A stretch of 64,000 nucleotides of DNA. Origin: a virus. Taxonomy: Duplodnaviria > Heunggongvirae > Uroviricota > Caudoviricetes. The notes below the pieces were generated by a model. It saw only the letters and a program-made list of their open reading frames with translations. It was not told where the DNA came from and did no database searches. A program made the position numbers and the translations under genes. The stretch covers positions 1-64,000 of IMG/VR virus record IMGVR_UViG_3300015608_002795; one strand, written 5' to 3'. This document shows positions 1 through 64,000 of this stretch, in pieces (within the stretch, counting starts at the first letter, position 1; the number at the start of each line of letters is the position of its first letter).

Positions 1-217
1 GTCATTAATTTGTTTTACCTTTGAAAAAAAGTAAAATATGATAGTAGTTTAGGTATGTGGGTTATCAATGGTCATTCACTACAAAGAACTGATGTTGATG
101 GTAAAACATTCTATGATAAAAAGAGTGCGGATGATTTTAAGAAAACCATTGATAACCAAGATTTTTACTTCTACCATGATAATAAGTAATTTTATTACCA
201 CTAACGACTGAGAATAT

Positions 218-493
218 GTGTTCGTTTTAATGACACATATTCTTTGTTATATTCAGTTTTTTACTTTGATTAAAAAATATAAAAATATGAAACAGATTAA
301 TAAAACATTTGGAGTGTTTGAAACAAAAACATCAACTTGGAATAATGGAACAAGAAGTTTTTTTGGAGATTTGATACAAGATGGATTCACTTCTATTGAA
401 GATGCGGAGTCGTTTTTAATAGAAAGGTTGAACAAAATTTCTGATGAAAATATCAGATGTTTCATATTACCTATTTATCAAAGTAAAAATTGA
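218..493 (+). CDS. hypothetical protein (91 aa)
   Basis: intact ORF in six-frame track; no recognisable motif. Confidence 0.35.
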   Translation: MFVLMTHILCYIQFFTLIKKYKNMKQINKTFGVFETKTSTWNNGTRSFFGDLIQDGFTSIEDAESFLIERLNKISDENIRCFILPIYQSKN

Positions 494-754
494 ATATAAC
501 GGCTGGGTGTATATGTAGTGATTTACACTAAACTATATTAAAAGAAATGAATATAATTATTAACAGACAAGGTTGATTAAATGTAAGAAAAAATCAGGTT
601 GGATACAACATAAAGGATGGAGACAAAAAATAAACAAACCTTAACTTTATTTTTATTGAATATAACGGTTGCAAATATGAGAAGTAAATTTTTCCTATAA
701 AAAATAGACAAATCAAAATTTATTTCTTATATTTGTTGTTATACACAGTATTTT

Positions 755-1009
755 TTGTGGTGGAAAATTATTAAAAATATGAAGCATATAAAAACAAAAC
801 AGGAATTAGAAAAGGAATCACTTTTACTTTATGGTGGTAATAATAAACAAAATCCACCATTTAATGTAGGTGATAAACTAAAACAGATATGGAGAGTTGA
901 TGACGACAATAATCTTATAAAAGATGGTAGAGAAATGGTGGAGTTTGTTGGTATGAAAGGTGATATGATGTTATTGAAGCAAAACCGCAGATTCGGGTTC
1001 GAGTCCTGA
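755..1009 (+). CDS. hypothetical protein (84 aa); 3' end overlaps a tRNA-like T-arm fragment
   Basis: ORF preceded by TAtaTTTG promoter-like motif at 731-738; C-terminus encodes 'GGTTCGAGTCC'. Confidence 0.3.
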   Translation: MWWKIIKNMKHIKTKQELEKESLLLYGGNNKQNPPFNVGDKLKQIWRVDDDNNLIKDGREMVEFVGMKGDMMLLKQNRRFGFES

Positions 1010-1066
1010 CAAGCGTACAAATAGGAATACACCCAACAGGGAATTATAAATTTAATATATAATAAT

Positions 1067-1858
1067 ATGATAATTTATAGTTTATCCTCAAGTGAAGATC
1101 CTAATAATGTAAGGTATATAGGAAAAACAAATGATATTAAAAAAAGACTAAAAAGGCATCTTTCGAAATATAATTTGATTCCAGATACGCATAAAAATAG
1201 ATGGATAAAATCCGAAATATCAAAGGGAAATAAAATAATTATCACTGAGATATATCGAATAGTAGATGATGAAAAGTGGCAAGATGTTGAAATTTATTGG
1301 ATTGATAAATATAAAAAGGAAGGATATAAACTAACAAATTCAACAAATGGAGGAGACGGAGGTGTTTTCACAAAAGAGATGTTAGAAAAAAGAAGTGAAA
1401 GTATTAGAAATAAAAATATTAAAAATAAATTAGAGGAAATTGAAAAATATAAAATAAGAGAAATAGATAGTGTGTGGTATGGGGATAGAATTTGTATTTC
1501 GTGTAAGAAAACAATAACACATAAATCTAAAGGATTAAATCAGATTATTTATTTAATAAGGAAGTTGATAAATAAAAAATGTCTTAGTTGTAAATCATTT
1601 GATAGAAAACTTACAAGTGAAGAAAAAGAAAAAATATCTCTATCTAAAAAAAATATATCAGAGGAAACTAGAAAAAAATTGTCCATAATACATAAAGGTA
1701 AGTTTATATCAGAGGAAACTAAAAGAAAGATATCAAATTCATTAACTGGTAAAAAATTATCAGATGAAACTAGAAAAAAAATGTCAAATGCTAAAAAAAG
1801 AAAAAAATATAAAATACCTAGTGGGGATTCAGCCGACAGGGAAGCTAACAATAGGTAA
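1067..1858 (+). CDS. GIY-YIG family homing endonuclease
   Basis: N-terminal 'IIYSLSSSED..VRYIGKTNDIKKRLKRH' GIY-YIG motif; repeated NUMOD-like 'KKLSxETRKK' modules. Confidence 0.85.
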   Translation: MIIYSLSSSEDPNNVRYIGKTNDIKKRLKRHLSKYNLIPDTHKNRWIKSEISKGNKIIITEIYRIVDDEKWQDVEIYWIDKYKKEGYKLTNSTNGGDGGVFTKEMLEKRSESIRNKNIKNKLEEIEKYKIREIDSVWYGDRICISCKKTITHKSKGLNQIIYLIRKLINKKCLSCKSFDRKLTSEEKEKISLSKKNISEETRKKLSIIHKGKFISEETKRKISNSLTGKKLSDETRKKMSNAKKRKKYKIPSGDSADREANNR

Positions 1859-2531
1859 CTACCTAGGTTGTTTAAAGAAAGGCCTAAGGCTTCAAGAGGA
1901 AGGGCATGATGTTACCTTCTTGATAGCAAACTACCATTCTCTAACAACTGATAGTTATACTGATGTAACTGAACAGGAATTAATTAAATTAGGTTGTAAG
2001 AATATAAAAAGACAAACTCCTGAATATACTGAGTTGTTTTTCAAATTATGTTGTAAGCTAAACTTAGGAACATTACTGAAAATGCCTCAATATAAAGACA
2101 AAAAGGAAAATGTAGAATTTGACTTGGGATTGATGTTATATCCTGTATTAATGGCAGCTGATATCATCATTAACGACCCAGATGTAGTAATTGTTGGTAA
2201 AGACCAAATAGCTCACTTAGACCTATGTAATGATATTTCTAAGAGATTTAATGGTAAGTATTACAATTATGAATTAGGTGATGTAGATAAGATTATGTCA
2301 TTGATTGACCCAACAAAAAAGATGTCAAAATCTTTGGGAGAAAGACATGTTCTTTATATTTTTGATGAAAACTATGAAGCAAAAATAAAAAAGGCAAACG
2401 CCAACGAAGAAGGTCTCGAAAATCTTAAAAAGATTGGATTAGGAGTCGGAGTCGATGTTGATAAATATGAAATGAATTCTGATTTAAAGAAGGCTATTTC
2501 AGACAAAATGAATGAAATTTTTAACAAGTAA
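1764..2531 (+). CDS. truncated tryptophanyl-tRNA synthetase-like protein (HIGH motif degenerate as TIGN, KMSKS intact, no C-terminal anticodon-binding domain)
   Basis: 'GIQPTGKLTIGNYLG' aligns to the TrpRS 'GIQPSGxLHLGNYLG' signature; 'KMSKS' present; only ~70 aa after KMSKS; alternative start ATG at 1788. Confidence 0.7.
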   Translation: MKLEKKCQMLKKEKNIKYLVGIQPTGKLTIGNYLGCLKKGLRLQEEGHDVTFLIANYHSLTTDSYTDVTEQELIKLGCKNIKRQTPEYTELFFKLCCKLNLGTLLKMPQYKDKKENVEFDLGLMLYPVLMAADIIINDPDVVIVGKDQIAHLDLCNDISKRFNGKYYNYELGDVDKIMSLIDPTKKMSKSLGERHVLYIFDENYEAKIKKANANEEGLENLKKIGLGVGVDVDKYEMNSDLKKAISDKMNEIFNK

Positions 2532-2611
2532 TAAAATGACAACAATTAAAAACATAAAAAAATCTAAAAAACGAATAAAAATGATTCGATAGATAAGCTA
2601 TTGCCTTAACT

Positions 2612-2647
2612 AACCCGAATCATTGTAAATGGTTCGGGTTTTTTATT
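2612..2647 (+). terminator. intrinsic terminator (AACCCGAA..TTCGGGTT + T-run)
   Basis: perfect 8-bp stem followed by TTTTTTATTT directly after the TrpRS-like stop. Confidence 0.6.
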
Positions 2648-2652
2648 TATAC

Positions 2653-2744
2653 GCGTCGGTTCGCTTAGTTGGCCTAAAGCATCAGACTTTTAATCTGAAG
2701 AGATAATGTTCTCAACCGTGGGTTCGAATCCCACCCGGCGTACA
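2653..2744 (+). tRNA. tRNA, class-II architecture (long variable arm GAGA/TCTC), anticodon loop CTTTTAA (UUU), A73
   Basis: hand fold: acceptor GCGTCGG/CCGGCGT (2 GU), anticodon stem TCAGA/TCTGA, T-arm GTGGG-TTCGAAT-CCCAC. Confidence 0.5.
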
Positions 2745-2750
2745 AAAAAC

Positions 2751-2838
2751 TCCTTCGTATCCGTAGCTGGTCGAACGGTCCTGACTCTTAATCAGATGTG
2801 AGAAATCACCACCGTGGGTTCGAATCCCACCGAAGGAA
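2751..2838 (+). tRNA. tRNA, class-II architecture, anticodon loop CTCTTAA (CUU), A73
   Basis: acceptor TCCTTCG/CGAAGGA perfect; variable arm GTGA-GAAA-TCAC; T-arm GTGGG-TTCGAAT-CCCAC. Confidence 0.5.
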
Positions 2839-2842
2839 CTAA

Positions 2843-2915
2843 CCTCTTGTAGCAAACTGGCAGTAGGCAACGGTCTTTTAAACCGTGGGGCCGGGTTCGA
2901 TTCCCGGCGGGAGGA
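2843..2915 (+). tRNA. tRNA-Lys (UUU), canonical 73 nt
   Basis: acceptor CCTCTTG/CGGGAGG; anticodon stem ACGGT/ACCGT with loop CTTTTAA; T-arm CCGGG-TTCGATT-CCCGG. Confidence 0.65.
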
Positions 2916-2942
2916 CAAATTTTAACTCAATGGGTAGAGTAA

Positions 2943-3704
2943 ATGATTATATATATTATTATGAATAAGGAAACACTATTAAAATATATATCTGATAATT
3001 TGTCTACTCGTGAAATCGCCAAATATGAAGGGGTGACACAATCTAAAGTTAAATATTGGATAAAAAAATATGAAATAAAAACAAAATATTCGGCTTTTGG
3101 TAAGGGAATATCACCAAAAAGAGAAAAACAAGAATTTAATATAGAAGATATAGCTATAAAAAAAGATAGAGTATATAACTATTTATATGGACTATATTTA
3201 GGCGATGGATGCTTATATAAAAGAAAGGATAGAAATGTATCAACAATAACATTTTCTTTAGATAAAAAATATCCAAATATAATTAAGCAGTGTGAGTCGT
3301 ATTTACATGATTTATTTGGTAAATTTCCATATATTTATCATAGAAAAAATTCTAATTCCGTTGATGTGAAATATACATCTATTATAGTCGATAAACTTTT
3401 TTTAAAATACGGAAGTGGGAAAAAACACATGAATGGTATTTATTTACCTAAAATATTAGTAGATAATATTCACTACGATTGTTTATTAAAAGGGTTGTTC
3501 CATTCTGATGGTTCTTATTATTTTAATAATAGATCAGGCACTTATTGTTATAGTTTTACTAATAAAAGTATTGATATACTAAATATTTTTTCAAGATGTC
3601 TAAATTTTTATGATGTAAAGCATAGTTTATCAAAAGATCATATAATGATTCAATCGAATAAGGAAGTCAAAAAATTATATAAAATATTGGAACAAAAAAA
3701 TTAA
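2943..3704 (+). CDS. LAGLIDADG family homing endonuclease
   Basis: two LAGLIDADG motifs 'LYGLYLGDGC' and 'LKGLFHSDGS'; N-terminal HTH 'LSTREIAKYEGVTQSKVKYW'. Confidence 0.85.
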   Translation: MIIYIIMNKETLLKYISDNLSTREIAKYEGVTQSKVKYWIKKYEIKTKYSAFGKGISPKREKQEFNIEDIAIKKDRVYNYLYGLYLGDGCLYKRKDRNVSTITFSLDKKYPNIIKQCESYLHDLFGKFPYIYHRKNSNSVDVKYTSIIVDKLFLKYGSGKKHMNGIYLPKILVDNIHYDCLLKGLFHSDGSYYFNNRSGTYCYSFTNKSIDILNIFSRCLNFYDVKHSLSKDHIMIQSNKEVKKLYKILEQKN

Positions 3705-3709
3705 AAATT

Positions 3710-3946
3710 ATGGAAACGCTAACAACAATAAGAGAAAGATTAGAAACACATTATGAAGGTGTTTATAGAAAGATATGGGTTCAAGGCAGTGCTCGTCATG
3801 GTCAAAATGATATTTTATTAACTCTATTTCCTTCAAATAGTGACGGATACAAAATTGTATCTATGAGAAAGCTAAGAAATATTTCATTTGAAGAAGTGTT
3901 TACAGTACTACAAAGAGAATTAAGTATTACAAATATATTAGAGTAA
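3710..3946 (+). CDS. hypothetical protein (78 aa)
   Basis: intact ORF, tightly packed after the preceding gene. Confidence 0.4.
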   Translation: METLTTIRERLETHYEGVYRKIWVQGSARHGQNDILLTLFPSNSDGYKIVSMRKLRNISFEEVFTVLQRELSITNILE

Positions 3947-3961
3947 TTTAATATATAATGG

Positions 3962-4975
3962 ATGAGGTATATCAAAAAATATGAATCTTATAATAAACTT
4001 GATGAAATATTAGATATATTTATTGACTTTGAAGAAGAAGGATATGTAGTTAATAGTTTTGAGTTAAAAATAGTTGAGGATAGGGATGATTGGGGTGGAA
4101 ATTTTATATCCGAAAAGTTAAGACATGTTTATGGTAAAAAGTTTATAAACTATCATAAAGATGTAATTATGAGTAAAGGAGAAAAAACATATAAAGCTAA
4201 AGATGCTATTATTGTTAGAATATCAAAAACAAATTATATAAAAGATTTAACGGATAGAAAAATACATTGGAAAAAATTAGACTCTGAAATGTCTAAAAAA
4301 ACAGATGTTATAAAAAATAGATCTGAGTTTTTAAACTTAAGTTTATATGGGGTCATGGCTGAATGGTATCAACTTGGAAAGGCAGTACATGATGATTTTC
4401 GAGGTGAACCATATTTTGGATATGATGTTATTAATGATTGTTATACATTTGCATTTTATCCATCCGAAAAAGTACTTGAAAAATTTTATAATCCACCGTC
4501 TGAAATAAAAGAAAAATTACATTCTATTGTAAATGATCTATTATCTAAACACGAAGGTGGTAAGCCATTTTTTGACGCATTGGATGATGCTATTAAGGAT
4601 GTTTATAATGAAGATATGATTCTTGCTTTATTAAAGGGCAATTCAAATGAATGGATAGCAGCATCTGGTGGATTTGGAGATAGGGTCTATAACCTATGGA
4701 AAAGGGGAAAATTTAGGTGTAAAGGAATAGTTGTCTTCAATGGTAAAATGATGACAAATAAAACCGGAGTAAACAATTGGTATCCACCAGATTTCGATTT
4801 ATCAAACAAGGATTATGTATATGTAGATGATTCTTATTTTTCTGGTGGAACTGCAAGAAAAATAAATGGATTTTTATCTGAACACAATTCAAAAATTAAA
4901 CACGTATCTGTTATATATGATGGATCAAAGGAAAAAAGTAAACTAGTTAAATCATTTTTTAGATACTACAAATGA
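3962..4975 (+). CDS. phosphoribosyltransferase-fold protein (PRPP-binding motif)
   Basis: 'YVYVDDSYFSGGTARKI' matches the type-I PRTase / Prs PRPP-binding loop (hydrophobic-DD-x-x-TGGT). Confidence 0.5.
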   Translation: MRYIKKYESYNKLDEILDIFIDFEEEGYVVNSFELKIVEDRDDWGGNFISEKLRHVYGKKFINYHKDVIMSKGEKTYKAKDAIIVRISKTNYIKDLTDRKIHWKKLDSEMSKKTDVIKNRSEFLNLSLYGVMAEWYQLGKAVHDDFRGEPYFGYDVINDCYTFAFYPSEKVLEKFYNPPSEIKEKLHSIVNDLLSKHEGGKPFFDALDDAIKDVYNEDMILALLKGNSNEWIAASGGFGDRVYNLWKRGKFRCKGIVVFNGKMMTNKTGVNNWYPPDFDLSNKDYVYVDDSYFSGGTARKINGFLSEHNSKIKHVSVIYDGSKEKSKLVKSFFRYYK

Positions 4976-5024
4976 AACACATAAAATTTAATCAAACAAC
5001 TCTTTATAGACCAATTAATGGTCA

Positions 5025-5309
5025 GTGATTTCTTTAAAGCATATGTCATCGCTTGATTTTAATGGAGAGCTTGGATCTATACATATAAAATTATTAGAGG
5101 ATGATGATACATATATTTTAATTTCACTAGGATATAATCATGATATGAAATTTGATATGATGACGTGGACAGATCTTGAAATATGTAAAAATGGAATTCG
5201 TGGGAAAGCATCATGGATGAGACAAGTGAGTCATGGATTAGAAGGATCTTTATTTGATAAAGTAGCAAATTATCTAACAGATAATGAATTAGTTGGCCCT
5301 ATTATTTAA
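5025..5309 (+). CDS. hypothetical protein (94 aa)
   Basis: intact ORF. Confidence 0.35.
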   Translation: MISLKHMSSLDFNGELGSIHIKLLEDDDTYILISLGYNHDMKFDMMTWTDLEICKNGIRGKASWMRQVSHGLEGSLFDKVANYLTDNELVGPII

Positions 5310-5314
5310 ATAAT

Positions 5315-5345
5315 TTTGGTGGGAATAAAAAAAATCGTATCTTTG
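5315..5345 (+). promoter_or_regulatory. Bacteroidetes-type sigma-A promoter (-33 TTTG / -7 TATCTTTG)
   Basis: 'TTTGGTGGG..(20 nt)..CGTATCTTTGTG' read in sequence; motif recurs before most transcription units. Confidence 0.55.
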
Positions 5346-5473
5346 TGAAAACAAAGGAATAAAAATATAATATATACAATTATGAAAATGGTTAATACAA
5401 ATACAAGTTCGTCACGTAGTTCTAACAGCTCGAAAATTCGAAGTTGATTGTATTCTATTGCTATACAATATTG

Positions 5474-5507
5474 AACCTCGAATTTAATTCGAGGTTTTTT
5501 GTTTTAT
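5474..5507 (+). terminator. intrinsic terminator
   Basis: AACCTCGAA-TTTAA-TTCGAGGTT stem-loop followed by TTTTTGTTTTAT. Confidence 0.6.
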
Positions 5508-5580
5508 GGTTCCATCGTCCAACTGGATAGGACATGACCCTGCGAAGGTTAAGATATGAGTTCGAATCTCATTGGGACTT
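5508..5580 (+). tRNA. tRNA-Arg (GCG?)
   Basis: acceptor GGTTCCA/TGGGACT; D-stem GTCC/GGAC; anticodon loop CTGCGAA; T-arm ATGAG-TTCGAAT-CTCAT. Confidence 0.55.
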
Positions 5581-5586
5581 CAAATT

Positions 5587-5675
5587 GGTGAGTTAAGCAG
5601 CTACATTGGAGTGGCGACCAGCTTTGAAACCTGGGTTTCGTTAAATCGGATGGGGGTCGGGTCCTCAGCTCACCG
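5587..5675 (+). tRNA. tRNA, class II, Ser(UGA)-like with C31:C39 mismatch and atypical T-loop GTCGGGT
   Basis: acceptor GGTGAGT/GCTCACC; anticodon region CCAGC-TTTGAAA-CCTGG; variable arm TTCG/CGGA. Confidence 0.4.
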
Positions 5676-5679
5676 CAAT

Positions 5680-5767
5680 GGAGGGATGGCAGAGTTGGTC
5701 TATTGCACCTGACTTGAAATCAGGAGGTCGGGCAACCGATCCGTGGGTTCGAATCCTACTCCCTCCT
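5680..5767 (+). tRNA. tRNA-Ser (UGA)
   Basis: acceptor GGAGGGA/TCCCTCC perfect; anticodon stem CCTGA/TCAGG with loop CTTGAAA; long variable arm; T-arm GTGGG-TTCGAAT-CCTAC. Confidence 0.65.
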
Positions 5768-5772
5768 CAAAT

Positions 5773-5845
5773 GTTCTTGTAGCTCAACGGTTAGAGTTTT
5801 CCGCTTCGAACGGAAAGGATGTAGGTTCGAATCCTACCAAGAATT
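5773..5845 (+). tRNA. tRNA-Arg (UCG)
   Basis: acceptor GTTCTTG/CAAGAAT; anticodon stem TTCCG/CGGAA with loop CTTCGAA; T-arm GTAGG-TTCGAAT-CCTAC. Confidence 0.65.
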
Positions 5846-5894
5846 CAAAAAAATTGAACTCACATTTTAATATATAGTGAAAATATGAGTTCAA

Positions 5895-6467
5895 ATGAAA
5901 TACACAGTATATAAAATAACAAATTTAATAAACGGTAAAATTTATATCGGAGTTCATAAAACAGAAAATTTAGACGATGGATATATGGGATCTGGTAAAA
6001 ATATAAAAAGAGCTATTGACAAATATGGAATTCAAAATTTTAAAAAAGAATATATTAAAATATTTGACAATCAAGAAGATATGTTTAAAATGGAGTCTGA
6101 GTTGGTAAATGAATTATTTTTATCTAGTCGTGAGAATTATAATATAATGAAAGGAGGTCATGGAGGATTTGAACATATAAATAAAAATTGTTGGAATAAA
6201 GAAAGTAGAAAAAATCATCTACAAAAAATATATCATTTGGTTTCAGCTGAAAAAAGAAAGGATATCGGTGCATATATGGGTAAAAACTTTGGGGGTAGTA
6301 ATAGATTAAGAGAGGATGTAATAAATTATAGATTAAAAATACTCGAAACAGTTGATATGTCTAAATATGGTTGGGTAGAAAAAGCTAGTAAATTATTAAA
6401 TATAACACATACACAAGTTAGGAGATTTGTAAATAAATATTATAAAGGAGAATATTATAGAAGATAA
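5895..6467 (+). CDS. GIY-YIG family homing endonuclease
   Basis: 'KYTVYKITNLINGKIYIGVHKT..GYMGSGKNIKRAIDKYG' GIY-YIG core. Confidence 0.8.
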   Translation: MKYTVYKITNLINGKIYIGVHKTENLDDGYMGSGKNIKRAIDKYGIQNFKKEYIKIFDNQEDMFKMESELVNELFLSSRENYNIMKGGHGGFEHINKNCWNKESRKNHLQKIYHLVSAEKRKDIGAYMGKNFGGSNRLREDVINYRLKILETVDMSKYGWVEKASKLLNITHTQVRRFVNKYYKGEYYRR

Positions 6468-6553
6468 GGAGAGTAAAGTAGCCAGGGTGCTACCACCGCC
6501 TGCTAAGCGAGTGGATCGGGTAACTGATTACGTTTCGAGTACGTTGCTCTCCG
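6468..6553 (+). tRNA. tRNA-Ser (GCU)-like, class II, anticodon stem with bulged A
   Basis: acceptor GGAGAGT/GCTCTCC; D-stem GTAGC/GCTAC; anticodon loop CTGCTAA; T-arm ACGT-TTCGAGT-ACGT. Confidence 0.5.
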
Positions 6554-6557
6554 CCAT

Positions 6558-6646
6558 GGTAAAATACCCAAGAGGATGTAAGGGGCTTGCTTGGAAAGCA
6601 AGTAGGTCGGGAAACTGGCGCATGAGTTCGAATCTCATTTTTACCG
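6558..6646 (+). tRNA. tRNA-Ser (GGA)
   Basis: acceptor GGTAAAA/TTTTACC perfect; anticodon stem CTTGC/GCAAG with loop TTGGAAA; long variable arm; T-arm ATGAG-TTCGAAT-CTCAT. Confidence 0.6.
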
Positions 6647-6660
6647 CAAAAATTAAAATT

Positions 6661-6858
6661 ATGATTTTAGAAGAAAATATAAATGGATTAGTTTTTGTTG
6701 AACAAAGGACTTTTTATATCTATAAATCAGAAGAAGATAGAAAAAAAGGAAACTATTCCTTCGTAACTTCTGATGAAAGTTTATTTTTAACTCACAAGGA
6801 AAATTTAAGAAATAAATTGTCAGTTATAAGGGATGAAAAGATAGATAAAGTTTTATGA
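6661..6858 (+). CDS. hypothetical protein (65 aa; track ORF 6487-6858 trimmed to the first ATG downstream of the tRNAs)
   Basis: upstream part of the track ORF is occupied by two tRNA genes. Confidence 0.35.
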   Translation: MILEENINGLVFVEQRTFYIYKSEEDRKKGNYSFVTSDESLFLTHKENLRNKLSVIRDEKIDKVL

Positions 6859-7145
6859 TAATAGGAAATTGTCCAATATGTGATAGAGAAATGTGGGATG
6901 ATAACTCATCTGACCGGCATCATTTTTATCCAAAATGCAAAGGCGGAAAAGAAACAGAATGGGTGCATAGAGTATGTCATAGAAAAATACATTCTATTTT
7001 TACTGAAAATGAGTTAGCTAAAACATATAATAATGCTGAGTTAATTAGAGAGCATCCCGAAATTATTAAATTCGTAAAATGGGTTTCTAAAAAAGAGCCT
7101 GATTTTTATGACAAAACTATAACACATAATAGAAAAAGGAGATAA
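6855..7145 (+). CDS. HNH endonuclease
   Basis: 'CPICDREM..DRHHFYPKCKGGKETEWVHRVCHRKIH' Zn-finger plus HNH signature. Confidence 0.8.
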   Translation: MIIGNCPICDREMWDDNSSDRHHFYPKCKGGKETEWVHRVCHRKIHSIFTENELAKTYNNAELIREHPEIIKFVKWVSKKEPDFYDKTITHNRKRR

Positions 7146-7147
7146 AT

Positions 7148-7597
7148 ATGAATCTTAAAGATTATCAAGAGCATCTTAAAAGGATGAAAGAAGATCCGGA
7201 ATATAAAATGAATTATATTAAGAAAATGAAAGAACAACAGAAGGAAGATTTTCTTAAAATAAAACCATTTGTAAATGCAGAAGATATACCAGATCTACCA
7301 AAGGTAGATGCAAAAGAGTGGAAAGAATACTTTGTTCCGATTCTTATTGAAAAAGGGGCTATTCCTAAAGTAGATTTAATAGATGGTGAGTGGTATTATG
7401 GAGACCACAGAAGATGTAATGTAGCTAAATGGAATGAAAAAGATAATCAATTTGATTATTTAAGATATAAATTTGGATATTTCTGGGATAATTGCAATCA
7501 CTTTGAAGATGATGATGGATATGCATTATTTGTTCCTATAAGAAAAGCAAATAAAGAAGAAATAGAAGAACAAGAAAAAATTAAAAATAACCTATGA
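7148..7597 (+). CDS. hypothetical protein (149 aa)
   Basis: ORF translationally coupled to neighbours (ATGA overlap). Confidence 0.5.
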   Translation: MNLKDYQEHLKRMKEDPEYKMNYIKKMKEQQKEDFLKIKPFVNAEDIPDLPKVDAKEWKEYFVPILIEKGAIPKVDLIDGEWYYGDHRRCNVAKWNEKDNQFDYLRYKFGYFWDNCNHFEDDDGYALFVPIRKANKEEIEEQEKIKNNL

Positions 7598-8055
7598 AAA
7601 AATATTACCAAACAGACGAATTGCAAAAAATGATTGACTGGGATAATATCATGAAAATGAATAGATATGCTGGTGGTCATGACGATCAAATGATTGGATT
7701 GTTTAAAGACTCTACTTTAATAGCTCATTGGAATGAAAATGACTATCAAGGTATGGTGGCTACATGTGTAATGTTGTCTAATGGTAAATTTGCTATCTAT
7801 AATGATTATTATGGATCTTGTTCAGGATGTGATTCATGGGAAGGAGCTGATGATGATTCTGTTAGATCTATGTGTATTAATTTGTCTAATGGTGCTTATG
7901 TTTTTGAAAATATAAATGATGTTGTTTTATTTTTACATGATGAAAATAAAGATGGATATTCTTGGAATGGAAATGCTTCTTCTAATTTATTATCAGAAAT
8001 ACTTAAGAATATACAGATTCTTAGGGATATAAAAATTGAAAAGATTATTCAATAA
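7594..8055 (+). CDS. hypothetical protein (153 aa)
   Basis: overlapping start/stop with the preceding ORF. Confidence 0.5.
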   Translation: MKKYYQTDELQKMIDWDNIMKMNRYAGGHDDQMIGLFKDSTLIAHWNENDYQGMVATCVMLSNGKFAIYNDYYGSCSGCDSWEGADDDSVRSMCINLSNGAYVFENINDVVLFLHDENKDGYSWNGNASSNLLSEILKNIQILRDIKIEKIIQ

Positions 8056-8443
8056 TTATTTGAATTGACTTGAATTTTGGATTTTCTAAAGCTTTTCCAG
8101 ACGGGTCATATCTATCTCCAGTTAAAGGTATTTCGTATTCGATAGGAAATTCTGTTTCATCAGAAAATTGTAATCTTCTGTTTCTTGAAATTATTTTATC
8201 TTTAACCGGCTCAATTAAAATAGTATCAATTTCGTGAGCATATACCTTTTTAGCCACTTGCTTATTCAACCATTTATAAGATTTATTTACTAGTGATGTG
8301 AAATATTCTTGAGTATATGTAACATATAAAGGTTTATCATAGTTACTATTTAATGCGAAAGCTGATAAATATACTAACTTTGATGGATCAGTATTTTTTA
8401 ACTTTATATCACCTATAATATTTTCTGCTTTCATTTGTGACAT
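8045..8443 (-). CDS. hypothetical protein (132 aa)
   Basis: first ORF of a three-gene minus-strand block. Confidence 0.5.
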   Translation of the reverse strand: MSQMKAENIIGDIKLKNTDPSKLVYLSAFALNSNYDKPLYVTYTQEYFTSLVNKSYKWLNKQVAKKVYAHEIDTILIEPVKDKIISRNRRLQFSDETEFPIEYEIPLTGDRYDPSGKALENPKFKSIQIIIE

Positions 8444-9642
8444 TTTACTATCATCATAAGAATATTTAATTCCAAAAATATTAAAGAAATATTATTATTA
8501 AAACTCCTATTAATTATATTTTTAACATCTGTCATATTAATTTTTTCACCCAATACCATATTACAATATGCCGCAACTAACTTTTTGGTATTATTTATTC
8601 GTCCTTTACCACAATAGTATAAAATAGGTTCAACAAGTAGTGGATCCTGTTCGATATAATTAATATATTGATTAGGGTTTCCTATTTTGATTTCATGATT
8701 CCATCTTTTATAATTCTTTAATAATATATCTGTGTTTGAAAATATATTTTTAGGTGGTATATCTGATATTATTATCAAGTCATAACAATCATTTAATAAC
8801 TTTATAACTTTATTATAACTTTCACCTAATTCAGATTTGTATGCATCAAATTCTTCTATTTCTAATGGGTGACCAATATGATTTTTTAATTTTCGGAACA
8901 TTTCTATAAAAACTTCCGTTAAGTTATAGTAGTTTATGTTTCTACGTCGGGTTCTTCGACCATTAGTTGCCACTGCTGTTAATGGTGTTTCAGATAATTT
9001 AGATGATGCGATAGATAATATTTTTCTAAATATATCGTCATATTTAATAATATTATTTGATTGAACAAAATCTAATAGATCATATGATGAGGTTTTAGTA
9101 GATAGATTAGAAATGTCAGGCTTTGGGACTACATTTATTACATCAAGATCAACTCCATTTTTTTCTAATAATTCTTTTGTATATGGTATAACTGATTTAT
9201 CAAAAACATCATGTGCATAAGATATCATGTTTTGACTATTTAACGTAAATCCAATTTTAAAATCACTCTCGAACCTATCTTTTGTATAGTCAAATAATAC
9301 AAATTGAGCGCCTTTAGATGTATAATTTTTAAATGTGTATGCACTAGAAACAATACACCATGACGTATCAGATCCAATTAATGATATAGATTCATGTGTA
9401 TATGTTCTAACTATTAATATATTTTCATTTTCGAAAACTAATTTTAAATCATTACTAAGTAATGCCTTAACATCATCTTTTTCAAATGATTTAGTTTTAC
9501 TACTTAGAAATCTTTCTATAGCATCCATTAATTCATACTCATCTTTATACCTCGATATTTTAGTCATAAATGGTTTATAATCAACATCATATAACTTACT
9601 TATTGATTGCTTCCAATCCGATCTCAATTCACTACCCACCAT
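8431..9642 (-). CDS. hypothetical protein (403 aa)
   Basis: long intact minus-strand ORF. Confidence 0.55.
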   Translation of the reverse strand: MVGSELRSDWKQSISKLYDVDYKPFMTKISRYKDEYELMDAIERFLSSKTKSFEKDDVKALLSNDLKLVFENENILIVRTYTHESISLIGSDTSWCIVSSAYTFKNYTSKGAQFVLFDYTKDRFESDFKIGFTLNSQNMISYAHDVFDKSVIPYTKELLEKNGVDLDVINVVPKPDISNLSTKTSSYDLLDFVQSNNIIKYDDIFRKILSIASSKLSETPLTAVATNGRRTRRRNINYYNLTEVFIEMFRKLKNHIGHPLEIEEFDAYKSELGESYNKVIKLLNDCYDLIIISDIPPKNIFSNTDILLKNYKRWNHEIKIGNPNQYINYIEQDPLLVEPILYYCGKGRINNTKKLVAAYCNMVLGEKINMTDVKNIINRSFNNNISLIFLELNILMMIVKCHK

Positions 9643-9988
9643 AAAAGAGGTCTTTTTGTTCTTTTGGAAATTGGTTAAAAATATTTTTAAATTTATACCC
9701 AGTTTGTAATTTAGCTATTTCATCAAGAATTTTTTCATACTTATCAAAATCATCAACATTTATCCTAATGTTTTTTCTTTTTAAGTCTATAACATTATTA
9801 TAAAGTGTGATCAATTCATTATATGGAACATTACTAAATAATAATTCAGTAAATTTTCCCATATACCCCATCGCATTTTCGTCAGTTAGGAATTTTTTTA
9901 ACTTTTCATAATCATCAAGCTTAGATTTTAGTATAGCTCTTGATTTATTTAAATTTTCAAATACAAACTCGTTATATCTTTTAATCAT
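9632..9988 (-). CDS. hypothetical protein (118 aa)
   Basis: overlaps the start of the 403-aa ORF by 11 nt (coupled). Confidence 0.5.
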   Translation of the reverse strand: MIKRYNEFVFENLNKSRAILKSKLDDYEKLKKFLTDENAMGYMGKFTELLFSNVPYNELITLYNNVIDLKRKNIRINVDDFDKYEKILDEIAKLQTGYKFKNIFNQFPKEQKDLFYGG

Positions 9989-10025
9989 TTTTAAAAATTA
10001 ATTTCATAATTATATATTAAAAAAA

Positions 10026-10056
10026 TTTGGTGGTAAAAAAATACATCGTATCTTTG
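10026..10056 (+). promoter_or_regulatory. Bacteroidetes-type promoter (TTTGGTGG..CGTATCTTTGTG)
   Basis: same motif and spacing as at 5315; sits 40 nt upstream of the SPFH gene. Confidence 0.55.
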
Positions 10057-10095
10057 TGTTTCATTTATTAAAATTTTTAAACAAAACAAAAAAGT

Positions 10096-11988
10096 ATGGA
10101 CTATTTAAGTTATTTAACGTCGCCGTGGGCAATCGGCATCGCTTCTGTTCTCTTTGTGCTATTTACATGGAAATGGATTCTAAGAGTATTATGTGGTATG
10201 GTGTTGATCCCCGAAGACAAAATTGGTCTTGTGACCAAAAAGTTCGTTCTATTTGGAGCAAATAAATCGCTTCCTGATGGACGAATTATCGCATTAAATG
10301 GAGAGGCTGGATACCAAGCAGACCCTCTCGCACCTGGACTTTATTTCGGGTATTGGATTTGGCAATATGATATTACTCTACAGGGATTTACAAAAATTCC
10401 TCAAGGTCAAATCGGACTTGTAATCGCAAAAGATGGTAATGAGTTACCAGCAGGTAGTATCCTCGCAAACGCAGTATCATGTGACAACTTCCAAGATGCT
10501 CGAAAATTCTTAACATCAGGTGGTAAAAAAGGTAAACAAGTTAGTTACATCAACACAGGTGTTTATCGTATTAACACATTGTTGTTTGATGTTATACCAG
10601 CTGAGATTCAAACTATTGAAGATGGTCAAGTAGGTGTAATAACTACACTCGATGGTGTTCCTCTTCAACAAGGCCAAATCGCGGGTAAAGATGTTCCAGG
10701 TCATAACAACTTCCAAGATTTTGATGTCTTTTTAAGTGGTGGTGGACAAAGAGGTCTACAAACTCAAGTAGTTCTTGCGGGTTCTTACGCTATCAACCCA
10801 TGGGCAGTTACAATTGAAAAAGTGCCAATGACTGAAGTTGGTATTGGTAATGTTGGTATCGTTATCTCCTATGTAGGTGATGAAGGTGTTGACACATCTG
10901 GTCAAGAATTCAAACACGGTAACATCGTAGGCAAGGGCCAAAAAGGTGTTTGGAAAGATCCTTTAGATCCGGGTAAATATCCTATCAACCCATATACACA
11001 CAAAATTCAAGTTGTACCAACAACTAACCTTGTGTTGAACTGGGCGGACGCAAGAACCGAGTCTCACAACTTAGATAAAAATCTAAGCACAATTACCGTT
11101 CGTTCTAAAGACGGTTTCCAATTTAACTTGGATGTATCTCAAATCATTCATATTCCTTCAACAGAAGCTCCTAAAGTAATTGCTCGTTTCGGTAGCATTC
11201 AAAACCTTGTATCTCAAGTTCTTGAACCTACTATTGGTAACTACTTCCGTAACTCAGCTCAAGATTCTGATGTTATTGCCTTCTTAAGTTCTCGTAAAGA
11301 ACGTCAAGATGCAGCAAAAGGACGTATCTCTGAAGTATTAAAAGAGTATAATGTATCTGCAGTGGATACTCTTATCGGTGACATCACACCTCCTGGTGAT
11401 TTGATGAAAACCCTTACTGATCGTAAAATTGCATCAGAGGAAGAAAAGACTTATGAAACTCAGATGAACGCTCAAAAAGTTAAGCAAACTCTTGAAAAAG
11501 AAACTGCGTTAGCTAATAAGCAAAAGGAAATCGTAGATGCTCAGCAATCAGTTCAAATCGCTGAACGTAGAGCTGAAGCTTTTGTTAAAGAAGCAGAAGG
11601 TAAAGCGAAATCAGTTAAACTTAACGCAGGTGCTGAAGCCGAAGCTACTAAACTACGTGCTGAAGCAAAAGCTTACGAAACTGAACAAGTGGGTAAGGCT
11701 GAAGCAACTAAGATTGAAAGCATTGGTAACGCAACTGCTGAAGCTTATAGAAAACAAGTTGAAGCTATGGGTAGTGATAACTTCTCCAAATTCAAAATCA
11801 CTGAAGAAATCGGAAAGAATGGTATCAAAATCATTCCTGAAGTTCTTATCACTGGTGGTGAAAATGGTGGTCCTATCTCTGGATTACTTGGATTGGAACT
11901 CCTTAAAAAGATTCAATCAGACAGTTCTACTGAAATGAAAACTGAATCGAAAGATGAAGTTAAAACAGTAGTATCAGATAAGAAATAA
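10096..11988 (+). CDS. SPFH/band-7 (flotillin-like) membrane protein
   Basis: N-terminal TM helix; SPFH-like core; C-terminal alanine/glutamate-rich coiled coil 'AEAKAYETEQVGKAEATKIES..' typical of flotillins. Confidence 0.75.
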   Translation: MDYLSYLTSPWAIGIASVLFVLFTWKWILRVLCGMVLIPEDKIGLVTKKFVLFGANKSLPDGRIIALNGEAGYQADPLAPGLYFGYWIWQYDITLQGFTKIPQGQIGLVIAKDGNELPAGSILANAVSCDNFQDARKFLTSGGKKGKQVSYINTGVYRINTLLFDVIPAEIQTIEDGQVGVITTLDGVPLQQGQIAGKDVPGHNNFQDFDVFLSGGGQRGLQTQVVLAGSYAINPWAVTIEKVPMTEVGIGNVGIVISYVGDEGVDTSGQEFKHGNIVGKGQKGVWKDPLDPGKYPINPYTHKIQVVPTTNLVLNWADARTESHNLDKNLSTITVRSKDGFQFNLDVSQIIHIPSTEAPKVIARFGSIQNLVSQVLEPTIGNYFRNSAQDSDVIAFLSSRKERQDAAKGRISEVLKEYNVSAVDTLIGDITPPGDLMKTLTDRKIASEEEKTYETQMNAQKVKQTLEKETALANKQKEIVDAQQSVQIAERRAEAFVKEAEGKAKSVKLNAGAEAEATKLRAEAKAYETEQVGKAEATKIESIGNATAEAYRKQVEAMGSDNFSKFKITEEIGKNGIKIIPEVLITGGENGGPISGLLGLELLKKIQSDSSTEMKTESKDEVKTVVSDKK

Positions 11989-12010
11989 TCCTTGTCCGTC
12001 TAAAATAGAA

Positions 12011-12042
12011 GGTTGGTTCAGAAATGAGCCAACTTTTTTTAT
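12011..12042 (+). terminator. intrinsic terminator
   Basis: GGTTGGTTCA-GAAA-TGAGCCAAC hairpin followed by TTTTTTTAT after the SPFH stop. Confidence 0.55.
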
Positions 12043-12062
12043 ATATAGACTATAAAATAAAA

Positions 12063-12093
12063 TTTGTCAACTTAATAAAAAGTTGTATATTTG
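12063..12093 (+). promoter_or_regulatory. Bacteroidetes-type promoter (TTTG..TATATTTG)
   Basis: 'TTTGTCAACTTAATAAAAAGTTGTATATTTGTAG'; followed by a 10-codon mini-ORF and a hairpin terminator at 12184-12209. Confidence 0.45.
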
Positions 12094-12209
12094 TAGTATG
12101 AAAAAAGAACAATTAACATTTTTGAAGTAAAGTCATAGACCTTATTGATATCGTCAGCGGAATTAGACTGCTGTATATCATTTAACCCAGTCTTTGACTG
12201 GGTTTTTTA

Positions 12210-12470
12210 TTGCTAAAAATTAATAAGATTAAAATGAAAATAAGTAAAGGAGATAAGGTCAAAATGAGTGAAAAGTTAAAATCAATTTTGACATCAAATG
12301 GGTGTGAAGATCACGCAATTGAATTTGGAAATTGTATAGGCATCGTTGAGGAAAGGGTATTCCCAGATATTGATGAGGCACCAGAAGTTAATGTTAGGTG
12401 GTTACCATCAGGTCTTAGATATGCCTACTTTCCTAATGAATTAAAAAAAGTTAAAGGTTATGAAAGTTAA
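12210..12470 (+). CDS. hypothetical protein (86 aa)
   Basis: intact ORF. Confidence 0.4.
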   Translation: MLKINKIKMKISKGDKVKMSEKLKSILTSNGCEDHAIEFGNCIGIVEERVFPDIDEAPEVNVRWLPSGLRYAYFPNELKKVKGYES

Positions 12471-12666
12471 AGATACAAATTGGATGAATGATAAAATCCA
12501 AGATATAAAAAAGAGAAAAAGAAAGCTCGAATTACTTCAAGATCCTGAAATGAAAAAAAGAATAAAAAAGGACTTGAAACGTGAATATCGTTCTGTAAAA
12601 AGGGGAGAACGCAATCAAAATAATATATATATGAAAAAAGAAATTGATGAATTCTATAGAAAATAA
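12460..12666 (+). CDS. hypothetical basic protein (68 aa)
   Basis: Lys/Arg-rich ORF. Confidence 0.3.
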   Translation: MKVKDTNWMNDKIQDIKKRKRKLELLQDPEMKKRIKKDLKREYRSVKRGERNQNNIYMKKEIDEFYRK

Positions 12667-13366
12667 CTTTTATGTATATGTACATATAAACAAAAATACT
12701 GATTTGCCATTTTATGTAGGATTTGGCCGAAAAAATAGAATACTTGATAAAGGAAGAAGGAGTGCTGAATGGAACGATATTGTTAGTCAATATGGATATT
12801 ATTTTGGTACACTTAAACACAATATGACGAGAGAAGAAGCCAATTTATTTGAAAAGAAATGTATAAAATTTTTTATTGAAATTGGATTCAATCTTGTTAA
12901 TAAAATCAATGGTGGGAGTGGAAATTCTAAAAGAAAGCCATATAGTGAAGAATATAAAAAAATATTATCAGAAAGAGGGAAAAAATATTGGAAATCTTTA
13001 TCCAAAGAAGAAATTGATAAATTTTCACAAAAAATGTCATCTATATTAAAAGGTAAAAAGAAGCCAAAGAGAACAAAAGAGCATTGTAAAAATCTATCAA
13101 TATCACATAAAGGACAAAAAGCATGGAACAAAGGGTTGATACTAAATTATTCAGATGATATAAAATCAAGAATGTCTGATCATTCTAAAAAGAAAGTTAT
13201 AATATTCGACTTAAATGATAATAAAATTGGTGAATTTGATTCAATATCAAATGCAGCAAAAAAAATTGGACTGACCCCCAATAAGGTTAGTAAAATTCTA
13301 ACAGGAAGAATCAAAAAGAGTGAATATAAAATTTTTTATTTAAATGAATTTGGTGAACAAAAATGA
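12644..13366 (+). CDS. GIY-YIG homing endonuclease with NUMOD3 repeats
   Basis: 'NFYVYVHINKNTDLPFYVGFGRKNR..GRRSAEWNDIV' and 'KNLSISHKGQKAWNKG'. Confidence 0.8.
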   Translation: MMNSIENNFYVYVHINKNTDLPFYVGFGRKNRILDKGRRSAEWNDIVSQYGYYFGTLKHNMTREEANLFEKKCIKFFIEIGFNLVNKINGGSGNSKRKPYSEEYKKILSERGKKYWKSLSKEEIDKFSQKMSSILKGKKKPKRTKEHCKNLSISHKGQKAWNKGLILNYSDDIKSRMSDHSKKKVIIFDLNDNKIGEFDSISNAAKKIGLTPNKVSKILTGRIKKSEYKIFYLNEFGEQK

Positions 13367-13614
13367 ATAAAAAAGTAAAAATAGTAAGAGGTAAGTCTCC
13401 TTATATAGCAGATGCTAAAAGCGTTTTAAGTGTTAGGTCTACTTATGATTCTGTGGATTTAAAATTTACCTTTAATTGTGAAAATAGAAAATTATCCATT
13501 ATAGATGAATATAGAAGAAGTCAAGATTATCTATATGGTAAAGAATATCGTGTAGAATACATGGTAGATTTACAATTAGTTAGAGAAGAACAAATTAAAA
13601 AATTATTAAAATGA
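13363..13614 (+). CDS. hypothetical protein (83 aa)
   Basis: coupled ORF. Confidence 0.4.
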   Translation: MNKKVKIVRGKSPYIADAKSVLSVRSTYDSVDLKFTFNCENRKLSIIDEYRRSQDYLYGKEYRVEYMVDLQLVREEQIKKLLK

Positions 13615-14270
13615 AAAGCTATCCTAAAATAGAACATTATAACAAAGGTCCATTTGGCCTGAACTGCTATGCCTTCTATAAGTACGATGGATCTAATTTC
13701 CGAGCAGAATGGAGTAGGAAAAGGGGTTGGTATAAATATGGAACAAGAAATGTAATGGTTGATAAAAACACCCCTATGTTTGGAGATGCAATTGATATAT
13801 TTCTTAATAAATATGGAGAAGATTTAGATGATGTTTTTAGAAAAGAGTACAAAAGGGTTGATAGCTTTGTTGTATTTGGTGAATTTTTTGGTGAACATTC
13901 ATTCGCCGGAAAACATGTAGATGAAGATAAAAAAGATATCATTCTTTTTGATGTAAATCAATTCAAAAGAGGTTTTTTACCTCCTACTGAATTCATTGAT
14001 AATTTTGGGCATTTAGATATACCAAAAATCGTATATAAAGGCATTTACGACGAAGAATTAGTTGATAGAGTTAAATCTAATCAACTTAGTTTAGAAGAAG
14101 GAGTTATCTGCAAAGGCACCATTAAAACAAAATCAGAAGGTGAAGTTGTATGGATGACAAAAATTAAAACAATAGAATGGGTCAATAAAGTTAAATTATT
14201 ATATGGTGAAAAAGCTTTATTGGAAGAATTTAATAACGATTCTAAAATACTGAATGAATATGAATACTAA
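13611..14270 (+). CDS. nucleotidyltransferase (ligase)-like protein, KxDG motif 'KYDGSN'
   Basis: covalent-NMP-ligase motif I near the N-terminus; paired with the downstream ligase-like ORF. Confidence 0.55.
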   Translation: MKSYPKIEHYNKGPFGLNCYAFYKYDGSNFRAEWSRKRGWYKYGTRNVMVDKNTPMFGDAIDIFLNKYGEDLDDVFRKEYKRVDSFVVFGEFFGEHSFAGKHVDEDKKDIILFDVNQFKRGFLPPTEFIDNFGHLDIPKIVYKGIYDEELVDRVKSNQLSLEEGVICKGTIKTKSEGEVVWMTKIKTIEWVNKVKLLYGEKALLEEFNNDSKILNEYEY

Positions 14271-14973
14271 GAAAAGAATATTTAATTTAAGAGGAATAGC
14301 ACCAGACTATCCGAGAATACCTCATTTGGATAAAAATATATCTAAAATGACACATGATGATATTCTCTCTGATAATGCTATTGTCTATCCGATCGAAGGA
14401 TATGTTCAAGAAAAAATAGACGGAGCAAATTTAGGAGTGTCTTGGTATAAAAATGGTCCTATTGTTAGAAATAGAAGTAACATTTTAAAGAAAGGTTATT
14501 CGAAAATTCATACACCATCCAAAGAGCAATTTAAATCTACCTGGAATTGGGTACATGACAATAGAAAAGACATTCAACTTATTTCAGAAATAGTAATGTC
14601 TGAAATAACAATCTATGGAGAATGGATGGTTGCACAGCACTCAATTGCATATAACGGGTTGCCTGATTGGTTTATCGCATATGATATTTGGGTTGTTGAG
14701 GATAATAAGTTTTTATCTCCGGCTAAAGTAGATGAATTATTATCCAAAACTGATATATCTTATATCAAACCATACAAAGCAACTTTAAATAGTGTTTCTG
14801 ATGTTATTAGATGGGCTGAAATGAGGTCTGACTATACAAATGGCGTCAGAGAAGGTATAGTAATTAAGACCGTAGAAGGTGATTTTGTAAAAGATACTTA
14901 CAAAGTGGTAAATAAACACTTTGATAGAAGAGAGAATTTTAATGATAAATTAATTAAAAATAAATTAAAATAA
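14254..14973 (+). CDS. RNA ligase-like protein, motif I 'KIDGANLGV'
   Basis: KxDGxN lysine-adenylylation motif; size and context fit phage Rnl-type enzymes. Confidence 0.6.
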   Translation: MNMNTKKRIFNLRGIAPDYPRIPHLDKNISKMTHDDILSDNAIVYPIEGYVQEKIDGANLGVSWYKNGPIVRNRSNILKKGYSKIHTPSKEQFKSTWNWVHDNRKDIQLISEIVMSEITIYGEWMVAQHSIAYNGLPDWFIAYDIWVVEDNKFLSPAKVDELLSKTDISYIKPYKATLNSVSDVIRWAEMRSDYTNGVREGIVIKTVEGDFVKDTYKVVNKHFDRRENFNDKLIKNKLK

Positions 14974-15056
14974 AAAGAGTCAATAAAACTCGTATATTTG
15001 TAATATAGTGTCCGATATCTACAAGTGAAGAATTAGAATTATAAATTAATTAAAAA

Positions 15057-15419
15057 ATGATAAAGAACTTACAAGGAAAAGAATTAGAACAATTTAAAGA
15101 TAACTTTAAAATTATAAGTTATTGGGCACCAACCATATTCACATCACCAATAGACAATCAAAAATATGCCATTGCAATAGGATCCCCTTGGATTCCTATT
15201 CCACATGCAATGACTCTACAAGAGGTAAGTGAAAGGTGGATTAAAAAAGAACTTAAGAAACCAGAAATCATTCAAAGAGTTCCTTCTAAAAGAGGAAAAG
15301 GAAAATACACGGTGACCTTTGATAAATCTTGGAAGTGTACTTGTTCTGGATATAAATTCAAAAGAAATTGTAGTCATATTGATGATGTAAAATCAAAACT
15401 AAAACTCAAATTGAAATAA
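15057..15419 (+). CDS. SWIM zinc-finger protein
   Basis: 'WKCTCSGYKFKRNCSHIDDV' CxC..CxH SWIM signature. Confidence 0.5.
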   Translation: MIKNLQGKELEQFKDNFKIISYWAPTIFTSPIDNQKYAIAIGSPWIPIPHAMTLQEVSERWIKKELKKPEIIQRVPSKRGKGKYTVTFDKSWKCTCSGYKFKRNCSHIDDVKSKLKLKLK

Positions 15420-15420
15420 A

Positions 15421-15909
15421 ATGCATTGTGTAAATTTAATACTAATTAGAAAAGCCGAATTAAGGAATTCGAAAATTTCATCTATAATTGATGGTGGTGA
15501 TTTTCCAAAATCAGATATTCCATATATAATTTTACCACAAGATATTATAGCATTTCCAACTCTGGAAAAAGCAGACGTGTGTAAAAATTTTGGTGGTGGA
15601 GTCACCTTCATAGCAATTAATACTGACTATTTTGGCTTATCCAACAGGTATGGACCTGGCGATCAGTCTGCTAGTTTAAATGAAACCATTATCTATGGTG
15701 ATAATTTTCATTATAAGACAATTAAAGTAAATCACGAGTTTAATGCTATTGATAAAATTTTATCAGAATATGGTGTTATTCGGGAAAATGGACAAGATGA
15801 ATTTGATTCGATACATTTAGGTAGGTATAGAAGTAATGAAGAATATATTAAAAAATATAAAAAAATAAAACTCATTAATCAAATCCTTGTTACAACTCCA
15901 AAGTTCTAA
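15421..15909 (+). CDS. hypothetical protein (162 aa)
   Basis: intact ORF. Confidence 0.45.
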   Translation: MHCVNLILIRKAELRNSKISSIIDGGDFPKSDIPYIILPQDIIAFPTLEKADVCKNFGGGVTFIAINTDYFGLSNRYGPGDQSASLNETIIYGDNFHYKTIKVNHEFNAIDKILSEYGVIRENGQDEFDSIHLGRYRSNEEYIKKYKKIKLINQILVTTPKF

Positions 15910-16376
15910 CCAATGTGAATAGTAATATCTTGTGGTGCTGGTTTATTTCCACCAAAAAATGGTCTAAGTAAATATTGAAAAAGCTTTTTATTGGAATGGT
16001 CAATTGAAACTGTAATATTATTTACGGTGAATTGATAATTACTATCGCCAATCTCTATAGTATAATTATAGATTTCATTAATATTGACAGATGTTATAAA
16101 CTCCACAGTACGAATAGACTTTACATAACAATAGGCATATACATCTACTCGATCTTTTTGATTATTGTATACCCATCCAAATCTAATACTATCAGCCCAT
16201 ATATGGGGTAACCATCCAATTCCTACTAATTTATTTATATCATAATTATCATCGTCTTTAAAATCATATTTACAGGAATCATCAAATTTAATAGGCCATG
16301 TAAATAATCTTTTACCAAACCAAAGTTTGATTTTTAGCTGTGAGTAGTGATTTCCCTTTTTAATTTTAAATATCAT
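15906..16376 (-). CDS. hypothetical protein (156 aa)
   Basis: minus-strand block. Confidence 0.5.
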   Translation of the reverse strand: MIFKIKKGNHYSQLKIKLWFGKRLFTWPIKFDDSCKYDFKDDDNYDINKLVGIGWLPHIWADSIRFGWVYNNQKDRVDVYAYCYVKSIRTVEFITSVNINEIYNYTIEIGDSNYQFTVNNITVSIDHSNKKLFQYLLRPFFGGNKPAPQDITIHIG

Positions 16377-16378
16377 AA

Positions 16379-16999
16379 CTATTTTAAATATTGTCTTATA
16401 TTATATCCAAGTCTCTCTTCGAGAGAGCCAATTGTTTCGTCAGTTACAGTAGCTTCTGATTCACTATTCTCAAACCAAAGACAATATATAATTACTTTTT
16501 TTGATAGTGAATAGACCACTTTCCAACAATGCTCTGGAACATATACTCCATTTCCTATTGTTTTATTATATTGATTTCCACCACCAATTATTAACAGTGA
16601 ATCATTTTGTGATACTTTTCTTATAATAAATTCGTACATTTTCCAGACTCCCCGATTTAAATTTTGTGTTTGTGGTATTACATTATAAAATCTAAAAGTA
16701 GATTCTGCTGATTCACAATCAAGTGCAAAATCTTCAAAATTAGCAATGTGTCCTTGATCATACCCTGACTTATAATAGTCATCTGAGGTTGCTGATGATT
16801 TAAGACCCCCTGTTTTAAAAGACATGCCTTTTCTACTACAAGGGCCGCCTCCTTTATAAAGTTTATAAGACACATATATAGGTTGTTTCAGTTCATAATT
16901 GTAATAAGATTTGTAAATACCAGCGTTTATGACTGTATCGATTTTTTGTGCGTAACAAAAAGCAGGAATTAATAGGAATAAAAATATAATATATTTCAT
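16379..16999 (-). CDS. secreted DNA/RNA non-specific endonuclease (signal peptide, 'GYDQGHI' motif)
   Basis: N-terminus 'MKYIIFLFLLIPAFCYAQ' is signal-peptide-like; 'SGYDQGHIANFEDF' matches the Serratia-nuclease DRGH active-site motif. Confidence 0.65.
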   Translation of the reverse strand: MKYIIFLFLLIPAFCYAQKIDTVINAGIYKSYYNYELKQPIYVSYKLYKGGGPCSRKGMSFKTGGLKSSATSDDYYKSGYDQGHIANFEDFALDCESAESTFRFYNVIPQTQNLNRGVWKMYEFIIRKVSQNDSLLIIGGGNQYNKTIGNGVYVPEHCWKVVYSLSKKVIIYCLWFENSESEATVTDETIGSLEERLGYNIRQYLK

Positions 17000-17003
17000 T
17001 AAC

Positions 17004-17363
17004 TTAGTTTATTTTCATGTCTGTAACTATTTGTATTTTAATTCCTAATTTACTACCCTCGATTTCCATATCGGACCATTTTGTTTCGGAGTAATTAATA
17101 TTTTGGTTATCAAATGATACCGGTTGAGGACCATTCATTCGACGATACCTTTCTTCTTGTATTCTTCTTTGTTCTGTTTCTTGATTTCTAATCATATCTT
17201 CAAAAGATTGTGGATTTTGATAAGGGTTTGGGGTAGGTGAAGGAGTATGGTTTTGTTTGTACCCATATTTTGCTAATAGATAATCCGCCTCTGATTGATC
17301 AATATCAGGATTTGCGGAAGTAACTTGTTGATTGTCTATTATTCTAACTTCTGGTCTTTGCAT
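17004..17363 (-). CDS. hypothetical protein (119 aa), Pro/Gln-rich
   Basis: intact ORF. Confidence 0.45.
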   Translation of the reverse strand: MQRPEVRIIDNQQVTSANPDIDQSEADYLLAKYGYKQNHTPSPTPNPYQNPQSFEDMIRNQETEQRRIQEERYRRMNGPQPVSFDNQNINYSETKWSDMEIEGSKLGIKIQIVTDMKIN

Positions 17364-17365
17364 AT

Positions 17366-17698
17366 TTAATTTTTACATTTTTTAATAATACTAGAAACGG
17401 CAGATTTTATCTTGCCTAATTCTGTATATTTAAATTCATCTACAAATTTTTCACCTTTTGCTTTTACACCAACATAATCATTACGAAACATAACTTGAGC
17501 AACTACATCACCACGAAATAAAATTTCTAAATCGTTGCCAACTTCCTTGGTTTCTAATCTTTGTGATTTAACATGATTTTTAATTTGAATTTTAAAATCA
17601 ACCTTTTTATCAGCATCCCATACTTTCTTAGGATATAATTTTTTGGTGTCTTTGAAGGTCTTTCCTTCAAAAAGTTTAAAATTTATAATGTGTTTCAT
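17366..17698 (-). CDS. hypothetical protein (110 aa)
   Basis: intact ORF. Confidence 0.45.
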   Translation of the reverse strand: MKHIINFKLFEGKTFKDTKKLYPKKVWDADKKVDFKIQIKNHVKSQRLETKEVGNDLEILFRGDVVAQVMFRNDYVGVKAKGEKFVDEFKYTELGKIKSAVSSIIKKCKN

Positions 17699-17777
17699 AA
17701 TCTACTTTTATATTTTAAGTATATATTAAAATAATTTTTATTTATATATGGGAGTGAAACGGAATAATATATAATAT

Positions 17778-18497
17778 ATGAACAATAAAAGAAAATTGAA
17801 TAAGATTTTAATCTTTGCAAAAAAATTGCGTGGAATAAATATATTGGGTGGATCCTGTAAAAGATGTGGCGAGACAAACATACATAAATTATGCTTTCAT
17901 CATATAAACCCAGAAGAAAAGGAAGACACATTTAATAATTTAAAATATAATAGATGGACAATTATTAAAAATGAAATTGATAAGTGTGAGGTGTTGTGCC
18001 ATAACTGTCATACTGAACTGCACTATCTTGATAAATCAGCGAGGTATTCAAAAAAAGAAAAAAATAAACATATCTATCTGGAATATAAAGGTATAGATAA
18101 ATGTGAAATTTGTGGATATAAATCTTGTATAGATTCTCTACAATTTCATCATCTGTTAAATAAAAAAATAGAATTTAGAAACATCCAAACCACTTTTAAT
18201 TCAATTATAGATTTGACAAATAATATAAGGGAAGAATTAGATGTTTGTAAGGTTATTTGTAATAATTGCCATGTAGAACTACACACAGACACTATTTTTT
18301 TTAACAACAATCTTAGAATAATTATTGATAAGTCAATCAATATGAGAGAAAATTCAAAAAGCATAGATGAAGATAAAGTTAAAGAAATGATGAATAATAA
18401 TTTAAGTATAAAAGAAATGATGAGTATTTTAAGTTGTAAAAAAAGTGCAATTTATGATTGTGTCAAAAAAATAAGAAAAGATAAAACAAAGGAATAA
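17778..18497 (+). CDS. HNH endonuclease with duplicated HNH Zn-finger modules
   Basis: 'CKRCGETNIHKLCFHHINP..CHNCHTELH' and 'CEICGYKSC..HHLLNK..CNNCHVELH'. Confidence 0.75.
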   Translation: MNNKRKLNKILIFAKKLRGINILGGSCKRCGETNIHKLCFHHINPEEKEDTFNNLKYNRWTIIKNEIDKCEVLCHNCHTELHYLDKSARYSKKEKNKHIYLEYKGIDKCEICGYKSCIDSLQFHHLLNKKIEFRNIQTTFNSIIDLTNNIREELDVCKVICNNCHVELHTDTIFFNNNLRIIIDKSINMRENSKSIDEDKVKEMMNNNLSIKEMMSILSCKKSAIYDCVKKIRKDKTKE

Positions 18498-18521
18498 TTT
18501 TTTTATATATACATTTACATT

Positions 18522-18594
<73 letters not shown>

Positions 18595-18606
18595 CAAAAA
18601 ATTAAA

Positions 18607-18638
18607 TTTGGTGAACAAAAAGATACTTCGTATCTTTG
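18607..18638 (+). promoter_or_regulatory. Bacteroidetes-type promoter (TTTGGTG..CGTATCTTTGTA)
   Basis: drives a 30-codon mini-ORF (18657-18749) and the downstream tRNA cluster; hairpin terminator at 18771-18804. Confidence 0.5.
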
Positions 18639-18813
18639 TATTCAAATATTAAAGAAATGAACAAGAATTTAGAAATATCAGTTACTATCTCTTATGAGGG
18701 ATATTATTATGAGGAGGAAACTCGCTCAGTAGGACTGGCATTTCTATAATGAAGATAGAAGATGTTTTAAAAAGCCGGTTCCTACAAAGAATCGGCTTTT
18801 TTTATGCGAATTT

Positions 18814-18896
18814 GGGTAGGTATGCAAGTGGTTAAAGCAAACGGTCTGTAAAACCGTCCTCTTCGGAGTTCGTGGGTTCAACTCCCACCTTACCCA
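18814..18896 (+). tRNA. tRNA-Tyr (GUA), class II
   Basis: acceptor GGGTAGG/CTTACCC; anticodon stem ACGGT/ACCGT with loop CTGTAAA; long variable arm; T-arm GTGGG-TTCAACT-CCCAC. Confidence 0.65.
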
Positions 18897-18902
18897 CACT
18901 TG

Positions 18903-18980
18903 GGAGTATAACGCCAGCGGCACGTAAGCCGCCCCTAATCAAACAGGCGTACGGACGGTAAGTATGGTTCAAATCCTGCT
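18903..18980 (+). tRNA. tRNA-like element, non-canonical fold (acceptor GGGAGTA/TACTCCC, internal GCGGC/GCCGC hairpin, T-loop-like GGTTCAAATCC)
   Basis: terminal stems and a T-loop motif present but no cloverleaf fits; possible pseudo-tRNA. Confidence 0.25.
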
Positions 18981-18992
18981 ACTCCCACAAAT

Positions 18993-19063
18993 GGTCTTGT
19001 CGGCTAATGGTAGGCTTCGTGGTTTTCACCCACGAGACGCGGGTTCGAATCCCGTCGAGACTA
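18993..19063 (+). tRNA. tRNA-Glu (UUC)
   Basis: acceptor GGTCTTG/CGAGACT; anticodon stem CGTGG/CCACG with loop TTTTCAC; T-arm GCGGG-TTCGAAT-CCCGT. Confidence 0.6.
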
Positions 19064-19068
19064 CAAAT

Positions 19069-19140
19069 GGTCCCGTCGTCTAATGGTTAGGACGTATCCC
19101 TTTCACGGATAAAATGCGAGTTCGATTCTCGTCGGGACTA
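19069..19140 (+). tRNA. tRNA-Glu (UUC), paralogue
   Basis: acceptor GGTCCCG/CGGGACT; anticodon stem TATCC/GGATA with loop CTTTCAC; T-arm GCGAG-TTCGATT-CTCGT. Confidence 0.6.
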
Positions 19141-19152
19141 CAAAGATTAAAT

Positions 19153-19228
19153 GCTGCCGTCGACTAGTGGTTTATGTCGCAAGACTTTCAATCTTGTGAG
19201 CCGAAGGGCTCTCGCGGGTTCGAATCCC
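19153..19228 (+). tRNA. tRNA, class-II architecture (variable arm GAGCC/GGCTC), anticodon loop CTTTCAA (UUC), A73, 3-bp D-stem
   Basis: acceptor GCTGCCG/CGGCAGT; anticodon stem CAAGA/TCTTG perfect; T-arm GCGGG-TTCGAAT-CCCGT. Confidence 0.55.
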
Positions 19229-19412
19229 GTCGGCAGTACAAAAGTAGTTATCAAAATATCCATTCGGTCAATGGTGACAGGCAATAGACCCTGATACTCC
19301 ATAATGAACGAGTAAAGCTACCTCAAAAGACGTTTTGAGACGCATCGCTTCCGATAGATAACTCACAAGTACTATTATATCATCCATTATGGGGTTTTGG
19401 GTACTTAAATTG

Positions 19413-19504
19413 GGTGGCGTTGCTACATCAGGTCTGTAAAACCTGTCTGCGTTAACAAAATGGTAGCTGGTCTGCAGTTTAGAGGTTCGATTCCTTCGTC
19501 ACCC
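19413..19504 (+). tRNA. tRNA-like, class-II length, GUA-type anticodon hairpin (CAGGT-CTGTAAA-ACCTG), irregular D region
   Basis: acceptor GGGTGGC/GTCACCC; T-arm AGAGG-TTCGATT-CCTTC; about 35 nt between anticodon and T stems. Confidence 0.3.
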
Positions 19505-19508
19505 ACAT

Positions 19509-19590
19509 GGATTGTTAGCAAAGCGGCAAAGTCGGGTGGCTGTAACCCACCTCCCTTCGGGGTCCGTAGGTTCGAGTCCTACACAATCCA
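19509..19590 (+). tRNA. tRNA-Tyr (GUA), class II
   Basis: acceptor GGATTGT/ACAATCC perfect; anticodon stem GGTGG/CCACC with loop CTGTAAC; T-arm GTAGG-TTCGAGT-CCTAC. Confidence 0.6.
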
Positions 19591-19595
19591 CAAAT

Positions 19596-19678
19596 TGGTA
19601 GATGGGCGAGTGGTTAATGCCGACAGTCTGTAAAACTGTTCTCCTTGGAGTTCGGGGGTTCAAATCCCTCTCTACCAA
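19596..19678 (+). tRNA. tRNA-Tyr (GUA), class II, T1:A72
   Basis: acceptor TGGTAGA/TCTACCA; anticodon stem ACAGT/ACTGT with loop CTGTAAA; T-arm GGGGG-TTCAAAT-CCCTC. Confidence 0.6.
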
Positions 19679-19744
19679 CCATACGTTGAAAAACAGCAGA
19701 TTTTTGGTCCGCAATGTTTAATATATAAAATAAAAATATTATAT

Positions 19745-20160
19745 ATGAAACAAAATCACAAGGATAAAATTTCTGATGATATTATTCTAAACTACTATAA
19801 AAATAATAAAACTTTACATGAATCTGCTTCTGAATTATCAATGACTGTTGTAAGTCTATGGAGGAGAGCTAAAAAGTTAAACATAAAATGGTCTGATAAA
19901 AAAAGACCAGCTCATAATAGAATTACTCTACAATAGACGGAAAAAAGCCTGATTATCAAACATTTAAATTAAAAAACCGTTTAATATCTGAAGGAATAAA
20001 AGAAAATAAGTGTGAAGTGTGTGGAATATTTGAGTGGAACAGCAGACCACTAATAATGCAATTAGATCACATAGATGGTAATTCACATAATCACTTACTA
20101 GAGAATTTAAGACTAATTTGTCCAAATTGTCACGCTCAAAGCGAAACATATTGTGGTAAA
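19745..20160 (+). pseudogene. HNH endonuclease split between two frames (HTH ORF 19745-19936, HNH domain 19921-20160)
   Basis: N-terminal HTH ORF ends ITLQ*; the +2 frame continues as '..CEVCGIFEWNSRPLIMQLDHIDGNSHNHLLENLRLICPNCHAQ', homologous to the intact HNH gene at 34131. Confidence 0.55.
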
Positions 20161-20210
20161 AATAAATAAAGTCAATTTTTTTTGTTATATTTACATGAAA
20201 AGTAAATAAA

Positions 20211-20939
20211 ATGGCAACATTCGAACAAAAAGATGTTATAGATACACTAATTGGATTTAAACACTACATTAAAAATACATCATTTTTAGGTGGCAAAGAT
20301 GTTATTAAACAAATATGCACGACTAAAGAATTAAATGACACTCTCGTTTACATTTTTAATCCTGATAAAATCACTTCTATATATAACTCTGATATTGAAA
20401 AATTCAATCGTATAAAATTTGAAAATATTGAAGAGTTTACAAATGAAACATACTTCAATAAAAAATTCCTCTATATAAAAGAATGTAACTATAATCTTAA
20501 AAAAATTGATTGTATATTCACACTAATGGATATAGAACCAAATTTTAGGAACTTATATCACACCTACTATAAACTAAAACATCTAGTATGGAATAGCACC
20601 GATGATATCAAAGATAATTTGATAGAATTTAGTGATGAAGCATACCGATATAATATATCATTGGTATCAATATCCGAACCAGTTGAACATACAGCTTGGA
20701 AAATTGTTGTCAAACAAGATAGAACAGATATTACCTTTCATACTCATATAATTAACACAATTAATCAAATCTCCAAAAGAGTAAATGGATATTGCTCAAT
20801 GAAAATATCTGATAATGCTTACGTATTCTATATACATCATATTAACTCAGATACAATTGCTCCTAATTGGAAATTCAAAAATCTATCACAACCCATATCC
20901 GACTGTATACCTGATTGGTATTATGATGGTGATAAATAA
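20211..20939 (+). CDS. hypothetical protein (242 aa)
   Basis: intact ORF. Confidence 0.5.
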   Translation: MATFEQKDVIDTLIGFKHYIKNTSFLGGKDVIKQICTTKELNDTLVYIFNPDKITSIYNSDIEKFNRIKFENIEEFTNETYFNKKFLYIKECNYNLKKIDCIFTLMDIEPNFRNLYHTYYKLKHLVWNSTDDIKDNLIEFSDEAYRYNISLVSISEPVEHTAWKIVVKQDRTDITFHTHIINTINQISKRVNGYCSMKISDNAYVFYIHHINSDTIAPNWKFKNLSQPISDCIPDWYYDGDK

Positions 20940-20965
20940 TTATAGTATATTTTAATATATACATT

Positions 20966-21442
20966 ATGAAATATTTATCATCATTTAAAATTTTTGAAGG
21001 AAAAAAGGTCACTTGTAAATGTGGTTGGGAATGGAATTTAGAAGAAGGAGGCAAAGATCCATACACCTGTCACAAATGTGGTAAGGTTAATGAGAAAATG
21101 AAGTGGACTAAATTTTTTAAAATTCTATCTTTTAAATATAGTTTTTTTGAAAATGATTATCGAATAATTACAGAAAAGGATCCAGAATTTAATGATTGTA
21201 TCTATGATTGCATTCTTTCAAAATATGAAAAAGATATAGTAGAAATCTATTCAGTAAAAAGGTTATCAGATGGTGAAATATTTACAGTAGGTGATCAACT
21301 ATTACTCGGTGGTGAAGATTATGTAAAAATTGATAAAATTTGGCCGTCATTTGATCAAATGAGAGCAGATAGTGGTAGACTAGGTTTGGCATTAAATAAT
21401 AAATTCCTTACCGTGTGGCATTTCAGCCGTAAAAAAAAATAA
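20966..21442 (+). CDS. hypothetical protein with zinc ribbon (CKCG..CHKCG)
   Basis: 'VTCKCGWEWNLEEGGKDPYTCHKCGKVN'. Confidence 0.5.
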   Translation: MKYLSSFKIFEGKKVTCKCGWEWNLEEGGKDPYTCHKCGKVNEKMKWTKFFKILSFKYSFFENDYRIITEKDPEFNDCIYDCILSKYEKDIVEIYSVKRLSDGEIFTVGDQLLLGGEDYVKIDKIWPSFDQMRADSGRLGLALNNKFLTVWHFSRKKK

Positions 21443-21481
21443 ACAAAAAGGGAAAATAAAAATATAATATATACATTTAAA

Positions 21482-21513
21482 TTTGGTGGTATAAAAAATC
21501 CACCGTATATTTG
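21482..21513 (+). promoter_or_regulatory. Bacteroidetes-type promoter (TTTGGTGG..CGTATATTTGTAA)
   Basis: precedes a non-coding stretch ending in twin terminator hairpins. Confidence 0.5.
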
Positions 21514-21626
21514 TAAAATAAAATTAAAATAAAATGAAACAGATACATAACATATCAGCGAAAATAGGGGGCGGCGCCGGAGCGTCTGTCAGTGGCTGAG
21601 CTATGTTATGATTTAAGATAATATAA

Positions 21627-21686
21627 AACCCAGTCACAAAAATGACTGGGATTTTTTTTACCCAGTCACCAAATGACTGGGTTTTT
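21627..21686 (+). terminator. tandem pair of near-identical terminator hairpins (CCCAGTCA..TGACTGGG, twice)
   Basis: 'AACCCAGTCACAAAAATGACTGGGATTTTTTTT' immediately followed by 'ACCCAGTCACCAAATGACTGGGTTTTT'. Confidence 0.55.
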
Positions 21687-21767
21687 CGATTTCGGCGGGT
21701 ATCGAGCCAAGCTTATACCTTGGATATTCGTAGCGGGAAATGGAAGACGTGGGTTCGAATCCCACCC
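21682..21767 (+). tRNA. tRNA (candidate UAU anticodon hairpin CCAAG-CTTATAC-CTTGG); D region irregular
   Basis: acceptor CGGCGGG/CCCGCCG perfect; T-arm GTGGG-TTCGAAT-CCCAC. Confidence 0.4.
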
Positions 21768-21791
21768 CGCCGACAAAAATAATTTTTAGAA

Positions 21792-22277
21792 ATGAAAATT
21801 TGCACAAATTGTAATAAAGAGAAAAGTGTTAGTGAATTTTATTTTAAAAAGAATAGGAATTCTTATGAATCATCTTGTAAAAAATGTAGACAATTATCAG
21901 TTAAAAATTATTTAGAAAAAAATAACAATCTTAAAAAAATATTTTATACAAGAGTAAGAAATATTTTAAAAAGATCTAATGTAGTAGATATCGATTTAAG
22001 AAACTATCTAATACAATTATGGGAGGAACAAGAAGGAAAATGTTACTATACTGGTATTAAAATGTCTCTAAAGGGATATAGTAAAAATGAAAAAACAGCT
22101 ATGACTGTAGATAGAATTGATCCAAATGGTGGATATACTAGAGGTAATATAGTTCTATGTTGTTCAATTGTTAATAAAATTAAACAAAACTTATCAATTA
22201 ATGAATTATTAGAATGGTGTAATTTAATAAAAATATCAAGCGAGTATCGTATAATGGAAGCGAAAGCTATATTATAG
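21792..22277 (+). CDS. HNH endonuclease
   Basis: 'CTNCNKEKS..SCKKCR' Zn ribbon; 'GKCYYTGIKM..VDRIDPNGGYTRGNIVLCCSIVNKIK' HNH core. Confidence 0.7.
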   Translation: MKICTNCNKEKSVSEFYFKKNRNSYESSCKKCRQLSVKNYLEKNNNLKKIFYTRVRNILKRSNVVDIDLRNYLIQLWEEQEGKCYYTGIKMSLKGYSKNEKTAMTVDRIDPNGGYTRGNIVLCCSIVNKIKQNLSINELLEWCNLIKISSEYRIMEAKAIL

Positions 22278-22339
22278 GTGCCTTCCAAGCATCGGATGTC
22301 GGTTCGATTCCGACTATTCGCTCAAAAAATAAAGTAAAA

Positions 22340-22546
22340 ATGAGTATTTACGCAACAAATTTTATCATAGATGAAGAGACAGGAGAAGCAAAACTTGTTA
22401 AACATCTAAATAAAAAAAGAATTGATCGATGCACGGCTTCAATACCACCAGGTGGCTGGAATAAAAAAGGATCAAAACAAAAAGAAAAAAAATTTTGGAA
22501 TAGAGGCAAAACAAAAGATTTAACAAATTACTCAAAGAATTGTTAA
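22340..22546 (+). CDS. hypothetical small protein (68 aa)
   Basis: intact ORF. Confidence 0.3.
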   Translation: MSIYATNFIIDEETGEAKLVKHLNKKRIDRCTASIPPGGWNKKGSKQKEKKFWNRGKTKDLTNYSKNC

Positions 22547-22695
22547 ATAAAATTGACTAAAATATGGGGGTTGGGACTGCAGCAGGAGTGGTCACTTGAC
22601 TTGCAATCAAGAAATCAGATGGTATCGTCCACCATAACCTCCACCATAGGGTCTGAGGGAGTCCCTTAAACGGATAAATAACGTGTCCCTCTCCA

Positions 22696-22769
22696 GCGGG
22701 TGACGCATAAATGATGGTGCACCAGATTGCCATTCTGGAACAGAGCCGGTTTGATCCCGGTCACCCGCA
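22696..22769 (+). tRNA. tRNA-Gly (GCC)
   Basis: acceptor GCGGGTG/CACCCGC perfect; anticodon stem CCAGA/TCTGG with loop TTGCCAT; T-arm GCCGG-TTTGATC-CCGGT. Confidence 0.65.
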
Positions 22770-22818
22770 CAACCGAAAATAGGGAAACGCTCATAATTAA
22801 TATATAAAAATAAAAATT

Positions 22819-23463
22819 ATGAGATGGTCCCAATTAGAAGTAGAAAATATTATAGAATTAATTAAATGTGGAAAAAGCTATAAAGAAATATCAAGTATTG
22901 TAAATAGAACAGAGTCTAGTATAAGAAACAAAGCAAATGAAATTCAAATTATAACTTCACAATATTATCAAGTTAAAATTGTTAATAAATCTTGCTTAGA
23001 GTGTTCTTCAACTTTTGATTCTTTAGAGTATGAAAATAGAAAATTTTGCTCAAAATCTTGTAGCATAAAACACAATAATAGGTTAAGAAAAAAAAGTAAA
23101 TTTTGTTATAATTGTAAAAATATTTTATCAATAAGACAAAAAAAATTTTGTTGTAGGGAATGTAATAATTCATACAACAAGAATAAAATTTTTGAAAGAA
23201 TATCAAATGGCGACACATCAATATACTTTCAACAATATAAAAAATATTTAATTGAAAAATATGGTGAAAAATGTATGAAATGTGGATGGTCTGAAAGAAA
23301 TCCAATAACAAAAAAAGTTCCTATACAAATGGAACATATAGATGGAAATTCAGAAAATAACAGTATAGAAAATTTAGAATTATTATGTCCAAATTGTCAC
23401 TCATTAACACCAACATTTGGGGCCTTAAATAAAGGCAGAGGAAGAAAAAATAGAAAAAGATAA
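22819..23463 (+). CDS. HNH homing endonuclease (N-terminal HTH, Cys-rich middle, C-terminal HNH)
   Basis: 'MEHIDGNSENNSIENLELLCPNCHSLTPTFG'; paralogue of 32586-33254. Confidence 0.8.
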   Translation: MRWSQLEVENIIELIKCGKSYKEISSIVNRTESSIRNKANEIQIITSQYYQVKIVNKSCLECSSTFDSLEYENRKFCSKSCSIKHNNRLRKKSKFCYNCKNILSIRQKKFCCRECNNSYNKNKIFERISNGDTSIYFQQYKKYLIEKYGEKCMKCGWSERNPITKKVPIQMEHIDGNSENNSIENLELLCPNCHSLTPTFGALNKGRGRKNRKR

Positions 23464-23544
23464 ACCAGGAGAGTAAATCCTATACTGAGAATGTTCCGGG
23501 TGTGGTTGCCTAGTTCGATGGTGTAAGTGTAGGGATCTCCATTT

Positions 23545-23610
23545 GGGGGATTAGCTCAGTTGGCTAGAGCACCTGCCTTGGGTCATCGGTTCGAATCCGA
23601 TATCCTCCAC
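23545..23610 (+). tRNA. truncated tRNA-Pro(UGG)-like gene (3' half of anticodon stem and variable loop missing)
   Basis: GGGGGAT-TA-GCTC-AGTTGGCTA-GAGC-A-CCTGC-CTTGGGT then directly T-arm CATCGG-TTCGAAT-CCGAT and ATCCTCC; 63 nt instead of about 73. Confidence 0.4.
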
Positions 23611-24486
23611 TATGAAAGGAGAAATCATGCGGGACGCATAAACGTCACAGAGGAGTATAAATCTTTCTGTGACTCAAAAGGAATCAAATTCCAAATGGAT
23701 GATAATGTAAAATCCTATGATGATACAACACTATTTTGTCCAGCTGGAATGCAACAGTTTAAGTCTAAGTTTAAAGACTTAAGCTACAAAGGAACAATAT
23801 CAAATATTCAATCTTGTTTAAGGTTGAATGATATAGAAGAAATTGGTGACGGAACACATTTACTCTACTTTAACATGATTGGACTTTTTTCATTCAGAGA
23901 GTTGAGTCTATCAGAAACAATTGATTTTTGGATAGAATTTTTAAATAAAATAGGAATAATTCCTGACTATGTAACAATCCATCCTAATAAATTAAATTGG
24001 GGAGAGTGGTATAAAAAACATAATGTAGAAATAAGAATAGACGAGGAATGTAAATGGACAGATGGTGAAATAGGTGGTTACTGTACTGAGTTTTATAAGA
24101 ATGGTATTGAAATAGGAAATATTGTAAATACCATGGATAATTGTATAGATGTTGGATTTGGATTGGAAAGAATTGAAATGGTATTAAATGGTAAAGGAAA
24201 ATCTAAAGAGGAAACCCTTACACAAACAATACTTAAAATAATTGAAAGTGGATTTAAGCCAACATACAATAAACAAGGTTCTTTATTGCGTAGGTTATTG
24301 AGGATATGTTATTTACAAAATATTGAAATTAATCATCAATATTATTTGGATGAAATAAAAAGGCAGGAAAGGATATTAGAAAAGTGGAATAGGTTAAAGG
24401 ATAAGCATAAAGACAAGTCAAAAGATTGGTGGTGGAATACACATGGAATTGACATAAATCAAATAGAAGATGGAGACATTATATAA
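23560..24486 (+). CDS. alanyl-tRNA synthetase catalytic (aminoacylation) domain only, ~300 aa; start codon unclear
   Basis: 'TTLFCPAGMQQFK', 'RLNDIEEIGDGTHLLYFNMIGLFSF', 'DGEIGGYCTEFY' and 'IDVGFGLERIEMVL' align with AlaRS motifs; no editing or C-Ala domain; the only in-frame ATG lies inside the truncated tRNA. Confidence 0.65.
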   Translation: MARAPALGHRFESDILHYERRNHAGRINVTEEYKSFCDSKGIKFQMDDNVKSYDDTTLFCPAGMQQFKSKFKDLSYKGTISNIQSCLRLNDIEEIGDGTHLLYFNMIGLFSFRELSLSETIDFWIEFLNKIGIIPDYVTIHPNKLNWGEWYKKHNVEIRIDEECKWTDGEIGGYCTEFYKNGIEIGNIVNTMDNCIDVGFGLERIEMVLNGKGKSKEETLTQTILKIIESGFKPTYNKQGSLLRRLLRICYLQNIEINHQYYLDEIKRQERILEKWNRLKDKHKDKSKDWWWNTHGIDINQIEDGDII

Positions 24487-25190
24487 TATAAATAGTTTAG
24501 TTTTTTGGGAAGAAAAAGATATTAGAATAAGAAGATTTATTGAAGATTCGATCAAAGAAGAAATGAAATCTATTCTTCTTTCTCAAAATTCAGCGTGGAA
24601 ATTTTATCAAATTGAAGCACCTTGTTTGATTCCAATTGATTTAATCAATCCGAATTATACGAGTGAAGATATATGGATTCAAGAGGATAAGGAGTTAGTT
24701 TTAAAACCAGAGACTACACCAAGTTCTTACGTATATGCTCAACACCTACTTAATTCTAATAGATGCTTACCACCACTTGTGGTTTGGCAAACATCTAAAT
24801 CATTTAGAAGAGAGCAAGATCAGGTTCTTAAAAACATGAGACTGAAGGAGTTTTATCAACAAGAGTTTCAATGTATATATGCTTCTGATACTTTGAATGA
24901 CTATCAGGAAAAGGTATTAGAACCTTCTAATTGCTTTGCCAGCAAGAATTGTTGAAAGTGATAGATTACCCTCTTATAGTTTAAGAACGATGGATATTGA
25001 AGTTTTTAATGATGATAAATGGATGGAAGTTTGTTCAATATCGAAGAGGACAGATTTTCCACAAAAAGCTAGAATTCATGTAAAAGATAGAGTTATAGAA
25101 AAAGACTTATTAGTACTTGAAATAGCTTTAGGTTCGGATAGGTTATTGTATAATTATTTGGAGAGAACAAAAAAAAGTCGTATATTGTAA
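24470..25190 (+). pseudogene. class-II aaRS-like catalytic core interrupted by a frameshift (ORFs 24470-24955 and 24936-25190)
   Basis: 'LKPETTPSSY..LPPLVVWQTSKSFRREQDQVLKNMRLKEFYQQEF' resembles class-II motif 2; the downstream frame carries the motif-3-like 'EIALGSDRLLY'. Confidence 0.45.
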
Positions 25191-25191
25191 T

Positions 25192-25419
25192 ATGAAATTA
25201 TACAAGGTAACATTTGACGACGGTGGGTGGCACACCAATTTACCAAGTTACACTATTGTAGCAGAAAGTAAAGAAGATGCTATGAAAAAAGCAAGAGAAG
25301 ACACTCACTATAATCAGTGGGACTGTTGGGCTTATGAGTTTAAAATTGAAGGATATGTAATCGAGGTGTATGATGAAAAGTCATATAACCGCGATAAAAA
25401 AATTAAAGAAGTATTATGA
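25192..25419 (+). CDS. hypothetical protein (75 aa)
   Basis: intact ORF. Confidence 0.4.
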   Translation: MKLYKVTFDDGGWHTNLPSYTIVAESKEDAMKKAREDTHYNQWDCWAYEFKIEGYVIEVYDEKSYNRDKKIKEVL

Positions 25420-25637
25420 ACAAGAATGAACTTAAAAAATTTTTATATTTGAATAAACCAGTCGCTGTTTTTCAATATATGAGAAAAGGATCAGCTTATT
25501 ACAAATCAGTAGTTGGTGATGTTGAATTAATTTACAACATTCCATTTGAGGACATGGCAGGAGATGCAGATTTTCTACCAGAAATGGAGGGTAAATTTTT
25601 AGCAAGGTGGGTTGATGAAAGTTTAAGCACTACTTAA
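25416..25637 (+). CDS. hypothetical protein (73 aa)
   Basis: coupled ORF. Confidence 0.4.
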   Translation: MNKNELKKFLYLNKPVAVFQYMRKGSAYYKSVVGDVELIYNIPFEDMAGDADFLPEMEGKFLARWVDESLSTT

Positions 25638-25648
25638 TAAATAAAAAA

Positions 25649-25721
25649 GCGGAAGTAGCTCATTTGGTAGAGCACCGTCCTTCCAAGTCGGGGGTGGCCG
25701 GTTCGAGCCCGGTCTTCCGCT
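25649..25721 (+). tRNA. tRNA-Gly (UCC)
   Basis: acceptor GCGGAAG/CTTCCGC perfect; anticodon stem CCGTC/GTCGG with loop CTTCCAA; T-arm GCCGG-TTCGAGC-CCGGT. Confidence 0.65.
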
Positions 25722-25844
25722 CCAAAACGGATTTGCAACCCGTTATTTTTAAAAACATATCATTTTTCTTTGTCAAAAGGAGGATAAAAAGATTCTCTAG
25801 GAGAACGAATTAATTTAATATATAATGTTAAATTAATTCGTTCT

Positions 25845-26564
25845 GTGATATTACAAGATATATCCAATTTAAAAGTCGTTGATGTAGTTGATGTTATTTG
25901 TGATAATTGTAATCTACAATTCACAAGAACTTTAAAAAATATTAAATCATTTCGCCCAAAGTGGGATGGTAAAGATATTTGTAGAAACTGCTCTTTTATT
26001 TTGTCTGCACATAAAAAGCCACAGTGTAATAAGGAATATTGGAAGGACTCAAATGTTAAATCTAAGCACGGATTATCTATTAAATCAAGTGATATTTATT
26101 ATGAGTCTATAAAAAATAGACCAAGTATATGTGGAAAAGACAATCCAATGTATGGTAAAAAAATGTCAGATACTACTAAAAGTAAAATGTCACTTGCTAG
26201 AACAGGTAAAATAGGTGAGAATGCTACGGCTTGGAAAGGTGGTAAAGTTTCTATCACCAGACTGGTAAAAGGATTTCAAAATAGAAATGGTTGGTATAAA
26301 AAAATATATGAGAGAGATGGATTTAAATGTGTTTATTGTGGTTCTAAAGATAAAATAGAAGCTCATCATAAGATTCCGATTAAAAATATCATAGATTTAC
26401 ACAAGCTCGAATTTAATAATAATGAAGATTTATATAAATTTTTAATATCCTTGGATATAATATTAGACTCTAATTTAGAAAATGGTATTACTTTATGCAG
26501 AGAGTGTCATAAAAAAGAACATATTAATTTTGGTAGTCGCTACCCAATTGTTAAACACCAGTAA
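25845..26564 (+). CDS. HNH homing endonuclease with NUMOD3 repeats
   Basis: 'CGKDNPMYGKKMSDTTKSKMSLARTGK' and 'CVYCGSKDKIEAHHKIP..NGITLCRECHKKEH'; start flanked by a perfect 15-bp inverted repeat. Confidence 0.75.
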   Translation: MILQDISNLKVVDVVDVICDNCNLQFTRTLKNIKSFRPKWDGKDICRNCSFILSAHKKPQCNKEYWKDSNVKSKHGLSIKSSDIYYESIKNRPSICGKDNPMYGKKMSDTTKSKMSLARTGKIGENATAWKGGKVSITRLVKGFQNRNGWYKKIYERDGFKCVYCGSKDKIEAHHKIPIKNIIDLHKLEFNNNEDLYKFLISLDIILDSNLENGITLCRECHKKEHINFGSRYPIVKHQ

Positions 26565-26658
26565 CTCATAACCGGGTTTTATTTATTAGGTTATAAGATT
26601 AAAAATTAGTCAACGTGAGATCGAAAACAAAAAAATAAACAACTGTACTATTATACAG

Positions 26659-27333
26659 GTTGGTGATTTCGGTATTGGGACTACTAGCAGAGATAATTGT
26701 GATAGAATACTTAAAGATTTAAATGATTTTTTAAATCTTTATGATATTACTATGTATGTTATTCGTGGAAATCATGATGATCCATTTTACTTTAAGGGAG
26801 ATCATATTTTTAGTAATCTTAAATTATTACCCGATTATACTCAAATAGAAGTTGATGGTTATAACATCCTTTTTGTTGGTGGTGCAGTTTCTGTAGATAG
26901 AAAAGTAAGCCTATCCAAAATGCAACTTGCAGCTAGTGTGGGAATAAAACAAAATCTATACTGGTTTGATGAGGCATTTGTACTAGATGAAAATAAGTTA
27001 AAGGACATCAAAAATGTTAATATGGTTGTAACACATACTGCTCCTGAATGGTGTTTTCCAGATAATCGAAGCGGATTCAATGATTTTGTTCTTGGTTTTT
27101 CTGATCGTGATGATAGATTGCTTGATGATTTAAAACATGAAAGAGCTATAGTAACTAAAATGTTTAAGATTCTTAAAGAGAATGGAAATAATATTATCAA
27201 ACATTATTATGGACATTTTCATAGAAGTGAAATAACTTTAAATGGATATACTGAACATATTTTACTTGGAGTTGGTGAATTTCAAATGGTTGACCAACCA
27301 ACTGAGCAAGACTATGAAGCATTATTTAACTAG
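26659..27333 (+). CDS. calcineurin-like metallophosphoesterase (no in-frame ATG before the GDxG motif)
   Basis: 'VGDFGIG', 'IRGNHDD', 'VTHTAP' and 'GHFH' motifs; the frame is open from 26590 but the first ATG is at 26752. Confidence 0.65.
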   Translation, partial: VGDFGIGTTSRDNCDRILKDLNDFLNLYDITMYVIRGNHDDPFYFKGDHIFSNLKLLPDYTQIEVDGYNILFVGGAVSVDRKVSLSKMQLAASVGIKQNLYWFDEAFVLDENKLKDIKNVNMVVTHTAPEWCFPDNRSGFNDFVLGFSDRDDRLLDDLKHERAIVTKMFKILKENGNNIIKHYYGHFHRSEITLNGYTEHILLGVGEFQMVDQPTEQDYEALFN

Positions 27334-27342
27334 AAATATAAA

Positions 27343-29274
27343 ATGAAAAAATCTATTTTATTGCTTTGCCTTCTTATTGGGGGCAAAGCTTTTTCACAAG
27401 AGAAAAGTGATACAGGTCAAATTACTCAACTTGATCGAGTAATTGTTATGGGAATTAGAGGTGATAAAAAAACACCAATAACACAAAAGACAATTTCAAA
27501 GAAAGAAATCACACAATTTTATCAAGGGCAGGAAATTCCAATACTGCTAGATAAAACTCCATCTATAACTTCTCAAACCGATGGAGGTCATACACAAGGA
27601 TATACCTATTTTCGAATTAGGGGAATTGATCAAACAAGAGTTAATATGACACTAAACGGAGTTCCTCTAAACGAACCAGAAGATCAAGGTGTTTATACCT
27701 CTAACTATCCAGGGTTCGCTAATGTAATTCAATCGGTTCAAGTTCAAAGGGGTGTAGGAACATCAAGTAATGGTGTTGCCTCATATGGTGGGTCAATTAG
27801 CTTTTTGAGTCAAAGTGGTATTAATAGGGGTTCTGAAATTGATTTAGGGTATGGATCGTTTAATACTAAACGACTTAACTACTCAAATAGTACAGGATTA
27901 AGTAGAAAAAACCTCTCCTTATTTACCAATTTATCATTATACTCAAGTGATGGATATAGGTATAATTCAGGGGGAAAAGGATATTCATTATTTATGAGCG
28001 GAGGTTACTACAAAGATCTTAATATACTTAAGTTTACAGCATTTACTGGTATGTCAACTAATCAAATGGCATGGCTTGCTGTTTCTGAAGATGATATTAA
28101 ATACGATAGAAAAACTAATTATAATAAAGGTGATGCTGATGATAAATTCAACCAAACTTTTGCTCAATTACAATGGACTAAAATTGTAAATAAAAATTCT
28201 AAATTTTCTTCTAATTTATTCTATAATAGGCTTGATGGCTCTTATGATTTACACTTCATATCACCGGGAACAAGAACTTTATTTTTATCATCTAATTTTT
28301 ATGGACTAGTTAGTAATTATTTATATCATAAAAATAGTGTTAAAATTAATATTGGTGCCAGTATATCTGGATATAATAGGAATCACAGCAATGACACTCT
28401 AGGGTACACAAATACTGGATATAAAAGTGAAATTAATATCTTCTCGAAGTTAAATTATGATATTCAAAAAGTAACATTTTTTGGAGACATTCAATATCGT
28501 TATACAGATTTTAAATATCATGGTGATGTTAAGTTAGATAGACTCAAATGGAATTTCTTCAATCCGAAGGCAGGTATTATTTATACAAAAAATAAATTTT
28601 TAAACTATTATTTTTCAGTGGGGACTACAAAAAGAGAGCCAACAAGAACTAACTTATTTAGTGGTGGTGATAATTTAATATCATTAAATAAGATTGATCC
28701 GGAGAAAGTTATTGATTATGAATTGGGTGTGAATTTCAAAGATGATAAATTATCTATTCAGGGCAATTTGTATTATATGAATTTTCGTAATGAAATTACT
28801 CCAATTGGGCCAATGGGTGCAAACAGTCTTCCACTAATGATTAATGTCGATAAGAGTCTTAGAAGTGGTGTGGAAGTTGATTTTACATATATATTTAATG
28901 ATCTTACATTTTATACGAATCTCAATATATCACATAATAAGGTAAATAATAAAGGAAGTGAATTCAAGCCACTCTATACGCCTAATTTTGTTATGAATCA
29001 ATCCATTACATTTAACTATAATCAACTATCATTTGGCATCAATAGTAAGTGCCAAGGAAAATCTTATATTAGTTTTGATAACAACTATTCAATACCATCA
29101 TTTATCATATTTGGTTTCAATATTAGTTACGAACAAAAATCATACACCTTTGTACTACAAGGAAATAATTTAACAGATAATAAATATTATACAAGCGGGT
29201 ATGTTGATTCGAGAGTTAGATATTATACAAATGCATTATCAAACTTTTATCTCACTATTAAAAAGAAATTTTAA
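27343..29274 (+). CDS. TonB-dependent-receptor-like outer-membrane beta-barrel protein (signal peptide, C-terminal Phe)
   Basis: 'MKKSILLLCLLIGGKAFSQ' signal peptide; plug-like N-terminal region; alternating beta-strand pattern with Tyr/Asn/Gly richness; terminal '..KKKF'. Confidence 0.6.
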   Translation: MKKSILLLCLLIGGKAFSQEKSDTGQITQLDRVIVMGIRGDKKTPITQKTISKKEITQFYQGQEIPILLDKTPSITSQTDGGHTQGYTYFRIRGIDQTRVNMTLNGVPLNEPEDQGVYTSNYPGFANVIQSVQVQRGVGTSSNGVASYGGSISFLSQSGINRGSEIDLGYGSFNTKRLNYSNSTGLSRKNLSLFTNLSLYSSDGYRYNSGGKGYSLFMSGGYYKDLNILKFTAFTGMSTNQMAWLAVSEDDIKYDRKTNYNKGDADDKFNQTFAQLQWTKIVNKNSKFSSNLFYNRLDGSYDLHFISPGTRTLFLSSNFYGLVSNYLYHKNSVKINIGASISGYNRNHSNDTLGYTNTGYKSEINIFSKLNYDIQKVTFFGDIQYRYTDFKYHGDVKLDRLKWNFFNPKAGIIYTKNKFLNYYFSVGTTKREPTRTNLFSGGDNLISLNKIDPEKVIDYELGVNFKDDKLSIQGNLYYMNFRNEITPIGPMGANSLPLMINVDKSLRSGVEVDFTYIFNDLTFYTNLNISHNKVNNKGSEFKPLYTPNFVMNQSITFNYNQLSFGINSKCQGKSYISFDNNYSIPSFIIFGFNISYEQKSYTFVLQGNNLTDNKYYTSGYVDSRVRYYTNALSNFYLTIKKKF

Positions 29275-29389
29275 TGTCTTTAATAGAGGTTATAGCGGTT
29301 GCTTTTAGTTTTCTATCAATAGTATATACTGTTAATAAAAGTATTTTGAGTTTTATAAAATAATATATACTTAAAACATATTAAATTTA

Positions 29390-29905
29390 ATGAAACATCT
29401 ACAAAAATTTAACGAAATGGCGATTAGGATAAGAAAAAAAGAAGCAAAAAAGTCTAAGAAAACAGATCCACATTATATACTTAAATATAATTATATGATT
29501 GGTGATGCAAATGGAGATACTAGCGAAAAAGTAAAAATATCAAAGGATAATCCATTTCTTGAAAGATATTATAAACTTCTGAATTCACTAAAACCTACTC
29601 AAGGAACATGGGGGATTATATTAGACCGTGAAACGATATATAAAACATATGAAGAAAAACAAATAACCAAAGATGATTATTATTTTCTTATGAGAATAAT
29701 GTTTGAAGAATATGAAGAAGAGGATATGGAATCTCCTAATCCAAAAGAGCCAAAATTCAAAGTAGATAAGAAGGATGAGAAATATGCTAACGAATTCTTT
29801 GAAGGTGTGAGATCTGAAACAGAATATTCCTTTCTAGTCTTTGAAGGATTAAGTTTGAAGTATGTTGATGAAAATGGAAAGAAACATGATGCTGATGTTG
29901 ATTAA
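29390..29905 (+). CDS. hypothetical acidic protein (171 aa)
   Basis: intact ORF. Confidence 0.5.
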   Translation: MKHLQKFNEMAIRIRKKEAKKSKKTDPHYILKYNYMIGDANGDTSEKVKISKDNPFLERYYKLLNSLKPTQGTWGIILDRETIYKTYEEKQITKDDYYFLMRIMFEEYEEEDMESPNPKEPKFKVDKKDEKYANEFFEGVRSETEYSFLVFEGLSLKYVDENGKKHDADVD

Positions 29906-29908
29906 AAA

Positions 29909-29940
29909 TTTGGTCGAAACAATTAAAATAAATATATTTG
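29909..29940 (+). promoter_or_regulatory. Bacteroidetes-type promoter (TTTGGTCG..TATATTTG)
   Basis: upstream of ORF 30025. Confidence 0.45.
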
Positions 29941-30024
29941 TGTAATAGTCGTTAATCTATTCAAAATTAACTGGTGGCGTTATAGAAGTTCACGATAGTA
30001 TCTTCCTAAAATAAATATTAGGAA

Positions 30025-30240
30025 ATGAAAAAGTTACTAGAGTTAATTGAACAACTCAAAATTGCCGAAAAAGAACAAAAGGAAATTCGACAAATTGTTT
30101 GTAGAAAATCAAAAAGTAAGGATGTACAACAATGGATTAGAATTTGTAAACATTATGGACTATATGAACATAGTGAAAAAATAAAAAGTCTTAAACATAA
30201 GATAAATCAACTTCGATTGAAATATTGGTATTGGAAATAA
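30025..30240 (+). CDS. hypothetical protein (71 aa)
   Basis: intact ORF. Confidence 0.4.
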   Translation: MKKLLELIEQLKIAEKEQKEIRQIVCRKSKSKDVQQWIRICKHYGLYEHSEKIKSLKHKINQLRLKYWYWK

Positions 30241-30253
30241 AAAATCTTAATTT

Positions 30254-30490
30254 ATGATATATAAAAACATTATTGATTTCATTAAGGGAGAAAATTTAGA
30301 AAATGAAATTACTGACCTGACTGGCCGAAAAACAATTAAAGATTTTGAAGATTATTTGGATGACTACTCTGATAGAGATATTGTTGCTTCAGTAGTAAAT
30401 GATCTAGAAAATTCTGGAAAAATAAACGGAATCGTTAAGGTCGGGAGAAATAGGAATTGGAGAAGGCAAACTATTAATCTAAAAAAATAA
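30254..30490 (+). CDS. hypothetical protein (78 aa)
   Basis: intact ORF. Confidence 0.4.
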   Translation: MIYKNIIDFIKGENLENEITDLTGRKTIKDFEDYLDDYSDRDIVASVVNDLENSGKINGIVKVGRNRNWRRQTINLKK

Positions 30491-30521
30491 TTTGGTGGAA
30501 ATAAAAAAAGTTGTATCTTTG
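30491..30521 (+). promoter_or_regulatory. Bacteroidetes-type promoter (TTTGGTGG..TTGTATCTTTGTG)
   Basis: precedes a non-coding leader, the terminator at 30726-30762 and the large tRNA cluster. Confidence 0.5.
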
Positions 30522-30765
30522 TGTAACAAATCCCGAAAAAAGTAAAAAGGGACTTTAAACTTTTAATATATAACTTAATATAATAATTTCAATGAAACTG
30601 AATACAAGAAATATGACAATTATGAATCTCAACGTGGTGAATACGTTATGTATTAGACCTTGTTCGGGTATTGCTATTTCTAATTCAGATGGACTAGATG
30701 GATAAAAAGAATTAAGATAAAAGCAAGACCCGAACTCAAAAAGTTCGGGTTTTTTTGTTTTATAT

Positions 30766-30855
30766 GGCTCTGTGGCGAAATTTCGGTAGCACGCGTCAGG
30801 CTTAAACCCTGATGGACAGAAAAAGTCCGTGTCGGTTCGACCCCGACCAGAGTCA
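30766..30855 (+). tRNA. tRNA-Leu (UAA), class II
   Basis: acceptor GGCTCTG/CAGAGTC; anticodon stem TCAGG/CCTGA with loop CTTAAAC; long variable arm; T-arm GTCGG-TTCGACC-CCGAC. Confidence 0.7.
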
Positions 30856-30861
30856 CAAATT

Positions 30862-30941
30862 GGCCGAGTGGTGGAATGGTAGACACGCTAGTCTAAGAAG
30901 CTAGTACCTTCGGTGTGAGAGTTCGAGTCTCTCCTTGGTCA
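30862..30941 (+). tRNA. tRNA, Leu-like body with anticodon loop CTAAGAA (AAG?)
   Basis: acceptor GGCCGAG/CTTGGTC (2 GU); anticodon stem CTAGT/GCTAG; T-arm GAGAG-TTCGAGT-CTCTC. Confidence 0.45.
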
Positions 30942-30949
30942 CAAAAAAT

Positions 30950-31029
30950 GCTCCCGTAATCGAGTCTGCCTTCTAAGCAGTTAATCGTAACGGATATTGA
31001 AAATGAGGGTTCGAATCCCTCCGGGAGTT
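30950..31029 (+). tRNA. tRNA-like, D-arm apparently absent, UCU anticodon hairpin, long variable region
   Basis: acceptor GCTCCCG/CGGGAGT; anticodon stem TCTGC/GCAGT with loop CTTCTAA; T-arm GAGGG-TTCGAAT-CCCTC; only 8 nt between acceptor and anticodon stem. Confidence 0.35.
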
Positions 31030-31187
31030 CAAATATCGTCAAGATTCTATATCTATGAGAGTTTCTAGGACAATCATAAGATGAAATGGAAGAATTAAAA
31101 ACCACAGAATTTGATTTATAAATATTCTAGAAAGATTTATAAGTTGATGGTGGGTAGTAGGTTCGAATCCTACCTTGATGTCGAAAT

Positions 31188-31258
31188 GGGAATTTAGTTC
31201 AATGGAAGAACAAGGAGCTGTTAACTCTTAGACATCGGATCGTTACCGGTAATTCCCG
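31188..31258 (+). tRNA. tRNA-Asn (GUU)
   Basis: acceptor GGGAATT/AATTCCC perfect; D-stem GTTC/GAAC; anticodon stem AGGAG/CTCTT with loop CTGTTAA; T-loop ATCGTTA. Confidence 0.6.
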
Positions 31259-31289
31259 CAAATAACGAATACATAGTAGAAATACTATG

Positions 31290-31360
31290 TGGGATATACA
31301 TCAGTGGTAGATGGCCCTCGCGAAAGGGGGTAGGCAGTGGTTCGATTCCACTTATCCCAA
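31290..31360 (+). tRNA. tRNA, Phe(GAA)-like with GCGAAAG anticodon loop (C33)
   Basis: acceptor TGGGATA/TATCCCA perfect; D-stem CATC/GATG; T-arm AGTGG-TTCGATT-CCACT; preceded by a perfect 8-bp hairpin ACATAGTA-GAAA-TACTATGT. Confidence 0.45.
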
Positions 31361-31366
31361 CTAAAT

Positions 31367-31439
31367 TGTCAGTTAGCTCATTTGGTAGAGTACCTGTCTG
31401 ATACACAGGAGGTGCCGGGATCGTAACCCGGACTGACAA
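31367..31439 (+). tRNA. tRNA-Ile (GAU)
   Basis: acceptor TGTCAGT/ACTGACA perfect; anticodon stem CCTGT/ACAGG with loop CTGATAC; T-arm CCGGG-ATCGTAA-CCCGG. Confidence 0.65.
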
Positions 31440-31445
31440 CAAAAA

Positions 31446-31526
31446 CGGCGTGTAACCCTCAATCCTGATAAGATTGCTACGGGTAATTGGTAAGTGAAAA
31501 TGCTGGTTCGATTCCAGTCACGCCGA
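31446..31526 (+). tRNA. tRNA-like, D-arm apparently absent, GAU-type hairpin CAATC-CTGATAA-GATTG
   Basis: acceptor CGGCGTG/CACGCCG perfect; T-arm GCTGG-TTCGATT-CCAGT. Confidence 0.35.
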
Positions 31527-31532
31527 CAAATT

Positions 31533-31618
31533 GGGAGATTAGCTCAGCTGGTCAGAGCAAGATCCTGTTAAGATCGAGGCGTGAATAACGATTTCATAGG
31601 TTCGAATCCTATCTCCCG
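31533..31618 (+). tRNA. tRNA, class-II architecture, anticodon loop CTGTTAA (GUU), G73
   Basis: acceptor GGGAGAT/ATCTCCC perfect; D-arm GCTC-AGCTGGTCA-GAGC; 19-nt variable arm (CGT/ACG stem); T-arm ATAGG-TTCGAAT-CCTAT. Confidence 0.5.
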
Positions 31619-31661
31619 CTTATTGAGTGATTTTCGAAAATTATATTTTAATATATAATTT

Positions 31662-32315
31662 ATGGAATCAAAATATATTTGTGAAGAATGTGGTAATGAA
31701 TTTTTTCCATTAAAAAGGAATGTTCAATACTCAAAGCTGAAAGGATTAAATAGAATAAGATTTTGTTCTAAACAATGCTCCGGTAGAAATTCTAAAAAAG
31801 AAATATTACTAGAGTGTGCAAATTGTGGGAAACAAGTCTATAAAAAAAGAAAAGAGAGAAAAAAGAGTAAAAGTGGAAATATTTTTTGTGGTAAGAGCTG
31901 TTCAGCATCTTTTAATAACAGAAATAAGTCTACTGGAACAAGAAGAAGTAAGTTAGAGTTATGGATAGAGAAAGAATTGAAAAGTGAATATAAATTTGAA
32001 ATTATTTTTAATGGAAAAGAAATCATAAATAGTGAATTAGACATTTATATACCAAGCTTAAAATTAGCATTTGAGTTAAATGGTATATTTCACTATGAAC
32101 CTATTTATGGAGAAGAAAAACTTAAAAATATTAAAAATAATGATGATAGAAAATTTCAAGCCTGCTTAGAGAAAAATATAGAACTTTGCATAATAGATAC
32201 GTCAGGTTCTAAAAACTTTAAGTCAGAAAGAGACAAAAAATATTTTAACATCATTAGTAATATAATAAATGCACGGATGGTTCGAGTGGTTGAAGACACT
32301 AGTCTGCAAAACTAG
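31662..32315 (+). CDS. DUF559 / very-short-patch-repair-like endonuclease with N-terminal zinc ribbons (homing-endonuclease-like)
   Basis: 'CEECGNEF..CSKQCSG' and 'CANCGKQV..CGKSC' Zn ribbons; C-terminal 'IYIPSLKLAFELNG..EKNIELCIID' PD-(D/E)xK-like core; 3' end overlaps the next tRNA by about 45 nt. Confidence 0.5.
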   Translation: MESKYICEECGNEFFPLKRNVQYSKLKGLNRIRFCSKQCSGRNSKKEILLECANCGKQVYKKRKERKKSKSGNIFCGKSCSASFNNRNKSTGTRRSKLELWIEKELKSEYKFEIIFNGKEIINSELDIYIPSLKLAFELNGIFHYEPIYGEEKLKNIKNNDDRKFQACLEKNIELCIIDTSGSKNFKSERDKKYFNIISNIINARMVRVVEDTSLQN

Positions 32316-32357
32316 AAGCCGTAAGGTTCATCGTGAGTTCAAATCTCACTCCGTGCT
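32271..32357 (+). tRNA. tRNA with GCA (Cys) anticodon and 17-nt variable arm
   Basis: acceptor GCACGGA/TCCGTGC perfect; anticodon stem CTAGT/ACTAG with loop CTGCAAA; T-arm GTGAG-TTCAAAT-CTCAC. Confidence 0.55.
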
Positions 32358-32362
32358 CATAA

Positions 32363-32448
32363 TGTCTCGTAGCTCAGTGGTTTAAGAGCACCGCCCTTAC
32401 AAGGCGGAGGCGAATAGGATACCGTCAGTTCGATTCTGACCGAGACAA
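32363..32448 (+). tRNA. tRNA-Val (UAC) with 16-nt variable region
   Basis: acceptor TGTCTCG/CGAGACA perfect; anticodon stem CCGCC/GGCGG with loop CTTACAA; T-arm GTCAG-TTCGATT-CTGAC. Confidence 0.6.
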
Positions 32449-32456
32449 CAAAAAAT

Positions 32457-32541
32457 GCCTGGTTCGCATAGTGGACGATTGCACCTGCCTTGTAAGCAGG
32501 ATCTTAAAAAGGCGACGGGGGTTCGAATCCCTCACCAGGCT
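32457..32541 (+). tRNA. tRNA-Thr (UGU) with 16-nt variable region
   Basis: acceptor GCCTGGT/ACCAGGC perfect; anticodon stem CCTGC/GCAGG with loop CTTGTAA; T-arm GGGGG-TTCGAAT-CCCTC. Confidence 0.6.
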
Positions 32542-32585
32542 CAAAGTAGGAAGGCTCATATTTTTAATATATAAAAATAAAAACT

Positions 32586-33254
32586 ATGAGAATTTCAAAA
32601 GAAATATTAATTGAACTAGTTAATAGAGGACTATCAAATAAAAAAATATCAGAGGAATTAAATGTTTCTAGATCAACTATTGTTAGAGAAAAGTCTAAAT
32701 ATAATTTGAATTCAAAGTATTATGAAATTAAAAGTGAAATTAAAAAATGTGAGTTTTGTAATGAAGAATTTAAATCAATAAAGAGTGATAATAGAAAATT
32801 TTGTTCAAGGGAATGCTCTATTAATAGTCAGAAAAAGTCAAATGAATTAAAAATATGTGAGTTTTGTAATGAAGAATTTATAATAAGTGGGAGAAACATA
32901 TCAAAAAATAGAAAATTTTGCTCAACTGATTGTCATAAAAAGTATGTAGAAGATTCAAGATTTAAAAAATTAGAATATAACGGTGGAGTAAGTAACAAGA
33001 CAGCTAGGTTGTACCTAATAAAAAAATTTGGTGAAAAATGTATGAATTGTGGATGGGATAAGAAGAATACAGTTAGTGGAAAATGTCCGATAGAACTAGA
33101 ACATATAGACGGTAACTCAGAAAATAACAACTTAGATAATTTAAAATTACTTTGTCCAAATTGTCACTCATTAACACCAACATATAAATCTTTGAATAAG
33201 GGAAAAGGAAGACATAAAAGAAGAGAAAGGTATAAAGAAGGTAGAAGTTATTAA
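32586..33254 (+). CDS. HNH homing endonuclease (HTH + Cys-rich + HNH), paralogue of 22819-23463
   Basis: 'LEHIDGNSENNNLDNLKLLCPNCHSLTPTYKSLNKGKGR'. Confidence 0.8.
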   Translation: MRISKEILIELVNRGLSNKKISEELNVSRSTIVREKSKYNLNSKYYEIKSEIKKCEFCNEEFKSIKSDNRKFCSRECSINSQKKSNELKICEFCNEEFIISGRNISKNRKFCSTDCHKKYVEDSRFKKLEYNGGVSNKTARLYLIKKFGEKCMNCGWDKKNTVSGKCPIELEHIDGNSENNNLDNLKLLCPNCHSLTPTYKSLNKGKGRHKRRERYKEGRSY

Positions 33255-33255
33255 T

Positions 33256-33328
33256 TGGGGATTAGCTCAAATGGTAGAGCGTTTCTGTGACATGGAAAAG
33301 GTAGTGGGATCGTTACCCACATCCCCAA
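33256..33328 (+). tRNA. tRNA-Val (GAC)?
   Basis: acceptor TGGGGAT/ATCCCCA perfect; anticodon stem TTTCT/GGAAA with loop GTGACAT; T-arm GTGGG-ATCGTTA-CCCAC. Confidence 0.5.
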
Positions 33329-33333
33329 CAAAG

Positions 33334-33378
33334 TAGTGATGGTGATGATGTAACCCCATCATCCGGGTTCATCACTAT
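33334..33378 (+). ncRNA. tRNA-minihelix-like hairpin (7-bp terminal stem AGTGATG/CATCACT enclosing a 7-bp hairpin)
   Basis: AGTGATG-G-TGATGATG-TAACCC-CATCATC-CGGGTT-CATCACT; sits between two tRNA genes. Confidence 0.3.
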
Positions 33379-33451
33379 GTGGGAGTAGCTCAGTTGGTAA
33401 GAGCACCTGCATCGAGGCAGGCGGTCGGTGGTTCAAGTCCATCCTCCCATA
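33379..33451 (+). tRNA. tRNA with 6-nt anticodon loop ATCGAG (Arg UCG-like, one nt short)
   Basis: acceptor GTGGGAG/CTCCCAT; canonical D-arm GCTC-AGTTGGTAA-GAGC; anticodon stem CCTGC/GCAGG perfect but loop only 6 nt; T-arm GGTGG-TTCAAGT-CCATC. Confidence 0.45.
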
Positions 33452-33495
33452 CAAATCTTTAGTCTGATCAACTATTGACTGGATGGTTCGAAACA
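33452..33495 (+). ncRNA. tRNA top-half minihelix (acceptor-like stem TGATCAA/TTGATTA + T-arm GGATG-GTTCGAAA-CATCC)
   Basis: about 43-nt element with a T-loop consensus and a 7-bp terminal stem but no D or anticodon arm. Confidence 0.3.
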
Positions 33496-33496
33496 T

Positions 33497-33569
33497 CCGA
33501 TTGATTATGGTGTAAAGGGCACACCCGACGAGGGAGGTTTAAGGTTCGATTCCTTATTAATCAACAAAA
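33497..33569 (+). tRNA. tRNA-like, irregular anticodon region
   Basis: acceptor TGATTAT/TTAATCA (6 of 7); T-arm TAAGG-TTCGATT-CCTTA; D-stem GTG/CAC. Confidence 0.3.
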
Positions 33570-33570
33570 T

Positions 33571-33642
33571 GCCGTAGTCGTATAATTGGTATTACGCAAC
33601 GTTGGTATCGTTGTAACAGCGGATCGTAACCGCTCTATGGCT
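33571..33642 (+). tRNA. tRNA-Thr (GGU)
   Basis: acceptor GCCGTAG/CTATGGC; anticodon stem CAACG/CGTTG with loop TTGGTAT; T-arm AGCGG-ATCGTAA-CCGCT. Confidence 0.65.
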
Positions 33643-33760
33643 CTATAAGCATGGTAGTAGCCCTTATTTGAATGAAAATTTATCTTGACCGCAAGCAAAA
33701 TAGATAAAGAAGTAAGTAAAAAATAAAAAATCTACCCATCACTTGCGGGTGATGTTTTTT

Positions 33761-33850
33761 GCCCAGATGTTGGAATTTAGGGAGACATCACCGTCTTAGA
33801 AGCGGTGGCGAAATAATAGTAGCGTACGGGTTCGATCCCCGTTCTGGGCA
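33761..33850 (+). tRNA. tRNA-Leu (UAG), class II
   Basis: acceptor GCCCAGA/TCTGGGC perfect; anticodon stem ACCGT/GCGGT with loop CTTAGAA; 19-nt variable arm; T-arm ACGGG-TTCGATC-CCCGT; preceded by the terminator hairpin at 33737-33760. Confidence 0.65.
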
Positions 33851-33858
33851 CGAATAGT

Positions 33859-33992
33859 TTGTATTATGGCGAAGCTGGGATTGATTTCGGGTAAACTCCA
33901 AAATCTTCTACTCAAGAACGAAAACCGCCATCCTGATGTACGAGGTAGATAGTATAAGGGATCATAGGTTCGAGTCCTATTAATACAAACAT
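33859..33992 (+). tRNA. tRNA-like with about 60-nt internal insertion (acceptor TGTATTA .. T-arm ATAGG-TTCGAGT-CCTAT .. TAATACA)
   Basis: perfect 7-bp terminal complementarity and canonical T-arm, but 134 nt end to end. Confidence 0.25.
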
Positions 33993-33994
33993 TA

Positions 33995-34070
33995 TGGCAT
34001 GGCTTAGAGGAAAAGAGCGGTCTCTCATAAGGACTGTCAAGTGGGTTCGAACCCCACGCATGCTACTAAT
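33995..34070 (+). tRNA. tRNA (CAU anticodon hairpin GGTCT-CTCATAA-GGACT); acceptor pairing imperfect
   Basis: T-arm GTGGG-TTCGAAC-CCCAC; D-stem GCT/AGC. Confidence 0.35.
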
Positions 34071-34130
34071 TCGGATTGGAAATTACCACTTCGGACTTTT
34101 AATATATATATAATAAAAATTAAAAAAGAA

Positions 34131-34733
34131 ATGTGTAATTATGGATGGAGTAACGGATTAGACTCCGCAAATGACAATAGAATTAGAAGTAAATATAAAT
34201 ATATAGCACTTTGTGAAAATTCAAATATTCACAGAGGAGTTTTAAGAAATAAAATAATTAAAGAGGGATTAATATTATATAAATGTTCAGAATGTGGAAT
34301 TACCAATGAATGGAATGGGAAAAAAATAATTTTAGAACTGGATCATATAAGCGGTGATAGTACTGATAATAGAATTGAAAATTTAAGATTTTTGTGTCCA
34401 AATTGTCATTCTCAAACACCAACATTTAAAGGTAGAAATAAACCGAAGTCAGAAAAAGAAATAAAAATAAGAAAAGAAAAGAAAAAAAAGGAGAGGAGAA
34501 AAAAAATAAAAAATAAAAAATGCAATAATTGTAGTAAAATGTGTAGCTTTAATGCGGATGTTTGTAGGGACTGTTACAAAATATTACAAAGAAAATATGA
34601 TAGACCAGATGATCAAATATTATTAAGACAGGTTAAAGAATTTGGATATACAAAAACATCAAAAATATATGGAGTTTCTGATAAAACTATTAAAAAATGG
34701 TTTGAGGATTTATCGGATACACCGAAAGATTAA
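34131..34733 (+). CDS. HNH homing endonuclease (track ORF 34041 trimmed to the ATG downstream of the tRNA)
   Basis: 'CSECGITNEWNGKKIILELDHISGDSTDNRIENLRFLCPNCHSQTPTF'; C-terminal HTH-like 'YGVSDKTIKKWF'. Confidence 0.75.
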   Translation: MCNYGWSNGLDSANDNRIRSKYKYIALCENSNIHRGVLRNKIIKEGLILYKCSECGITNEWNGKKIILELDHISGDSTDNRIENLRFLCPNCHSQTPTFKGRNKPKSEKEIKIRKEKKKKERRKKIKNKKCNNCSKMCSFNADVCRDCYKILQRKYDRPDDQILLRQVKEFGYTKTSKIYGVSDKTIKKWFEDLSDTPKD

Positions 34734-34736
34734 AAA

Positions 34737-34819
34737 GGCCCAATGGCGTAACGGTAGCCGCGGCAGGCTCAAACCCTGCTGACCTAAAAGTCGTGTAGGT
34801 TCGACTCCTACTTGGGTCA
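34737..34819 (+). tRNA. tRNA-Leu (CAA), class II
   Basis: acceptor GGCCCAA/TTGGGTC; anticodon stem GCAGG/CCTGC with loop CTCAAAC; long variable arm; T-arm GTAGG-TTCGACT-CCTAC. Confidence 0.7.
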
Positions 34820-35046
34820 CTATGAAAATACACGGTATTGATAAGTCTTTATATAAATTTAGTGCTTTAAAAGATAATAAAAAAGTGGCTACTATAAAAG
34901 TTGTAGCCTATACTAAATTTCAAGCTTATTATGAGTGTGTTAAATATTTTCCAGAACAATGGATACACCTACGAACATATTCGATTTGCGGAAGATGATG
35001 AAGAGTGTGGTCCAATTTTAACAAAAAATGATATTAAAAGAAAGAT

Positions 35047-35658
35047 ATGATATTTAAAGAGTTTCCAAAAATAGCAAGATTATCAAGAGAGATAATCATC
35101 ACTGAAAAAATAGATGGTACTAATTCATCTGTTTTTATTCAAAGTGCTGCTTTGGAAGAGGGCAGTAACCCCGAAATAATTGAGAATGTCAATGGTCTTA
35201 CTGTTAGAGCAGGTAGTAGAACTCGTTGGGTTACACCAACTGATGATAACAAAGGATTTGCTCGTTGGGTAAAAGAAAATGCCGAAGAATTGGTAAAGCT
35301 CGGTGAGGGTCATCACTTTGGTGAATGGTGGGGTAATGGTATTCAAAGGGGATATAATCTACCAAGAGGTGATAAAAGATTTTCGCTATTCAATGCAGGT
35401 AGATGGAGAATAAATTCCTTTGAAGAAAAAGGATTTGAGTGTCCACCAAAATGTTGTTCAGTAGTTCCTGTATTATATACTGGTATTTTCGATACCAATG
35501 CAATACAAGATACTCTTAACGAACTTATTGAGCATGGTAGTTATGCAGCTCCGGGTTTTATGAATCCTGAAGGAATTGTAATTTATCACATTGCTGGTAA
35601 TTTAGGATTTAAAAAAACTATTAAAAATGACGATAGACCAAAATCATTAATAGAATAG
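35047..35658 (+). CDS. ATP-dependent RNA/DNA ligase-like nucleotidyltransferase, motif I 'KIDGTN'
   Basis: 'REIIITEKIDGTNSSVFIQ' lysine-adenylylation motif about 20 aa from the N-terminus (Rnl2/Lig-like arrangement). Confidence 0.6.
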   Translation: MIFKEFPKIARLSREIIITEKIDGTNSSVFIQSAALEEGSNPEIIENVNGLTVRAGSRTRWVTPTDDNKGFARWVKENAEELVKLGEGHHFGEWWGNGIQRGYNLPRGDKRFSLFNAGRWRINSFEEKGFECPPKCCSVVPVLYTGIFDTNAIQDTLNELIEHGSYAAPGFMNPEGIVIYHIAGNLGFKKTIKNDDRPKSLIE

Positions 35659-35683
35659 TTGTATAATTAATATATATATTTTA

Positions 35684-36094
35684 ATGGTAAAGAAGTACTA
35701 CGAATATTATAAATCATCATTTATTCAAATATCTAATAATGATTATCGTTCTCTAATGGGTGAAACTAACGAGTATGGATATCTTATTAATCTAAATAGG
35801 ATTTCAAATTTTGATGAAAGAGATACTATACTGATAAAATCATTAGGATTTGATATTGCTTTTTCTGATATCGATAGTCAAAAAAGCAACTACCGTAAAT
35901 CATCTATACTTTTTAAAAAGGGTGAGGTTGTTCCGACACTTATAATAACTAAAATCGAGGATGAATATTTTATCGTAAATGTTATATTGAAAAATGATAA
36001 AAAAAGATCTTATTTTGATCCAGCATATATAAATGAATATTATAAGTGCGACCAAATAGATGGATTAATATCCTGTTTAAAAGATATTTTATGA
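35684..36094 (+). CDS. hypothetical protein (136 aa)
   Basis: intact ORF. Confidence 0.45.
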   Translation: MVKKYYEYYKSSFIQISNNDYRSLMGETNEYGYLINLNRISNFDERDTILIKSLGFDIAFSDIDSQKSNYRKSSILFKKGEVVPTLIITKIEDEYFIVNVILKNDKKRSYFDPAYINEYYKCDQIDGLISCLKDIL

Positions 36095-36957
36095 TTCAGA
36101 TTAGAATTGATAATGATGCAAATTATAAGTCTATTTTTTTCAATGGTAAAACCATAAGACAAAAAATAAACGGAAATATTCCAATTACCTCACCAAAATT
36201 TGCAGAAATAGAGGATGTTGCTATAAACAGTAAATGTTTTGCTAATTGTAATTATTGTTATGTGTCTGCTCTATCATCTGGAGAAAATTTTGATAATATT
36301 GTGGAGAAATCTATAGACGTTTGGGGATCCGTTAGTCAAAATAGTCGACCATTTCAAATTGCTATAGGAGGTGCTGGTGAACCAACTCTACATCCACAAT
36401 TTATAGACTTCATAAAATCTGTTAAGGACTTAGGAATAACACCTAATTATACAACAAATGGTATGCATTTATCTTCTGATATATTAGAATCCACAGAAAA
36501 ATATTGCGGGGGTGTGGCACTTAGTTATCATCCGCATATAAAAAAAGTATTTGATATTGCAATAAAAAAGTTAAAATCTATTAAAACAAAACTCAATATT
36601 CATATAATATTGGGAACTGATCAATCATTAATTGATGTAAAAAATTTGTACGAAATACATAAAGATGATATTGAATATTTTGTGATACTACCATATCAAG
36701 CATCAGGAAGAGGAAAGGAAATAGAAACTTCTTTAGTATGGAATAATTTTTTTAATTTTATATACTCACTACCAGAAAGATATCAATCCAAGTTTGCATT
36801 TGGTGCCTTATTTTATAAGTGGATTAATGAAAATGATATCAAATTAGATATAGATATATATGAGCCAGAAATATATTCTGGATATAGAATAATGGATGAC
36901 TCATATAAAACACTAAGAATATCAAGTTATAATACAAATCCTAAAAATAATATATAA
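36091..36957 (+). CDS. radical SAM enzyme (CxxxCxxC)
   Basis: 'CFANCNYCYV' cluster-binding motif about 50 aa from the ATG at 36091. Confidence 0.6.
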   Translation: MIQIRIDNDANYKSIFFNGKTIRQKINGNIPITSPKFAEIEDVAINSKCFANCNYCYVSALSSGENFDNIVEKSIDVWGSVSQNSRPFQIAIGGAGEPTLHPQFIDFIKSVKDLGITPNYTTNGMHLSSDILESTEKYCGGVALSYHPHIKKVFDIAIKKLKSIKTKLNIHIILGTDQSLIDVKNLYEIHKDDIEYFVILPYQASGRGKEIETSLVWNNFFNFIYSLPERYQSKFAFGALFYKWINENDIKLDIDIYEPEIYSGYRIMDDSYKTLRISSYNTNPKNNI

Positions 36958-36961
36958 ATCT

Positions 36962-37420
36962 ATGAAGAAAATATTTGAATTTAATGTAGATAATACAATA
37001 GATATAATAACGAATTCATCTTCTGAACTATTTGTTCTAAAGGGAAAGACTAAAGAAATAGTAGAAGAGATGATCAGAGAAGTCTATCCGTCATTTGAAG
37101 ATGAGTACAAGCTAGTAACAATAGAAGAGTGTGATGAGGATGATTTATCTACATATATAAACAGTGTCTTTTTAAAATATGATAGTGATGATTTTGCTAT
37201 GTGTAAAAAACTAAATGTCCGACCAAATATCTTATACAAAAATTTTGGAATGTATGGTATTGAAAATTATTGGAGCGGAGAATATTCTAAAGAGGGTAGA
37301 GAAATTTTACTAAATAATATTCCAAAGAATACCTATTTATTATTCTCCTTAGATGAAAATCCTAATTGGGATATGCAGGAGCGTTTAATGACTATTGCAT
37401 CTAGATATCATCTTGGATAA
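36962..37420 (+). CDS. hypothetical protein (152 aa)
   Basis: coupled to the radical SAM gene. Confidence 0.5.
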   Translation: MKKIFEFNVDNTIDIITNSSSELFVLKGKTKEIVEEMIREVYPSFEDEYKLVTIEECDEDDLSTYINSVFLKYDSDDFAMCKKLNVRPNILYKNFGMYGIENYWSGEYSKEGREILLNNIPKNTYLLFSLDENPNWDMQERLMTIASRYHLG

Positions 37421-37422
37421 TT

Positions 37423-37453
37423 TTTGGAATATAAAAAAAATATAGTATATTTG
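37423..37453 (+). promoter_or_regulatory. Bacteroidetes-type promoter (TTTGGAAT..TAGTATATTTGTAA)
   Basis: followed by the terminator hairpin at 37537-37566 and then the ArgRS-like gene. Confidence 0.5.
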
Positions 37454-37588
37454 TAATATGAAATTAATGGTAAATAATAGGAATAGAGAAACAGATTCAG
37501 TCTGATTGGATATTCCTTGCTAAAAAATAACAAGATAACCCGTCAGAAATGACGGGTTTTTTTGTGCTAAAAATTAAAAATTAAAAAA

Positions 37589-38758
37589 ATGAAAATTGAT
37601 ATAAACAAAATAAAAATAACACCAGAAAAACTTGGATTTAATTTCTGCCAATTTGGTGAATTAACAGAAGAAGTAAAATCTTGGGTTGATTTTTGGAAAT
37701 TTAAAACAGAAAAATCAGGACCATTTACTAACATAATAGTTGGTGATATAGATTTTGAATTAATATTCAATGAATCAGTCAGTTACGACTATGTAGATGG
37801 ATTTAGTCCTAACCTAAATAAACATCTTCATGTTGGACATTTATCAAATCTTGTTATTGCAAATGCAATGCAGAAATTGGGAATAGGAAAAGAGTTCATT
37901 GCAATATTAGGTGATACCTTAGATGGTGAGGTAAATAAGTCAGATGCACTTTCATCATACCAAAAATATTGTCAAGAATTCAATTATAAAGTAGATAAAA
38001 TTTTTTACGCTTCTGACATGAAATTAAAGGATGATATTTTAAAAGAGGGAGAAGGTGACTACTTAGGATCAAAAGTATTTGATTTAGGTGATGAAAAAAT
38101 AGTTGGAATAAAGAGTTCTGGATTAACATCTTACTTTTATCAAGATGTTGCCTTAGCTCAACACTTAAATTCATCGACTCTTTATCTGACTGGTTTTGAA
38201 CAGGATAATCACTTCAAATCATTAAAGAAGCTATTTCCATCGACAAACCATATAGGTTTAGGATTAGTTCTTCTAAATGGTAAGAAAATGTCAAGTAGTG
38301 AAGGTAATATCATTCTATTAAAAGATTTTATAAACCAACTATTAGAAATGTTTAATGATATAAAATTGGTTTATAATATTTTAGCTGGTCAAATTTTAAA
38401 ATCAGCACCAGGTAGTAGTAAATCAATTGATATGAAACTAATTAGTAATCCTAAATTATCACTTGGGTTATATTTAAGTTACACTATGGCACATATTAAA
38501 AGTTGTGGAGTAGAAACAAAAAAAATTAAAAATTATGTATCAGAGGAATTACAATTTGCAGAACTAAAATCAAAAGTAAATTTAAGTCCTAATTTATTAT
38601 TTGAATCTCTAGTAAAACACTGTAAGTCAATTAATAAGTTATATGAGACACATTATATAAAAAACAACAAAGAAAATATAGAACTTTTCTCTACACTAAT
38701 CTCTGATTTAGAGTTAGGAATGAGTAAATTAGGTATGTTTTCCATTGATAAAGTATAA
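37589..38758 (+). CDS. class-I aminoacyl-tRNA-synthetase-like catalytic core (ArgRS-like: 'LHVGHLSN' HIGH and 'KMSSS'), no anticodon-binding domain
   Basis: 'FSPNLNKHLHVGHLSNLVIANAMQKLG' resembles the ArgRS/CysRS HIGH region; 'KMSSSEGN' is KMSKS-like; 389 aa versus more than 550 aa for a full ArgRS. Confidence 0.55.
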   Translation: MKIDINKIKITPEKLGFNFCQFGELTEEVKSWVDFWKFKTEKSGPFTNIIVGDIDFELIFNESVSYDYVDGFSPNLNKHLHVGHLSNLVIANAMQKLGIGKEFIAILGDTLDGEVNKSDALSSYQKYCQEFNYKVDKIFYASDMKLKDDILKEGEGDYLGSKVFDLGDEKIVGIKSSGLTSYFYQDVALAQHLNSSTLYLTGFEQDNHFKSLKKLFPSTNHIGLGLVLLNGKKMSSSEGNIILLKDFINQLLEMFNDIKLVYNILAGQILKSAPGSSKSIDMKLISNPKLSLGLYLSYTMAHIKSCGVETKKIKNYVSEELQFAELKSKVNLSPNLLFESLVKHCKSINKLYETHYIKNNKENIELFSTLISDLELGMSKLGMFSIDKV

Positions 38759-38847
38759 AAATTAAAATTATGAAAGGTTGGATAAAGTCAATAAGACAAT
38801 CAAAAGGATCGTAACTTAACGGAAAAATCACAAAAAATCTAACTATT

Positions 38848-38922
38848 GATAAATATCACTGTAGTTCAACTGAATAGAATTGAGGTTTCCTAAACTTCGG
38901 ATGTGGGTTTGATTCCCACCAG
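38848..38922 (+). tRNA. tRNA-like (acceptor ATCACTG/CAGTGAT perfect, T-arm GTGGG-TTTGATT-CCCAC, aberrant anticodon region)
   Basis: lies at the 3' end of the minus-strand HNH gene. Confidence 0.3.
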
Positions 38923-39630
38923 TGATTCATAATATTTAATCCATTTCCTTATGGAGTTATCACTAACCCCATATTTTCTACCCGTGCCACAGTACCCTAA
39001 TCTTTTCACATCATCTAATATTACATCATAATTTGGCCTTTTTACTTTTCTTGTTTGTGATTTATCTTGTTTATTAAAACATTTTAAGCACATTTTAGAG
39101 TGTTTTAATATTTTCATACCACAAACACAATATGTATTTTTTTTATTTAATTTATTAAATAAATATTCATCATAATCAAAATCAAAAATATTTAAATTCT
39201 CCTTATTTATATTTTCTATTATTGTTTTTATGATGTCTTTATTAAAGCAAACAGAAAAATGTATTTCGTATAATTTCCAGTTTGATTTTTCTATTATATC
39301 ATGCCTATTTTGATAATAGGCTTTCAAATTACCATTTTTTTCATAATGTTGGTTACCATTTATTTCTATTCCAACTTTTTTATTAGGAAAGGCAATATCT
39401 ATTGAAAAATGTCTATCAGTAAGTGGTGTAAATTCTTCAACATATAAAATATTCATTTCATATAGAGCTTCTTTGAATTTATTACAAGGTATTGATTTGA
39501 ATTTTTCTTTTGATTTCCAGTTATGTTTGTCGGGGTTATTTTTATAAAATTCTTTTCTTGAGTTTGATATTTTTAATTTTGTAGATTCTGATATTTTTTT
39601 ACCACGCTTTGTTAGTCCAATATTTCCCAA
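38890..39630 (-). CDS. HNH-family homing endonuclease-like protein; separate HTH mini-ORF upstream in another frame (39639-39719, minus strand)
   Basis: C-terminal HTH 'YGVSDNSIRKWIKYY' as in the 34131 HNH; the upstream 26-codon ORF 'MNEIVIKLRKSGKSIREIAIDIGVFA' is an HTH. Confidence 0.6.
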   Translation of the reverse strand: MGNIGLTKRGKKISESTKLKISNSRKEFYKNNPDKHNWKSKEKFKSIPCNKFKEALYEMNILYVEEFTPLTDRHFSIDIAFPNKKVGIEINGNQHYEKNGNLKAYYQNRHDIIEKSNWKLYEIHFSVCFNKDIIKTIIENINKENLNIFDFDYDEYLFNKLNKKNTYCVCGMKILKHSKMCLKCFNKQDKSQTRKVKRPNYDVILDDVKRLGYCGTGRKYGVSDNSIRKWIKYYESLVGIKPTSEV

Positions 39631-39828
39631 TCCATTTTCTACGCAAATACTCCTATATCAATGGCAATTTCACGAATAGACTTCCCACTTTTTCTCAATT
39701 TAATTACGATTTCATTCATGTATTATATATTAAATATTCGAACCTACATATATGATTTTTTTATATACTAATTAAGGTATGTTCGAATCACTCCGGGACT
39801 TCTTAAAAAATTTTTAATATATACTCCT

Positions 39829-40428
39829 ATGGATAAAGTCTTTTCTATAAAAGAATTCATCGGGAGTCAAGTTTATAATGGTGAATTATTAGATATTAAA
39901 ATCTTTAAACAAAGTGATGATTCTCTTTGTGGTCCGGCATCTATAAAAATGATACTTGATTTTTATGGAAACAATATTACCGAATCTGAAATTGCAAAAT
40001 TATGTAATCATACTTATGAATTAGGAACTGATGATGTTCATATGAAACAAGCATGTGAATCTCTTGGGTATGAAGTTTTCATTAAAAATGAATCTACATT
40101 TGATGATATAAATAATTTTCTTAGAAAGGGAATACCAGTTATTGTAGATTGGTTCGCAGGTGTTAAATTAGATGATGAAGATGTATCTGAAGGATTTGTA
40201 TATGATACAAAATTACCAACCGATGTAGGTGTTCCAAATGGTCACTCTTCTATAGTTGTTGGATTAGATGATGCTTATATTTATTTAATAGATCCTGAAA
40301 TTGCTGAAATTAGGAAAATAAGAAAAGAAGATTTTATCAGGGTGTGGTTTGATTTTAGAAATCCATACATTATGAACTGGGAAGAAATGATTTTAAGACA
40401 AATTTTTGTTATTTTACCAAACAAATAG
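39829..40428 (+). CDS. C39-like papain-fold cysteine peptidase
   Basis: 'QSDDSLCGPASIKMILDFYG' matches the peptidase-C39 catalytic Cys region; a conserved His lies downstream. Confidence 0.55.
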   Translation: MDKVFSIKEFIGSQVYNGELLDIKIFKQSDDSLCGPASIKMILDFYGNNITESEIAKLCNHTYELGTDDVHMKQACESLGYEVFIKNESTFDDINNFLRKGIPVIVDWFAGVKLDDEDVSEGFVYDTKLPTDVGVPNGHSSIVVGLDDAYIYLIDPEIAEIRKIRKEDFIRVWFDFRNPYIMNWEEMILRQIFVILPNK

Positions 40429-40485
40429 TATATTTGTATTTATGAACGTCACCAGACGGGAAATCCGAAGTAAAAACCTACTTGA

Positions 40486-40851
40486 TTAAGTATCTCCGTA
40501 GTGATCGATACAGGAATATATCAAAACCTCGGATTCACTAACTTTATATTCTAATCTTACTTTCTTATTTATTCTCTTCGAACATCTACCATCACCTTTT
40601 AAATGTTCTGACCTTCCTAGCCCAGCACTTTGTGGTCTCCACAATTCGGGATTTCTAGCCATATCATTTATCAACGAAACTACTTTTTTATAATCATTTT
40701 TATTTAATTGAAGCATCTCATTAAATTCCTCAAATGCTTTTTTAGTAAAGGAAATTTTCCTCTCGACCTTCTTACTAGGATCAGAGTTATTAGATATATG
40801 AGCATGCATTCTATAGCTCTCATTCACAAAATTTTCGAATCTTGTAATCAT
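40486..40851 (-). CDS. hypothetical protein (121 aa)
   Basis: intact ORF. Confidence 0.45.
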   Translation of the reverse strand: MITRFENFVNESYRMHAHISNNSDPSKKVERKISFTKKAFEEFNEMLQLNKNDYKKVVSLINDMARNPELWRPQSAGLGRSEHLKGDGRCSKRINKKVRLEYKVSESEVLIYSCIDHYGDT

Positions 40852-40861
40852 ACTTTATATA

Positions 40862-43135
40862 TTATAAATTTTCCTTATTAATTTCACCTCTTATTATACT
40901 AGTATCAGCCTGATTTAATGGATAATTAGGTAGTGTTAGCCTCATATTTGCATTATCTGCGAATATTAAGTACCTATAATCCTCTCCAATTATTGCTTGA
41001 TTTAATAATTTACTATGTTCTGACTCAGGAACAATATCATTAAACAATCTAATATTCGTAATCTTCATATCAGACCCTAATATTGTAGCATTTGTATTTT
41101 CCAATTCAAAATTAACTATTGTTAAATCATTCTCTTGTGAATATACTTTCTTTAGTATGGTAGAATCTATTGAAGAAGCATCTGATTCAACATCAGTATT
41201 TCTTTTATAAATCCATTGGTTTATTTTTCGTTGTCTTTGATCAACATTCACAAGATATGAGTACCACGTTCCTTCCTGTAAAGCGTTAGCATTTCCAGTA
41301 ACTCCTATAGCAAAATTATAACTATCTGTATTTAATGTAAATGATATCACATCAGATTCTAGATTTATTTTAAATCCTAAACTATTTGTATCATCATAAT
41401 ATTTTATGAAATTATAACTATCATTAACGGTATAGTTATTTATATTAAACCATAACATGAAGCTAAAATTATCAGACACTTTGAAATAATCTCTGAAGTT
41501 TCTATATGTAACACCAGTAGATTGATAAGTAATACTATTTAAATCATAATTGGACTTACTAATAATGTTAGTAGAGTTTTCAATTAACTCTTTATCAATA
41601 TCAACAAGAATTTCAGTTCTTAGAACATCTCTTGTAAGTGGTCTAAATTGTTCCTTGTTAGCGACATCTTTCTTATCTAGAGAATTTTCAAGTCCAAATA
41701 GTTCATCAATAGTAGAATTCTTAGTAAGTTCTTTAACTTTATCAGTGATTGTCTGATTAACACCAATAATATTGGATTTTTGTACATATTTTTTAAGCAT
41801 AACCTTATAGTATAAAGCAGAGTTGTTAAAATTTCTAAATTGTTGAGCATGCTCTACTTGAAACATTCTGTTTAAATTACAAAACCACAAAAAATCTTCT
41901 TTACTTGGTCTTTTTTCAACCCCAAATGCCTTTTTAAACATTTCTTTTGGTATGTGAACTTCAAAACTATCAAATAAAGAAAGGTCAAATTGATTCATTG
42001 CTATTTGATTATCAGGAAAATTATTTCCATCAACCGCTATTTTCATCATCTCACTACACACATAATTGTATAATTGATATTCGTGGAAGGTAAAATCTAT
42101 TCCTTTCTTATCAGGATCGGTTAGAAAATAAACTACATCGTGTCCAAACATTTGGGTCGAATCATTACTTAATTGATTAAGTAAATTTACTGCCTGTGTT
42201 TGTTGATATGGTTGAAATAATTTCGATATATCATCAGGGGTTAATGGTTTTAATGGACTAGCATCACAACTAGATCCATCTAAAAGACCGCTTGTAGAGT
42301 TAGAATCACTAGCTGTTCCACCAACAATGCCTAACATTAGACAACTACAATTTTCTCTGACACCATATAAATTTGTTTTTTGTGCATCAAGTGTAACGTT
42401 TTGGAAGTCACCAATTAAATTAATATCAAATATTTTAACAATTGATGATCCACTATATTCTATTAAATATTCAATTTGAAAAAATCTTACTGGATTTATT
42501 CTAACAGTTGATATATTTTCTTTAGTTAATGGTTCCCATTGTGATACAGTTCTACCATAATCCTGTGAGAATCTATACTTTATATTAGCATTGGTAATAT
42601 CACCACTTGATAGAATTTCTATATCATCAATTTTAAAGACCTTATAAATATAAGGTGGCTTAATAACAATAGATGTATTTGTAGTATTTAAGGTGATAAT
42701 ACTCTCACCATCGGTTATACTTCTAGCAACTGCCCCATTTAATGTATAATCGAGAAGTTTAATAGTTCCAATGTCAGATGTCCCTGCTCTTTCCCATTTT
42801 ATATCGATATACATCGGATCTTTTGGATCAACTGTTTGAAAATTAAGTATGGTACTATTCAATTCAGACCATCCAGTCCATGTTGTATTATTCCTTGATA
42901 TTCTATAATATGTATTTAGGTATCTAGAATTGCTTGTTCCAGAAGAATTATAATCAAAGGTTTTGAATTTCTCAATATCTGATAAGTTTAATATTGATTG
43001 TATATAGGTATCACCAATACCCACAAACTGCGGTTCTTCTCCTGTTGCAAATGTTTCAGTTATTGAAATAACTCCAGTAAGTGTGTTTTTATCTACAGAA
43101 TACATAATATGATATATATTAAAAATGTATTTCAC
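40862..43135 (-). CDS. large hypothetical protein (757 aa), probable virion structural or receptor-binding protein
   Basis: long Asn/Ser/Thr/Tyr-rich beta-rich sequence typical of tail fibre/lectin-like proteins; promoter-like TATATTTG just upstream on the minus side. Confidence 0.55.
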   Translation of the reverse strand: MKYIFNIYHIMYSVDKNTLTGVISITETFATGEEPQFVGIGDTYIQSILNLSDIEKFKTFDYNSSGTSNSRYLNTYYRISRNNTTWTGWSELNSTILNFQTVDPKDPMYIDIKWERAGTSDIGTIKLLDYTLNGAVARSITDGESIITLNTTNTSIVIKPPYIYKVFKIDDIEILSSGDITNANIKYRFSQDYGRTVSQWEPLTKENISTVRINPVRFFQIEYLIEYSGSSIVKIFDINLIGDFQNVTLDAQKTNLYGVRENCSCLMLGIVGGTASDSNSTSGLLDGSSCDASPLKPLTPDDISKLFQPYQQTQAVNLLNQLSNDSTQMFGHDVVYFLTDPDKKGIDFTFHEYQLYNYVCSEMMKIAVDGNNFPDNQIAMNQFDLSLFDSFEVHIPKEMFKKAFGVEKRPSKEDFLWFCNLNRMFQVEHAQQFRNFNNSALYYKVMLKKYVQKSNIIGVNQTITDKVKELTKNSTIDELFGLENSLDKKDVANKEQFRPLTRDVLRTEILVDIDKELIENSTNIISKSNYDLNSITYQSTGVTYRNFRDYFKVSDNFSFMLWFNINNYTVNDSYNFIKYYDDTNSLGFKINLESDVISFTLNTDSYNFAIGVTGNANALQEGTWYSYLVNVDQRQRKINQWIYKRNTDVESDASSIDSTILKKVYSQENDLTIVNFELENTNATILGSDMKITNIRLFNDIVPESEHSKLLNQAIIGEDYRYLIFADNANMRLTLPNYPLNQADTSIIRGEINKENL

Positions 43136-43158
43136 AAAGAATCTGTATATTTGTAATT

Positions 43159-43386
43159 ATGAAGATTTATCCAAAAGAAGATATTAAAAATGGATTTGAT
43201 CAAATCATATGGTATAAAAATAAATCATATGAATGCACACAAATAGAAGAGAATAGAGACCTTTGGGTAGTTACATGTGAACTCATTGCTAATGAATACC
43301 CACTACTTAAAATGAGTGAAATACTTTTACGATTCTATACTATTGAAGATCAAAGAGATATGAGGATAGATGATGTCCTAAAATAA
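43159..43386 (+). CDS. hypothetical protein (75 aa)
   Basis: intact ORF. Confidence 0.4.
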   Translation: MKIYPKEDIKNGFDQIIWYKNKSYECTQIEENRDLWVVTCELIANEYPLLKMSEILLRFYTIEDQRDMRIDDVLK

Positions 43387-43387
43387 T

Positions 43388-43418
43388 TTTGTTTATTCCG
43401 AAAATGTTCGTATATTTG
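43388..43418 (+). promoter_or_regulatory. Bacteroidetes-type promoter (TTTGTTTATTCC..CGTATATTTGTAA)
   Basis: 18 nt upstream of the peptidase gene start. Confidence 0.5.
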
Positions 43419-43435
43419 TAAAAAATTATTGTATA

Positions 43436-44641
43436 ATGAACATAAAAGAAACATTTTTAAGATTGACAAGTAAGACTTATCCACATGGAAGTGAGTCTGA
43501 ACTGTACGATCTATTAATCGACGGATTGGAATTTGACGAGTTTGGTAACAGATACATACAAGTTGGCGAAAGCACCTGTATGTTTACTTCTCACCTGGAT
43601 ACAGCCACATCTGCTAAGACAGATGTTAATCATGTTTTTGAAGGTAATATTATTAAGACAGATGGTACATCAATTTTAGGCGCAGATGATAAGGCAGGTG
43701 TTACTATCATGTTTTATATGATTGAGAATAAAGTGCCTGGTCTATATTATTTCTTCTTAGGTGAAGAGGTTGGTTGTATCGGATCTAAGAAACTATCTAC
43801 TAAATTAAATACTACAAAAGAATATCCATTTGATAAGATCAATAAGGTTATTTCATTTGATAGGCGTGGATATGACTCTGTTATCACCTATCAAGCAAGT
43901 AGCAGATGCTGTTCTGATGAATTCGCTCAAGCTTTAGCAGATGACCTAAATAAGTGTGGTGTAGCTTTTAATTATAAGCCAGATCCAACAGGTATCTATA
44001 CGGACTCTGCTCAATTTACACGAATTTATCCAGAATGTACCAACATTTCAGTTGGATATAAGTCTGAGCACACTTTCTCTGAAAATCAAGATATTGATCA
44101 CTTAGAAGAATTAGGCAAAGCTTGTTTAAACGTTGAATGGGAAAAACTGCCTGTAACAAGAGATCCAAGCAAGTATGAATACAGAAGTTATAGTTATGGA
44201 TACGGTGATTGGGAGTCTGAATGGGAAGATTATTATGGATATGGATCTTATGGAAATAGATCTAGAATGATTTCCAACGCAGCATCCGCATCATCATATA
44301 CACCGCCTGAAAAAGATGAAACTTTACACTTCTATGATGAAGAATACCAATTTGTATCTTCTCTTAAGAAGAATAAGCTTAGTGATAGATTAATTTCTGT
44401 AGATTTTGCACCTGAAAGAATTGATGATGAAAAATCATCCATCATTGAAATACTTGAATCACTTGAAGTAGATTATAAGGCGGTCAAATGGGATGGATTC
44501 AAACTTGTGGTCAAACACAATGAGCCAGCAGATCATACTACAGAATGCTTGAGAGCTGATCTAACTGAATTCTTACCAAATCTTGATTTCTGGAAAAAAG
44601 AAATTGAAGATTATAAAGGAGTTAGTGATAAGATTTATTAA
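43436..44641 (+). CDS. M20/M28/M42-family metallopeptidase-like protein
   Basis: 'HLDTATSAKTDV' and 'GADDKAGVTIM' metal-ligand motifs. Confidence 0.55.
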   Translation: MNIKETFLRLTSKTYPHGSESELYDLLIDGLEFDEFGNRYIQVGESTCMFTSHLDTATSAKTDVNHVFEGNIIKTDGTSILGADDKAGVTIMFYMIENKVPGLYYFFLGEEVGCIGSKKLSTKLNTTKEYPFDKINKVISFDRRGYDSVITYQASSRCCSDEFAQALADDLNKCGVAFNYKPDPTGIYTDSAQFTRIYPECTNISVGYKSEHTFSENQDIDHLEELGKACLNVEWEKLPVTRDPSKYEYRSYSYGYGDWESEWEDYYGYGSYGNRSRMISNAASASSYTPPEKDETLHFYDEEYQFVSSLKKNKLSDRLISVDFAPERIDDEKSSIIEILESLEVDYKAVKWDGFKLVVKHNEPADHTTECLRADLTEFLPNLDFWKKEIEDYKGVSDKIY

Positions 44642-44651
44642 AAATATTAAA

Positions 44652-45116
44652 ATGAAAACATTAGCAATATACGCTGGATCATTTAATCCATTTCACATTG
44701 GTCATTTGAATATTTTGGAAAAGGCAGAAAAAATTTTTGGAAAAGGAAATGTACTAGTTGCCATGGGTGTAAATCCAGCTAAATTGTCGTTAGATGAAGT
44801 AAGAAAAGGAGCCTTAGAAAAAATGTCTCTTTTAGAGAATAAGATTGGAAGAAAGGTTGAAGCCTATTTTTCCTTTCTACATGAGTTTATTGAACAAAAA
44901 GAGAAAGAAGGATACGATGTTGTATTAGTTAGAGGTCTAAGAAATGGTGATGATCTCGCTTATGAAAATAATCAATTGAGTTTCATACATGACTTTAAAC
45001 CTGAGGTTAAATCAGTGTTTATTATGTGTGATAAGCAATATGAACACGTTTCATCTTCTTCTATTCGTCAATTGGAATCTTTTATTCCAGGTAGTGGGTC
45101 CAAATATTTAGTATGA
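44652..45116 (+). CDS. nucleotidyltransferase of the NMNAT/PPAT (cytidylyltransferase-like) family
   Basis: 'IYAGSFNPFHIGHLNIL' is the (H/T)xGH adenylyltransferase signature (GxFxPxHxGH). Confidence 0.65.
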   Translation: MKTLAIYAGSFNPFHIGHLNILEKAEKIFGKGNVLVAMGVNPAKLSLDEVRKGALEKMSLLENKIGRKVEAYFSFLHEFIEQKEKEGYDVVLVRGLRNGDDLAYENNQLSFIHDFKPEVKSVFIMCDKQYEHVSSSSIRQLESFIPGSGSKYLV

Positions 45117-45487
45117 TATTTATTCGTTTTATTTTATTATTATCATCTATCTATATAATATATAGGTCAACACATATGATATTTGATATCATAATTAGTC
45201 ACTCTTCCTATAATAAAGCATTCAAAAGGTATAATGATATTAATAATAAGATTGCAAACTTTTTATACCAATCTGATAATATCAATAAATATAGAAGTCA
45301 AACATCTGAGTATTTAAAAATAACTTATGATAATTTAAAAGAGTTCACTGAAATTGTGTCGATGAAGGATTACACGATGTATTACATTAAATCTTATAAA
45401 GAACTATATGATTTATTTAAAGATATTATACCTGAACTAGTTCAGGAGGAAAGAGAAAAAAAATTAAATAAAATTTTGTTGGTTTAA
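45113..45487 (+). CDS. hypothetical membrane protein (124 aa)
   Basis: hydrophobic N-terminus 'MIFIRFILLLSSIYIIY'. Confidence 0.4.
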   Translation: MIFIRFILLLSSIYIIYRSTHMIFDIIISHSSYNKAFKRYNDINNKIANFLYQSDNINKYRSQTSEYLKITYDNLKEFTEIVSMKDYTMYYIKSYKELYDLFKDIIPELVQEEREKKLNKILLV

Positions 45488-45505
45488 AAAGATTTCGTAT
45501 CTTTG
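45475..45505 (+). promoter_or_regulatory. Bacteroidetes-type promoter (TTTGTTGG..TTCGTATCTTTGTG)
   Basis: followed by a leader, the terminator hairpin at 45676-45713 and the 3' tRNA super-cluster. Confidence 0.5.
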
Positions 45506-45716
45506 TGTAACAAAAGAAAAAATAAACTAAAAGGGACAATTAAAATATAATATATACTATTATGAAATTATTTATTAACATACAAGTTCAGCCGACTCAA
45601 CAACCCGATCAGGATCCTGATAAGGGAAAGGCTATCTGTATGTTATAAACGATTTAAAATTAATTCAAAATAACTACCCATTTAGCCTAAACTAAATGGG
45701 TTTTTTTGTTTTATAT

Positions 45717-45790
45717 CGGGTAGTGTGGACAATTGGGAGTCTCCTCCGTCTGGACCGGAGTGAATGCAGGTTCGAGCCCTGTCTACCCGA
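45717..45790 (+). tRNA. tRNA-Pro (UGG)-like (C33 in loop TCTGGAC)
   Basis: acceptor CGGGTAG/CTACCCG perfect; anticodon stem CTCCG/CGGAG; T-arm GCAGG-TTCGAGC-CCTGT. Confidence 0.5.
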
Positions 45791-45849
45791 CTGATTGAGA
45801 CTGTTATTAATTCATAGACCGCATAAAAGGGAATCATAGAATTAAAAAA

Positions 45850-45924
45850 CGAGAATGTGTTGTAAACCGGTTGCATACTTCCCCTGGAAGGAAGAGGAGT
45901 GGTTCGAATCCAACATTTTCGACA
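45850..45924 (+). tRNA. tRNA-like (UGG hairpin CTTCC-CCTGGAA-GGAAG), weak T-stem
   Basis: acceptor CGAGAAT/ATTTTCG (1 GU); T-loop TTCGAAT present. Confidence 0.3.
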
Positions 45925-45966
45925 GGTCTAGTTAGATTTCTAGCGTGTAATAATAAAAAATCAAAC

Positions 45967-46041
45967 GGTGCCATCCATCATTGGTCAGGGCTACCTCACT
46001 GTCTATGAGTGTAGGTGCGGGTTCGAATCCCGTTGGTACCG
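45967..46041 (+). tRNA. tRNA-Asp (GUC)? (loop CTGTCTA; an alternative register would give CUA)
   Basis: acceptor GGTGCCA/TGGTACC; T-arm GCGGG-TTCGAAT-CCCGT; anticodon stem only 4 bp in either register. Confidence 0.45.
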
Positions 46042-46052
46042 CAAAAAGGAAA

Positions 46053-46123
46053 GGTCTATTAGTTTAATGGTAAAATGTCAGCTTGTCACGCTGATGTCAC
46101 GAGTTCGATTCTCGTATAGACCG
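46053..46123 (+). tRNA. tRNA-Asp (GUC)
   Basis: acceptor GGTCTAT/ATAGACC perfect; anticodon stem TCAGC/GCTGA with loop TTGTCAC; T-arm ACGAG-TTCGATT-CTCGT. Confidence 0.65.
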
Positions 46124-46156
46124 CAACAGGGCTGCGTCTGTATAAAGCAGGCATTG

Positions 46157-46229
46157 GGTCGTTTAGGGGAGAGGTCGTCCCTGCCGGCATGTGGGCCGGA
46201 GAGCGGTGGTTCGAATCCATCAGCGACCG
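46157..46229 (+). tRNA. tRNA-His (GUG)-like with 6-nt anticodon loop ATGTGG and extra 5' G(-1)
   Basis: acceptor GGTCGTT/AGCGACC preceded by G; D-arm GGGG-AGAGGTCGT-CCCT; anticodon stem CCGGC/GCCGG perfect; T-arm GGTGG-TTCGAAT-CCATC. Confidence 0.5.
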
Positions 46230-46284
46230 CGATTCCCTGATGAAGGGACTAGTTAGACTTCTAAGGTTATCAAAAAGTCAGGAT

Positions 46285-46355
46285 TGTTCAATGGTGTAAC
46301 GGTAGCACAACAGGTTTTGGTCCTGTTAGTCGTGGTTCGAATCCACGTTGAATAA
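46285..46355 (+). tRNA. tRNA-Gln (UUG)
   Basis: acceptor TGTTCAA/TTGAATA; D-stem GTG/CAC; anticodon stem ACAGG/CCTGT with loop TTTTGGT; T-arm CGTGG-TTCGAAT-CCACG. Confidence 0.65.
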
Positions 46356-46361
46356 CAAGTT

Positions 46362-46445
46362 GGTCCCGGCGCATAATGGCTGGTGCAGCGGATTGTCACT
46401 CCGTGGATTTAAAAACCGTAGTGGGTTCGATTCCCATCGGGACCG
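46362..46445 (+). tRNA. tRNA with GUC (Asp) anticodon and 16-nt variable region
   Basis: acceptor GGTCCCG/CGGGACC perfect; anticodon stem GCGGA/TCCGT with loop TTGTCAC; T-arm GTGGG-TTCGATT-CCCAT. Confidence 0.55.
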
Positions 46446-46452
46446 CAAATAA

Positions 46453-46529
46453 CGAGATGTTGGGGAGTCCGGTTACCCCGCCTGCTTTGGGAGCAGGAGA
46501 ACTCGCAGGTTCGAATCCTGCCATCTCGA
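46453..46529 (+). tRNA. tRNA-Pro (UGG)
   Basis: acceptor CGAGATG/CATCTCG perfect; D-stem GGGG/CCCC; anticodon stem CCTGC/GCAGG with loop TTTGGGA; T-arm GCAGG-TTCGAAT-CCTGC. Confidence 0.7.
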
Positions 46530-46543
46530 CAAAAATTAAAAAA

Positions 46544-46600
46544 TGAGAATCGTAATATCATATCAGCAACAGCAACAACAAATTGATCGAACAGATTGAT
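46544..46600 (+). CDS. 18-codon mini-ORF with a run of six Gln codons (MRIVISYQQQQQQIDRTD)
   Basis: ATG with upstream A-rich leader; CAG/CAA x6; followed by the terminator at 46621-46659; embedded in a tRNA-Gln-rich array. Confidence 0.3.
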
Positions 46601-46620
46601 AAGGAGTTGTATTGCTAAAC

Positions 46621-46659
46621 TAACCCCACTCAATTTGTTTTGAGTGGGGTTTTTTATTT
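46621..46659 (+). terminator. intrinsic terminator (AACCCCACTCAA..TTGAGTGGGGTT + T-run)
   Basis: 10-bp stem and TTTTTTATTT. Confidence 0.6.
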
Positions 46660-46663
46660 AAAT

Positions 46664-46734
46664 TGTCTCGTGGTGAAGTGGTATCACGGCGGTCTTTGGT
46701 CCCGCAGGTCCTGGTTCAATTCCAGGCGAGATAA
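46664..46734 (+). tRNA. tRNA-Gln (UUG), T31:C39 mismatch
   Basis: acceptor TGTCTCG/CGAGATA; D-stem GTGA/TCAC; loop CTTTGGT; T-arm CCTGG-TTCAATT-CCAGG. Confidence 0.55.
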
Positions 46735-46741
46735 CAAATAT

Positions 46742-46812
46742 TTTAGGGTCATCTAACGGCAGGATGGGAAGCTTTGAACTTTCAAATGCTGGTTCGAATC
46801 CAGCCCCTAAAA
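46742..46812 (+). tRNA. tRNA-Gln (UUG), T1:A72
   Basis: acceptor TTTAGGG/CCCTAAA perfect; anticodon stem GGAAG/CTTTC with loop CTTTGAA; T-arm GCTGG-TTCGAAT-CCAGC. Confidence 0.55.
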
Positions 46813-46817
46813 CACAT

Positions 46818-46899
46818 TGAGATGTAGCGTAATGGTAACGCATCCGCCTTTGAAGCGGTGGAAGAAATTCCCCTGTAGGTTCGACCCCTACCATCTCAA
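46818..46899 (+). tRNA. tRNA with UUG (Gln) anticodon and 15-nt variable arm (GGAA/TTCC)
   Basis: acceptor TGAGATG/CATCTCA perfect; D-arm GCG-TAATGGTAA-CGC; loop CTTTGAA; T-arm GTAGG-TTCGACC-CCTAC. Confidence 0.5.
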
Positions 46900-46902
46900 C
46901 AT

Positions 46903-46976
46903 TGCTCTATTGTATATGGGTTTGATTACGTCTGTCTTTGAAGCAGAAGAGCTTGGTTCGAGTCCAAGTGGAGCAA
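46903..46976 (+). tRNA. tRNA-Gln (UUG)
   Basis: acceptor TGCTCTA/TGGAGCA; anticodon stem TCTGT/GCAGA with loop CTTTGAA; T-arm CTTGG-TTCGAGT-CCAAG. Confidence 0.55.
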
Positions 46977-46982
46977 CTAAAT

Positions 46983-47055
46983 TGACTTGTCGTATAACGG
47001 TTAATTACACTCGCCTCTGAAGCGAAAAATATTGGTTCGAGTCCAATCAAGTTAA
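46983..47055 (+). tRNA. tRNA-Gln (CUG)
   Basis: acceptor TGACTTG/CAAGTTA; D-stem GTA/TAC; anticodon stem CTCGC/GCGAA with loop CTCTGAA; T-arm ATTGG-TTCGAGT-CCAAT. Confidence 0.6.
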
Positions 47056-47065
47056 CATTTTAGTT

Positions 47066-47305
47066 TTGATATATATAGTAAAGATGAAAAAATATTATGT
47101 AGATCAAAAGGTTTTGTTAAGAAAAAATTTATTACTAGGTCAAGTCGTTAGAATACTACCTAATGGTAATCTTTTGGTTTCATTTTATGAAAATAACATC
47201 TTTAAATATGAAGTTGTAACTGATGATGCTGAAATTGTTGAGGAAAAAGAATATGAAGTTATACGTCATAGGATCAACACTATCAATAAATTACTTGGAG
47301 ATTAA
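47066..47305 (+). CDS. hypothetical protein (79 aa)
   Basis: intact ORF. Confidence 0.4.
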   Translation: MIYIVKMKKYYVDQKVLLRKNLLLGQVVRILPNGNLLVSFYENNIFKYEVVTDDAEIVEEKEYEVIRHRINTINKLLGD

Positions 47306-47369
47306 AAATTCATATCCTTTATCATATTTCTAATGTTGGTAGGTTTTTAAGTGTATCATAAATTATATA

Positions 47370-47750
47370 TTAAATTCCTAAATCATTAAGTCTTTTTTGT
47401 CTTGTTTCTTCCTCACCACATTCTTCCTTATAAAAAATATAATATTTTTCTATAGCATCTGCAATTAATATATCAAACATTTTTAAAAATTCATAACCCT
47501 CATCAACCGTCTCATTTATTCTTTTTATTGAAAAATAGAATTTCTTTTGAAATAACTCCTTATCATTATAGCAAACATCATTATTTTCGGTATATGAAAC
47601 GTCTAGCTTTAACCCATTATTAGTCAATTTAATGGAGGCATCTAGCAATTCAGAATAGCTTTTACATTGAATAGTAATTGGTGCAAATTGGTAAATATCA
47701 TACTTAACATTTTTAATGATAACCATACTATATTGATTTTTTAATAACAT
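47370..47750 (-). CDS. hypothetical protein (126 aa)
   Basis: isolated minus-strand ORF. Confidence 0.45.
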   Translation of the reverse strand: MLLKNQYSMVIIKNVKYDIYQFAPITIQCKSYSELLDASIKLTNNGLKLDVSYTENNDVCYNDKELFQKKFYFSIKRINETVDEGYEFLKMFDILIADAIEKYYIFYKEECGEEETRQKRLNDLGI

Positions 47751-47812
47751 GTAACATCATGATATATATACTAATACATATATATAAAAATCAACTTCTT
47801 AATATATAAAAT

Positions 47813-48262
47813 ATGAATATAGGATTATATAAAATATCATTTAACACTGATATACCTTACCTAAACGATATATATGGGTTATTAACTGATATAGAAAAGG
47901 AAAGAATACAATCGTTCTCTATTTTATCATCATTTTATTACAACTCTAATAATAAGTATATTGGATATTTAATCATTCCACATAATGAAATGAAAGAGTA
48001 TGAAAATATTCTAAATAACAATTTAATTCCTTACCTTTGTGAAGACTATAGTGATTTAGTTATAAATAATGAAATAAATTTAGAACTCGATTTAGAATAT
48101 TATATTGATTTTTATAATTATATTGATTATGATAACTTTTTATTTGAATTGAATTCGTGGATATTAAAAAATTTAAATTTGGATTCTATTTTAGACAGAA
48201 TCAATTTATACGGAGTTGAAACTTTAAGACCTATAGATAAAGAATATTTAAAATCAGTCTAA
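47813..48262 (+). CDS. hypothetical protein (149 aa)
   Basis: intact ORF. Confidence 0.45.
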   Translation: MNIGLYKISFNTDIPYLNDIYGLLTDIEKERIQSFSILSSFYYNSNNKYIGYLIIPHNEMKEYENILNNNLIPYLCEDYSDLVINNEINLELDLEYYIDFYNYIDYDNFLFELNSWILKNLNLDSILDRINLYGVETLRPIDKEYLKSV

Positions 48263-48296
48263 AACATTTTATCTATTCACCAATAAAATTAAGAGA

Positions 48297-48629
48297 ATGA
48301 CAATTGTTTTAAATAAAATTTACCCGAAATTAGATTTAAGGAGACTAATAGTTAATAGGATTAATGTTTTAGTCTATACTTATAAAAGGGAATTAGATAT
48401 TGAATCTATTTACTTCAATACACCAATTGATGGAATAAAATTCTATAAATTATTCCCTCATTATACAGAAACAGATTTTGTCTCGGATTGGTTTTCAAAA
48501 AGAATTAGTGGTAGTACCCTATTAAAAATTTTAGATTGTTTAAAAAATCGAGATTTTTATGGTTATTGTAGAACTACAACAAACCAACTTGTAAAAATCA
48601 CACCTAGAAAAAAAATTAAAAATGTTTAA
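48297..48629 (+). CDS. hypothetical protein (110 aa)
   Basis: intact ORF. Confidence 0.4.
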   Translation: MTIVLNKIYPKLDLRRLIVNRINVLVYTYKRELDIESIYFNTPIDGIKFYKLFPHYTETDFVSDWFSKRISGSTLLKILDCLKNRDFYGYCRTTTNQLVKITPRKKIKNV

Positions 48630-49338
48630 AAAAGATTATAAATATAGTATAAATTACGAAACAGAAGGAAACACTGATTGCAAAAATCATGGATGTGATG
48701 ATGAAGGAATATGCCGTTGTTTTCGCATAACAAATGTTGTAATAAGAGATATTGATGTTCTATACATATCAAATTCTATTTTTAGTGAAATATTTAACAC
48801 AAAATCCACGCAATATAAGAGGGATAATAAATTAAATCAAATTTTGTACGGATTTAATCAAGAAATTGATCTTTACTGTATAGATAGAATATTGAGGATT
48901 AATAAATTATGGGATCCAGAAAATTGGGATCCTCATTGGAGTAGTGGGTACTATGGTGATGAAGTAGATTCAATAGAAATTTCTGATGTAGTTTATCAAA
49001 AAATATGCACAGATATTGATCATATTTTATCTCTTCCAAATTTAAAAGAAAAAATTGAGTATCTACTAATTCTAGAATATGGATATTTATTAGAAAAAAT
49101 AAAAACACGAAACTATGAAGTTATTGAAGTAAATAAATCAGATATAATTTTTGGACAAGACTTCTATCGAAAAAAAGTTGACAATGAATTAGAGTATTAT
49201 ACGGATAATCATTTCGATTTAATAAAGGGAGTATGTTTATTGGATGATGGTAAATGGAGGGTAATAGATGGATATCATAGATTATTAAGTAGTAAAAAGG
49301 ATAAGGTAAAAATTATAAGTATATATGAAAACAAGTAA
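48622..49338 (+). CDS. protein with C-terminal ParB/sulfiredoxin-like nuclease motif
   Basis: 'WRVIDGYHRLLSS' resembles the ParB-like 'DGHHR' box; Cys/His cluster near the N-terminus. Confidence 0.5.
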   Translation: MFKKDYKYSINYETEGNTDCKNHGCDDEGICRCFRITNVVIRDIDVLYISNSIFSEIFNTKSTQYKRDNKLNQILYGFNQEIDLYCIDRILRINKLWDPENWDPHWSSGYYGDEVDSIEISDVVYQKICTDIDHILSLPNLKEKIEYLLILEYGYLLEKIKTRNYEVIEVNKSDIIFGQDFYRKKVDNELEYYTDNHFDLIKGVCLLDDGKWRVIDGYHRLLSSKKDKVKIISIYENK

Positions 49339-49696
49339 TATTGTGTCAGAGTCAGATATACATTTATATTTAGACTATTTTAAAAAACTAAATGAAGATC
49401 AAATACAAGATGAAATATCATTATGGGAAAATAGAATTCAAAATGATGATTATACACACTATGAATTTTTAACTTTTTTAAAAGTTCTAGAGTTATTAGA
49501 AGTAGATTCTATTAACGATATACAAACAGTTGATTTTTTAAGTAATACAATTGAGGAATTAAAGGATTTGTCTGATTGTACACTAGATAAATATGAAGGA
49601 TCAGAGAGTCAAACAAAGTTATTAGATGATATAAATAAATCATTAACAGAATGTGAATTGTTATATAAATATTACAACGAAAAAATTATTAATTAG
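49325..49696 (+). CDS. hypothetical acidic protein (123 aa)
   Basis: intact ORF. Confidence 0.4.
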   Translation: MKTSNIVSESDIHLYLDYFKKLNEDQIQDEISLWENRIQNDDYTHYEFLTFLKVLELLEVDSINDIQTVDFLSNTIEELKDLSDCTLDKYEGSESQTKLLDDINKSLTECELLYKYYNEKIIN

Positions 49697-50260
49697 ATGG
49701 TATCAAATAGAGAAACAAAGTACAAAGGGCATTTCAAAGTTGATGAATTAACCCTTAAATCCAGAAGTGGGAAAGAAATCAAAAGAGAAGTAATGGTTCG
49801 TAAAGATGCTGTTGCAGCGATTGTTTATGATACTAAAAAAGATAAATTTATTTTTGTCTCACAATGGAGGCCTGGTAGCAATTCTGATATTCTTGAAATT
49901 GTAGCAGGTACATTGGATGTACCTGGTGAGGACCCAAGGGAAGCTATGATAAGAGAAATTGACGAAGAAATTGGATATAAAACAGACTCAATTGTTTTAA
50001 TTGATGAATGTTATATGTCACCAGGCGGTACTACTGAGGTAATTAGTATTTACTATTGTGAAGTGTCAGAACAAACACATGTAGGTGGTGGATTAGAAGA
50101 TGAGGATATTGACATTGTTGTAATGGATTTAAAAGAGGTTCTTTCAACTAGATTTAAAGATGCTAAAACAATTATTGGTGTGAACTACATCAAATATAAT
50201 CAAGGTAAATTTTCAGTAAAATTTATACCTGCTACTAAAAATAATAAAAATGATGATTAA
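49697..50260 (+). CDS. Nudix hydrolase (ADP-ribose pyrophosphatase-like)
   Basis: Nudix box 'GTLDVPGEDPREAMIREIDEEIGY' (Gx5Ex7REUxEExGU). Confidence 0.8.
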   Translation: MVSNRETKYKGHFKVDELTLKSRSGKEIKREVMVRKDAVAAIVYDTKKDKFIFVSQWRPGSNSDILEIVAGTLDVPGEDPREAMIREIDEEIGYKTDSIVLIDECYMSPGGTTEVISIYYCEVSEQTHVGGGLEDEDIDIVVMDLKEVLSTRFKDAKTIIGVNYIKYNQGKFSVKFIPATKNNKNDD

Positions 50261-50957
50261 AGAATATTCTGAATATTCGGGTAAAAGTGTTGATATACTT
50301 GAATCTAATATATCTATTTGTAATAAATTAATTACTGAAGAAATCAGTTCATATCAAAAAAATAGAGAAAAAAGCACAATCGATATATTAGTAGATTCAA
50401 AAAATTTAATCTATGATATTATCAGGTATCCATTTAATATTGACAAAGCTCATTTACTTGCTAAGTATCAATTATTTTCACCATATATGATGAATATGAT
50501 TATATCGTCTGGATATACATCTTTTTTAGAATATATGGGTGGTGTGGGTGTTTTGTCTGAAATCATAAAAGAAAATTTAATTAACTCAAAAGTAACATTT
50601 AATAGTATCAACAATGAGATTTTTCATTTCTCAAAATGGAGGTTTGAGAAAAAAGGATTAGATATATCAACTATAGGATACATTGATAAAGATAAGAATT
50701 ATGATGTTGTTGTATCCGATGGATTTTTACAATATTTAGATTCCCCTGATCAAGAATATTTAGTTCAATCAATGATTGATATTACATCTAAAAATGGTTT
50801 ACTATGTCTACTTGTTGATATCAGTGGAGAAAATCCAGAATCTCCACTAAAGAAAAATGTTGATATCTTAAGAATACATTCTATTCTTGAGCAATCTGAT
50901 ATGGTTTGTATTTATGGAAAAAATACATTTTCATCACTATGGAAGAAAATGATTTAA
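50250..50957 (+). CDS. SAM-dependent methyltransferase-like protein
   Basis: glycine-rich motif I 'FLEYMGGVGVLS' and acidic 'VVVSDGFLQYL'; paralogue of 55479-56195 with a shared C-terminus 'YGKNTFSSxWKK'. Confidence 0.5.
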   Translation: MMIKEYSEYSGKSVDILESNISICNKLITEEISSYQKNREKSTIDILVDSKNLIYDIIRYPFNIDKAHLLAKYQLFSPYMMNMIISSGYTSFLEYMGGVGVLSEIIKENLINSKVTFNSINNEIFHFSKWRFEKKGLDISTIGYIDKDKNYDVVVSDGFLQYLDSPDQEYLVQSMIDITSKNGLLCLLVDISGENPESPLKKNVDILRIHSILEQSDMVCIYGKNTFSSLWKKMI

Positions 50958-51307
50958 AGGAATTACTGGAATATATGAGAGAGGAACTTAAAGATGATCT
51001 GTTTTCTAAGAAATTTTTCGTATCTTTGGTTAAGAATGTTATATTCTATAATGTAAAAAAAGATAAAATATATTCTTTTAAAAAATTATCAGTATTGGGA
51101 TTTTCGATATTAATATCTCAATATAGAACCAAAGAATTTTTCAAAGATGATGATAAATATGATTATATGAGGTTTTTTAAACTAAATTCTAAAGAACTAG
51201 ATTCGGATTCAGTGAAGGGATTTATTATTTTGAAAAATAATATCGAAAATTTAGAATATATAAAGAGTATATCAAGAGATAACAAATTAAAAAAGATAAT
51301 AGAATGA
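50939..51307 (+). CDS. hypothetical protein (about 122 aa from the ATG at 50939)
   Basis: track ORF 50906 overlaps the methyltransferase end; internal ATG chosen. Confidence 0.4.
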   Translation: MEENDLKELLEYMREELKDDLFSKKFFVSLVKNVIFYNVKKDKIYSFKKLSVLGFSILISQYRTKEFFKDDDKYDYMRFFKLNSKELDSDSVKGFIILKNNIENLEYIKSISRDNKLKKIIE

Positions 51308-51795
51308 ATGTAAATAAATTAAAAGAACCTTATGTCCTAATTTTAATTGGACCTCCATTGGTTGGTAAAACAACATGGATAAAAAAGAATTTTGCTAATA
51401 AGGATGTAAAACTAATAAGTCGAGATCAGATAGTTTTAGATGTATATGGTAGTGATGATTATGACGAAGCATTCAAAAATGTTGATCAGAAAAGGGTTAA
51501 TAATGTATTAGAATCAACACTATTAAAAGCCTCGGATAATGGTGAGAATGTTATTGTGGATATGACAAACTTAACTTCTAAAAGAAGAAAACACACACTA
51601 AGTTATTTTGATGATAACTACAGTAAGATTGCGGTTATTTTTCCACCTGTTGATTGGGATGAGATTCAAAAAAGAAATGAAAAAAGGAAAAAAGAAGAAA
51701 ACAAAAATATTCCTGAACACGTATTAAAAACTATGTTATCTTCTTATCAACCAGTTTCACATGAAGAAGGATTCGATAAAGTTGTTTCATTATGA
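51304..51795 (+). CDS. P-loop kinase (polynucleotide-kinase-like kinase domain)
   Basis: Walker A 'LILIGPPLVGKTTWIKK' at the N-terminus and a Walker-B-like 'VIVDMTN'; 163 aa. Confidence 0.6.
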   Translation: MNVNKLKEPYVLILIGPPLVGKTTWIKKNFANKDVKLISRDQIVLDVYGSDDYDEAFKNVDQKRVNNVLESTLLKASDNGENVIVDMTNLTSKRRKHTLSYFDDNYSKIAVIFPPVDWDEIQKRNEKRKKEENKNIPEHVLKTMLSSYQPVSHEEGFDKVVSL

Positions 51796-52322
51796 ATGAA
51801 CTAGAAATATTATATAAAGAAGCTATGGAAAGGCTTGAGTGGCTAGAAAATGAATTAAAACGCCGGCCGTCTGATGTTATTAATGGTAGGATCTTAGAAT
51901 TAAATAATATCATTATTAAAATTCAACAAATATTAATATCAAAGATTAAATAATTATCGTACTTCAGGTGCCTTGTTTGTTATCATATCAGATATAATTT
52001 TCCTAATTAGGAAAACTAAACCCTCAAATTGATCACTTTTAAATAAAAAATTTGGATTTCTATCATAGTTATTAATATTTCTAACTTCTATTAAAAACCA
52101 TTCATCTTTTATTTTCGAAATATCTATTTCCTTTTTTCTAACTTTTAGTCGAATAAGACTATTATATATTTTTTCCAATTTAGAATTAATGTCAAAATTA
52201 TTAATTATATCTTTGATAGTATTAATTTCATCATCAGTGAAATTATCTATATCATAATTGTATATATTATTTTTTGAAATTTGAATAAAAATTTGTATAT
52301 TTAATTACAAAATAATCTAATT

Positions 52323-52940
52323 ATGACTAAGTATGATAAGATGAAAATTTCTCTACGTTATTGGTTATTGGGAATGGCTCAATCAAATCCTGATTATCTG
52401 AAATGTGTTGAGGCTTTAGAATTCGCATCTAAGTTTCATACCGGAAAACGTAAGGATGGTGTAACAAACGAATTTGAGCACCAATTAACAATTACACATT
52501 ACATCAGAAGTCTTATTAACAACTTGGAATATCCATCTGAAACAATTTGTGTTTCATTATTACATGATGTTCCAGAAGATTATGACGTTTCGTTTGATGA
52601 ACTTACTCAAAAATTTGGACCTATTGTAAGTGGATCTACTGAAAAATTAACTAAGTTTTATAGAGGAGTAAAGAAGACTAACGAGGTTTATTTTAGTGGA
52701 ATTGCATCTGACCCAATTGCCTCAATTGGAAAAGGTGGTGATAGGATTCATAATTTACAATCAATTGTTGGAGTTTTTACCAAAACAAAACAAGAGGAAT
52801 ATGTTAAAGAAGCCGAAGATTGGATTTTACCATCATTAAAAGAAGCAAGAAGATTATTTCCTAAACAAGAACTCGCTTATGAAAATATAAAACTTATGAT
52901 GAAATCACAAATAGAATTAATAAAATATACTTGGAATTAA
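52323..52940 (+). CDS. HD-domain phosphohydrolase
   Basis: 'EHQLTITHYIR..LLHDVPEDYD' His..HD..D metal-binding pattern (SpoT/MazG-like HD). Confidence 0.6.
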   Translation: MTKYDKMKISLRYWLLGMAQSNPDYLKCVEALEFASKFHTGKRKDGVTNEFEHQLTITHYIRSLINNLEYPSETICVSLLHDVPEDYDVSFDELTQKFGPIVSGSTEKLTKFYRGVKKTNEVYFSGIASDPIASIGKGGDRIHNLQSIVGVFTKTKQEEYVKEAEDWILPSLKEARRLFPKQELAYENIKLMMKSQIELIKYTWN

Positions 52941-52949
52941 AAATAAACT

Positions 52950-53645
52950 ATGCCGAATTACGTAATTAATACAATCAAAGTTGAAGGTGAACAATCCATT
53001 ATTGATGAATTAATGTTCTCTGTTAAATCAGATGAATCTAATTTTGACTTTGAAAAAATTATTCCATCGCCAGAGTCTATGAAAATAGAGTCTGGTACTA
53101 ATACTGATATCTCCTTAGCTATTTATGAATTTGAAAAAACTGGATCAGATATTAGATTAGTAAATTATCTATCATATCCTTGGGTAAAGACAGAAAATAT
53201 AACAAATACATCCGAACTCTGTGAATACATTAAAAAGTGTAATAGATACAGTAAAGAATTAGGTAGACTTGCCTATGAAAATATAATCCAATATGGATGT
53301 AAAGATTGGTATGAGTGGAATTGTAAATACTGGGGCACAAAATGGAATTCTTCTGATTCTTCATCTTGTGGAAATACTATATCATTTCAGACAGCATGGT
53401 CTACTCCATATCCTGTTATTGAAGAGTTGTCAAAAAAGTACCCTACAATTAGCTTTACTATAAATTATGCAGATGAAGATATTGGTAGTAATTGTGGAAC
53501 TTATAAATTACAAAATGGTAATCTATTAGAAAATATAAAAGGAGATACTGTATTTGCTTGTGAAATGTGGGGATATGATCCCGCAGACTATGATGAAGCT
53601 TATGCGAGAGATAAAAGAATTGATGAAATAATTGAAGAAAAATGA
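52950..53645 (+). CDS. hypothetical protein (231 aa), Cys-rich
   Basis: intact ORF. Confidence 0.5.
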   Translation: MPNYVINTIKVEGEQSIIDELMFSVKSDESNFDFEKIIPSPESMKIESGTNTDISLAIYEFEKTGSDIRLVNYLSYPWVKTENITNTSELCEYIKKCNRYSKELGRLAYENIIQYGCKDWYEWNCKYWGTKWNSSDSSSCGNTISFQTAWSTPYPVIEELSKKYPTISFTINYADEDIGSNCGTYKLQNGNLLENIKGDTVFACEMWGYDPADYDEAYARDKRIDEIIEEK

Positions 53646-54109
53646 TAACACTAATTGCAGCATGTTCGAAAAATAGAGTTATTGGTAAGGATAATCAATT
53701 ACCATGGCATCTGTCCGAGGACTTAAAAAGATTTAAAAAAATTACGACTGATAAGGTTGTTTTAATGGGTCGTAAAACATATGAATCTATTGGAAGACCA
53801 CTTCCAAATAGAACTAATCTTGTCTTAACAAGAGACAGGACATTTGCACCACAAGGTGTTTATGTCTATAATCATTTAGAAGAAGTTTTACCAATATTCA
53901 ATGATATTGTTGTTATTGGTGGTGGTGAAATTTATAAACAAATGATTAAAAGAGCAGATGTTATAGAACTTACTTTAGTTGATAAAGAATTTGATGGAGA
54001 TGCCTATTTTCCAGAAATTGATGATACGTGGGAAGAAGAAAGTAGAGAAACGTTTAATAACGGTGATTTTGATTATCATTTTATAACTTATAAAAGAAAA
54101 TATGCTTAA
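53642..54109 (+). CDS. folA: dihydrofolate reductase
   Basis: 'MITLIAACSKNRVIGKDNQLPWHLSEDLKRFKKIT..VLMGRKTYESIG..NLVLTR' canonical DHFR N-terminal motifs; 155 aa. Confidence 0.85.
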   Translation: MITLIAACSKNRVIGKDNQLPWHLSEDLKRFKKITTDKVVLMGRKTYESIGRPLPNRTNLVLTRDRTFAPQGVYVYNHLEEVLPIFNDIVVIGGGEIYKQMIKRADVIELTLVDKEFDGDAYFPEIDDTWEEESRETFNNGDFDYHFITYKRKYA

Positions 54110-54485
54110 GAGTAAAACATTATATAGTGTAGACCCCAAAGACTATCTTAGAGGTAATATTCAAGTAACACTTAGGGTTATTGGTGTTTTTGATACGAAT
54201 AAGGTACATTGGTCATATTATGCTGTATCTACTACTACATCAGTATCAACTAACACTTTAAATATGACAGATGATATTGGAAGCGGTAAGGGAATAATTT
54301 CTTGTAATACTGATTTTGTAAGTCTACTCTTATTTTATCCGAATTTATACGGTGTTAAATTTGCTGATATGGATTCTGCCAAAAAATACATAGATGATTT
54401 TAAAATAAAATGGGAAACAGGCTCGAATAACACGATCCAAGAAGTTCGTGATCAAAAATTAAAAGAACTAACAGATGAAAGCTAA
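54102..54485 (+). CDS. hypothetical protein (127 aa)
   Basis: coupled ORF. Confidence 0.45.
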   Translation: MLKSKTLYSVDPKDYLRGNIQVTLRVIGVFDTNKVHWSYYAVSTTTSVSTNTLNMTDDIGSGKGIISCNTDFVSLLLFYPNLYGVKFADMDSAKKYIDDFKIKWETGSNNTIQEVRDQKLKELTDES

Positions 54486-55482
54486 TATATGGTTTCTCAT
54501 GCCATCAACTGATGCTCCAACTGGTGGTATAAATAACTGCTATAGATTATGTCAAATAGCAGACGAATTGGGGATAAAAGCAAGGGTATTAAGTGAATAT
54601 CCATATGATTTTTGTGATCCAACTGATCTAATAAAGTATTGGGTAGAAATACCAAATGTTGGATTTAGATATGATAAGTATAATCTACCTTGTATTCAAG
54701 AAGGTGATATCGTCGTTTTACCTGAAATTTACGGATGGAGACCACACTTTGATGTTCCTGTTAGAAGAGTTACATATTTACAAAACTGGGCTCTAATGAG
54801 TGAACACTCTTGGGAAAATCACTATTGGACATATAACAATTGGACACATTTATCATATTGTATAGAGGCAGCTCATTATGAGAGATATCAACATCGAACA
54901 AGATTACCAATTGATAGACCAGTAGATTGGCCAGATACTGCTATGATGGTGGGAAAGAAAAAATTAAAATGGACATCCGTTACACCTTATTTCGACTTTG
55001 AAAATTATTCAACCGGGATCAATGACCCAAATAAAATATTAATGCTGCCTAGAAAAATGGGTAATACAATGGATATTTTTAAAAAGGCGTTTGGTGATAA
55101 ACTTGTGGTAGTAGATAATGTAACACCAAAAGAACTACGAGATATCTACAAGGATGTAGGCACTCTTATTATACCTTCTCCAGCTGAAGGATTATCATTT
55201 CCTATGGTGGAAGCCTTGTTATCCGGATGTTGTGTTGTATCTTGGGAATGTGGAGCACCTGAGGAATATCTAATTCATGGAGTTACATCTATGATGGCTG
55301 AGTTCGGTGATATACATGGATTAATAAATCACACTAAATATTTAGTTAGTAATCCGGATGAAATGAAAAAAATGTCGGAACAAGGAAGAAACTTAGTAAC
55401 CAAATTATATACAAAAGAAAAGACAAAGAATGAAATGTATATTGCTTATTATTCATCATTAAAAATCAATCCAGAGTTATGA
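54475..55482 (+). CDS. glycosyltransferase, GT1-like (GT-B)
   Basis: C-terminal 'PSPAEGLSFPMVEALLSGCCVVS' fits the GT4/GT1 'EGFGLxxxEAMAxGxPVI' nucleotide-sugar binding motif. Confidence 0.55.
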   Translation: MKANIWFLMPSTDAPTGGINNCYRLCQIADELGIKARVLSEYPYDFCDPTDLIKYWVEIPNVGFRYDKYNLPCIQEGDIVVLPEIYGWRPHFDVPVRRVTYLQNWALMSEHSWENHYWTYNNWTHLSYCIEAAHYERYQHRTRLPIDRPVDWPDTAMMVGKKKLKWTSVTPYFDFENYSTGINDPNKILMLPRKMGNTMDIFKKAFGDKLVVVDNVTPKELRDIYKDVGTLIIPSPAEGLSFPMVEALLSGCCVVSWECGAPEEYLIHGVTSMMAEFGDIHGLINHTKYLVSNPDEMKKMSEQGRNLVTKLYTKEKTKNEMYIAYYSSLKINPEL

Positions 55483-56195
55483 TAGGAGAATTTAGAAATA
55501 GCCAAATGATAAATGATTATGTGGAGTTTAGTGGTGAGAACATGACTAACTTAGTCAATAAACTATCAAATTATCAATTGATAAACAAAACCGAGTTTCA
55601 TAAATATCAGAATAGTTTTGACTTTTATGAGGAATCTGATACATATATTTATGACCTATTATCCAATAATACAAGTAAAGATAAATTAATTAGTAAGATT
55701 AATTTATTTTCACCATTCTTATTTAAGACAGTTATTAATCCAAATTATAAATCATTTTTAGAATTTGGTGGTGGATTAGGATTATTCTGTGAGATTATTA
55801 AAATGATGAGGCCAGATATGTCAGTTAATTACGCAGATATAAAATCAAAAATATCAGATTTTGCTAAATGGCGATTTGAAAAAAGAAATATTGATGTTAA
55901 TCAAATAATCATACCACAAAATGATTTTGAATTTCCTCAAAAATATGATGTTATTTTTACAGATGCTGTAATAGAACATTTAGAAGAAGAACAACAAGTA
56001 AGGTATATGCAAAAATTAGCATCTTATGTAAGTAACAATGGGGTTTTAATACCACTTATTGATCTTACCGGAAAGGAAGAAATTATGCCAATGCATAATG
56101 ATGTTAATATTATAAATTTACATAACGTTTTAGAAAATTCTGGAATGTATTGTTTATATGGAAAAAATACTTTTTCATCAATATGGAAAAAATAA
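55479..56195 (+). CDS. SAM-dependent methyltransferase-like protein (paralogue of 50250-50957)
   Basis: 'FLEFGGGLGLFC' motif I; C-terminus 'CLYGKNTFSSIWKK' nearly identical to the paralogue. Confidence 0.5.
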   Translation: MIGEFRNSQMINDYVEFSGENMTNLVNKLSNYQLINKTEFHKYQNSFDFYEESDTYIYDLLSNNTSKDKLISKINLFSPFLFKTVINPNYKSFLEFGGGLGLFCEIIKMMRPDMSVNYADIKSKISDFAKWRFEKRNIDVNQIIIPQNDFEFPQKYDVIFTDAVIEHLEEEQQVRYMQKLASYVSNNGVLIPLIDLTGKEEIMPMHNDVNIINLHNVLENSGMYCLYGKNTFSSIWKK

Positions 56196-56202
56196 AAATA
56201 AT

Positions 56203-56922
56203 ATGAGAGAACAATTAATAAGAGTATTTACCGATACAGTAAGTCATATAGAAAATGGAGAGTATAATAAAGATCTTCATTGTAGTAAGAATAGATTGAG
56301 TTCAATTGAATTGGATTCCGATATAATAAAGAAACCAGGAATTATCACAGTTGAGAATCTTGATTGTATTGAGGTTGCGAGTCGCCTATCAAAAGAAGGA
56401 AAGACATGTATGCTTAATATGGCATCTTATAAGAAGCCGGGTGGTGGAGTTAAAAGTGGAGCAATGGCTCAAGAAGAAGAATTGGCTAGAAGGTCTAATT
56501 TAATGTATGGATTACCACAAGAATTTTATCCATTAAGTATTGATGAATATATTTATACACAAGATGTTACCTTTTTCAAAAATAAATATTATCAGGTAAT
56601 ACCATCATTTGATTGTGATATTATTACAATTGCTGCTATTAATAGAAGTGAATCAACACCAGCTAACTATGAGGAAATCATGGAAGAAAAAATATCTAAT
56701 ATGCTATACATACCATATAAAAATGGATGTAAGAATTTAGTACTTAGTGCATTTGGATGTGGAGTGTTTAAAAATGATCCACACTTTGTATCTGAGTTAT
56801 TTAAGAGTCTTTTGGATAGTGGGTTTTCTTCACTTTATAGTAGAGTATCATTCGCTATATTAAATGATAGAAACTCGGTTGGTAGTAATTATCAAATTTT
56901 TAAAGAAACATTATTGAATTAA
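56203..56922 (+). CDS. DUF2263/bacterial-type poly(ADP-ribose) glycohydrolase-like macrodomain protein
   Basis: 'MASYKKPGGGVKSGAMAQEEELARRS' matches the PARG signature GGG-x6-8-QEE. Confidence 0.6.
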   Translation: MREQLIRVFTDTVSHIENGEYNKDLHCSKNRLSSIELDSDIIKKPGIITVENLDCIEVASRLSKEGKTCMLNMASYKKPGGGVKSGAMAQEEELARRSNLMYGLPQEFYPLSIDEYIYTQDVTFFKNKYYQVIPSFDCDIITIAAINRSESTPANYEEIMEEKISNMLYIPYKNGCKNLVLSAFGCGVFKNDPHFVSELFKSLLDSGFSSLYSRVSFAILNDRNSVGSNYQIFKETLLN

Positions 56923-57069
56923 TCAAATCCCTTATATTAAAGGTAAATATAAACAATTGAATATCAATAAAATTATAAACAAATCAAGCCCTGCTTGAAA
57001 AAAATCTTAAATTTTTTAAAACCTTTGATTTTTCAAGCATATAATACTTAAACAATAAAAACAAATATT

Positions 57070-57345
57070 ATGAACAAATCAGATTTAATTAATCAAGTAG
57101 CATCATCCACTGGCCTAACAAAAACTAAAGCTGGTGAAGTTATTGACTCTATCACAGAATCAATGAAAACAGCATTATCTAATGGTGATAAAGTAACTCT
57201 TGTTGGATTCGGATCATTTTCCGCATCAAAGCGTAAAGCTCGCAAGGGTCGTAATCCAAAAACAGGTCAAGTTATTTCTATCCCTGAAAAAGTGGTTGTT
57301 AAGTTTAAATCAGGTTCTTACTTATCCGAATCTGTAAATGCTTAA
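57070..57345 (+). CDS. hup: HU/IHF-family DNA-binding protein
   Basis: 'MNKSDLINQVA..GLTKTKAGEVID..VTLVGFGSFSASKRKARKGRNPKTGQVISIPEKVVVKFKSG' HU fold with beta-arm RNP motif; 91 aa. Confidence 0.85.
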   Translation: MNKSDLINQVASSTGLTKTKAGEVIDSITESMKTALSNGDKVTLVGFGSFSASKRKARKGRNPKTGQVISIPEKVVVKFKSGSYLSESVNA

Positions 57346-57365
57346 TTTTTCTTAGAAAACTATAA

Positions 57366-57403
57366 AAAAGTCGGTTAATTTTATTTTTAACCGACTTTTT
57401 TAT
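57366..57403 (+). terminator. intrinsic terminator
   Basis: AAAAGTCGGTTAA..TTAACCGACTTTTTTA after the HU-like gene stop. Confidence 0.6.
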
Positions 57404-57447
57404 TTAAGTATCAATTTAATTACTTAATTTTGTAAAAACATCTAAGA

Positions 57448-57954
57448 ATGAAATTAGAAATAGAAAAAAAATTCTTGCTAAAAGCGTTGCCTAATAAAAA
57501 ATATGATGATAAGTATTTAATTGACCAATATTATTGGAAAAATAAAAGTAATATATGGGAAAGAGCAAGAACATATCATTCTGAAATAAGCGGAGATAGT
57601 TATATACATACAATTAAAAAATCTGTCTCCAAAAGTGTAAATATCGAAGATGAGAAAGAACTTACAAAAGATGAATTTGAGATATTTAGAAATAAATGTA
57701 TTAGGGATCCAAATTCTAGATTTATATCTAAGGAACGATACATATATAAATATGGAGATCTAAAATGGGAGGTTGATAATTTTGATAATGGATATAGACT
57801 AATAGTTGCTGAAATAGAAATTCCTAAGAAGAGCTATCGAGTAGTTATACCAGATTATATTTCAGATGTCTTACTCATGGAAGTAACTGGTTTGAAACAA
57901 TTCAGTAATAGGAATTTATCTATTGCTATGAAAGAAGTTAATAAAATACAATAA
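57448..57954 (+). CDS. CYTH-domain (triphosphate tunnel metalloenzyme) protein
   Basis: N-terminal 'MKLEIEKKFLLKALP' is the CYTH 'ExExK' signature; acidic strands downstream. Confidence 0.55.
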   Translation: MKLEIEKKFLLKALPNKKYDDKYLIDQYYWKNKSNIWERARTYHSEISGDSYIHTIKKSVSKSVNIEDEKELTKDEFEIFRNKCIRDPNSRFISKERYIYKYGDLKWEVDNFDNGYRLIVAEIEIPKKSYRVVIPDYISDVLLMEVTGLKQFSNRNLSIAMKEVNKIQ

Positions 57955-57959
57955 ATAAT

Positions 57960-58463
57960 ATGGAAAAATTAGAATTGAGAATGTATGGACTCGTTCCATA
58001 TAATATAAGTCCGATTCAACAAGGTATTCAATTTGGACATGCTGTAGTTGAATATGGGCTAGAATATCACTCTTCACCAATATACCAAGATTGGGCCAAA
58101 AATTGGAAAACATTTATTATATTAAATGGAACTACTACTAATTTAAATCCGGATAGATTAGGTGGTTTAAATAGGCATCTACAGAATTTAAGAGATGCAG
58201 GTGTTTATGTATCTACCTTTCATGAGCCTGATTTAGGAGACCAACTAACAGCATTTGTTTTTATCGTTGATGAAAGGGTATTTAATAGAGAAAAGTATCC
58301 AGATTATAACGGAAATGATCCTGATTTTTTAGACACATCATTGGCTGATGAAAAGTCAGATTATGATGAGTGGAAATTACAATTTAATGATACCGAAGAA
58401 AATATAAATAGGATTCTATTCTTACGTGATTACCTTCATCCTAAGAACATACGAATGGCATAG
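57960..58463 (+). CDS. hypothetical protein (167 aa)
   Basis: intact ORF. Confidence 0.45.
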   Translation: MEKLELRMYGLVPYNISPIQQGIQFGHAVVEYGLEYHSSPIYQDWAKNWKTFIILNGTTTNLNPDRLGGLNRHLQNLRDAGVYVSTFHEPDLGDQLTAFVFIVDERVFNREKYPDYNGNDPDFLDTSLADEKSDYDEWKLQFNDTEENINRILFLRDYLHPKNIRMA

Positions 58464-58514
58464 AACTTTAGAGTAATAAATAAATATAAATAAAAACTAA
58501 TAAAACTAAAAACA

Positions 58515-60632
58515 ATGGATAAATACTTTGAAAAAGAAACACCTGAAGAATTGAAAAAAATCAATGAAGTAAAAATGTCAATTGATGAAGACGATGATGA
58601 TGAGGGTGATAGTAAGTTTAAAGGTGGTAAAAAAAGTGCTGATCCTAAATCAAAGACACCAGTACTTGATACTTTTAGTAGAGACTTAACAAGACAAGCT
58701 CAAGATGGAAAAATTGATCCAATCGTTGGCCGCGAAAAAGAAATTGAAAGAGTCTCACAGATTTTATCAAGAAGAAAGAAAAATAATCCAATACTAATTG
58801 GAGAGCCGGGAGTGGGTAAATCAGCAATTGCTGAAGGACTTGCTTTGAGAATCGGACAAAAGAAAGTTTCCCGTGTTCTCTATAATAAAAGAATTGTGAT
58901 GTTAGACCTAGCTTCTATGGTTGCTGGTACTAAATATCGTGGACAATTCGAGGAAAGGATGAAGGCGCTTATGGCTGAACTGGAAAAAAACCCGGACGTT
59001 ATTCTTTTCATTGATGAAATACACACTATTATTGGTGCGGGTGGAGCATCTGGATCTTTAGATGCCTCTAATATGTTTAAACCAGCACTTGCTCGAGGCG
59101 AAATTCAAATTATCGGCGCTACAACACTTGATGAATATAGAAAGCATATTGAGAAAGATGGAGCTTTAGAAAGAAGATTTCAAAAGGTGGTGGTAGAGCC
59201 TGCTTCGGAAGAAGAAACTTTACAAATTATACAAAATATTAAAGATAAATATGAATCACATCATAACGTAGAATATAGTCTTGAGGCAGTACAAGCTTGT
59301 GTAACACTAACCTCTCGTTATATGACGGATCGATTTCTTCCAGATAAGGCAATTGATGCTTTAGATGAAGCCGGAGCAAGAGTGCATATTTCAAACATTA
59401 TAGTTCCTAAAGAAATTACTGACATTGAATCTAAAATGCTCGAGGTTAAGGAAAAGAAGAATGAGGTAGTTAGAAGTCAACGATATGAAGAGGCTGCTAA
59501 ATTGAGAGATGTTGAAAAACAACTTACAACTAATCTTGAAGAAGCTAGGAGAAAATGGGAAGAAGACCAAAAAAATCACAAACAATTAGTTAGTGAGGAT
59601 AATGTTGCTGAAGTTGTTTCGATGATAAGTGGTATTCCTTTACAAAAAATTAACCAGAAGGAAAATGATAGACTTTCTAAAATGGGATCTGTTCTTACTG
59701 GAAAGGTAATTGGTCAAGATGATGCTGTTTCAAAAGTTGTAAAAGCGATTCAAAGAAGTCGAATTGGATTAAAAGATCCAAATAAACCAATTGGAACCTT
59801 CTTATTCTTAGGTCCGACCGGCGTGGGAAAAACCCAATTAGCTAAGATATTGGCAATATATATGTTTGATTCAGAAGATTCTTTAATTAGAATTGATATG
59901 AGTGAATACATGGAGAAATTTACTGTATCTCGACTGGTAGGAGCTCCTCCAGGATATATTGGTCATGATGAAGGTGGTCAACTAACTGAAAAAATCAGAA
60001 GGAAACCTTATTCAGTAGTCTTATTAGATGAAATTGAAAAAGCACATCCTGATGTATTCAACATCTTACTTCAGGTATTGGACGATGGACAATTGACAGA
60101 TTCGATGGGTCGAAAGGTAAGCTTTAAAAATACTGTCATTATTATGACATCAAATACTGGTTCAAGACAGTTAAAAGACTTTGGAACAGGTATGGGATTT
60201 CTAACTAAAAGTAGAGAAAACAAAGGTGATGAAGAATCTAAAGCAGTTATTGAAAAGCAATTAAAGAAAACATTTGCTCCTGAATTCCTCAATCGTATTG
60301 ATGATATTGTCACATTTAATTCTTTAACAAAAGATAATATTAATAAAATTATTGATATTGAGTTAGAGGGTCTTATTACAAGAGTACAGGGTCTCGAATA
60401 TGAGCTTGAATTAACAAGTGATCTTAGAGACTACATTGTTGATAAAGGATTTGATATTGATTATGGAGCAAGACCTTTAAAGCGAGCTATCCAAAAATAC
60501 ATTGAGGATACTCTAACAGAGGAAATCATATCTAATAATCCAGAAAAGGGAATTAAACTGGTTATGGATTATGATAAAGATGCTGATAAAGTGATTTTCA
60601 AGGAAGAAAAAAAGAAGGCTAAGAAGAAATAA
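58515..60632 (+). CDS. ClpC/ClpA-like two-AAA+ Clp ATPase lacking the N-terminal Clp_N domain
   Basis: Walker A '[15 protein letters not shown]' (D1) and '[12 protein letters not shown]' (D2); UVR-like coiled-coil '[18 protein letters not shown]'; ClpB/C signature '[15 protein letters not shown]'. Confidence 0.85.
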
Positions 60633-60656
60633 TATTGGTATTAAATCAGTAATAGA

Positions 60657-60692
60657 AAAAGAGAAAGTTAAACTTTCTCTTTTTTTGTTTTA
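60657..60692 (+). terminator. intrinsic terminator
   Basis: AAAAGAGAAAGTTAAACTTTCTCTTTTT + TTGTTTTATA after the Clp gene. Confidence 0.6.
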
Positions 60693-60713
60693 TAAACATA
60701 AAAGAGTATCTAT

Positions 60714-61439
60714 ATGAATAGATTTGTATTTATAATACCATTCCGAAATGTAAAAGAGTTTATTAAACAATGTTATGAGTCACTATTGGCTCAAAATAAT
60801 CAAAATTGGATAGCTATATTCTGTGATGATGTGTCTGATGATGGAACCTTAGATGACCTACCAAATGAACCCAGATTCGTTATAAAACGAACTTCTGAGA
60901 GAATAACCGCATTACCAAATATACATTATGGAATAATGGAAAGCAATTTAAATGATGATGATATCATCTGTATTTTAGACGGGGATGATTTCTTATTTAG
61001 AAAAGATGCTATTGATATTATTGATAAATTATATAATGATAACACACTATTAACATATGGTCAATATGCTTGGCCAAATGGATCACCTGGACACTGCATT
61101 GAATATAACCCAACATCATTTGCTAGTCTTAGAAGAGGTGGATATTGGGCATCACATTTAAGAACATTCAAGTATAAACTTTATAAGCAATTATTAGTGG
61201 AAGATCCTAATCTTGATTGCTATAAAGATGCAAATGGAGAATTCTATAAAACTTGTTATGATATAGCTATCATGACACCACTAATGGAAATGGCTGGACT
61301 AGAAAACATTAAATTTAATAATATACCAATTTATTACTATAGACTACACCCCAACAATGACCATTCTTTATATGGAAAATTACAAAAAGATACCGAAAAA
61401 GAGATATTCAATAAGAAACCTTTTAAAAGGGTTTTTTAA
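60714..61439 (+). CDS. glycosyltransferase family 2-like
   Basis: 'FVFIIPFRNVKEFIKQCYESLLAQ..IAIFCDDVSDDGT' GT-A N-terminal DxD-region. Confidence 0.6.
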   Translation: MNRFVFIIPFRNVKEFIKQCYESLLAQNNQNWIAIFCDDVSDDGTLDDLPNEPRFVIKRTSERITALPNIHYGIMESNLNDDDIICILDGDDFLFRKDAIDIIDKLYNDNTLLTYGQYAWPNGSPGHCIEYNPTSFASLRRGGYWASHLRTFKYKLYKQLLVEDPNLDCYKDANGEFYKTCYDIAIMTPLMEMAGLENIKFNNIPIYYYRLHPNNDHSLYGKLQKDTEKEIFNKKPFKRVF

Positions 61440-61455
61440 GAAAAAAAAAGTTAGT

Positions 61456-63067
61456 ATGAAAATAGGGGTTGTTTTTTATCATAAAAATATATCACAATTA
61501 TATCCAAAGAGATGGATAGAGGAGTGTGTTAAGTCTATCTTAGGACAGACTCATCAAGATTTTGCCATATACGAATTGAATTATGGTGATGATAATTTTA
61601 GACTACATAAGGAATTCGAAATAGATAAAGAATATCATTATTATAAAAATCCATTTGATAATCATGCACAAGCCATGAACTTCATTTTAAATAAAGCAAT
61701 TGAAGATGGTTGTGACGCCGTGTTTAATACAAATATGGATGATAACTATAGTTTGAATAGATTTGAAATACAACTTGAGTACATTAATAAAGGATATGAT
61801 ATAATTAGTTCTAACTTTGTTTATATAGATGAAAATAGTGTAGAGATTAGGGAAATGGATTTTTCCAAAATTGATATCGCAGAAAATTTAGAAAAAGATC
61901 ATAATGTAATAGCTCACCCATCTGTTTGTTATTCAAAAAAGTTCTTAGAAGAAAATTTATATATCCCAGAAGAAATTCCAAGAGAGGATTTACTATTATG
62001 GAAAAGAACTGTTAATGATTATAGGTTTCATATATGTGATAAAATTTTACTAAATTATAGAATACACAAAGATCAGGTTTCAAGAAAGAGAGAAGAAGAG
62101 ATATCTGAAACTGATTCTATAATAGAGGTCAAAGAAGCTAGAAAAAAATCAAAAAAACATTCTAAAAAAGTTGGTTTGCTTTTGATTGCTACAAATAAAT
62201 ATATCGAATTCTTAGATGAATTGATATCTACAGCAGATGAATATTTCTTAAAGAATCAAGAAGTCACATATTTTGTTTTTACCAATGAAAAAATAAATTT
62301 GAATACAGATAGAAAGGTGGTTAGGATAGAAACAGAACACAAAAAGTGGCCTTGGATGACTCTAGGAAGATATGAGATATTCCAAAATTCTTCAGATATA
62401 TTATCATCAATGGACTATTTATACTATTGTGATGTTGATATGAGGTTTGTATCAGAAGTAGGTGATGAAGTGTTAGGCGATCTTGTTGGAACTTTACATC
62501 CGGGATATTGGAACAGAGAAGACGGATCCGGAACACCCGAAAGAAATTCCAAATCATTAGCTTATATTCCGGTTGGATCAAAAAATAAATATTATGCTGG
62601 GGGATTTAATGGGGGTACATATAAAAGATTTATGAAAATGTGTTTTAGGCTAGATCATAACATAGAAACAGATCATAGAAACAATATAATAGCAATTTGG
62701 CATGATGAGTCACATTTAAATAAATATTTATTTGAAAACCCACCTACAATATCACTAGATCCAGGATATTGTTATCCAGAGGATAACAAAGCCTTTTTTC
62801 AAGGAAATTCAGATGTTCCATTTAAAGCTAAGTTAATAGCACTCAATAAAGATCACAATCTATATAGAGATATAACAGATAAAAAAGTCGAAAAAAATTT
62901 AGTAGTTCCTACTCAGGAATTTGAAGAAGCACTTAGGATACAAGAAGAAAGAGATAGAATGGAAAAATGGCTGAAATGGAAAAGATCCGAACCAACTTGT
63001 TCAAAATGTGGTGAAAGAAAAGATCCGAAAAGATTTAACTCATGTCCAAAGTGTGGACAGTTTTATT

Positions 63068-63069
<2 letters not shown>
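61456..63069 (+). CDS. fusion glycosyltransferase: N-terminal GT2-like domain + GT6 (ABO/alpha-1,3-Gal-transferase-like) domain + C-terminal zinc ribbon
   Basis: N-terminus 'IGVVFYHKNISQLYPKRWIEECVKSILGQTHQDF'; GT6 motifs 'YFVFTNEK', 'YCDVDMRF', 'GTLHPGYW', 'AIWHDESHLNKYL' (near-identical to the ABO transferase 'WHDESHLNKYLL'); 'CSKCGERKDPKRFNSCPKCGQ'. Confidence 0.75.

Positions 63070-64000
<931 letters not shown>

Follow-up and report, generated by a model that had tools for sequence, protein, structure and literature searches.

The 64-kb window (the whole stretch of DNA that was analysed) lies in a megaphage genome and carries an intact gene for a predicted TonB-dependent outer-membrane transporter (TBDT), followed by a remnant of a TBDT-pnuC-nadR unit and not by the full unit. 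We think it rather probable that the transporter encoded by the first gene of this unit imports an NAD precursor and that a megaphage lineage captured the unit from its hosts; the copy described here was left without its two partner genes by a 6.3-kb deletion. The gene and the parts of its product are located as follows.

27343..29274, + strand: TonB-dependent outer-membrane transporter gene, intact; single ORF with ATG start, 643 aa plus stop
27343..27396, + strand: signal peptide codons (residues 1-18, predicted cleavage between AFS and Q), read from the sequence
27430..27459, + strand: TonB box, LDRVIVMGIR, residues 30-39; motif kept in a 26-sequence family alignment
27466..27792, + strand: Plug domain, residues 42-150 (Pfam PF07715)
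27820..29271, + strand: predicted beta-barrel, about residues 160-643, ending ...KKKF (PF00593, DSSP strands, PqqU superposition)

The initial annotation had described a 643-aa ORF with a cleavable signal peptide, a plug, a large beta-barrel and a C-terminal phenylalanine, and had suggested profile searches, structure prediction and inspection of residues 30-40 for a TonB box. This description was borne out on every point, and the ORF has the same coordinates and strand in the ORF list. Both Pfam domains were detected above their gathering scores: Plug (PF07715) at residues 42-150 with 48.8 bits (cut-off 23.9, E 1.1e-12) and TonB_dep_Rec_b-barrel (PF00593) at residues 224-610 with 75 bits (cut-off 27, E 1.4e-20). 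By inspection, the N-terminus, MKKSILLLCLLIGGKAFS followed by QEK, reads as a signal of the signal-peptidase-I type with Gln at +1, a residue that is common at this position to most members of the transporter family in the alignment and that agrees with the Bacteroidota signal-peptide 'Q-rule' (Gln at +1). The C-terminus reads ...YLTIKKKF, with Phe as the last residue. An N-terminal Sec signal and a C-terminal aromatic insertion signal are both predicted. The TonB box is present family-wide, with the consensus L-(E/D)-x-V-x-V-x-G-(V/I)-R-A across the 26 sequences.

The AlphaFold2 model of the 643-aa transporter (mean pLDDT 85.5, pTM 0.85) contains a low-confidence helix at residues 2-15, a disordered region at residues 11-37, in which the TonB box sits ahead of the plug, and a plug domain modelled with confidence. 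DSSP placed strands over residues 163-642, with elements consistent with a 22-stranded barrel. The best PDB fold matches found with Foldseek were all TonB-dependent transporters (PqqU 9c4o, FecA and YncD), and full-length superposition on 22-strand transporters gave a TM of 0.84 for PqqU and 0.80 for FecA. Judged by its domains and its modelled fold, the protein is a genuine TonB-dependent transporter, for which energy-coupled transport itself is predicted.

The phage context proposed in the initial annotation was confirmed by a neck-like ORF and by full-length transporter homologues in LR745206, LR756502 and all Lak megaphages. The window encodes 41 tRNAs, and a 757-aa ORF at 40862..43135 weakly resembles a jumbo-phage neck protein and has counterparts with 51-55% identity in LR745206 and LR756502. 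These two are 630-640-kb phages. When 20 kb of the window was compared with deposited phages by megablast no match was obtained, and kinship is visible at the protein level only. The hosts are probably Bacteroidota. That phage-borne TonB-dependent receptors are uncommon, as had been remarked, agrees with the BFVD viral structure library, which gave only one other.

The transporter is 79%, 60%, 57% and 48% identical to the transporters of four phage loci with intact cassettes (L020, L021, L023 and L104, respectively), and 35-43% identical to bacterial family members; bacterial orthologues occur, for instance, in Zobellia, Chitinophaga and Flavobacterium. Public homologues with E below 1e-30 amount to about 840 representatives. 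A neighbour-joining tree of 98 transporters, drawn with no support values, places the window protein within the main phage clade, and LR756502, LR756501, two IMG/VR loci and Lak outside it. By sequence comparison the window transporter is orthologous to the first gene of the TBDT-pnuC-nadR unit. Megaphage carriage of such a gene has already been published: a gene labelled 'iron complex outer membrane receptor' was reported in Lak phages (bioRxiv 10.1101/356790), and a 'SusC' was described in Mar_Mega_1, with one also present in LR745206 (PMC9723777). The connection with pnuC and nadR is missing in both papers. The Lak 'iron' gene and the LR745206 'SusC' gene encode full-length homologues, 27-28% and 49% identical to the window protein, respectively; the published readings are generic iron or carbohydrate ones, and the Mar_Mega_1 protein belongs to a different TBDT subfamily.

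The genes pnuC and nadR occur downstream of the transporter gene, within about 4 kb, in all 17 of the distinct non-Lak phage relatives examined. They lie directly 3' of it in 11 IMG/VR loci and an NCBI 378-kb contig, in LR745206, LR756502 and LR756501, and in the nearest relatives L020, L021, L023 and L104. In Lak-A1 and Lak-B4, nadR and pnuC are found 5-7 kb downstream on the same strand. With 93.9 bits, the PnuC of L020 clears the cut-off of 42 set for the NCBIfam PnuC equivalog TIGR01528, and the NadR of L020 scores 210 bits against the NadR NMN-adenylyltransferase model TIGR01526, under the 341-bit cut-off.

The same arrangement recurs in bacteria. Among 79 Bacteroidota-type loci the TBDT is present in 78, nadR in 70 and pnuC in 60, with the partners downstream on the same strand; the next commonest neighbours are NAMPT/NadV (15), ADP-ribosylglycohydrolase (13), NrtR (13), Prs (11) and a NUDIX protein (8). 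Iron-related genes were absent from the recurrent neighbours in these 79 loci, and no periplasmic nucleotidase is conserved in the bacterial operon. About a quarter of the 79 have no adjacent pnuC; in 12 bacterial loci TBDT and nadR occur together without it, which suggests that genes of the unit can function when their partners lie at another locus. Upstream of the transporter in four phage and five bacterial loci, a search for riboswitches and other known RNAs returned only tRNAs. PnuC is an inner-membrane nicotinamide riboside carrier, and NadR is a kinase/adenylyltransferase that converts nicotinamide riboside to NAD+. The conserved linkage to both genes, in phages and in Bacteroidota, suggests that the transporter family is most likely the outer-membrane leg of NAD-precursor uptake, a substrate assignment drawn wholly from the gene neighbourhood. 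In the literature searched, no paper was found that links TonB-dependent transport to phage pnuC/nadR or to nicotinamide riboside.

In the window the unit is broken off immediately after its first gene. The initial annotation had the gene followed by a transcription unit of its own; what follows is instead a pnuC stub overlapping the transporter stop codon, and then a deletion scar.

29274..29363, + strand: pnuC 5' remnant, 29 codons plus stop (MSLIEVIAVAFSFLSIVYTVNKSILSFIK, then stop); its ATG overlaps the TAA stop of the transporter gene (TAATG)
29342..29352, no strand: deletion junction; the equivalent of L104 3111-9451 (6.3 kb) is missing (blastn against L104)
29390..29905, + strand: 171-aa ORF of unknown function, now adjoining the transporter gene through the deletion; homologous to L104 ORF 9533-10021

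In tblastn the stub and the N-terminus of L020 PnuC share 79% identity across 28 aa. When all six frames of the window were scanned with the PnuC HMM, the stub alone matched (HMM positions 1-27, E 6e-4). The DNA alignment of the window with L020 stops abruptly after about 29352. With blastn, L104 2901-3110 aligned to window 29150-29352 and L104 9452-10023 to window 29342-29907. The L104 segment in between, 3111-9451, contains the rest of pnuC, five small ORFs including one for a DUF7275 protein, nadR, a gene for a HAD_SAK_2 protein and more ORFs. Relative to L104, a 6.3-kb deletion therefore took out pnuC, but for 29 codons, through nadR. Neither tblastn nor the six-frame HMM scan found pnuC or nadR in the 64-kb window beyond the 29-codon stub. 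A weak NadR-HMM match at 44583..45116 was rejected as nadR, being a CoaD-like cytidylyltransferase. The best match to the missing nadR in public data, P0271, with 88% identity to the L020 NadR, was considered as a second contig of this phage and likewise rejected, as it comes from sample ERZ4208449 and not from that of the window (ENA ERZ27283032), and has its own full cassette; it nonetheless served to define the deletion. The 171-aa ORF has no Pfam, PHROG or NCBIfam match. It was rejected as an inserted element, since it is native flank with 85% DNA identity to L104 ORF 9533-10021.

On the other side of the transporter gene, the nearest feature is the following.

26611..27333, + strand: metallophosphoesterase gene, possibly 5'-disrupted (PHROG 1649, E 4e-10)

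The closest relatives keep this gene as upstream neighbour, and with its homologues in L020 and L104 it shares 81% identity. Homology reaches back to about 26611, and the first ATG, GTG or TTG occurs only at 26752, after the GDFG motif; the gene is possibly 5'-disrupted in the window. Only 9 nt, in which no terminator is predicted, separate it from the transporter ORF, in keeping with the terminator-less coupled junction of the initial annotation. A terminator-like hairpin at 27363..27389 lies within the signal-peptide codons. It is present in the closest relative only, L021, L023 and L104 lacking it, and was set aside as a terminator; we take it to be incidental to the coding sequence.

Draining the cell of NAD+ is one of the main ways in which bacteria resist phages (by Thoeris, Sir2-HerA, DSR and other systems), and current research is concerned with the pathways by which phages restore it (NARP1, NARP2 and NARP3). 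To our knowledge, all described NARP versions act intracellularly or at the inner membrane. In the reading we favour, the TBDT-pnuC-nadR unit would have been taken from hosts by the megaphage lineage. During infection the transporter would be exported via the host Sec system, inserted into the outer membrane by host BAM and energised through its TonB box by host TonB-ExbBD. It would then draw an NAD precursor (nicotinamide riboside, possibly NMN or NAD) from the environment to the periplasm, and PnuC and NadR would rebuild NAD+ from it, supporting phage replication and countering NAD-depleting host defences. The two-gene phage pathway NARP3 would in this way be extended across the whole envelope. 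What we infer here is the substrate, that the protein is made and inserted while infection proceeds, and that the phage gains from it. At 255 Da, nicotinamide riboside could pass porins, so it is not evident why a TBDT would be required; NMN, NAD or some other pyridine compound may be the actual ligand.

With its partners deleted here, the transporter may feed PnuC/NadR of the host, or copies elsewhere in the phage genome, or it may be newly redundant. The pathway is incomplete in this phage unless host genes or distant phage genes complete it. Bacteroidota hosts commonly encode their own pnuC and nadR.

Several known systems share parts of the proposed pathway. The Bacteroides thetaiotaomicron thiamine system consists of a TBDT, PnuT and a kinase. 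It follows the same logic, from TBDT to Pnu-family facilitator to a cytoplasmic kinase trapping the vitamin, but differs in the vitamin and the trapping enzyme, and the NAD version has no riboswitch upstream in the nine loci searched. NARP3 is a two-gene phage NAD+ reconstitution pathway composed of the PnuC-like Bas30_87 and the NadR-like Bas30_86 (Sci Adv 2026, PMC13464706); in E. coli phages the PnuC-NadR pair has been found experimentally to import nicotinamide riboside and to restore NAD+ against Sir2-HerA (PMC13464706). In relatives of the window phage a pnuC gene and an HTH-less nadR gene from these two families lie side by side, with the same presumed purpose, nicotinamide riboside import and NAD+ synthesis in infection. 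NARP3, however, has two genes and no mention of a TonB or outer-membrane step (PMC13464706), whereas the megaphage and Bacteroidota version starts with a TBDT. The window kept only this extra outer-membrane component and lost both NARP3 genes: pnuC is cut to 29 codons and an HTH-less nadR is absent. Haemophilus takes up NAD and nicotinamide riboside through the porin OmpP2, periplasmic NadN and e(P4), PnuC and NadR (PMC4081464). The inner-membrane PnuC step and the cytoplasmic NadR step are identical, but in place of a porin and periplasmic nucleotidases the outer-membrane step here would be active and TonB-dependent. Finally, PqqU/YncD of E. coli (PDB 9c4o, 6v81) is the best profile match of the transporter (E 8e-27) as well as its best fold match, is of similarly compact size, and scavenges a small organic cofactor (pyrroloquinoline quinone) and not an iron chelate. 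It is nevertheless only 16% identical, from another phylum and in another gene context, and nothing suggests PQQ as the ligand.

The state of the gene itself bears on whether it still has a role. The transporter could be a decaying relic, which had its role only together with the phage pnuC and nadR and is intact because the deletion is recent, or perhaps belongs to a deletion variant within the population. Of the roughly 18 distinct phage loci examined, only this one lacks the partners; the identity of the pnuC stub to L020 still amounts to 79% (protein) and about 88% (DNA), suggesting a young event; and the metallophosphoesterase gene upstream also has no canonical start before its first catalytic motif. 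We nevertheless consider a relic unlikely. The transporter ORF has no frameshift and no internal stop, and none of its 78 family-conserved positions is altered. Its dN/dS against the 79%-identical relative L020 is 0.13, a time-averaged value with dS (0.9) near saturation, in which a recent relaxation after the deletion would not show. The copy displays no decay and is under purifying selection, and both the 12 bacterial TBDT-nadR loci without adjacent pnuC and the hosts' own pnuC and nadR speak against dependence on the phage partners. The transporter is also by far the most divergent cassette gene among close relatives (48% for window vs L104, against 75-98% for the flanks), and the variation is concentrated outside the plug. 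A surface protein engaged in conflict would be expected to vary in this way. Phages and colicins are well known to use TBDTs as receptors (e.g. FhuA-T5, Colicin I receptor), and the gene survives here without its transport partners, so that it might act independently of transport in surface remodelling or exclusion, as a decoy, by displacing or masking receptors for competing phages or bacteriocins (the initial annotation had suggested that receptors of competing phages could be blocked), or by altering vesicles or adsorption. This seems improbable to us, for a decoy would not need the TonB box, the plug and all the conserved positions that are kept, and transport accounts for the tight operon linkage in phages and bacteria.

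Other readings accept transport but assign a different substrate. Siderophore or heme reception, raising the iron supply in infection, is indicated by the JGI label of the homologues ('iron complex outermembrane receptor protein') and by the Lak preprint, which lists the Lak homologue beside heme oxygenase among enigmatic genes (bioRxiv 10.1101/356790). NCBIfam gives a single match, to the heme/transferrin subfamily TIGR01786, and among PDB entries a single-sequence search ranks PhuR first. The JGI label is, however, a generic KEGG-type name; the TIGR01786 match reaches 45.5 bits against a cut-off of 323.75, mainly over the plug; no siderophore-receptor model is matched; the recurrent neighbours in the 79 bacterial loci are NAD genes and not iron genes; and PqqU/YncD outrank iron transporters in profile and fold searches. 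With the curated models and the gene context both failing, a siderophore or heme receptor identity was rejected, and a role in iron acquisition is quite improbable. SusC proteins are about 1000 aa long, and the probable Bacteroidota hosts rely on SusC/D systems. A SusC-like carbohydrate importer increasing sugar uptake is the published proposal for the megaphage gene of Mar_Mega_1 (PMC9723777), and the initial annotation had also thought of Sus-like nutrient uptake. This does not fit the window protein, which at 643 aa is far below SusC size, has Plug and barrel only (Pfam) with no N-terminal extension domain, and gives no SusC/RagA NCBIfam match. No SusD-like neighbour was found among the scanned ORFs of the window or of the relatives examined, and the protein that BFVD gives for Mar_Mega_1 is another TBDT, 805 aa long and only 13% identical. 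The SusC/RagA-type identity was rejected on size, domains and neighbours (metallophosphoesterase and pnuC stub), and we regard sugar import as highly improbable.

For the window alone the result is the more modest one of an intact orphan gene next to a deletion scar. If import of an NAD precursor is the correct reading, two published annotations of the megaphage gene (iron receptor and SusC) would need correcting. With an outer-membrane importer supplied by the phage, NAD+ reconstitution would gain the step that it has lacked in two-membrane hosts, and phages would be seen to remodel the surface of their host so as to capture nutrients. It is also conceivable, although we would put this at somewhat less than an even chance, that the family constitutes a new class of TBDT for vitamin B3 and NAD precursors, distributed Bacteroidota-wide as nrtR/nadV-TBDT-pnuC-nadR clusters and captured as a whole unit by megaphages. 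On that view no phage-encoded TonB-dependent transporter would have been given a substrate and a role before this one. The window phage would amount to a natural partial knock-out, whose retained and constrained transporter would indicate that the outer-membrane step alone pays off, e.g. by feeding host PnuC/NadR, and the steep barrel divergence seen where phage backbones are nearly identical would be the mark of an arms race at the surface. Outside phages, a substrate class is predicted by this work for a Bacteroidota transporter family that is common and unnamed.

The open reading frame (ORF) described in the initial annotation as a TonB-dependent receptor appears in the ORF listing with exactly the claimed coordinates and length:

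27343..29274, + strand, transporter ORF, 643 aa

Pfam searches placed a Plug domain at residues 42-150 (E 1e-12) and a TonB-dependent receptor barrel at residues 224-610 (E 1.4e-20), both above the gathering scores and as previously claimed. The fold was also checked by structure prediction: an AlphaFold2 model, based on the family alignment of 26 sequences, had a mean pLDDT of 85.5 and a pTM of 0.85, with low confidence limited to the signal peptide and the TonB-box segment (residues 11-37). The top Foldseek matches in the PDB were all TonB-dependent transporters, with the PQQ transporter PqqU (TM 0.84) ahead of FecA and YncD, and a sequence-profile search ranked these three in the same order. 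The N-terminus carries the anticipated signal peptide, apparently of the signal-peptidase-I type with Gln at +1 (MKKSILLLCLLIGGKAFS, cleaved before QEK); the TonB box sought near residues 30-40 is LDRVIVMGIR (residues 30-39), conserved family-wide, and the chain ends in the expected phenylalanine (...KKKF). Domains, fold, TonB box and C-terminus together exclude a fibre or adhesin lacking plug and barrel. A terminator-like hairpin (27363-27389; 11-bp stem and TTTTT) lies 20 nt into the ORF, within the signal-peptide codons; among the closest phage loci it is present also in L020 and absent in L021, L023 and L104, and probably arises incidentally from the coding sequence.

The genomic context of the transporter is a megaphage. 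The window has a G+C content of about 30% and encodes 41 tRNAs in 64 kb, in arrays, as well as three RNA ligases, a ClpB-like ATPase and glycosyltransferases. Deposited phages gave no match at the nucleotide level; kinship with megaphages is clear at the protein level, from the transporter homologues in LR745206 and LR756502 (phages of 635 and 642 kb) and from a 757-aa ORF (40862..43135, - strand) with 51% and 55% identity, respectively, to proteins of these phages and distant similarity to a 'neck protein' of Tenacibaculum jumbo phages. Full-length transporter homologues occur in LR745206 and LR756502 (49% and 43% identity), in LR756501 (35%) and throughout the Lak megaphages (27-28%), and the single other TonB-dependent transporter among the BFVD viral structures is an 805-aa 'SusC' of an uncultured marine phage (13% identity). 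Gln at +1 after the signal peptide is a Bacteroidota trait (the Q-rule) and, with the bacterial relatives of the transporter, points to Bacteroidota hosts. Other features of the window are as follows:

2653-2916, 5508-6647, 18521-19681, 30766-34820 and 45717-47056, tRNA arrays
1067-1858, 2943-3704, 12644-13366, 25845-26564 and 34041-34733, homing-endonuclease-type ORFs
1764-2531, aminoacyl-tRNA-synthetase ORF, class I W/Y type, 255 aa
23560-24486, aminoacyl-tRNA-synthetase ORF, AlaRS-type, 308 aa
24470-24955, aminoacyl-tRNA-synthetase ORF, class II core, 161 aa
37589-38758, aminoacyl-tRNA-synthetase ORF, weak class I match
10096-11988, SPFH/Band-7 protein, 630 aa (Pfam E 2e-25; PHROG 200 'lipoprotein')
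49697-50260 and 56158-56922, NUDIX hydrolase and microbial-type PARG-like macrodomain protein
54475-56195 and 60714-63998, sugar-modifying gene cluster

The tRNA genes include runs of near-duplicates (e.g. six consecutive tRNA-Gln, three tRNA-Glu, three tRNA-Tyr), and ARAGORN reported two tRNA-like genes with two-base anticodons (33379-33452 and 46157-46230). Homing-endonuclease types (GIY-YIG+NUMOD3, LAGLIDADG, NUMOD1, NUMOD3, HNH) are interleaved with the tRNA arrays and synthetase fragments; the synthetase-domain ORFs, all far shorter than cellular enzymes, may be split, fragmentary or pared-down. The SPFH/Band-7 protein may be a further membrane-associated phage product, and the sugar genes (GT1, methyltransferase, GT2, a GT2+GT6 fusion and a DegT-type aminotransferase running past the window end) hint that the phage modifies surface polysaccharide or DNA. 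The metallophosphoesterase gene 5' of the transporter shows homology from about 26611 onwards, a stretch that takes in the GDFG metal-binding motif, and no ATG, GTG or TTG start occurs before 26752; the gene may be 5'-disrupted or have an unusual start. Directly upstream of it is a NUMOD3 homing-endonuclease-like ORF (25845..26564).

In phage relatives the transporter is followed by two NAD genes. A PnuC-family gene and a NadR-type gene lie immediately 3' of the homologue in a 378-kb NCBI contig, and the same pair is found 3' of it in 11 IMG/VR loci (contigs of up to 483 kb), in LR745206, LR756502 and LR756501, and in the closest relatives L020, L021/L022, L023 and L104, whose transporters share 79%, 60%, 57% and 48% identity with the window protein. 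The L020 PnuC passes the NCBI PnuC equivalog model (93.9 bits, cut-off 42); its NadR, with cytidylyltransferase and AAA_28 kinase domains, scores 210 bits against the NadR NMN-adenylyltransferase model, under the strict 341-bit cut-off. In Lak-A1 and Lak-B4, nadR and pnuC are 5-7 kb 3' of the transporter on the same strand. The Lak-A1 locus (MK250016.1 23515-32467) has the pair about 5 kb away in reversed order, nadR then pnuC, beyond a DUF4407 protein and unknown ORFs. The Lak transporter may be an independent capture, since it is an outlier in the NJ tree.

The window itself has lost both NAD genes by deletion. The TAA stop of the transporter overlaps the ATG (TAATG) of a short ORF:

29274..29363, + strand, 29-codon pnuC remnant ORF, MSLIEVIAVAFSFLSIVYTVNKSILSFIK and a stop, N-terminal match to L020 PnuC

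This remnant is 79% identical to the L020 PnuC N-terminus over 28 residues and is the sole PnuC-HMM match across the six translated frames of the window; nadR is absent throughout the 64 kb. The DNA alignment with L020 runs at about 88% identity to about 29352 and ends abruptly. Both deletion ends are fixed by L104, which aligns again on the 3' side at 85-98% DNA identity: its positions 2901-3110 correspond to 29150-29352 of the window and 9452-10023 to 29342-29907, so that the window lacks an equivalent of L104 3111-9451, or 6.3 kb, comprising the remainder of pnuC, five small ORFs, nadR, a HAD-like gene and further ORFs. The 171-aa ORF at 29390..29905 is ordinary flank moved beside the transporter by the deletion. 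Despite this loss, other NAD/ADP-ribose-related genes are retained, namely those for the NUDIX and macrodomain proteins, families whose substrates are ADP-ribose derivatives. L023 and another cassette-bearing locus, L001, likewise have macro-domain genes close to the cassette.

The cassette originates from Bacteroidota, where it is set among NAD genes. A scan of one bacterial genome per species returned 80 loci (35-51% identity), nearly all from Bacteroidota, including cultured Zobellia, Mucilaginibacter, Flavobacterium, Flammeovirga, Niastella, Chitinophaga and Chryseobacterium and a Prevotella MAG. With HMMs derived from the phage proteins, pnuC was detected directly downstream in 61 of these loci and nadR in 71. 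Neighbours were clustered without supervision in 79 loci, one (L024) being left out as a probable mis-binned phage contig. The near-universal families were the transporter (78 loci), NadR (70) and PnuC (60), followed in Pfam by NAMPT/NadV, directly upstream (15), ADP-ribosylglycohydrolase (13), the NAD regulator NrtR (13), the ribose-phosphate pyrophosphokinase Prs (11) and a NUDIX protein (8). The classical set of salvage genes in the NrtR regulon consists of nadV, prs and nrtR (PMC2330246). No recurrent iron, heme or glycan genes were found among the neighbours in the 79 loci, and no riboswitch or other Rfam element 5' of the transporter in nine loci. Among the cassette-bearing contigs listed as 'bacterial MAG', some resemble megaphage DNA that was mis-binned: L024 (JAJFLM010000305.1), labelled Deltaproteobacteria, shares 51% identity with the window protein and lies within the phage clade, and L026 (JAVTWD010000086.1), a 651,911-bp contig, groups near LR756502 and has a short phage-type pnuC.

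Most likely, in our view, the transporter forms the outer-membrane part of an operon for NAD-precursor salvage that was captured and, in this window, has lost its remaining genes by deletion. That it is a mere relic of the deletion is unlikely: the orphan copy is unique and the pnuC stub looks young, but the transporter gene is intact, with no sign of decay, and its perfect conservation does not fit, as none of the 78 positions conserved in at least 90% of the other 25 aligned members is changed. The dN/dS against L020 is 0.13 (dN 0.12, dS 0.91), an average over the whole divergence, with dS near saturation, that is compatible with recent relaxation. Twelve bacterial loci have the transporter and nadR without an adjoining pnuC, which indicates that members of the unit can cooperate with genes elsewhere, and likely hosts often have their own pnuC and nadR. 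On balance we lean slightly towards an orphan transporter that still functions.

A decoy or exclusion role, akin to the blocking of competing phages raised initially, is improbable. In its favour, the transporter is, by sequence comparison, the divergence hot spot of the cassette: window, L020 and L104 have a common backbone, with about 81% identity in the metallophosphoesterase and, between L020 and L104, 88% in NadR and 75% in PnuC, whereas the L104 transporter (L104:1100-3028) is only 48-49% identical to that of the window (27343-29274) or L020 (L020:827-2758), at about 80% in the plug and 28-58% in barrel segments, and 52% identical to its nearest known relative. Against conserved flanks, such divergence suggests swapping of alleles between phages or evolution of surface-exposed parts much faster than their neighbours. 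The retained TonB box and plug argue against a decoy. An iron or heme receptor is slightly less probable still, being based on a generic label and a model match far below threshold. A SusC-like sugar importer can practically be dismissed, as every SusC criterion tested failed; carbohydrate uptake was proposed in the paper on the megaphage Mar_Mega_1, which reports a 'SusC' there and states that LR745206 has one too. The initial observation of a TonB-dependent receptor in a phage stood, and its interpretation, altered nutrient uptake or receptor blocking, was borne out in part only.

In Enterobacteriaceae phages, the PnuC-NadR module, named NARP3, imports nicotinamide riboside for NAD+ synthesis and defeats NAD depletion by Sir2-HerA (PMC13464706); that paper makes no mention of TonB or the outer membrane, whereas the megaphage cassette adds a TonB-dependent transporter. 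Likewise, a survey of gut jumbo phages reports pnuC in 68 of 174 NAD-encoding phages and does not mention an outer-membrane component (PMC11662467). The megaphage cassette would be NARP3 preceded by an outer-membrane gate. If expressed during infection, the transporter would rely on host machinery for export and assembly and on host TonB, acting through the conserved TonB box, for energy, and would build up a periplasmic pool of an NAD precursor for PnuC, to the presumed benefit of the phage; the ligand may be NMN or NAD instead of the riboside.

A TonB-dependent receptor in megaphages is not new, although the two published reports did not connect it to pnuC and nadR, and no link between a TonB-dependent transporter and nicotinamide riboside, or with pnuC/nadR in phages, was found in open-access papers. 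What appear to be new are the placing of this transporter family in NAD-precursor salvage, for Bacteroidota as well as megaphages, a phage NAD+ pathway of three genes and the deletion variant in the window. Both the new functional reading and the proposed extension of NARP3 to the outer membrane can be tested, and would be of interest for phage defence and for Bacteroidota transport.

Follow-up and report, generated by a model that had tools for sequence, protein, structure and literature searches.

The non-canonical tRNA genes of this phage fall into two classes: (A) genes without a D arm, which belong to a conserved and apparently so far undescribed family of rewired Arg/Ile tRNAs, and (B) genes with 6-nt anticodon loops, together with genes carrying mismatches or lacking U33. 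The explanation which best accounts for both, and which we consider probable, is that class A comprises functional tRNAs with a rewired core, while class B comprises real, lineage-specific paralogues which likely do not decode. A single phenomenon behind all the oddities found no support, since the 6-nt-loop genes are lineage-specific singletons and the D-arm-less genes form a conserved, covarying family. The window, i.e. the whole stretch of 64,000 nucleotides that was analysed, is a 30% GC part of a huge-phage genome with more than 55 tRNA-like genes; all odd tRNA-like elements described below lie on its plus strand.

The genes listed by an earlier sequence-only reading are indeed unusual by the rules of bacterial and phage tRNAs, and their sequences are real. 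Every flagged element is 100% identical across 4-8 independent assemblies (JGI; ENA MEGAHIT and SPAdes; Logan samples), which span samples, centres and assemblers and include strains differing by 1-4% elsewhere. No support was found in them for sequencing or assembly errors, such as indels in loops, and this explanation, whose probability is negligible, is already refuted.

Three class A genes lie in the window. The first (30950-31029, anticodon UCU for Arg, AGA; 71.4 bits with the family covariance model R1) has its acceptor strands at 30950-56 and 31022-28, U8 and A9 at 30957-58, and an anticodon arm at 30965-81 with the loop CTTCTAA, followed by a D-loop-like TAACGGA... segment at 30988-31004 and a T arm at 31005-21. 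An additional helix, here termed P, pairs CGA (30961-63) with TCG (30985-87). In the second gene (31446-31526, anticodon GAU for Ile; RF00005 30.1 bits, R1 60.7 bits) the P helix joins CCC (31456-58) to GGG (31481-83), with the anticodon loop CTGATAA at 31465-71 and the D-loop-like segment TAATTGGT at 31484-91. The missing D hairpin reported for these two genes was confirmed: 8 and 7 nt, respectively, occupy the gap between acceptor and anticodon stem, the anticodon loop has the normal 7 nt, and 24-25 nt precede the T arm. The third gene (21693-21773, anticodon UAU for Ile, AUA; RF00005 41.3 bits, R1 60.5 bits), with a P helix between CGA (21703-05) and TCG (21728-30), lay outside the range of the sequence-only reading and was missed by it. 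ARAGORN misses all three, with no call for 30950 at default settings, and at the RF00005 gathering score, which the other two barely pass, 30950 is not reported.

The family comprises 26 members of 77-89 nt on about 16 phage or phage-like contigs, cultured Pseudomonas phages among them, with anticodons for Arg (UCU, UCG, CCU, ACG) or Ile/Met (UAU, GAU, CAU). Fourteen members from 5 phages were gathered by hand. Run across 1.5 Mb, R1 separated family members (49-77 bits) from canonical tRNAs (at most 36 bits) and retrieved 12 members absent from its building set. Six MAG contigs, L140 and uncultured phages of 635-642 kb carry these members, as do the Pseudomonas phages ventosus and vB_PF_Y1-MI, whose copies lie without annotation between tRNA-Trp and tRNA-Arg genes that are annotated. 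Dense tRNA islands surround all 12.

Four helices covary in this family. The hand-made alignment A5 is 93.2% paired, compared with 61.6% after shuffling, and shows compensatory changes in 19 of 20 pairs, with none of 500 shuffles as good (shuffle counts here and below overstate significance, as the members are akin to each other); alignment A6, with 20 members fitted to the model, is 94.2% paired overall and 94.8% in the P helix, and both alignments lean towards the proposed structure. The P helix is a new 3-bp helix between the 5' connector and the segment 3' of the anticodon arm, after which the D-loop-like UAAYNGG follows. In register, 39 of its 42 cells are paired, against at most 23 when the strands are slid, and 39 is reached by 0 of 5000 shuffles. 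The helix measures just 2-3 bp, its third pair being mismatched in several members. Non-standard pairs also occur in the acceptor stem, with G1.U72 at the top in 8 of 20 members and a non-standard pair 6:67 in 7 of 20 (U.U in 5 of the 14 tabulated hand-collected members).

Tertiary and identity signals are likewise retained. U8, A9 and A14 are invariant; positions 15 and 48 are A15/U48 in 17 cases and G15/C48 in two, C48 occurring exactly in the two G15 members, and 21693 is a G15/C48 variant of this Levitt-type pair. All 12 Arg members that could be scored have A at N20, and six of the seven Ile/Met members have U; the discriminator of the Ile/Met members is always A (A73 in 7/7), a pattern matching the identity sets of bacterial ArgRS and IleRS (PMC9976931). 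The covariation of 15 with 48, along with A20 in the Arg and U20 and A73 in the Ile members, indicates that the D-arm-less genes are real tRNAs with swapped core segments.

From family conservation, covariation and identity nucleotides, all directly observed, we infer the three-dimensional fold, charging and decoding of class A (30950, 31446, 21693), proposed to be functional and to belong to a conserved phage family of tRNAs with two core segments in exchanged order. After U8-A9, the chain would pass through the 3' D-stem strand and position 26 directly into the anticodon arm; past this arm, a linker of 3-5 nt would lead to the 5' D-stem strand and then to the D-loop (U-A14-R15-Y16-N-G18-G19-N20...), the 3' end of which would join the T stem via a nucleotide acting as position 48. 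The D stem would be closed by the anticodon arm in place of the D loop. With this arrangement, an L-shaped tRNA could still be built with its elbow contacts and all four of its helices. The D-arm-less tRNAs are most likely charged and would decode AGA and AUA, both very frequent in this 30% GC phage: in the window ORFs, AGA accounts for 66% of Arg codons and AUA for 40% of Ile codons. The UCU and UAU anticodons are carried in the window by D-arm-less genes only.

All the odd genes, D-arm-less ones included, could alternatively be decaying pseudogenes left by a fast turnover of duplicates in phage tRNA arrays, and the window is indeed rich in redundant paralogues (Gln x6; Glu, Lys and Tyr x3 each). 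However, the D-arm-less family is kept among phages with proteins merely 40-55% identical and G+C contents of 40-62%, cultured Pseudomonas phages among them, with compensatory changes in its four helices and its identity nucleotides preserved. For this class, decay appears to be already largely refuted by covariation. The sequence-only reading had suggested checking relatives for conservation of the unusual loops; the conservation of class A in related genomes speaks for function over decay, while the check is uninformative for the 6-nt-loop genes, which have no orthologue.

These 6-nt-loop genes are two cloverleaf tRNAs at 33379-33451 (loop ATCGAG; otherwise a perfect cloverleaf) and 46157-46229 (loop ATGTGG), each loop closed by C31-G39 on a perfect 5-bp stem, as the sequence-only reading had described and as ARAGORN and Infernal both confirm. 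ARAGORN reports tRNA-?(Arg|Ser)(cg) at 33379-33452 (stem CCTGC/GCAGG) and tRNA-?(Thr|His)(gt) at 46157-46230 (stem CCGGC/GCCGG), Infernal scores the genes at 56.4 and 43.4 bits against RF00005 with the loop aligned 1 base short in both, and the stem and loop are retained in the RNAfold minimum-energy structures. The description of 46157 as His-like with G-1 holds only in part: position 1 is indeed preceded by a G, yet G73 is the discriminator, whereas the tRNA-His of relatives has C73. Its acceptor stem is similar to those of the neighbouring tRNA-Asp genes. The gene could still matter, because no canonical tRNA-His was found within the window.

The claim that the two loops open into 8-nt, quadruplet-decoding loops did not find support, as the C-G closing pair tops perfect G+C-rich stems and is kept shut in thermodynamic and covariance models, both ARAGORN and Infernal modelling loops of 6 nt. 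The opened loops (CAUCGAGG, CAUGUGGG) also lack the 2 + 4 + 2 layout of known +1 suppressors, with U33 followed by 4 and then 2 nt. More broadly, the genes might be frameshift-promoting decoders for programmed recoding, reading quadruplets (8 nt, opened) or doublets (6 nt). Loop length alone would fit; the form C31-AU-NNN-R-G39 is common to three independent 6-nt-loop cases in the phage clade. Yet among 336 tRNAs of this clade no 8-nt anticodon loop occurs, and interrupted ORFs needing a frameshift were not noticed in the window, in what was not a systematic search, which leaves such decoding highly improbable. Homologues of 33379 and 46157 were absent from about 130 related loci and from IMG/VR, and the syntenic positions in relatives L012 and L011 are empty of such genes. 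Six of the 336 tRNAs have 6-nt loops, the other cases being likewise confined to single lineages, and the one in L042 belongs to a family whose remaining members carry 7-nt loops. The simplest origin of the 6-nt loops at 33379 and 46157 would be a 7-nt loop minus one base on its 3' side.

Other flagged genes are similarly aberrant. At 31290-31360 (ARAGORN), a slippery anticodon stem with five G allows several registers (CGCGAAA, GCGAAAG or the 6-nt GCGAAA), none of which provides U33, and so the aberrant loop described earlier is borne out. The reported 31:39 mismatches are also present, as U31.C39 in 46664-46734, one of six tRNA-Gln(UUG) paralogues (ARAGORN, RF00005), and as C31.C39 in 5587-5676, a degenerate Ser(UGA)-like paralogue directly upstream of the canonical Ser(UGA) gene, which has a non-canonical T loop (GTCGGGT). 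The sequence-only reading had missed further odd genes: a tRNA resembling Pro(UGG), with C33 and only 3 bp in its T stem (45851-45921), which recurs at 100% identity in a phage where the adjacent protein has only 66% identity; an Asp(GUC)-like tRNA whose D stem is disrupted (45967-46041, 28.4 bits); a tRNA(CAU) whose D stem has 3 bp (CTT/AAG), whose D loop has 6 nt and whose anticodon stem has 7 bp (33996-34065), kept in L012 and L068 and showing compensatory changes when the anticodon stems are aligned; a 65-nt element missing most of the anticodon arm (23545-23609), with a 5' half ~90% identical to that of 33379; and a Tyr(GUA)-like element that also lacks a D hairpin (19412-19505). In the last, for which no homologues were found, the connector GCTAC could pair with a GTAGC located in the 35-nt variable region, a design which seems similar in idea to the D-arm-less family.

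Class B genes, taken as real, lineage-specific paralogues, are most likely young pseudogenes which no longer decode, or possibly nuclease decoys; the presence of a canonical Arg(UCG) tRNA gene at 5773 fits this reading. Decay is consistent with the clearly truncated copy at 23545, the broken T loop at 5587 and the lack of orthologues of the 6-nt-loop genes. Against it, all stems of class B genes are intact and their Infernal scores match the level of canonical neighbours, and 45851 and 33996 are conserved in diverged phages. Strain-level substitutions also avoid the odd genes: in the 45.7-47.1 kb island, with spacers ~2% diverged, four of them show 0 changes against roughly 6 expected at the spacer rate, which argues for constraint, with no statistical power for any single gene. 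As an account of all the odd genes, decay is improbable.

Phage T4 counters the anticodon nuclease PrrC with a repair kit of the RNA ligase and kinase type. A comparable kit adjoins the tRNA islands here, with an RNA ligase gene (PF09414, 35047-35658, plus strand) and an AAA_33 kinase gene (51304-51795), which suggests tRNA repair. The non-canonical genes, with their 6-nt or C33/G33 loops and unpaired acceptor ends, might in this setting be non-decoding mimics that shield the phage from host nucleases which attack tRNAs: they could act as decoys or inhibitors that cannot be cleaved, or serve as nuclease-resistant substitutes. Phage tRNAs are known to evade or counteract anticodon nucleases, retron effectors and PARIS (PMC10264068, PMC11555353, PMC11464382), and canonical, long-variable-arm and D-arm-less versions of the same anticodon co-occur. 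The 'Ser_a' family, moreover, has a conserved G33 and, in its acceptor end, conserved A.A mismatches, features with which its tRNAs are likely uncharged. Nevertheless, the case for mimicry is purely circumstantial, a loop of 6 nt would probably imitate a nuclease substrate poorly, and the singletons are not conserved past strain level; we regard it as rather unlikely, and retain non-decoding paralogues as the preferred reading of class B.

Among known systems, +1 frameshift suppressor tRNAs of the sufD / sufA6 type have 8-nt anticodon loops, with an extra anticodon base and U33 kept in place. They share with 33379 and 46157 a loop which is not of 7 bases, but in the two genes a base is missing instead of added, and C-G closes the loop. 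Evasion of anticodon nucleases has been proposed for phage tRNAs with substitutions in the anticodon loop (van den Berg et al. 2023, PMC10264068); those tRNAs are similarly phage-encoded, redundant and off the host consensus in their loops, but they carry base substitutions in 7-nt loops, whereas the loops found here have 6 nt or lack U33 and are not expected to permit normal decoding.

Class A shares with canonical tRNAs (RF00005) the 7-bp acceptor, the 5-bp T stem with a TTCRANY loop, the 5-bp anticodon stem, the 7-nt loop with U33 and R37, and the location in same-strand tRNA islands, differing in the reordered core segments, which leave no D hairpin. Rearranged segment order is also known from the permuted tRNA genes of Cyanidioschyzon merolae, in which the two halves are encoded in reverse order, 3' before 5', and processing by way of a circular intermediate yields a normal cloverleaf again. 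In the phage family, by contrast, the acceptor ends stay terminal and the exchange is limited to the internal segments 10-21 and 22-43; the mature RNA itself would thus carry the new topology. Allo-tRNAs and 8/4 or 9/3 tRNAs, recovered by metagenome mining and in part from phages (Mukai et al. 2017, PMC5389517), likewise combine non-canonical architectures with long variable arms on unexpected anticodons, but they alter the acceptor/T-stem split and keep the D arm, whereas the phage family has a 7/5 split and no D hairpin. A likeness in outline also extends to metazoan mitochondrial D-armless tRNAs, e.g. human mt-tRNA-Ser(GCU/AGY), in which a short connector replaces the D hairpin, the anticodon-side helix is extended, and the adaptor role proposed for the phage family is fulfilled (PMC9427863, PMC4013460). 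Those tRNAs are cut to ~60 nt, have lost the D-loop/T-loop elbow contacts and depend on co-evolved synthetases and EF-Tu (PMC9427863, PMC4013460). The phage family, in contrast, is of full length or longer (77-89 nt), has equivalents of a 2-3 bp D-stem and of the D-loop (A14, R15, G18 G19, N20) moved to a place after the anticodon arm, retains the bacterial identity nucleotides as well as a canonical T loop, and occurs with Arg and Ile/Met anticodons only, in phages and not in organelles.

Three tRNA-like genes of the window, at 30950-31029, 31446-31526 and 21693-21773, have no D hairpin: where stem 10-13/22-25 and its closing D loop would lie, only 7-8 nt are present. The absence had been noticed in the first two by a sequence-only reading and was borne out; the third came from a search for an acceptor stem and T arm combined with a normal anticodon hairpin only 7-8 nt past the acceptor stem, which also returned 11 more copies in four related phages. 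R1, a covariance model built from 14 members, scored these at 51-77 bits, against at most 36 bits for canonical tRNAs over 1.3 Mb. Outside the training set it matched ventosus and vB_PF_Y1-MI, both Pseudomonas phages, a pair of uncultured phages (635 and 642 kb), the related locus L140 and six MAG contigs of a species-representative genome collection, each of them a dense tRNA island; BLAST matches were also found in phages UAVern and Bitten. In ventosus and vB_PF_Y1-MI the element lies in an unannotated gap with an annotated tRNA-Trp on one side and tRNA-Arg(ACG) on the other, and D-arm-less elements are unannotated in the GenBank records examined. The ventosus element spans about 11272-11348 of record MG018930.1, on the minus strand. 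At another related locus (L152, 2933-3016) ARAGORN calls a D-arm-less Arg(UCU) member tRNA-Ile(AAT), so that wrong names in existing annotations may hide family members. No account of phage D-armless or long-variable-arm tRNAs was found in a literature survey of incomplete coverage, which leaves novelty unproven.

Members of the family are 77-89 nt long and share one plan. A 7-bp acceptor stem is followed by invariant U8 A9, 1-2 nt, a 3-nt segment (mostly CGA, CCC, CAG or CTG), 1 nt, and an anticodon arm with a 5-bp stem and a canonical loop (C/U32, U33, R37). Past the arm come 3-5 nt, a second 3-nt segment (TCG, GGG, CTG, CAG), the complement of the first, the motif UAAYNGG, 6-19 more nucleotides usually ending in AAAU, and a canonical T arm. 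The two complementary segments form a new 3-bp helix, here called P, in which nucleotides 3-5 past A9 pair with the three before UAAY and thereby enclose the anticodon arm.

The structure was assessed on an N-padded structural alignment of 14 members, which replaced a plain MAFFT alignment that had misaligned the anticodon arms. In this structure-registered alignment 93.2% of cells were paired, compared with 61.6% in shuffles, and compensatory changes occurred at 19 of the 20 pairs. For P itself, slide and shuffle controls gave 39/42 cells paired in register versus no more than 23/42 when the strands were slid. With 20 members, pairing reached 94.2% for the whole structure and 94.8% for P, whose pair types comprise CG, GC, AU and UA. 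A local hairpin within the long "variable" region was considered as well; since only about half the members form it, and not in a consistent register, it was dropped in favour of pairing between the 5' connector and the variable region. At a low threshold, ARAGORN's mitochondrial mode gave 1663 calls, which were discarded as noise. Decay of ordinary tRNA genes into pseudogenes is an unlikely account of the family, because it is conserved and covarying.

Downstream of the P 3' strand, the sequence resembles a D loop, reading U, A14, R15, Y16, (N), G18, G19, N20, with A14 invariant. A 15/48-type pair is present as A15/U48 in 17 members, G15/C48 in two and A15/A48 in one; C at the position-48 equivalent, the last nucleotide before the T stem, is confined to the two G15 members, window gene 21693 and a gene at 5911 of the related locus L145. 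In polarity and position, the P 5' strand would correspond to nucleotides 23-25, running through 26 into 27-31, and the P 3' strand to nucleotides 10-12, leading into the D loop. From this match we infer a normal tRNA in which segments 10-21 and 22-43 would have been exchanged, possibly through a partial tandem duplication of which the outer copies were later lost. In the corresponding three-dimensional reading all helices and elbow contacts could form, with the D stem closed by the anticodon arm.

The nucleotide after GG (N20) varies with the anticodon: every one of the 12 scorable Arg-anticodon members has A there, and 6 of the 7 Ile/Met members have U; A73 is present in all seven of the latter. 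Bacterial ArgRS identity elements are A20, C35 and U/G36, and those of IleRS include A73, U20, A35 and U36 (PMC9976931); A20 in the Arg members, and U20 with A73 in the Ile members, match these sets. In the ORFs of the window, 66% of the codons for Arg are AGA and 40% of those for Ile are AUA, and UCU and UAU anticodons are carried there by D-arm-less genes only. Likewise, the D-arm-less element of ventosus is the sole UCU tRNA in the island examined. The N20 and A73 identity nucleotides and the demand for AGA and AUA would thus lend indirect support to aminoacylation and ribosomal use of these tRNAs.

Comparison with the canonical cloverleaf separates the D-arm-less genes from other odd genes of the window. 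The 7-bp acceptor stem, 5-bp T stem and TTCRANY T loop are present in 30950, 31446, 21693, 33379 and 46157; 5587 has a non-conforming T loop and 45851 a T stem of 3 bp only. All 26 D-arm-less members have a 7-nt anticodon loop with U33 and a purine at 37, which is not found in 33379, 46157, 31290 (no U33 in any register) or 45851 (C33). Against the Rfam RF00005 gathering threshold of 29 bits, scores were 56.4 for 33379, 43.4 for 46157, 41.3 for 21693, 32.7 for 45851 and 30.1 for 31446; 45967 fell below it at 28.4 bits and 30950 was not reported. The 31:39 mismatches described earlier are present (U.C in 46664, C.C in 5587). Sequencing error is excluded as the source of these oddities, since 4-8 assemblies that differ in sample, centre and assembler carry the flagged elements with 100% identity, some of these assemblies being from strains 1-4% different from the window elsewhere.

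The genes at 33379-33451 and 46157-46229 do possess a D hairpin, and their peculiarity is a 6-nt anticodon loop (ATCGAG and ATGTGG). ARAGORN reports them as tRNA-?(Arg|Ser)(cg) at 33379-33452 and tRNA-?(Thr|His)(gt) at 46157-46230, with perfect 5-bp stems closed by C-G; Infernal aligns both loops one base short and RNAfold retains them. No register worked by hand that would give a 7-nt loop pairs, and the loops (A-U-NNN-R), when numbered from U33, have no position 38. The description of 46157 as His-like with G-1 holds in part: G is present at -1, but the discriminator is G73, whereas in the His tRNAs of related phages G-1 is accompanied by C73, and the loop is a normal TTGTGGT. It had also been proposed that the closing pair might open into an 8-nt loop of the quadruplet-decoding type. 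A +1 frameshift suppressor has an 8-nt loop with U33 and a 4-nt anticodon; the loops here are of 6 nt and C-G closed, no support for opening of C31-G39 was found, and the opened loops, CAUCGAGG and CAUGUGGG, carry U at the third position and lack the known +1-suppressor layout. Furthermore, among 336 tRNAs predicted by ARAGORN in non-redundant loci, 6-nt loops occurred six times and 8-nt loops not once, which speaks against quadruplet decoding; there was no indication of recoding by these genes.

Conservation of the loop length in orthologues had been suggested as a check, and its outcome differs between the two classes: the D-arm-less class is conserved and covarying, and no homologue of 33379 or 46157 was recognisable in about 130 related loci. 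IMG/VR scans with exact and gapped DNA patterns of the two genes gave no match, so that the question could be answered by synteny only. Synteny is kept in two relatives, yet no gene stands at either position: in L012 the 3' end of the Val gene leads directly to the next odd element at the 33379 position, and in L011 a long-arm Asp gene takes the place of 46157. Each 6-nt loop is limited to one lineage. That of the related locus L042 belongs to a member of the family "Ser_a", whose other members have a 7-nt TGTGAAA loop, and that of L140 adjoins a canonical Phe(GAA). The closest paralogues in the window show weak generic similarity, except that the 5' half of 33379 resembles the truncated element 23545.

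Against simple decay of 33379 and 46157 stand their intact stems; neither gene showed changes between strains, at low power. In the 45.7-47.1 kb island, strain differences lie nearly all in spacers, with about 8 events in 394 nt, against 1 in 677 nt of canonical tRNAs and 0 in 290 nt of the four odd genes, a pattern which suggests constraint on the four as a group but lacks statistical power gene by gene. Most economically, each would be a redundant paralogue that lost one base and now yields a non-decoding RNA. The two genes are real, and most likely ordinary products of array turnover; they are the less important of the two classes, and show that such loops arise repeatedly in these arrays.

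Further non-canonical genes accompany them. The Pro-like 45851-45921, which has C33 and the 3-bp T stem, recurs in L011 at 100% identity; the neighbouring protein there is only 66% identical. A CAU gene with a short D arm and a 7-bp anticodon stem (33996-34065) is kept in both L012 and L068, and its anticodon stems, when aligned, show compensatory changes; the tRNA-like element at 23545-23609 has no anticodon arm. Large insertions mark the elements at 22240-22322, 33465-33564, 33860-33988 and 31037-31181: a hairpin sits within the D loop of one, a Gly(UCC), and the others, 100-145 nt long, combine a good acceptor stem and a good T arm with a poorly defined interior, 33860-33988 being read by ARAGORN as Trp(CCA) with a 35-nt intron. 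Long-variable-arm tRNAs of 82-91 nt occur at 2653-2742, 2751-2838, 19153-19238, 31532-31618, 32271-32357, 32363-32448, 32457-32541, 46362-45 and 46818-99, and in the related loci L041, L068, L086, L047 and L079. They carry class I anticodons (Lys, Glu, Asn, Cys, Val, Thr, Asp and Gln; in relatives also Ile, His, Met, Trp and Pro), usually adjoin a normal-length copy, and have variable-arm stems which covary between phages (for Ile, GAGG/CCTC and GTAC/GTAC). They account for 36 of the 336 tRNAs, to which 10 Leu/Ser/Tyr-anticodon genes of at most 76 nt are added.

The conserved "Ser_a" family (L041 18357-18444, L042 15225-15310, L068 16709-16796, L086 13255-13346) lies between tRNA-Trp and a canonical Ser(UGA). 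Its body is of class II, its anticodon stem covaries, and its TGTGAAA loop carries G33; A.A mismatches are kept at acceptor pairs 1:72 and 2:71, and its members are unlikely to be chargeable. The degenerate window element 5587-5676 occupies the same place, just upstream of canonical Ser(UGA). CUA-anticodon tRNAs (amber suppressors, "Pyl" for ARAGORN) are found singly or in pairs in L040, L042, L061, L062 (7276 and 8099), L068, L078, L079, L083, L084, L086 and L087, often adjoining tRNA-Cys; they hint at TAG recoding in part of the clade, and at default stringency the window yielded none. The odd genes near the two 6-nt-loop genes, together with the long-variable-arm class I tRNAs and the short Leu and Tyr forms of the clade, make structural diversification of tRNAs a property of the whole clade.

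ARAGORN predicts 41 tRNA genes in the window, all on the plus strand; RF00005 added further ones, and a scan in which a G+C-rich T arm had to precede a matching acceptor stem brought the total to more than 55 tRNA-like elements. In DNA of 30% G+C, they form islands at 2.6-2.9, 5.5-6.6, 18.5-19.7, 21.7-23.6, 25.6, 30.7-34.8, 38.8 and 45.7-47.1 kb. A terminator-like hairpin and then TTTTTTTGTTTTATAT precede the start of each island, and the discriminator is followed by CAA, not CCA, in most tRNAs. A spacer module composed of a short hairpin, CTAGTTAGA(C/T)TTCTA and TCAAAAAGTCA, in that order, is kept between tRNAs (window 45922-45945 and 46230-46284; L011 8500-8556). Island megablast against INPHARED gave no match. 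The window's first ORF occurs on short contigs only and its last ORF is not on record, so no useful extension resulted. Two flanking proteins served to retrieve relatives, IMG/VR and metagenome contigs that reach 483-493 kb; these, with the content of the window, identify it as a segment of a huge phage.

Between the islands are homing endonucleases of the HNH, GIY-YIG and LAGLIDADG types, a ClpB-like ATPase, an RNA ligase, an AAA_33 kinase and a TonB-dependent-receptor homologue. The last (27343-29274; Plug domain and beta-barrel) is an unusual phage gene, conserved broadly among these phages and present in about 330 metagenome loci, with 38-57% identity among those examined. A YoeB-like toxin gene (40486-40851) adjoins a 757-aa ORF with no match to any known family. 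Fragmentary or divergent synthetase-type genes at 1764-2531, 23695-24486, 24470-24955 and 37589-38758 comprise a tRNA-synt_1b-like ORF, fragments of the AlaRS N terminus and of a class II core, and a 389-aa protein in which class I signatures (ArgRS and Trp/TyrRS) are faint. Around the islands, the RNA ligase (PF09414, 35047-35658), the AAA_33 polynucleotide-kinase-like protein (51304-51795), a cytidylyltransferase-like protein (44583-45116) and an HD_4 protein (52323-52940) could together constitute a kit for tRNA repair or processing. Phage tRNAs and defences targeting tRNAs have been described (PMC10264068, PMC11555353, PMC11464382), and with the ligase and kinase genes they make a putative anti-nuclease rationale for the odd tRNAs plausible.

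We advance tentatively, with rather less than even confidence, the view that the D-arm-less genes represent a new natural architecture, with no earlier case outside organelles of a missing D hairpin, in which segments 10-21 and 22-43 are swapped and which would fold into an L, be charged by bacterial ArgRS and IleRS, and decode AGA, AUA and CGN on host ribosomes. It may have been selected as an escape from host nucleases recognising the D or anticodon arm, and the 6-nt-loop tRNAs would then be decoys, at the non-decoding end of that arms race. A conserved family with a changed strand topology and bacterial identity elements would mean that bacterial translation can cope with a rewired tRNA core. 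Some phage tRNAs would moreover escape current annotation tools systematically, as in the records of cultured phages, and the missed ones may be a phage's sole AGA or AUA decoders. The architecture would also offer a natural scaffold for orthogonal or nuclease-resistant tRNAs, and its presence in the cultured Pseudomonas phages ventosus, UAVern, Bitten and vB_PF_Y1-MI makes it directly testable.

Textbooks and recent engineering papers (e.g. PMC11551756) take the cloverleaf as universal for bacterial-type translation; the armless tRNAs known to them are all from animal mitochondria, where the factors have co-evolved. The D-arm-less family fits neither a Cyanidioschyzon-type permuted tRNA gene, nor an allo-tRNA, nor a frameshift suppressor. 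Allo-tRNAs and other 8/4 and 9/3 tRNAs split a 12-bp acceptor branch 8/4 or 9/3, whereas all elements studied here are 7/5. Mitochondrial D-armless tRNAs have a truncated body of about 55-65 nt, without contacts between D loop and T loop, and serve organellar translation. The phage genes, at 77-89 nt, with a canonical T loop and a G18 G19 equivalent in a phage context, are not of this type; they resemble it only in the missing hairpin and differ in their own identity nucleotides, their length and their D- and T-loop elements.
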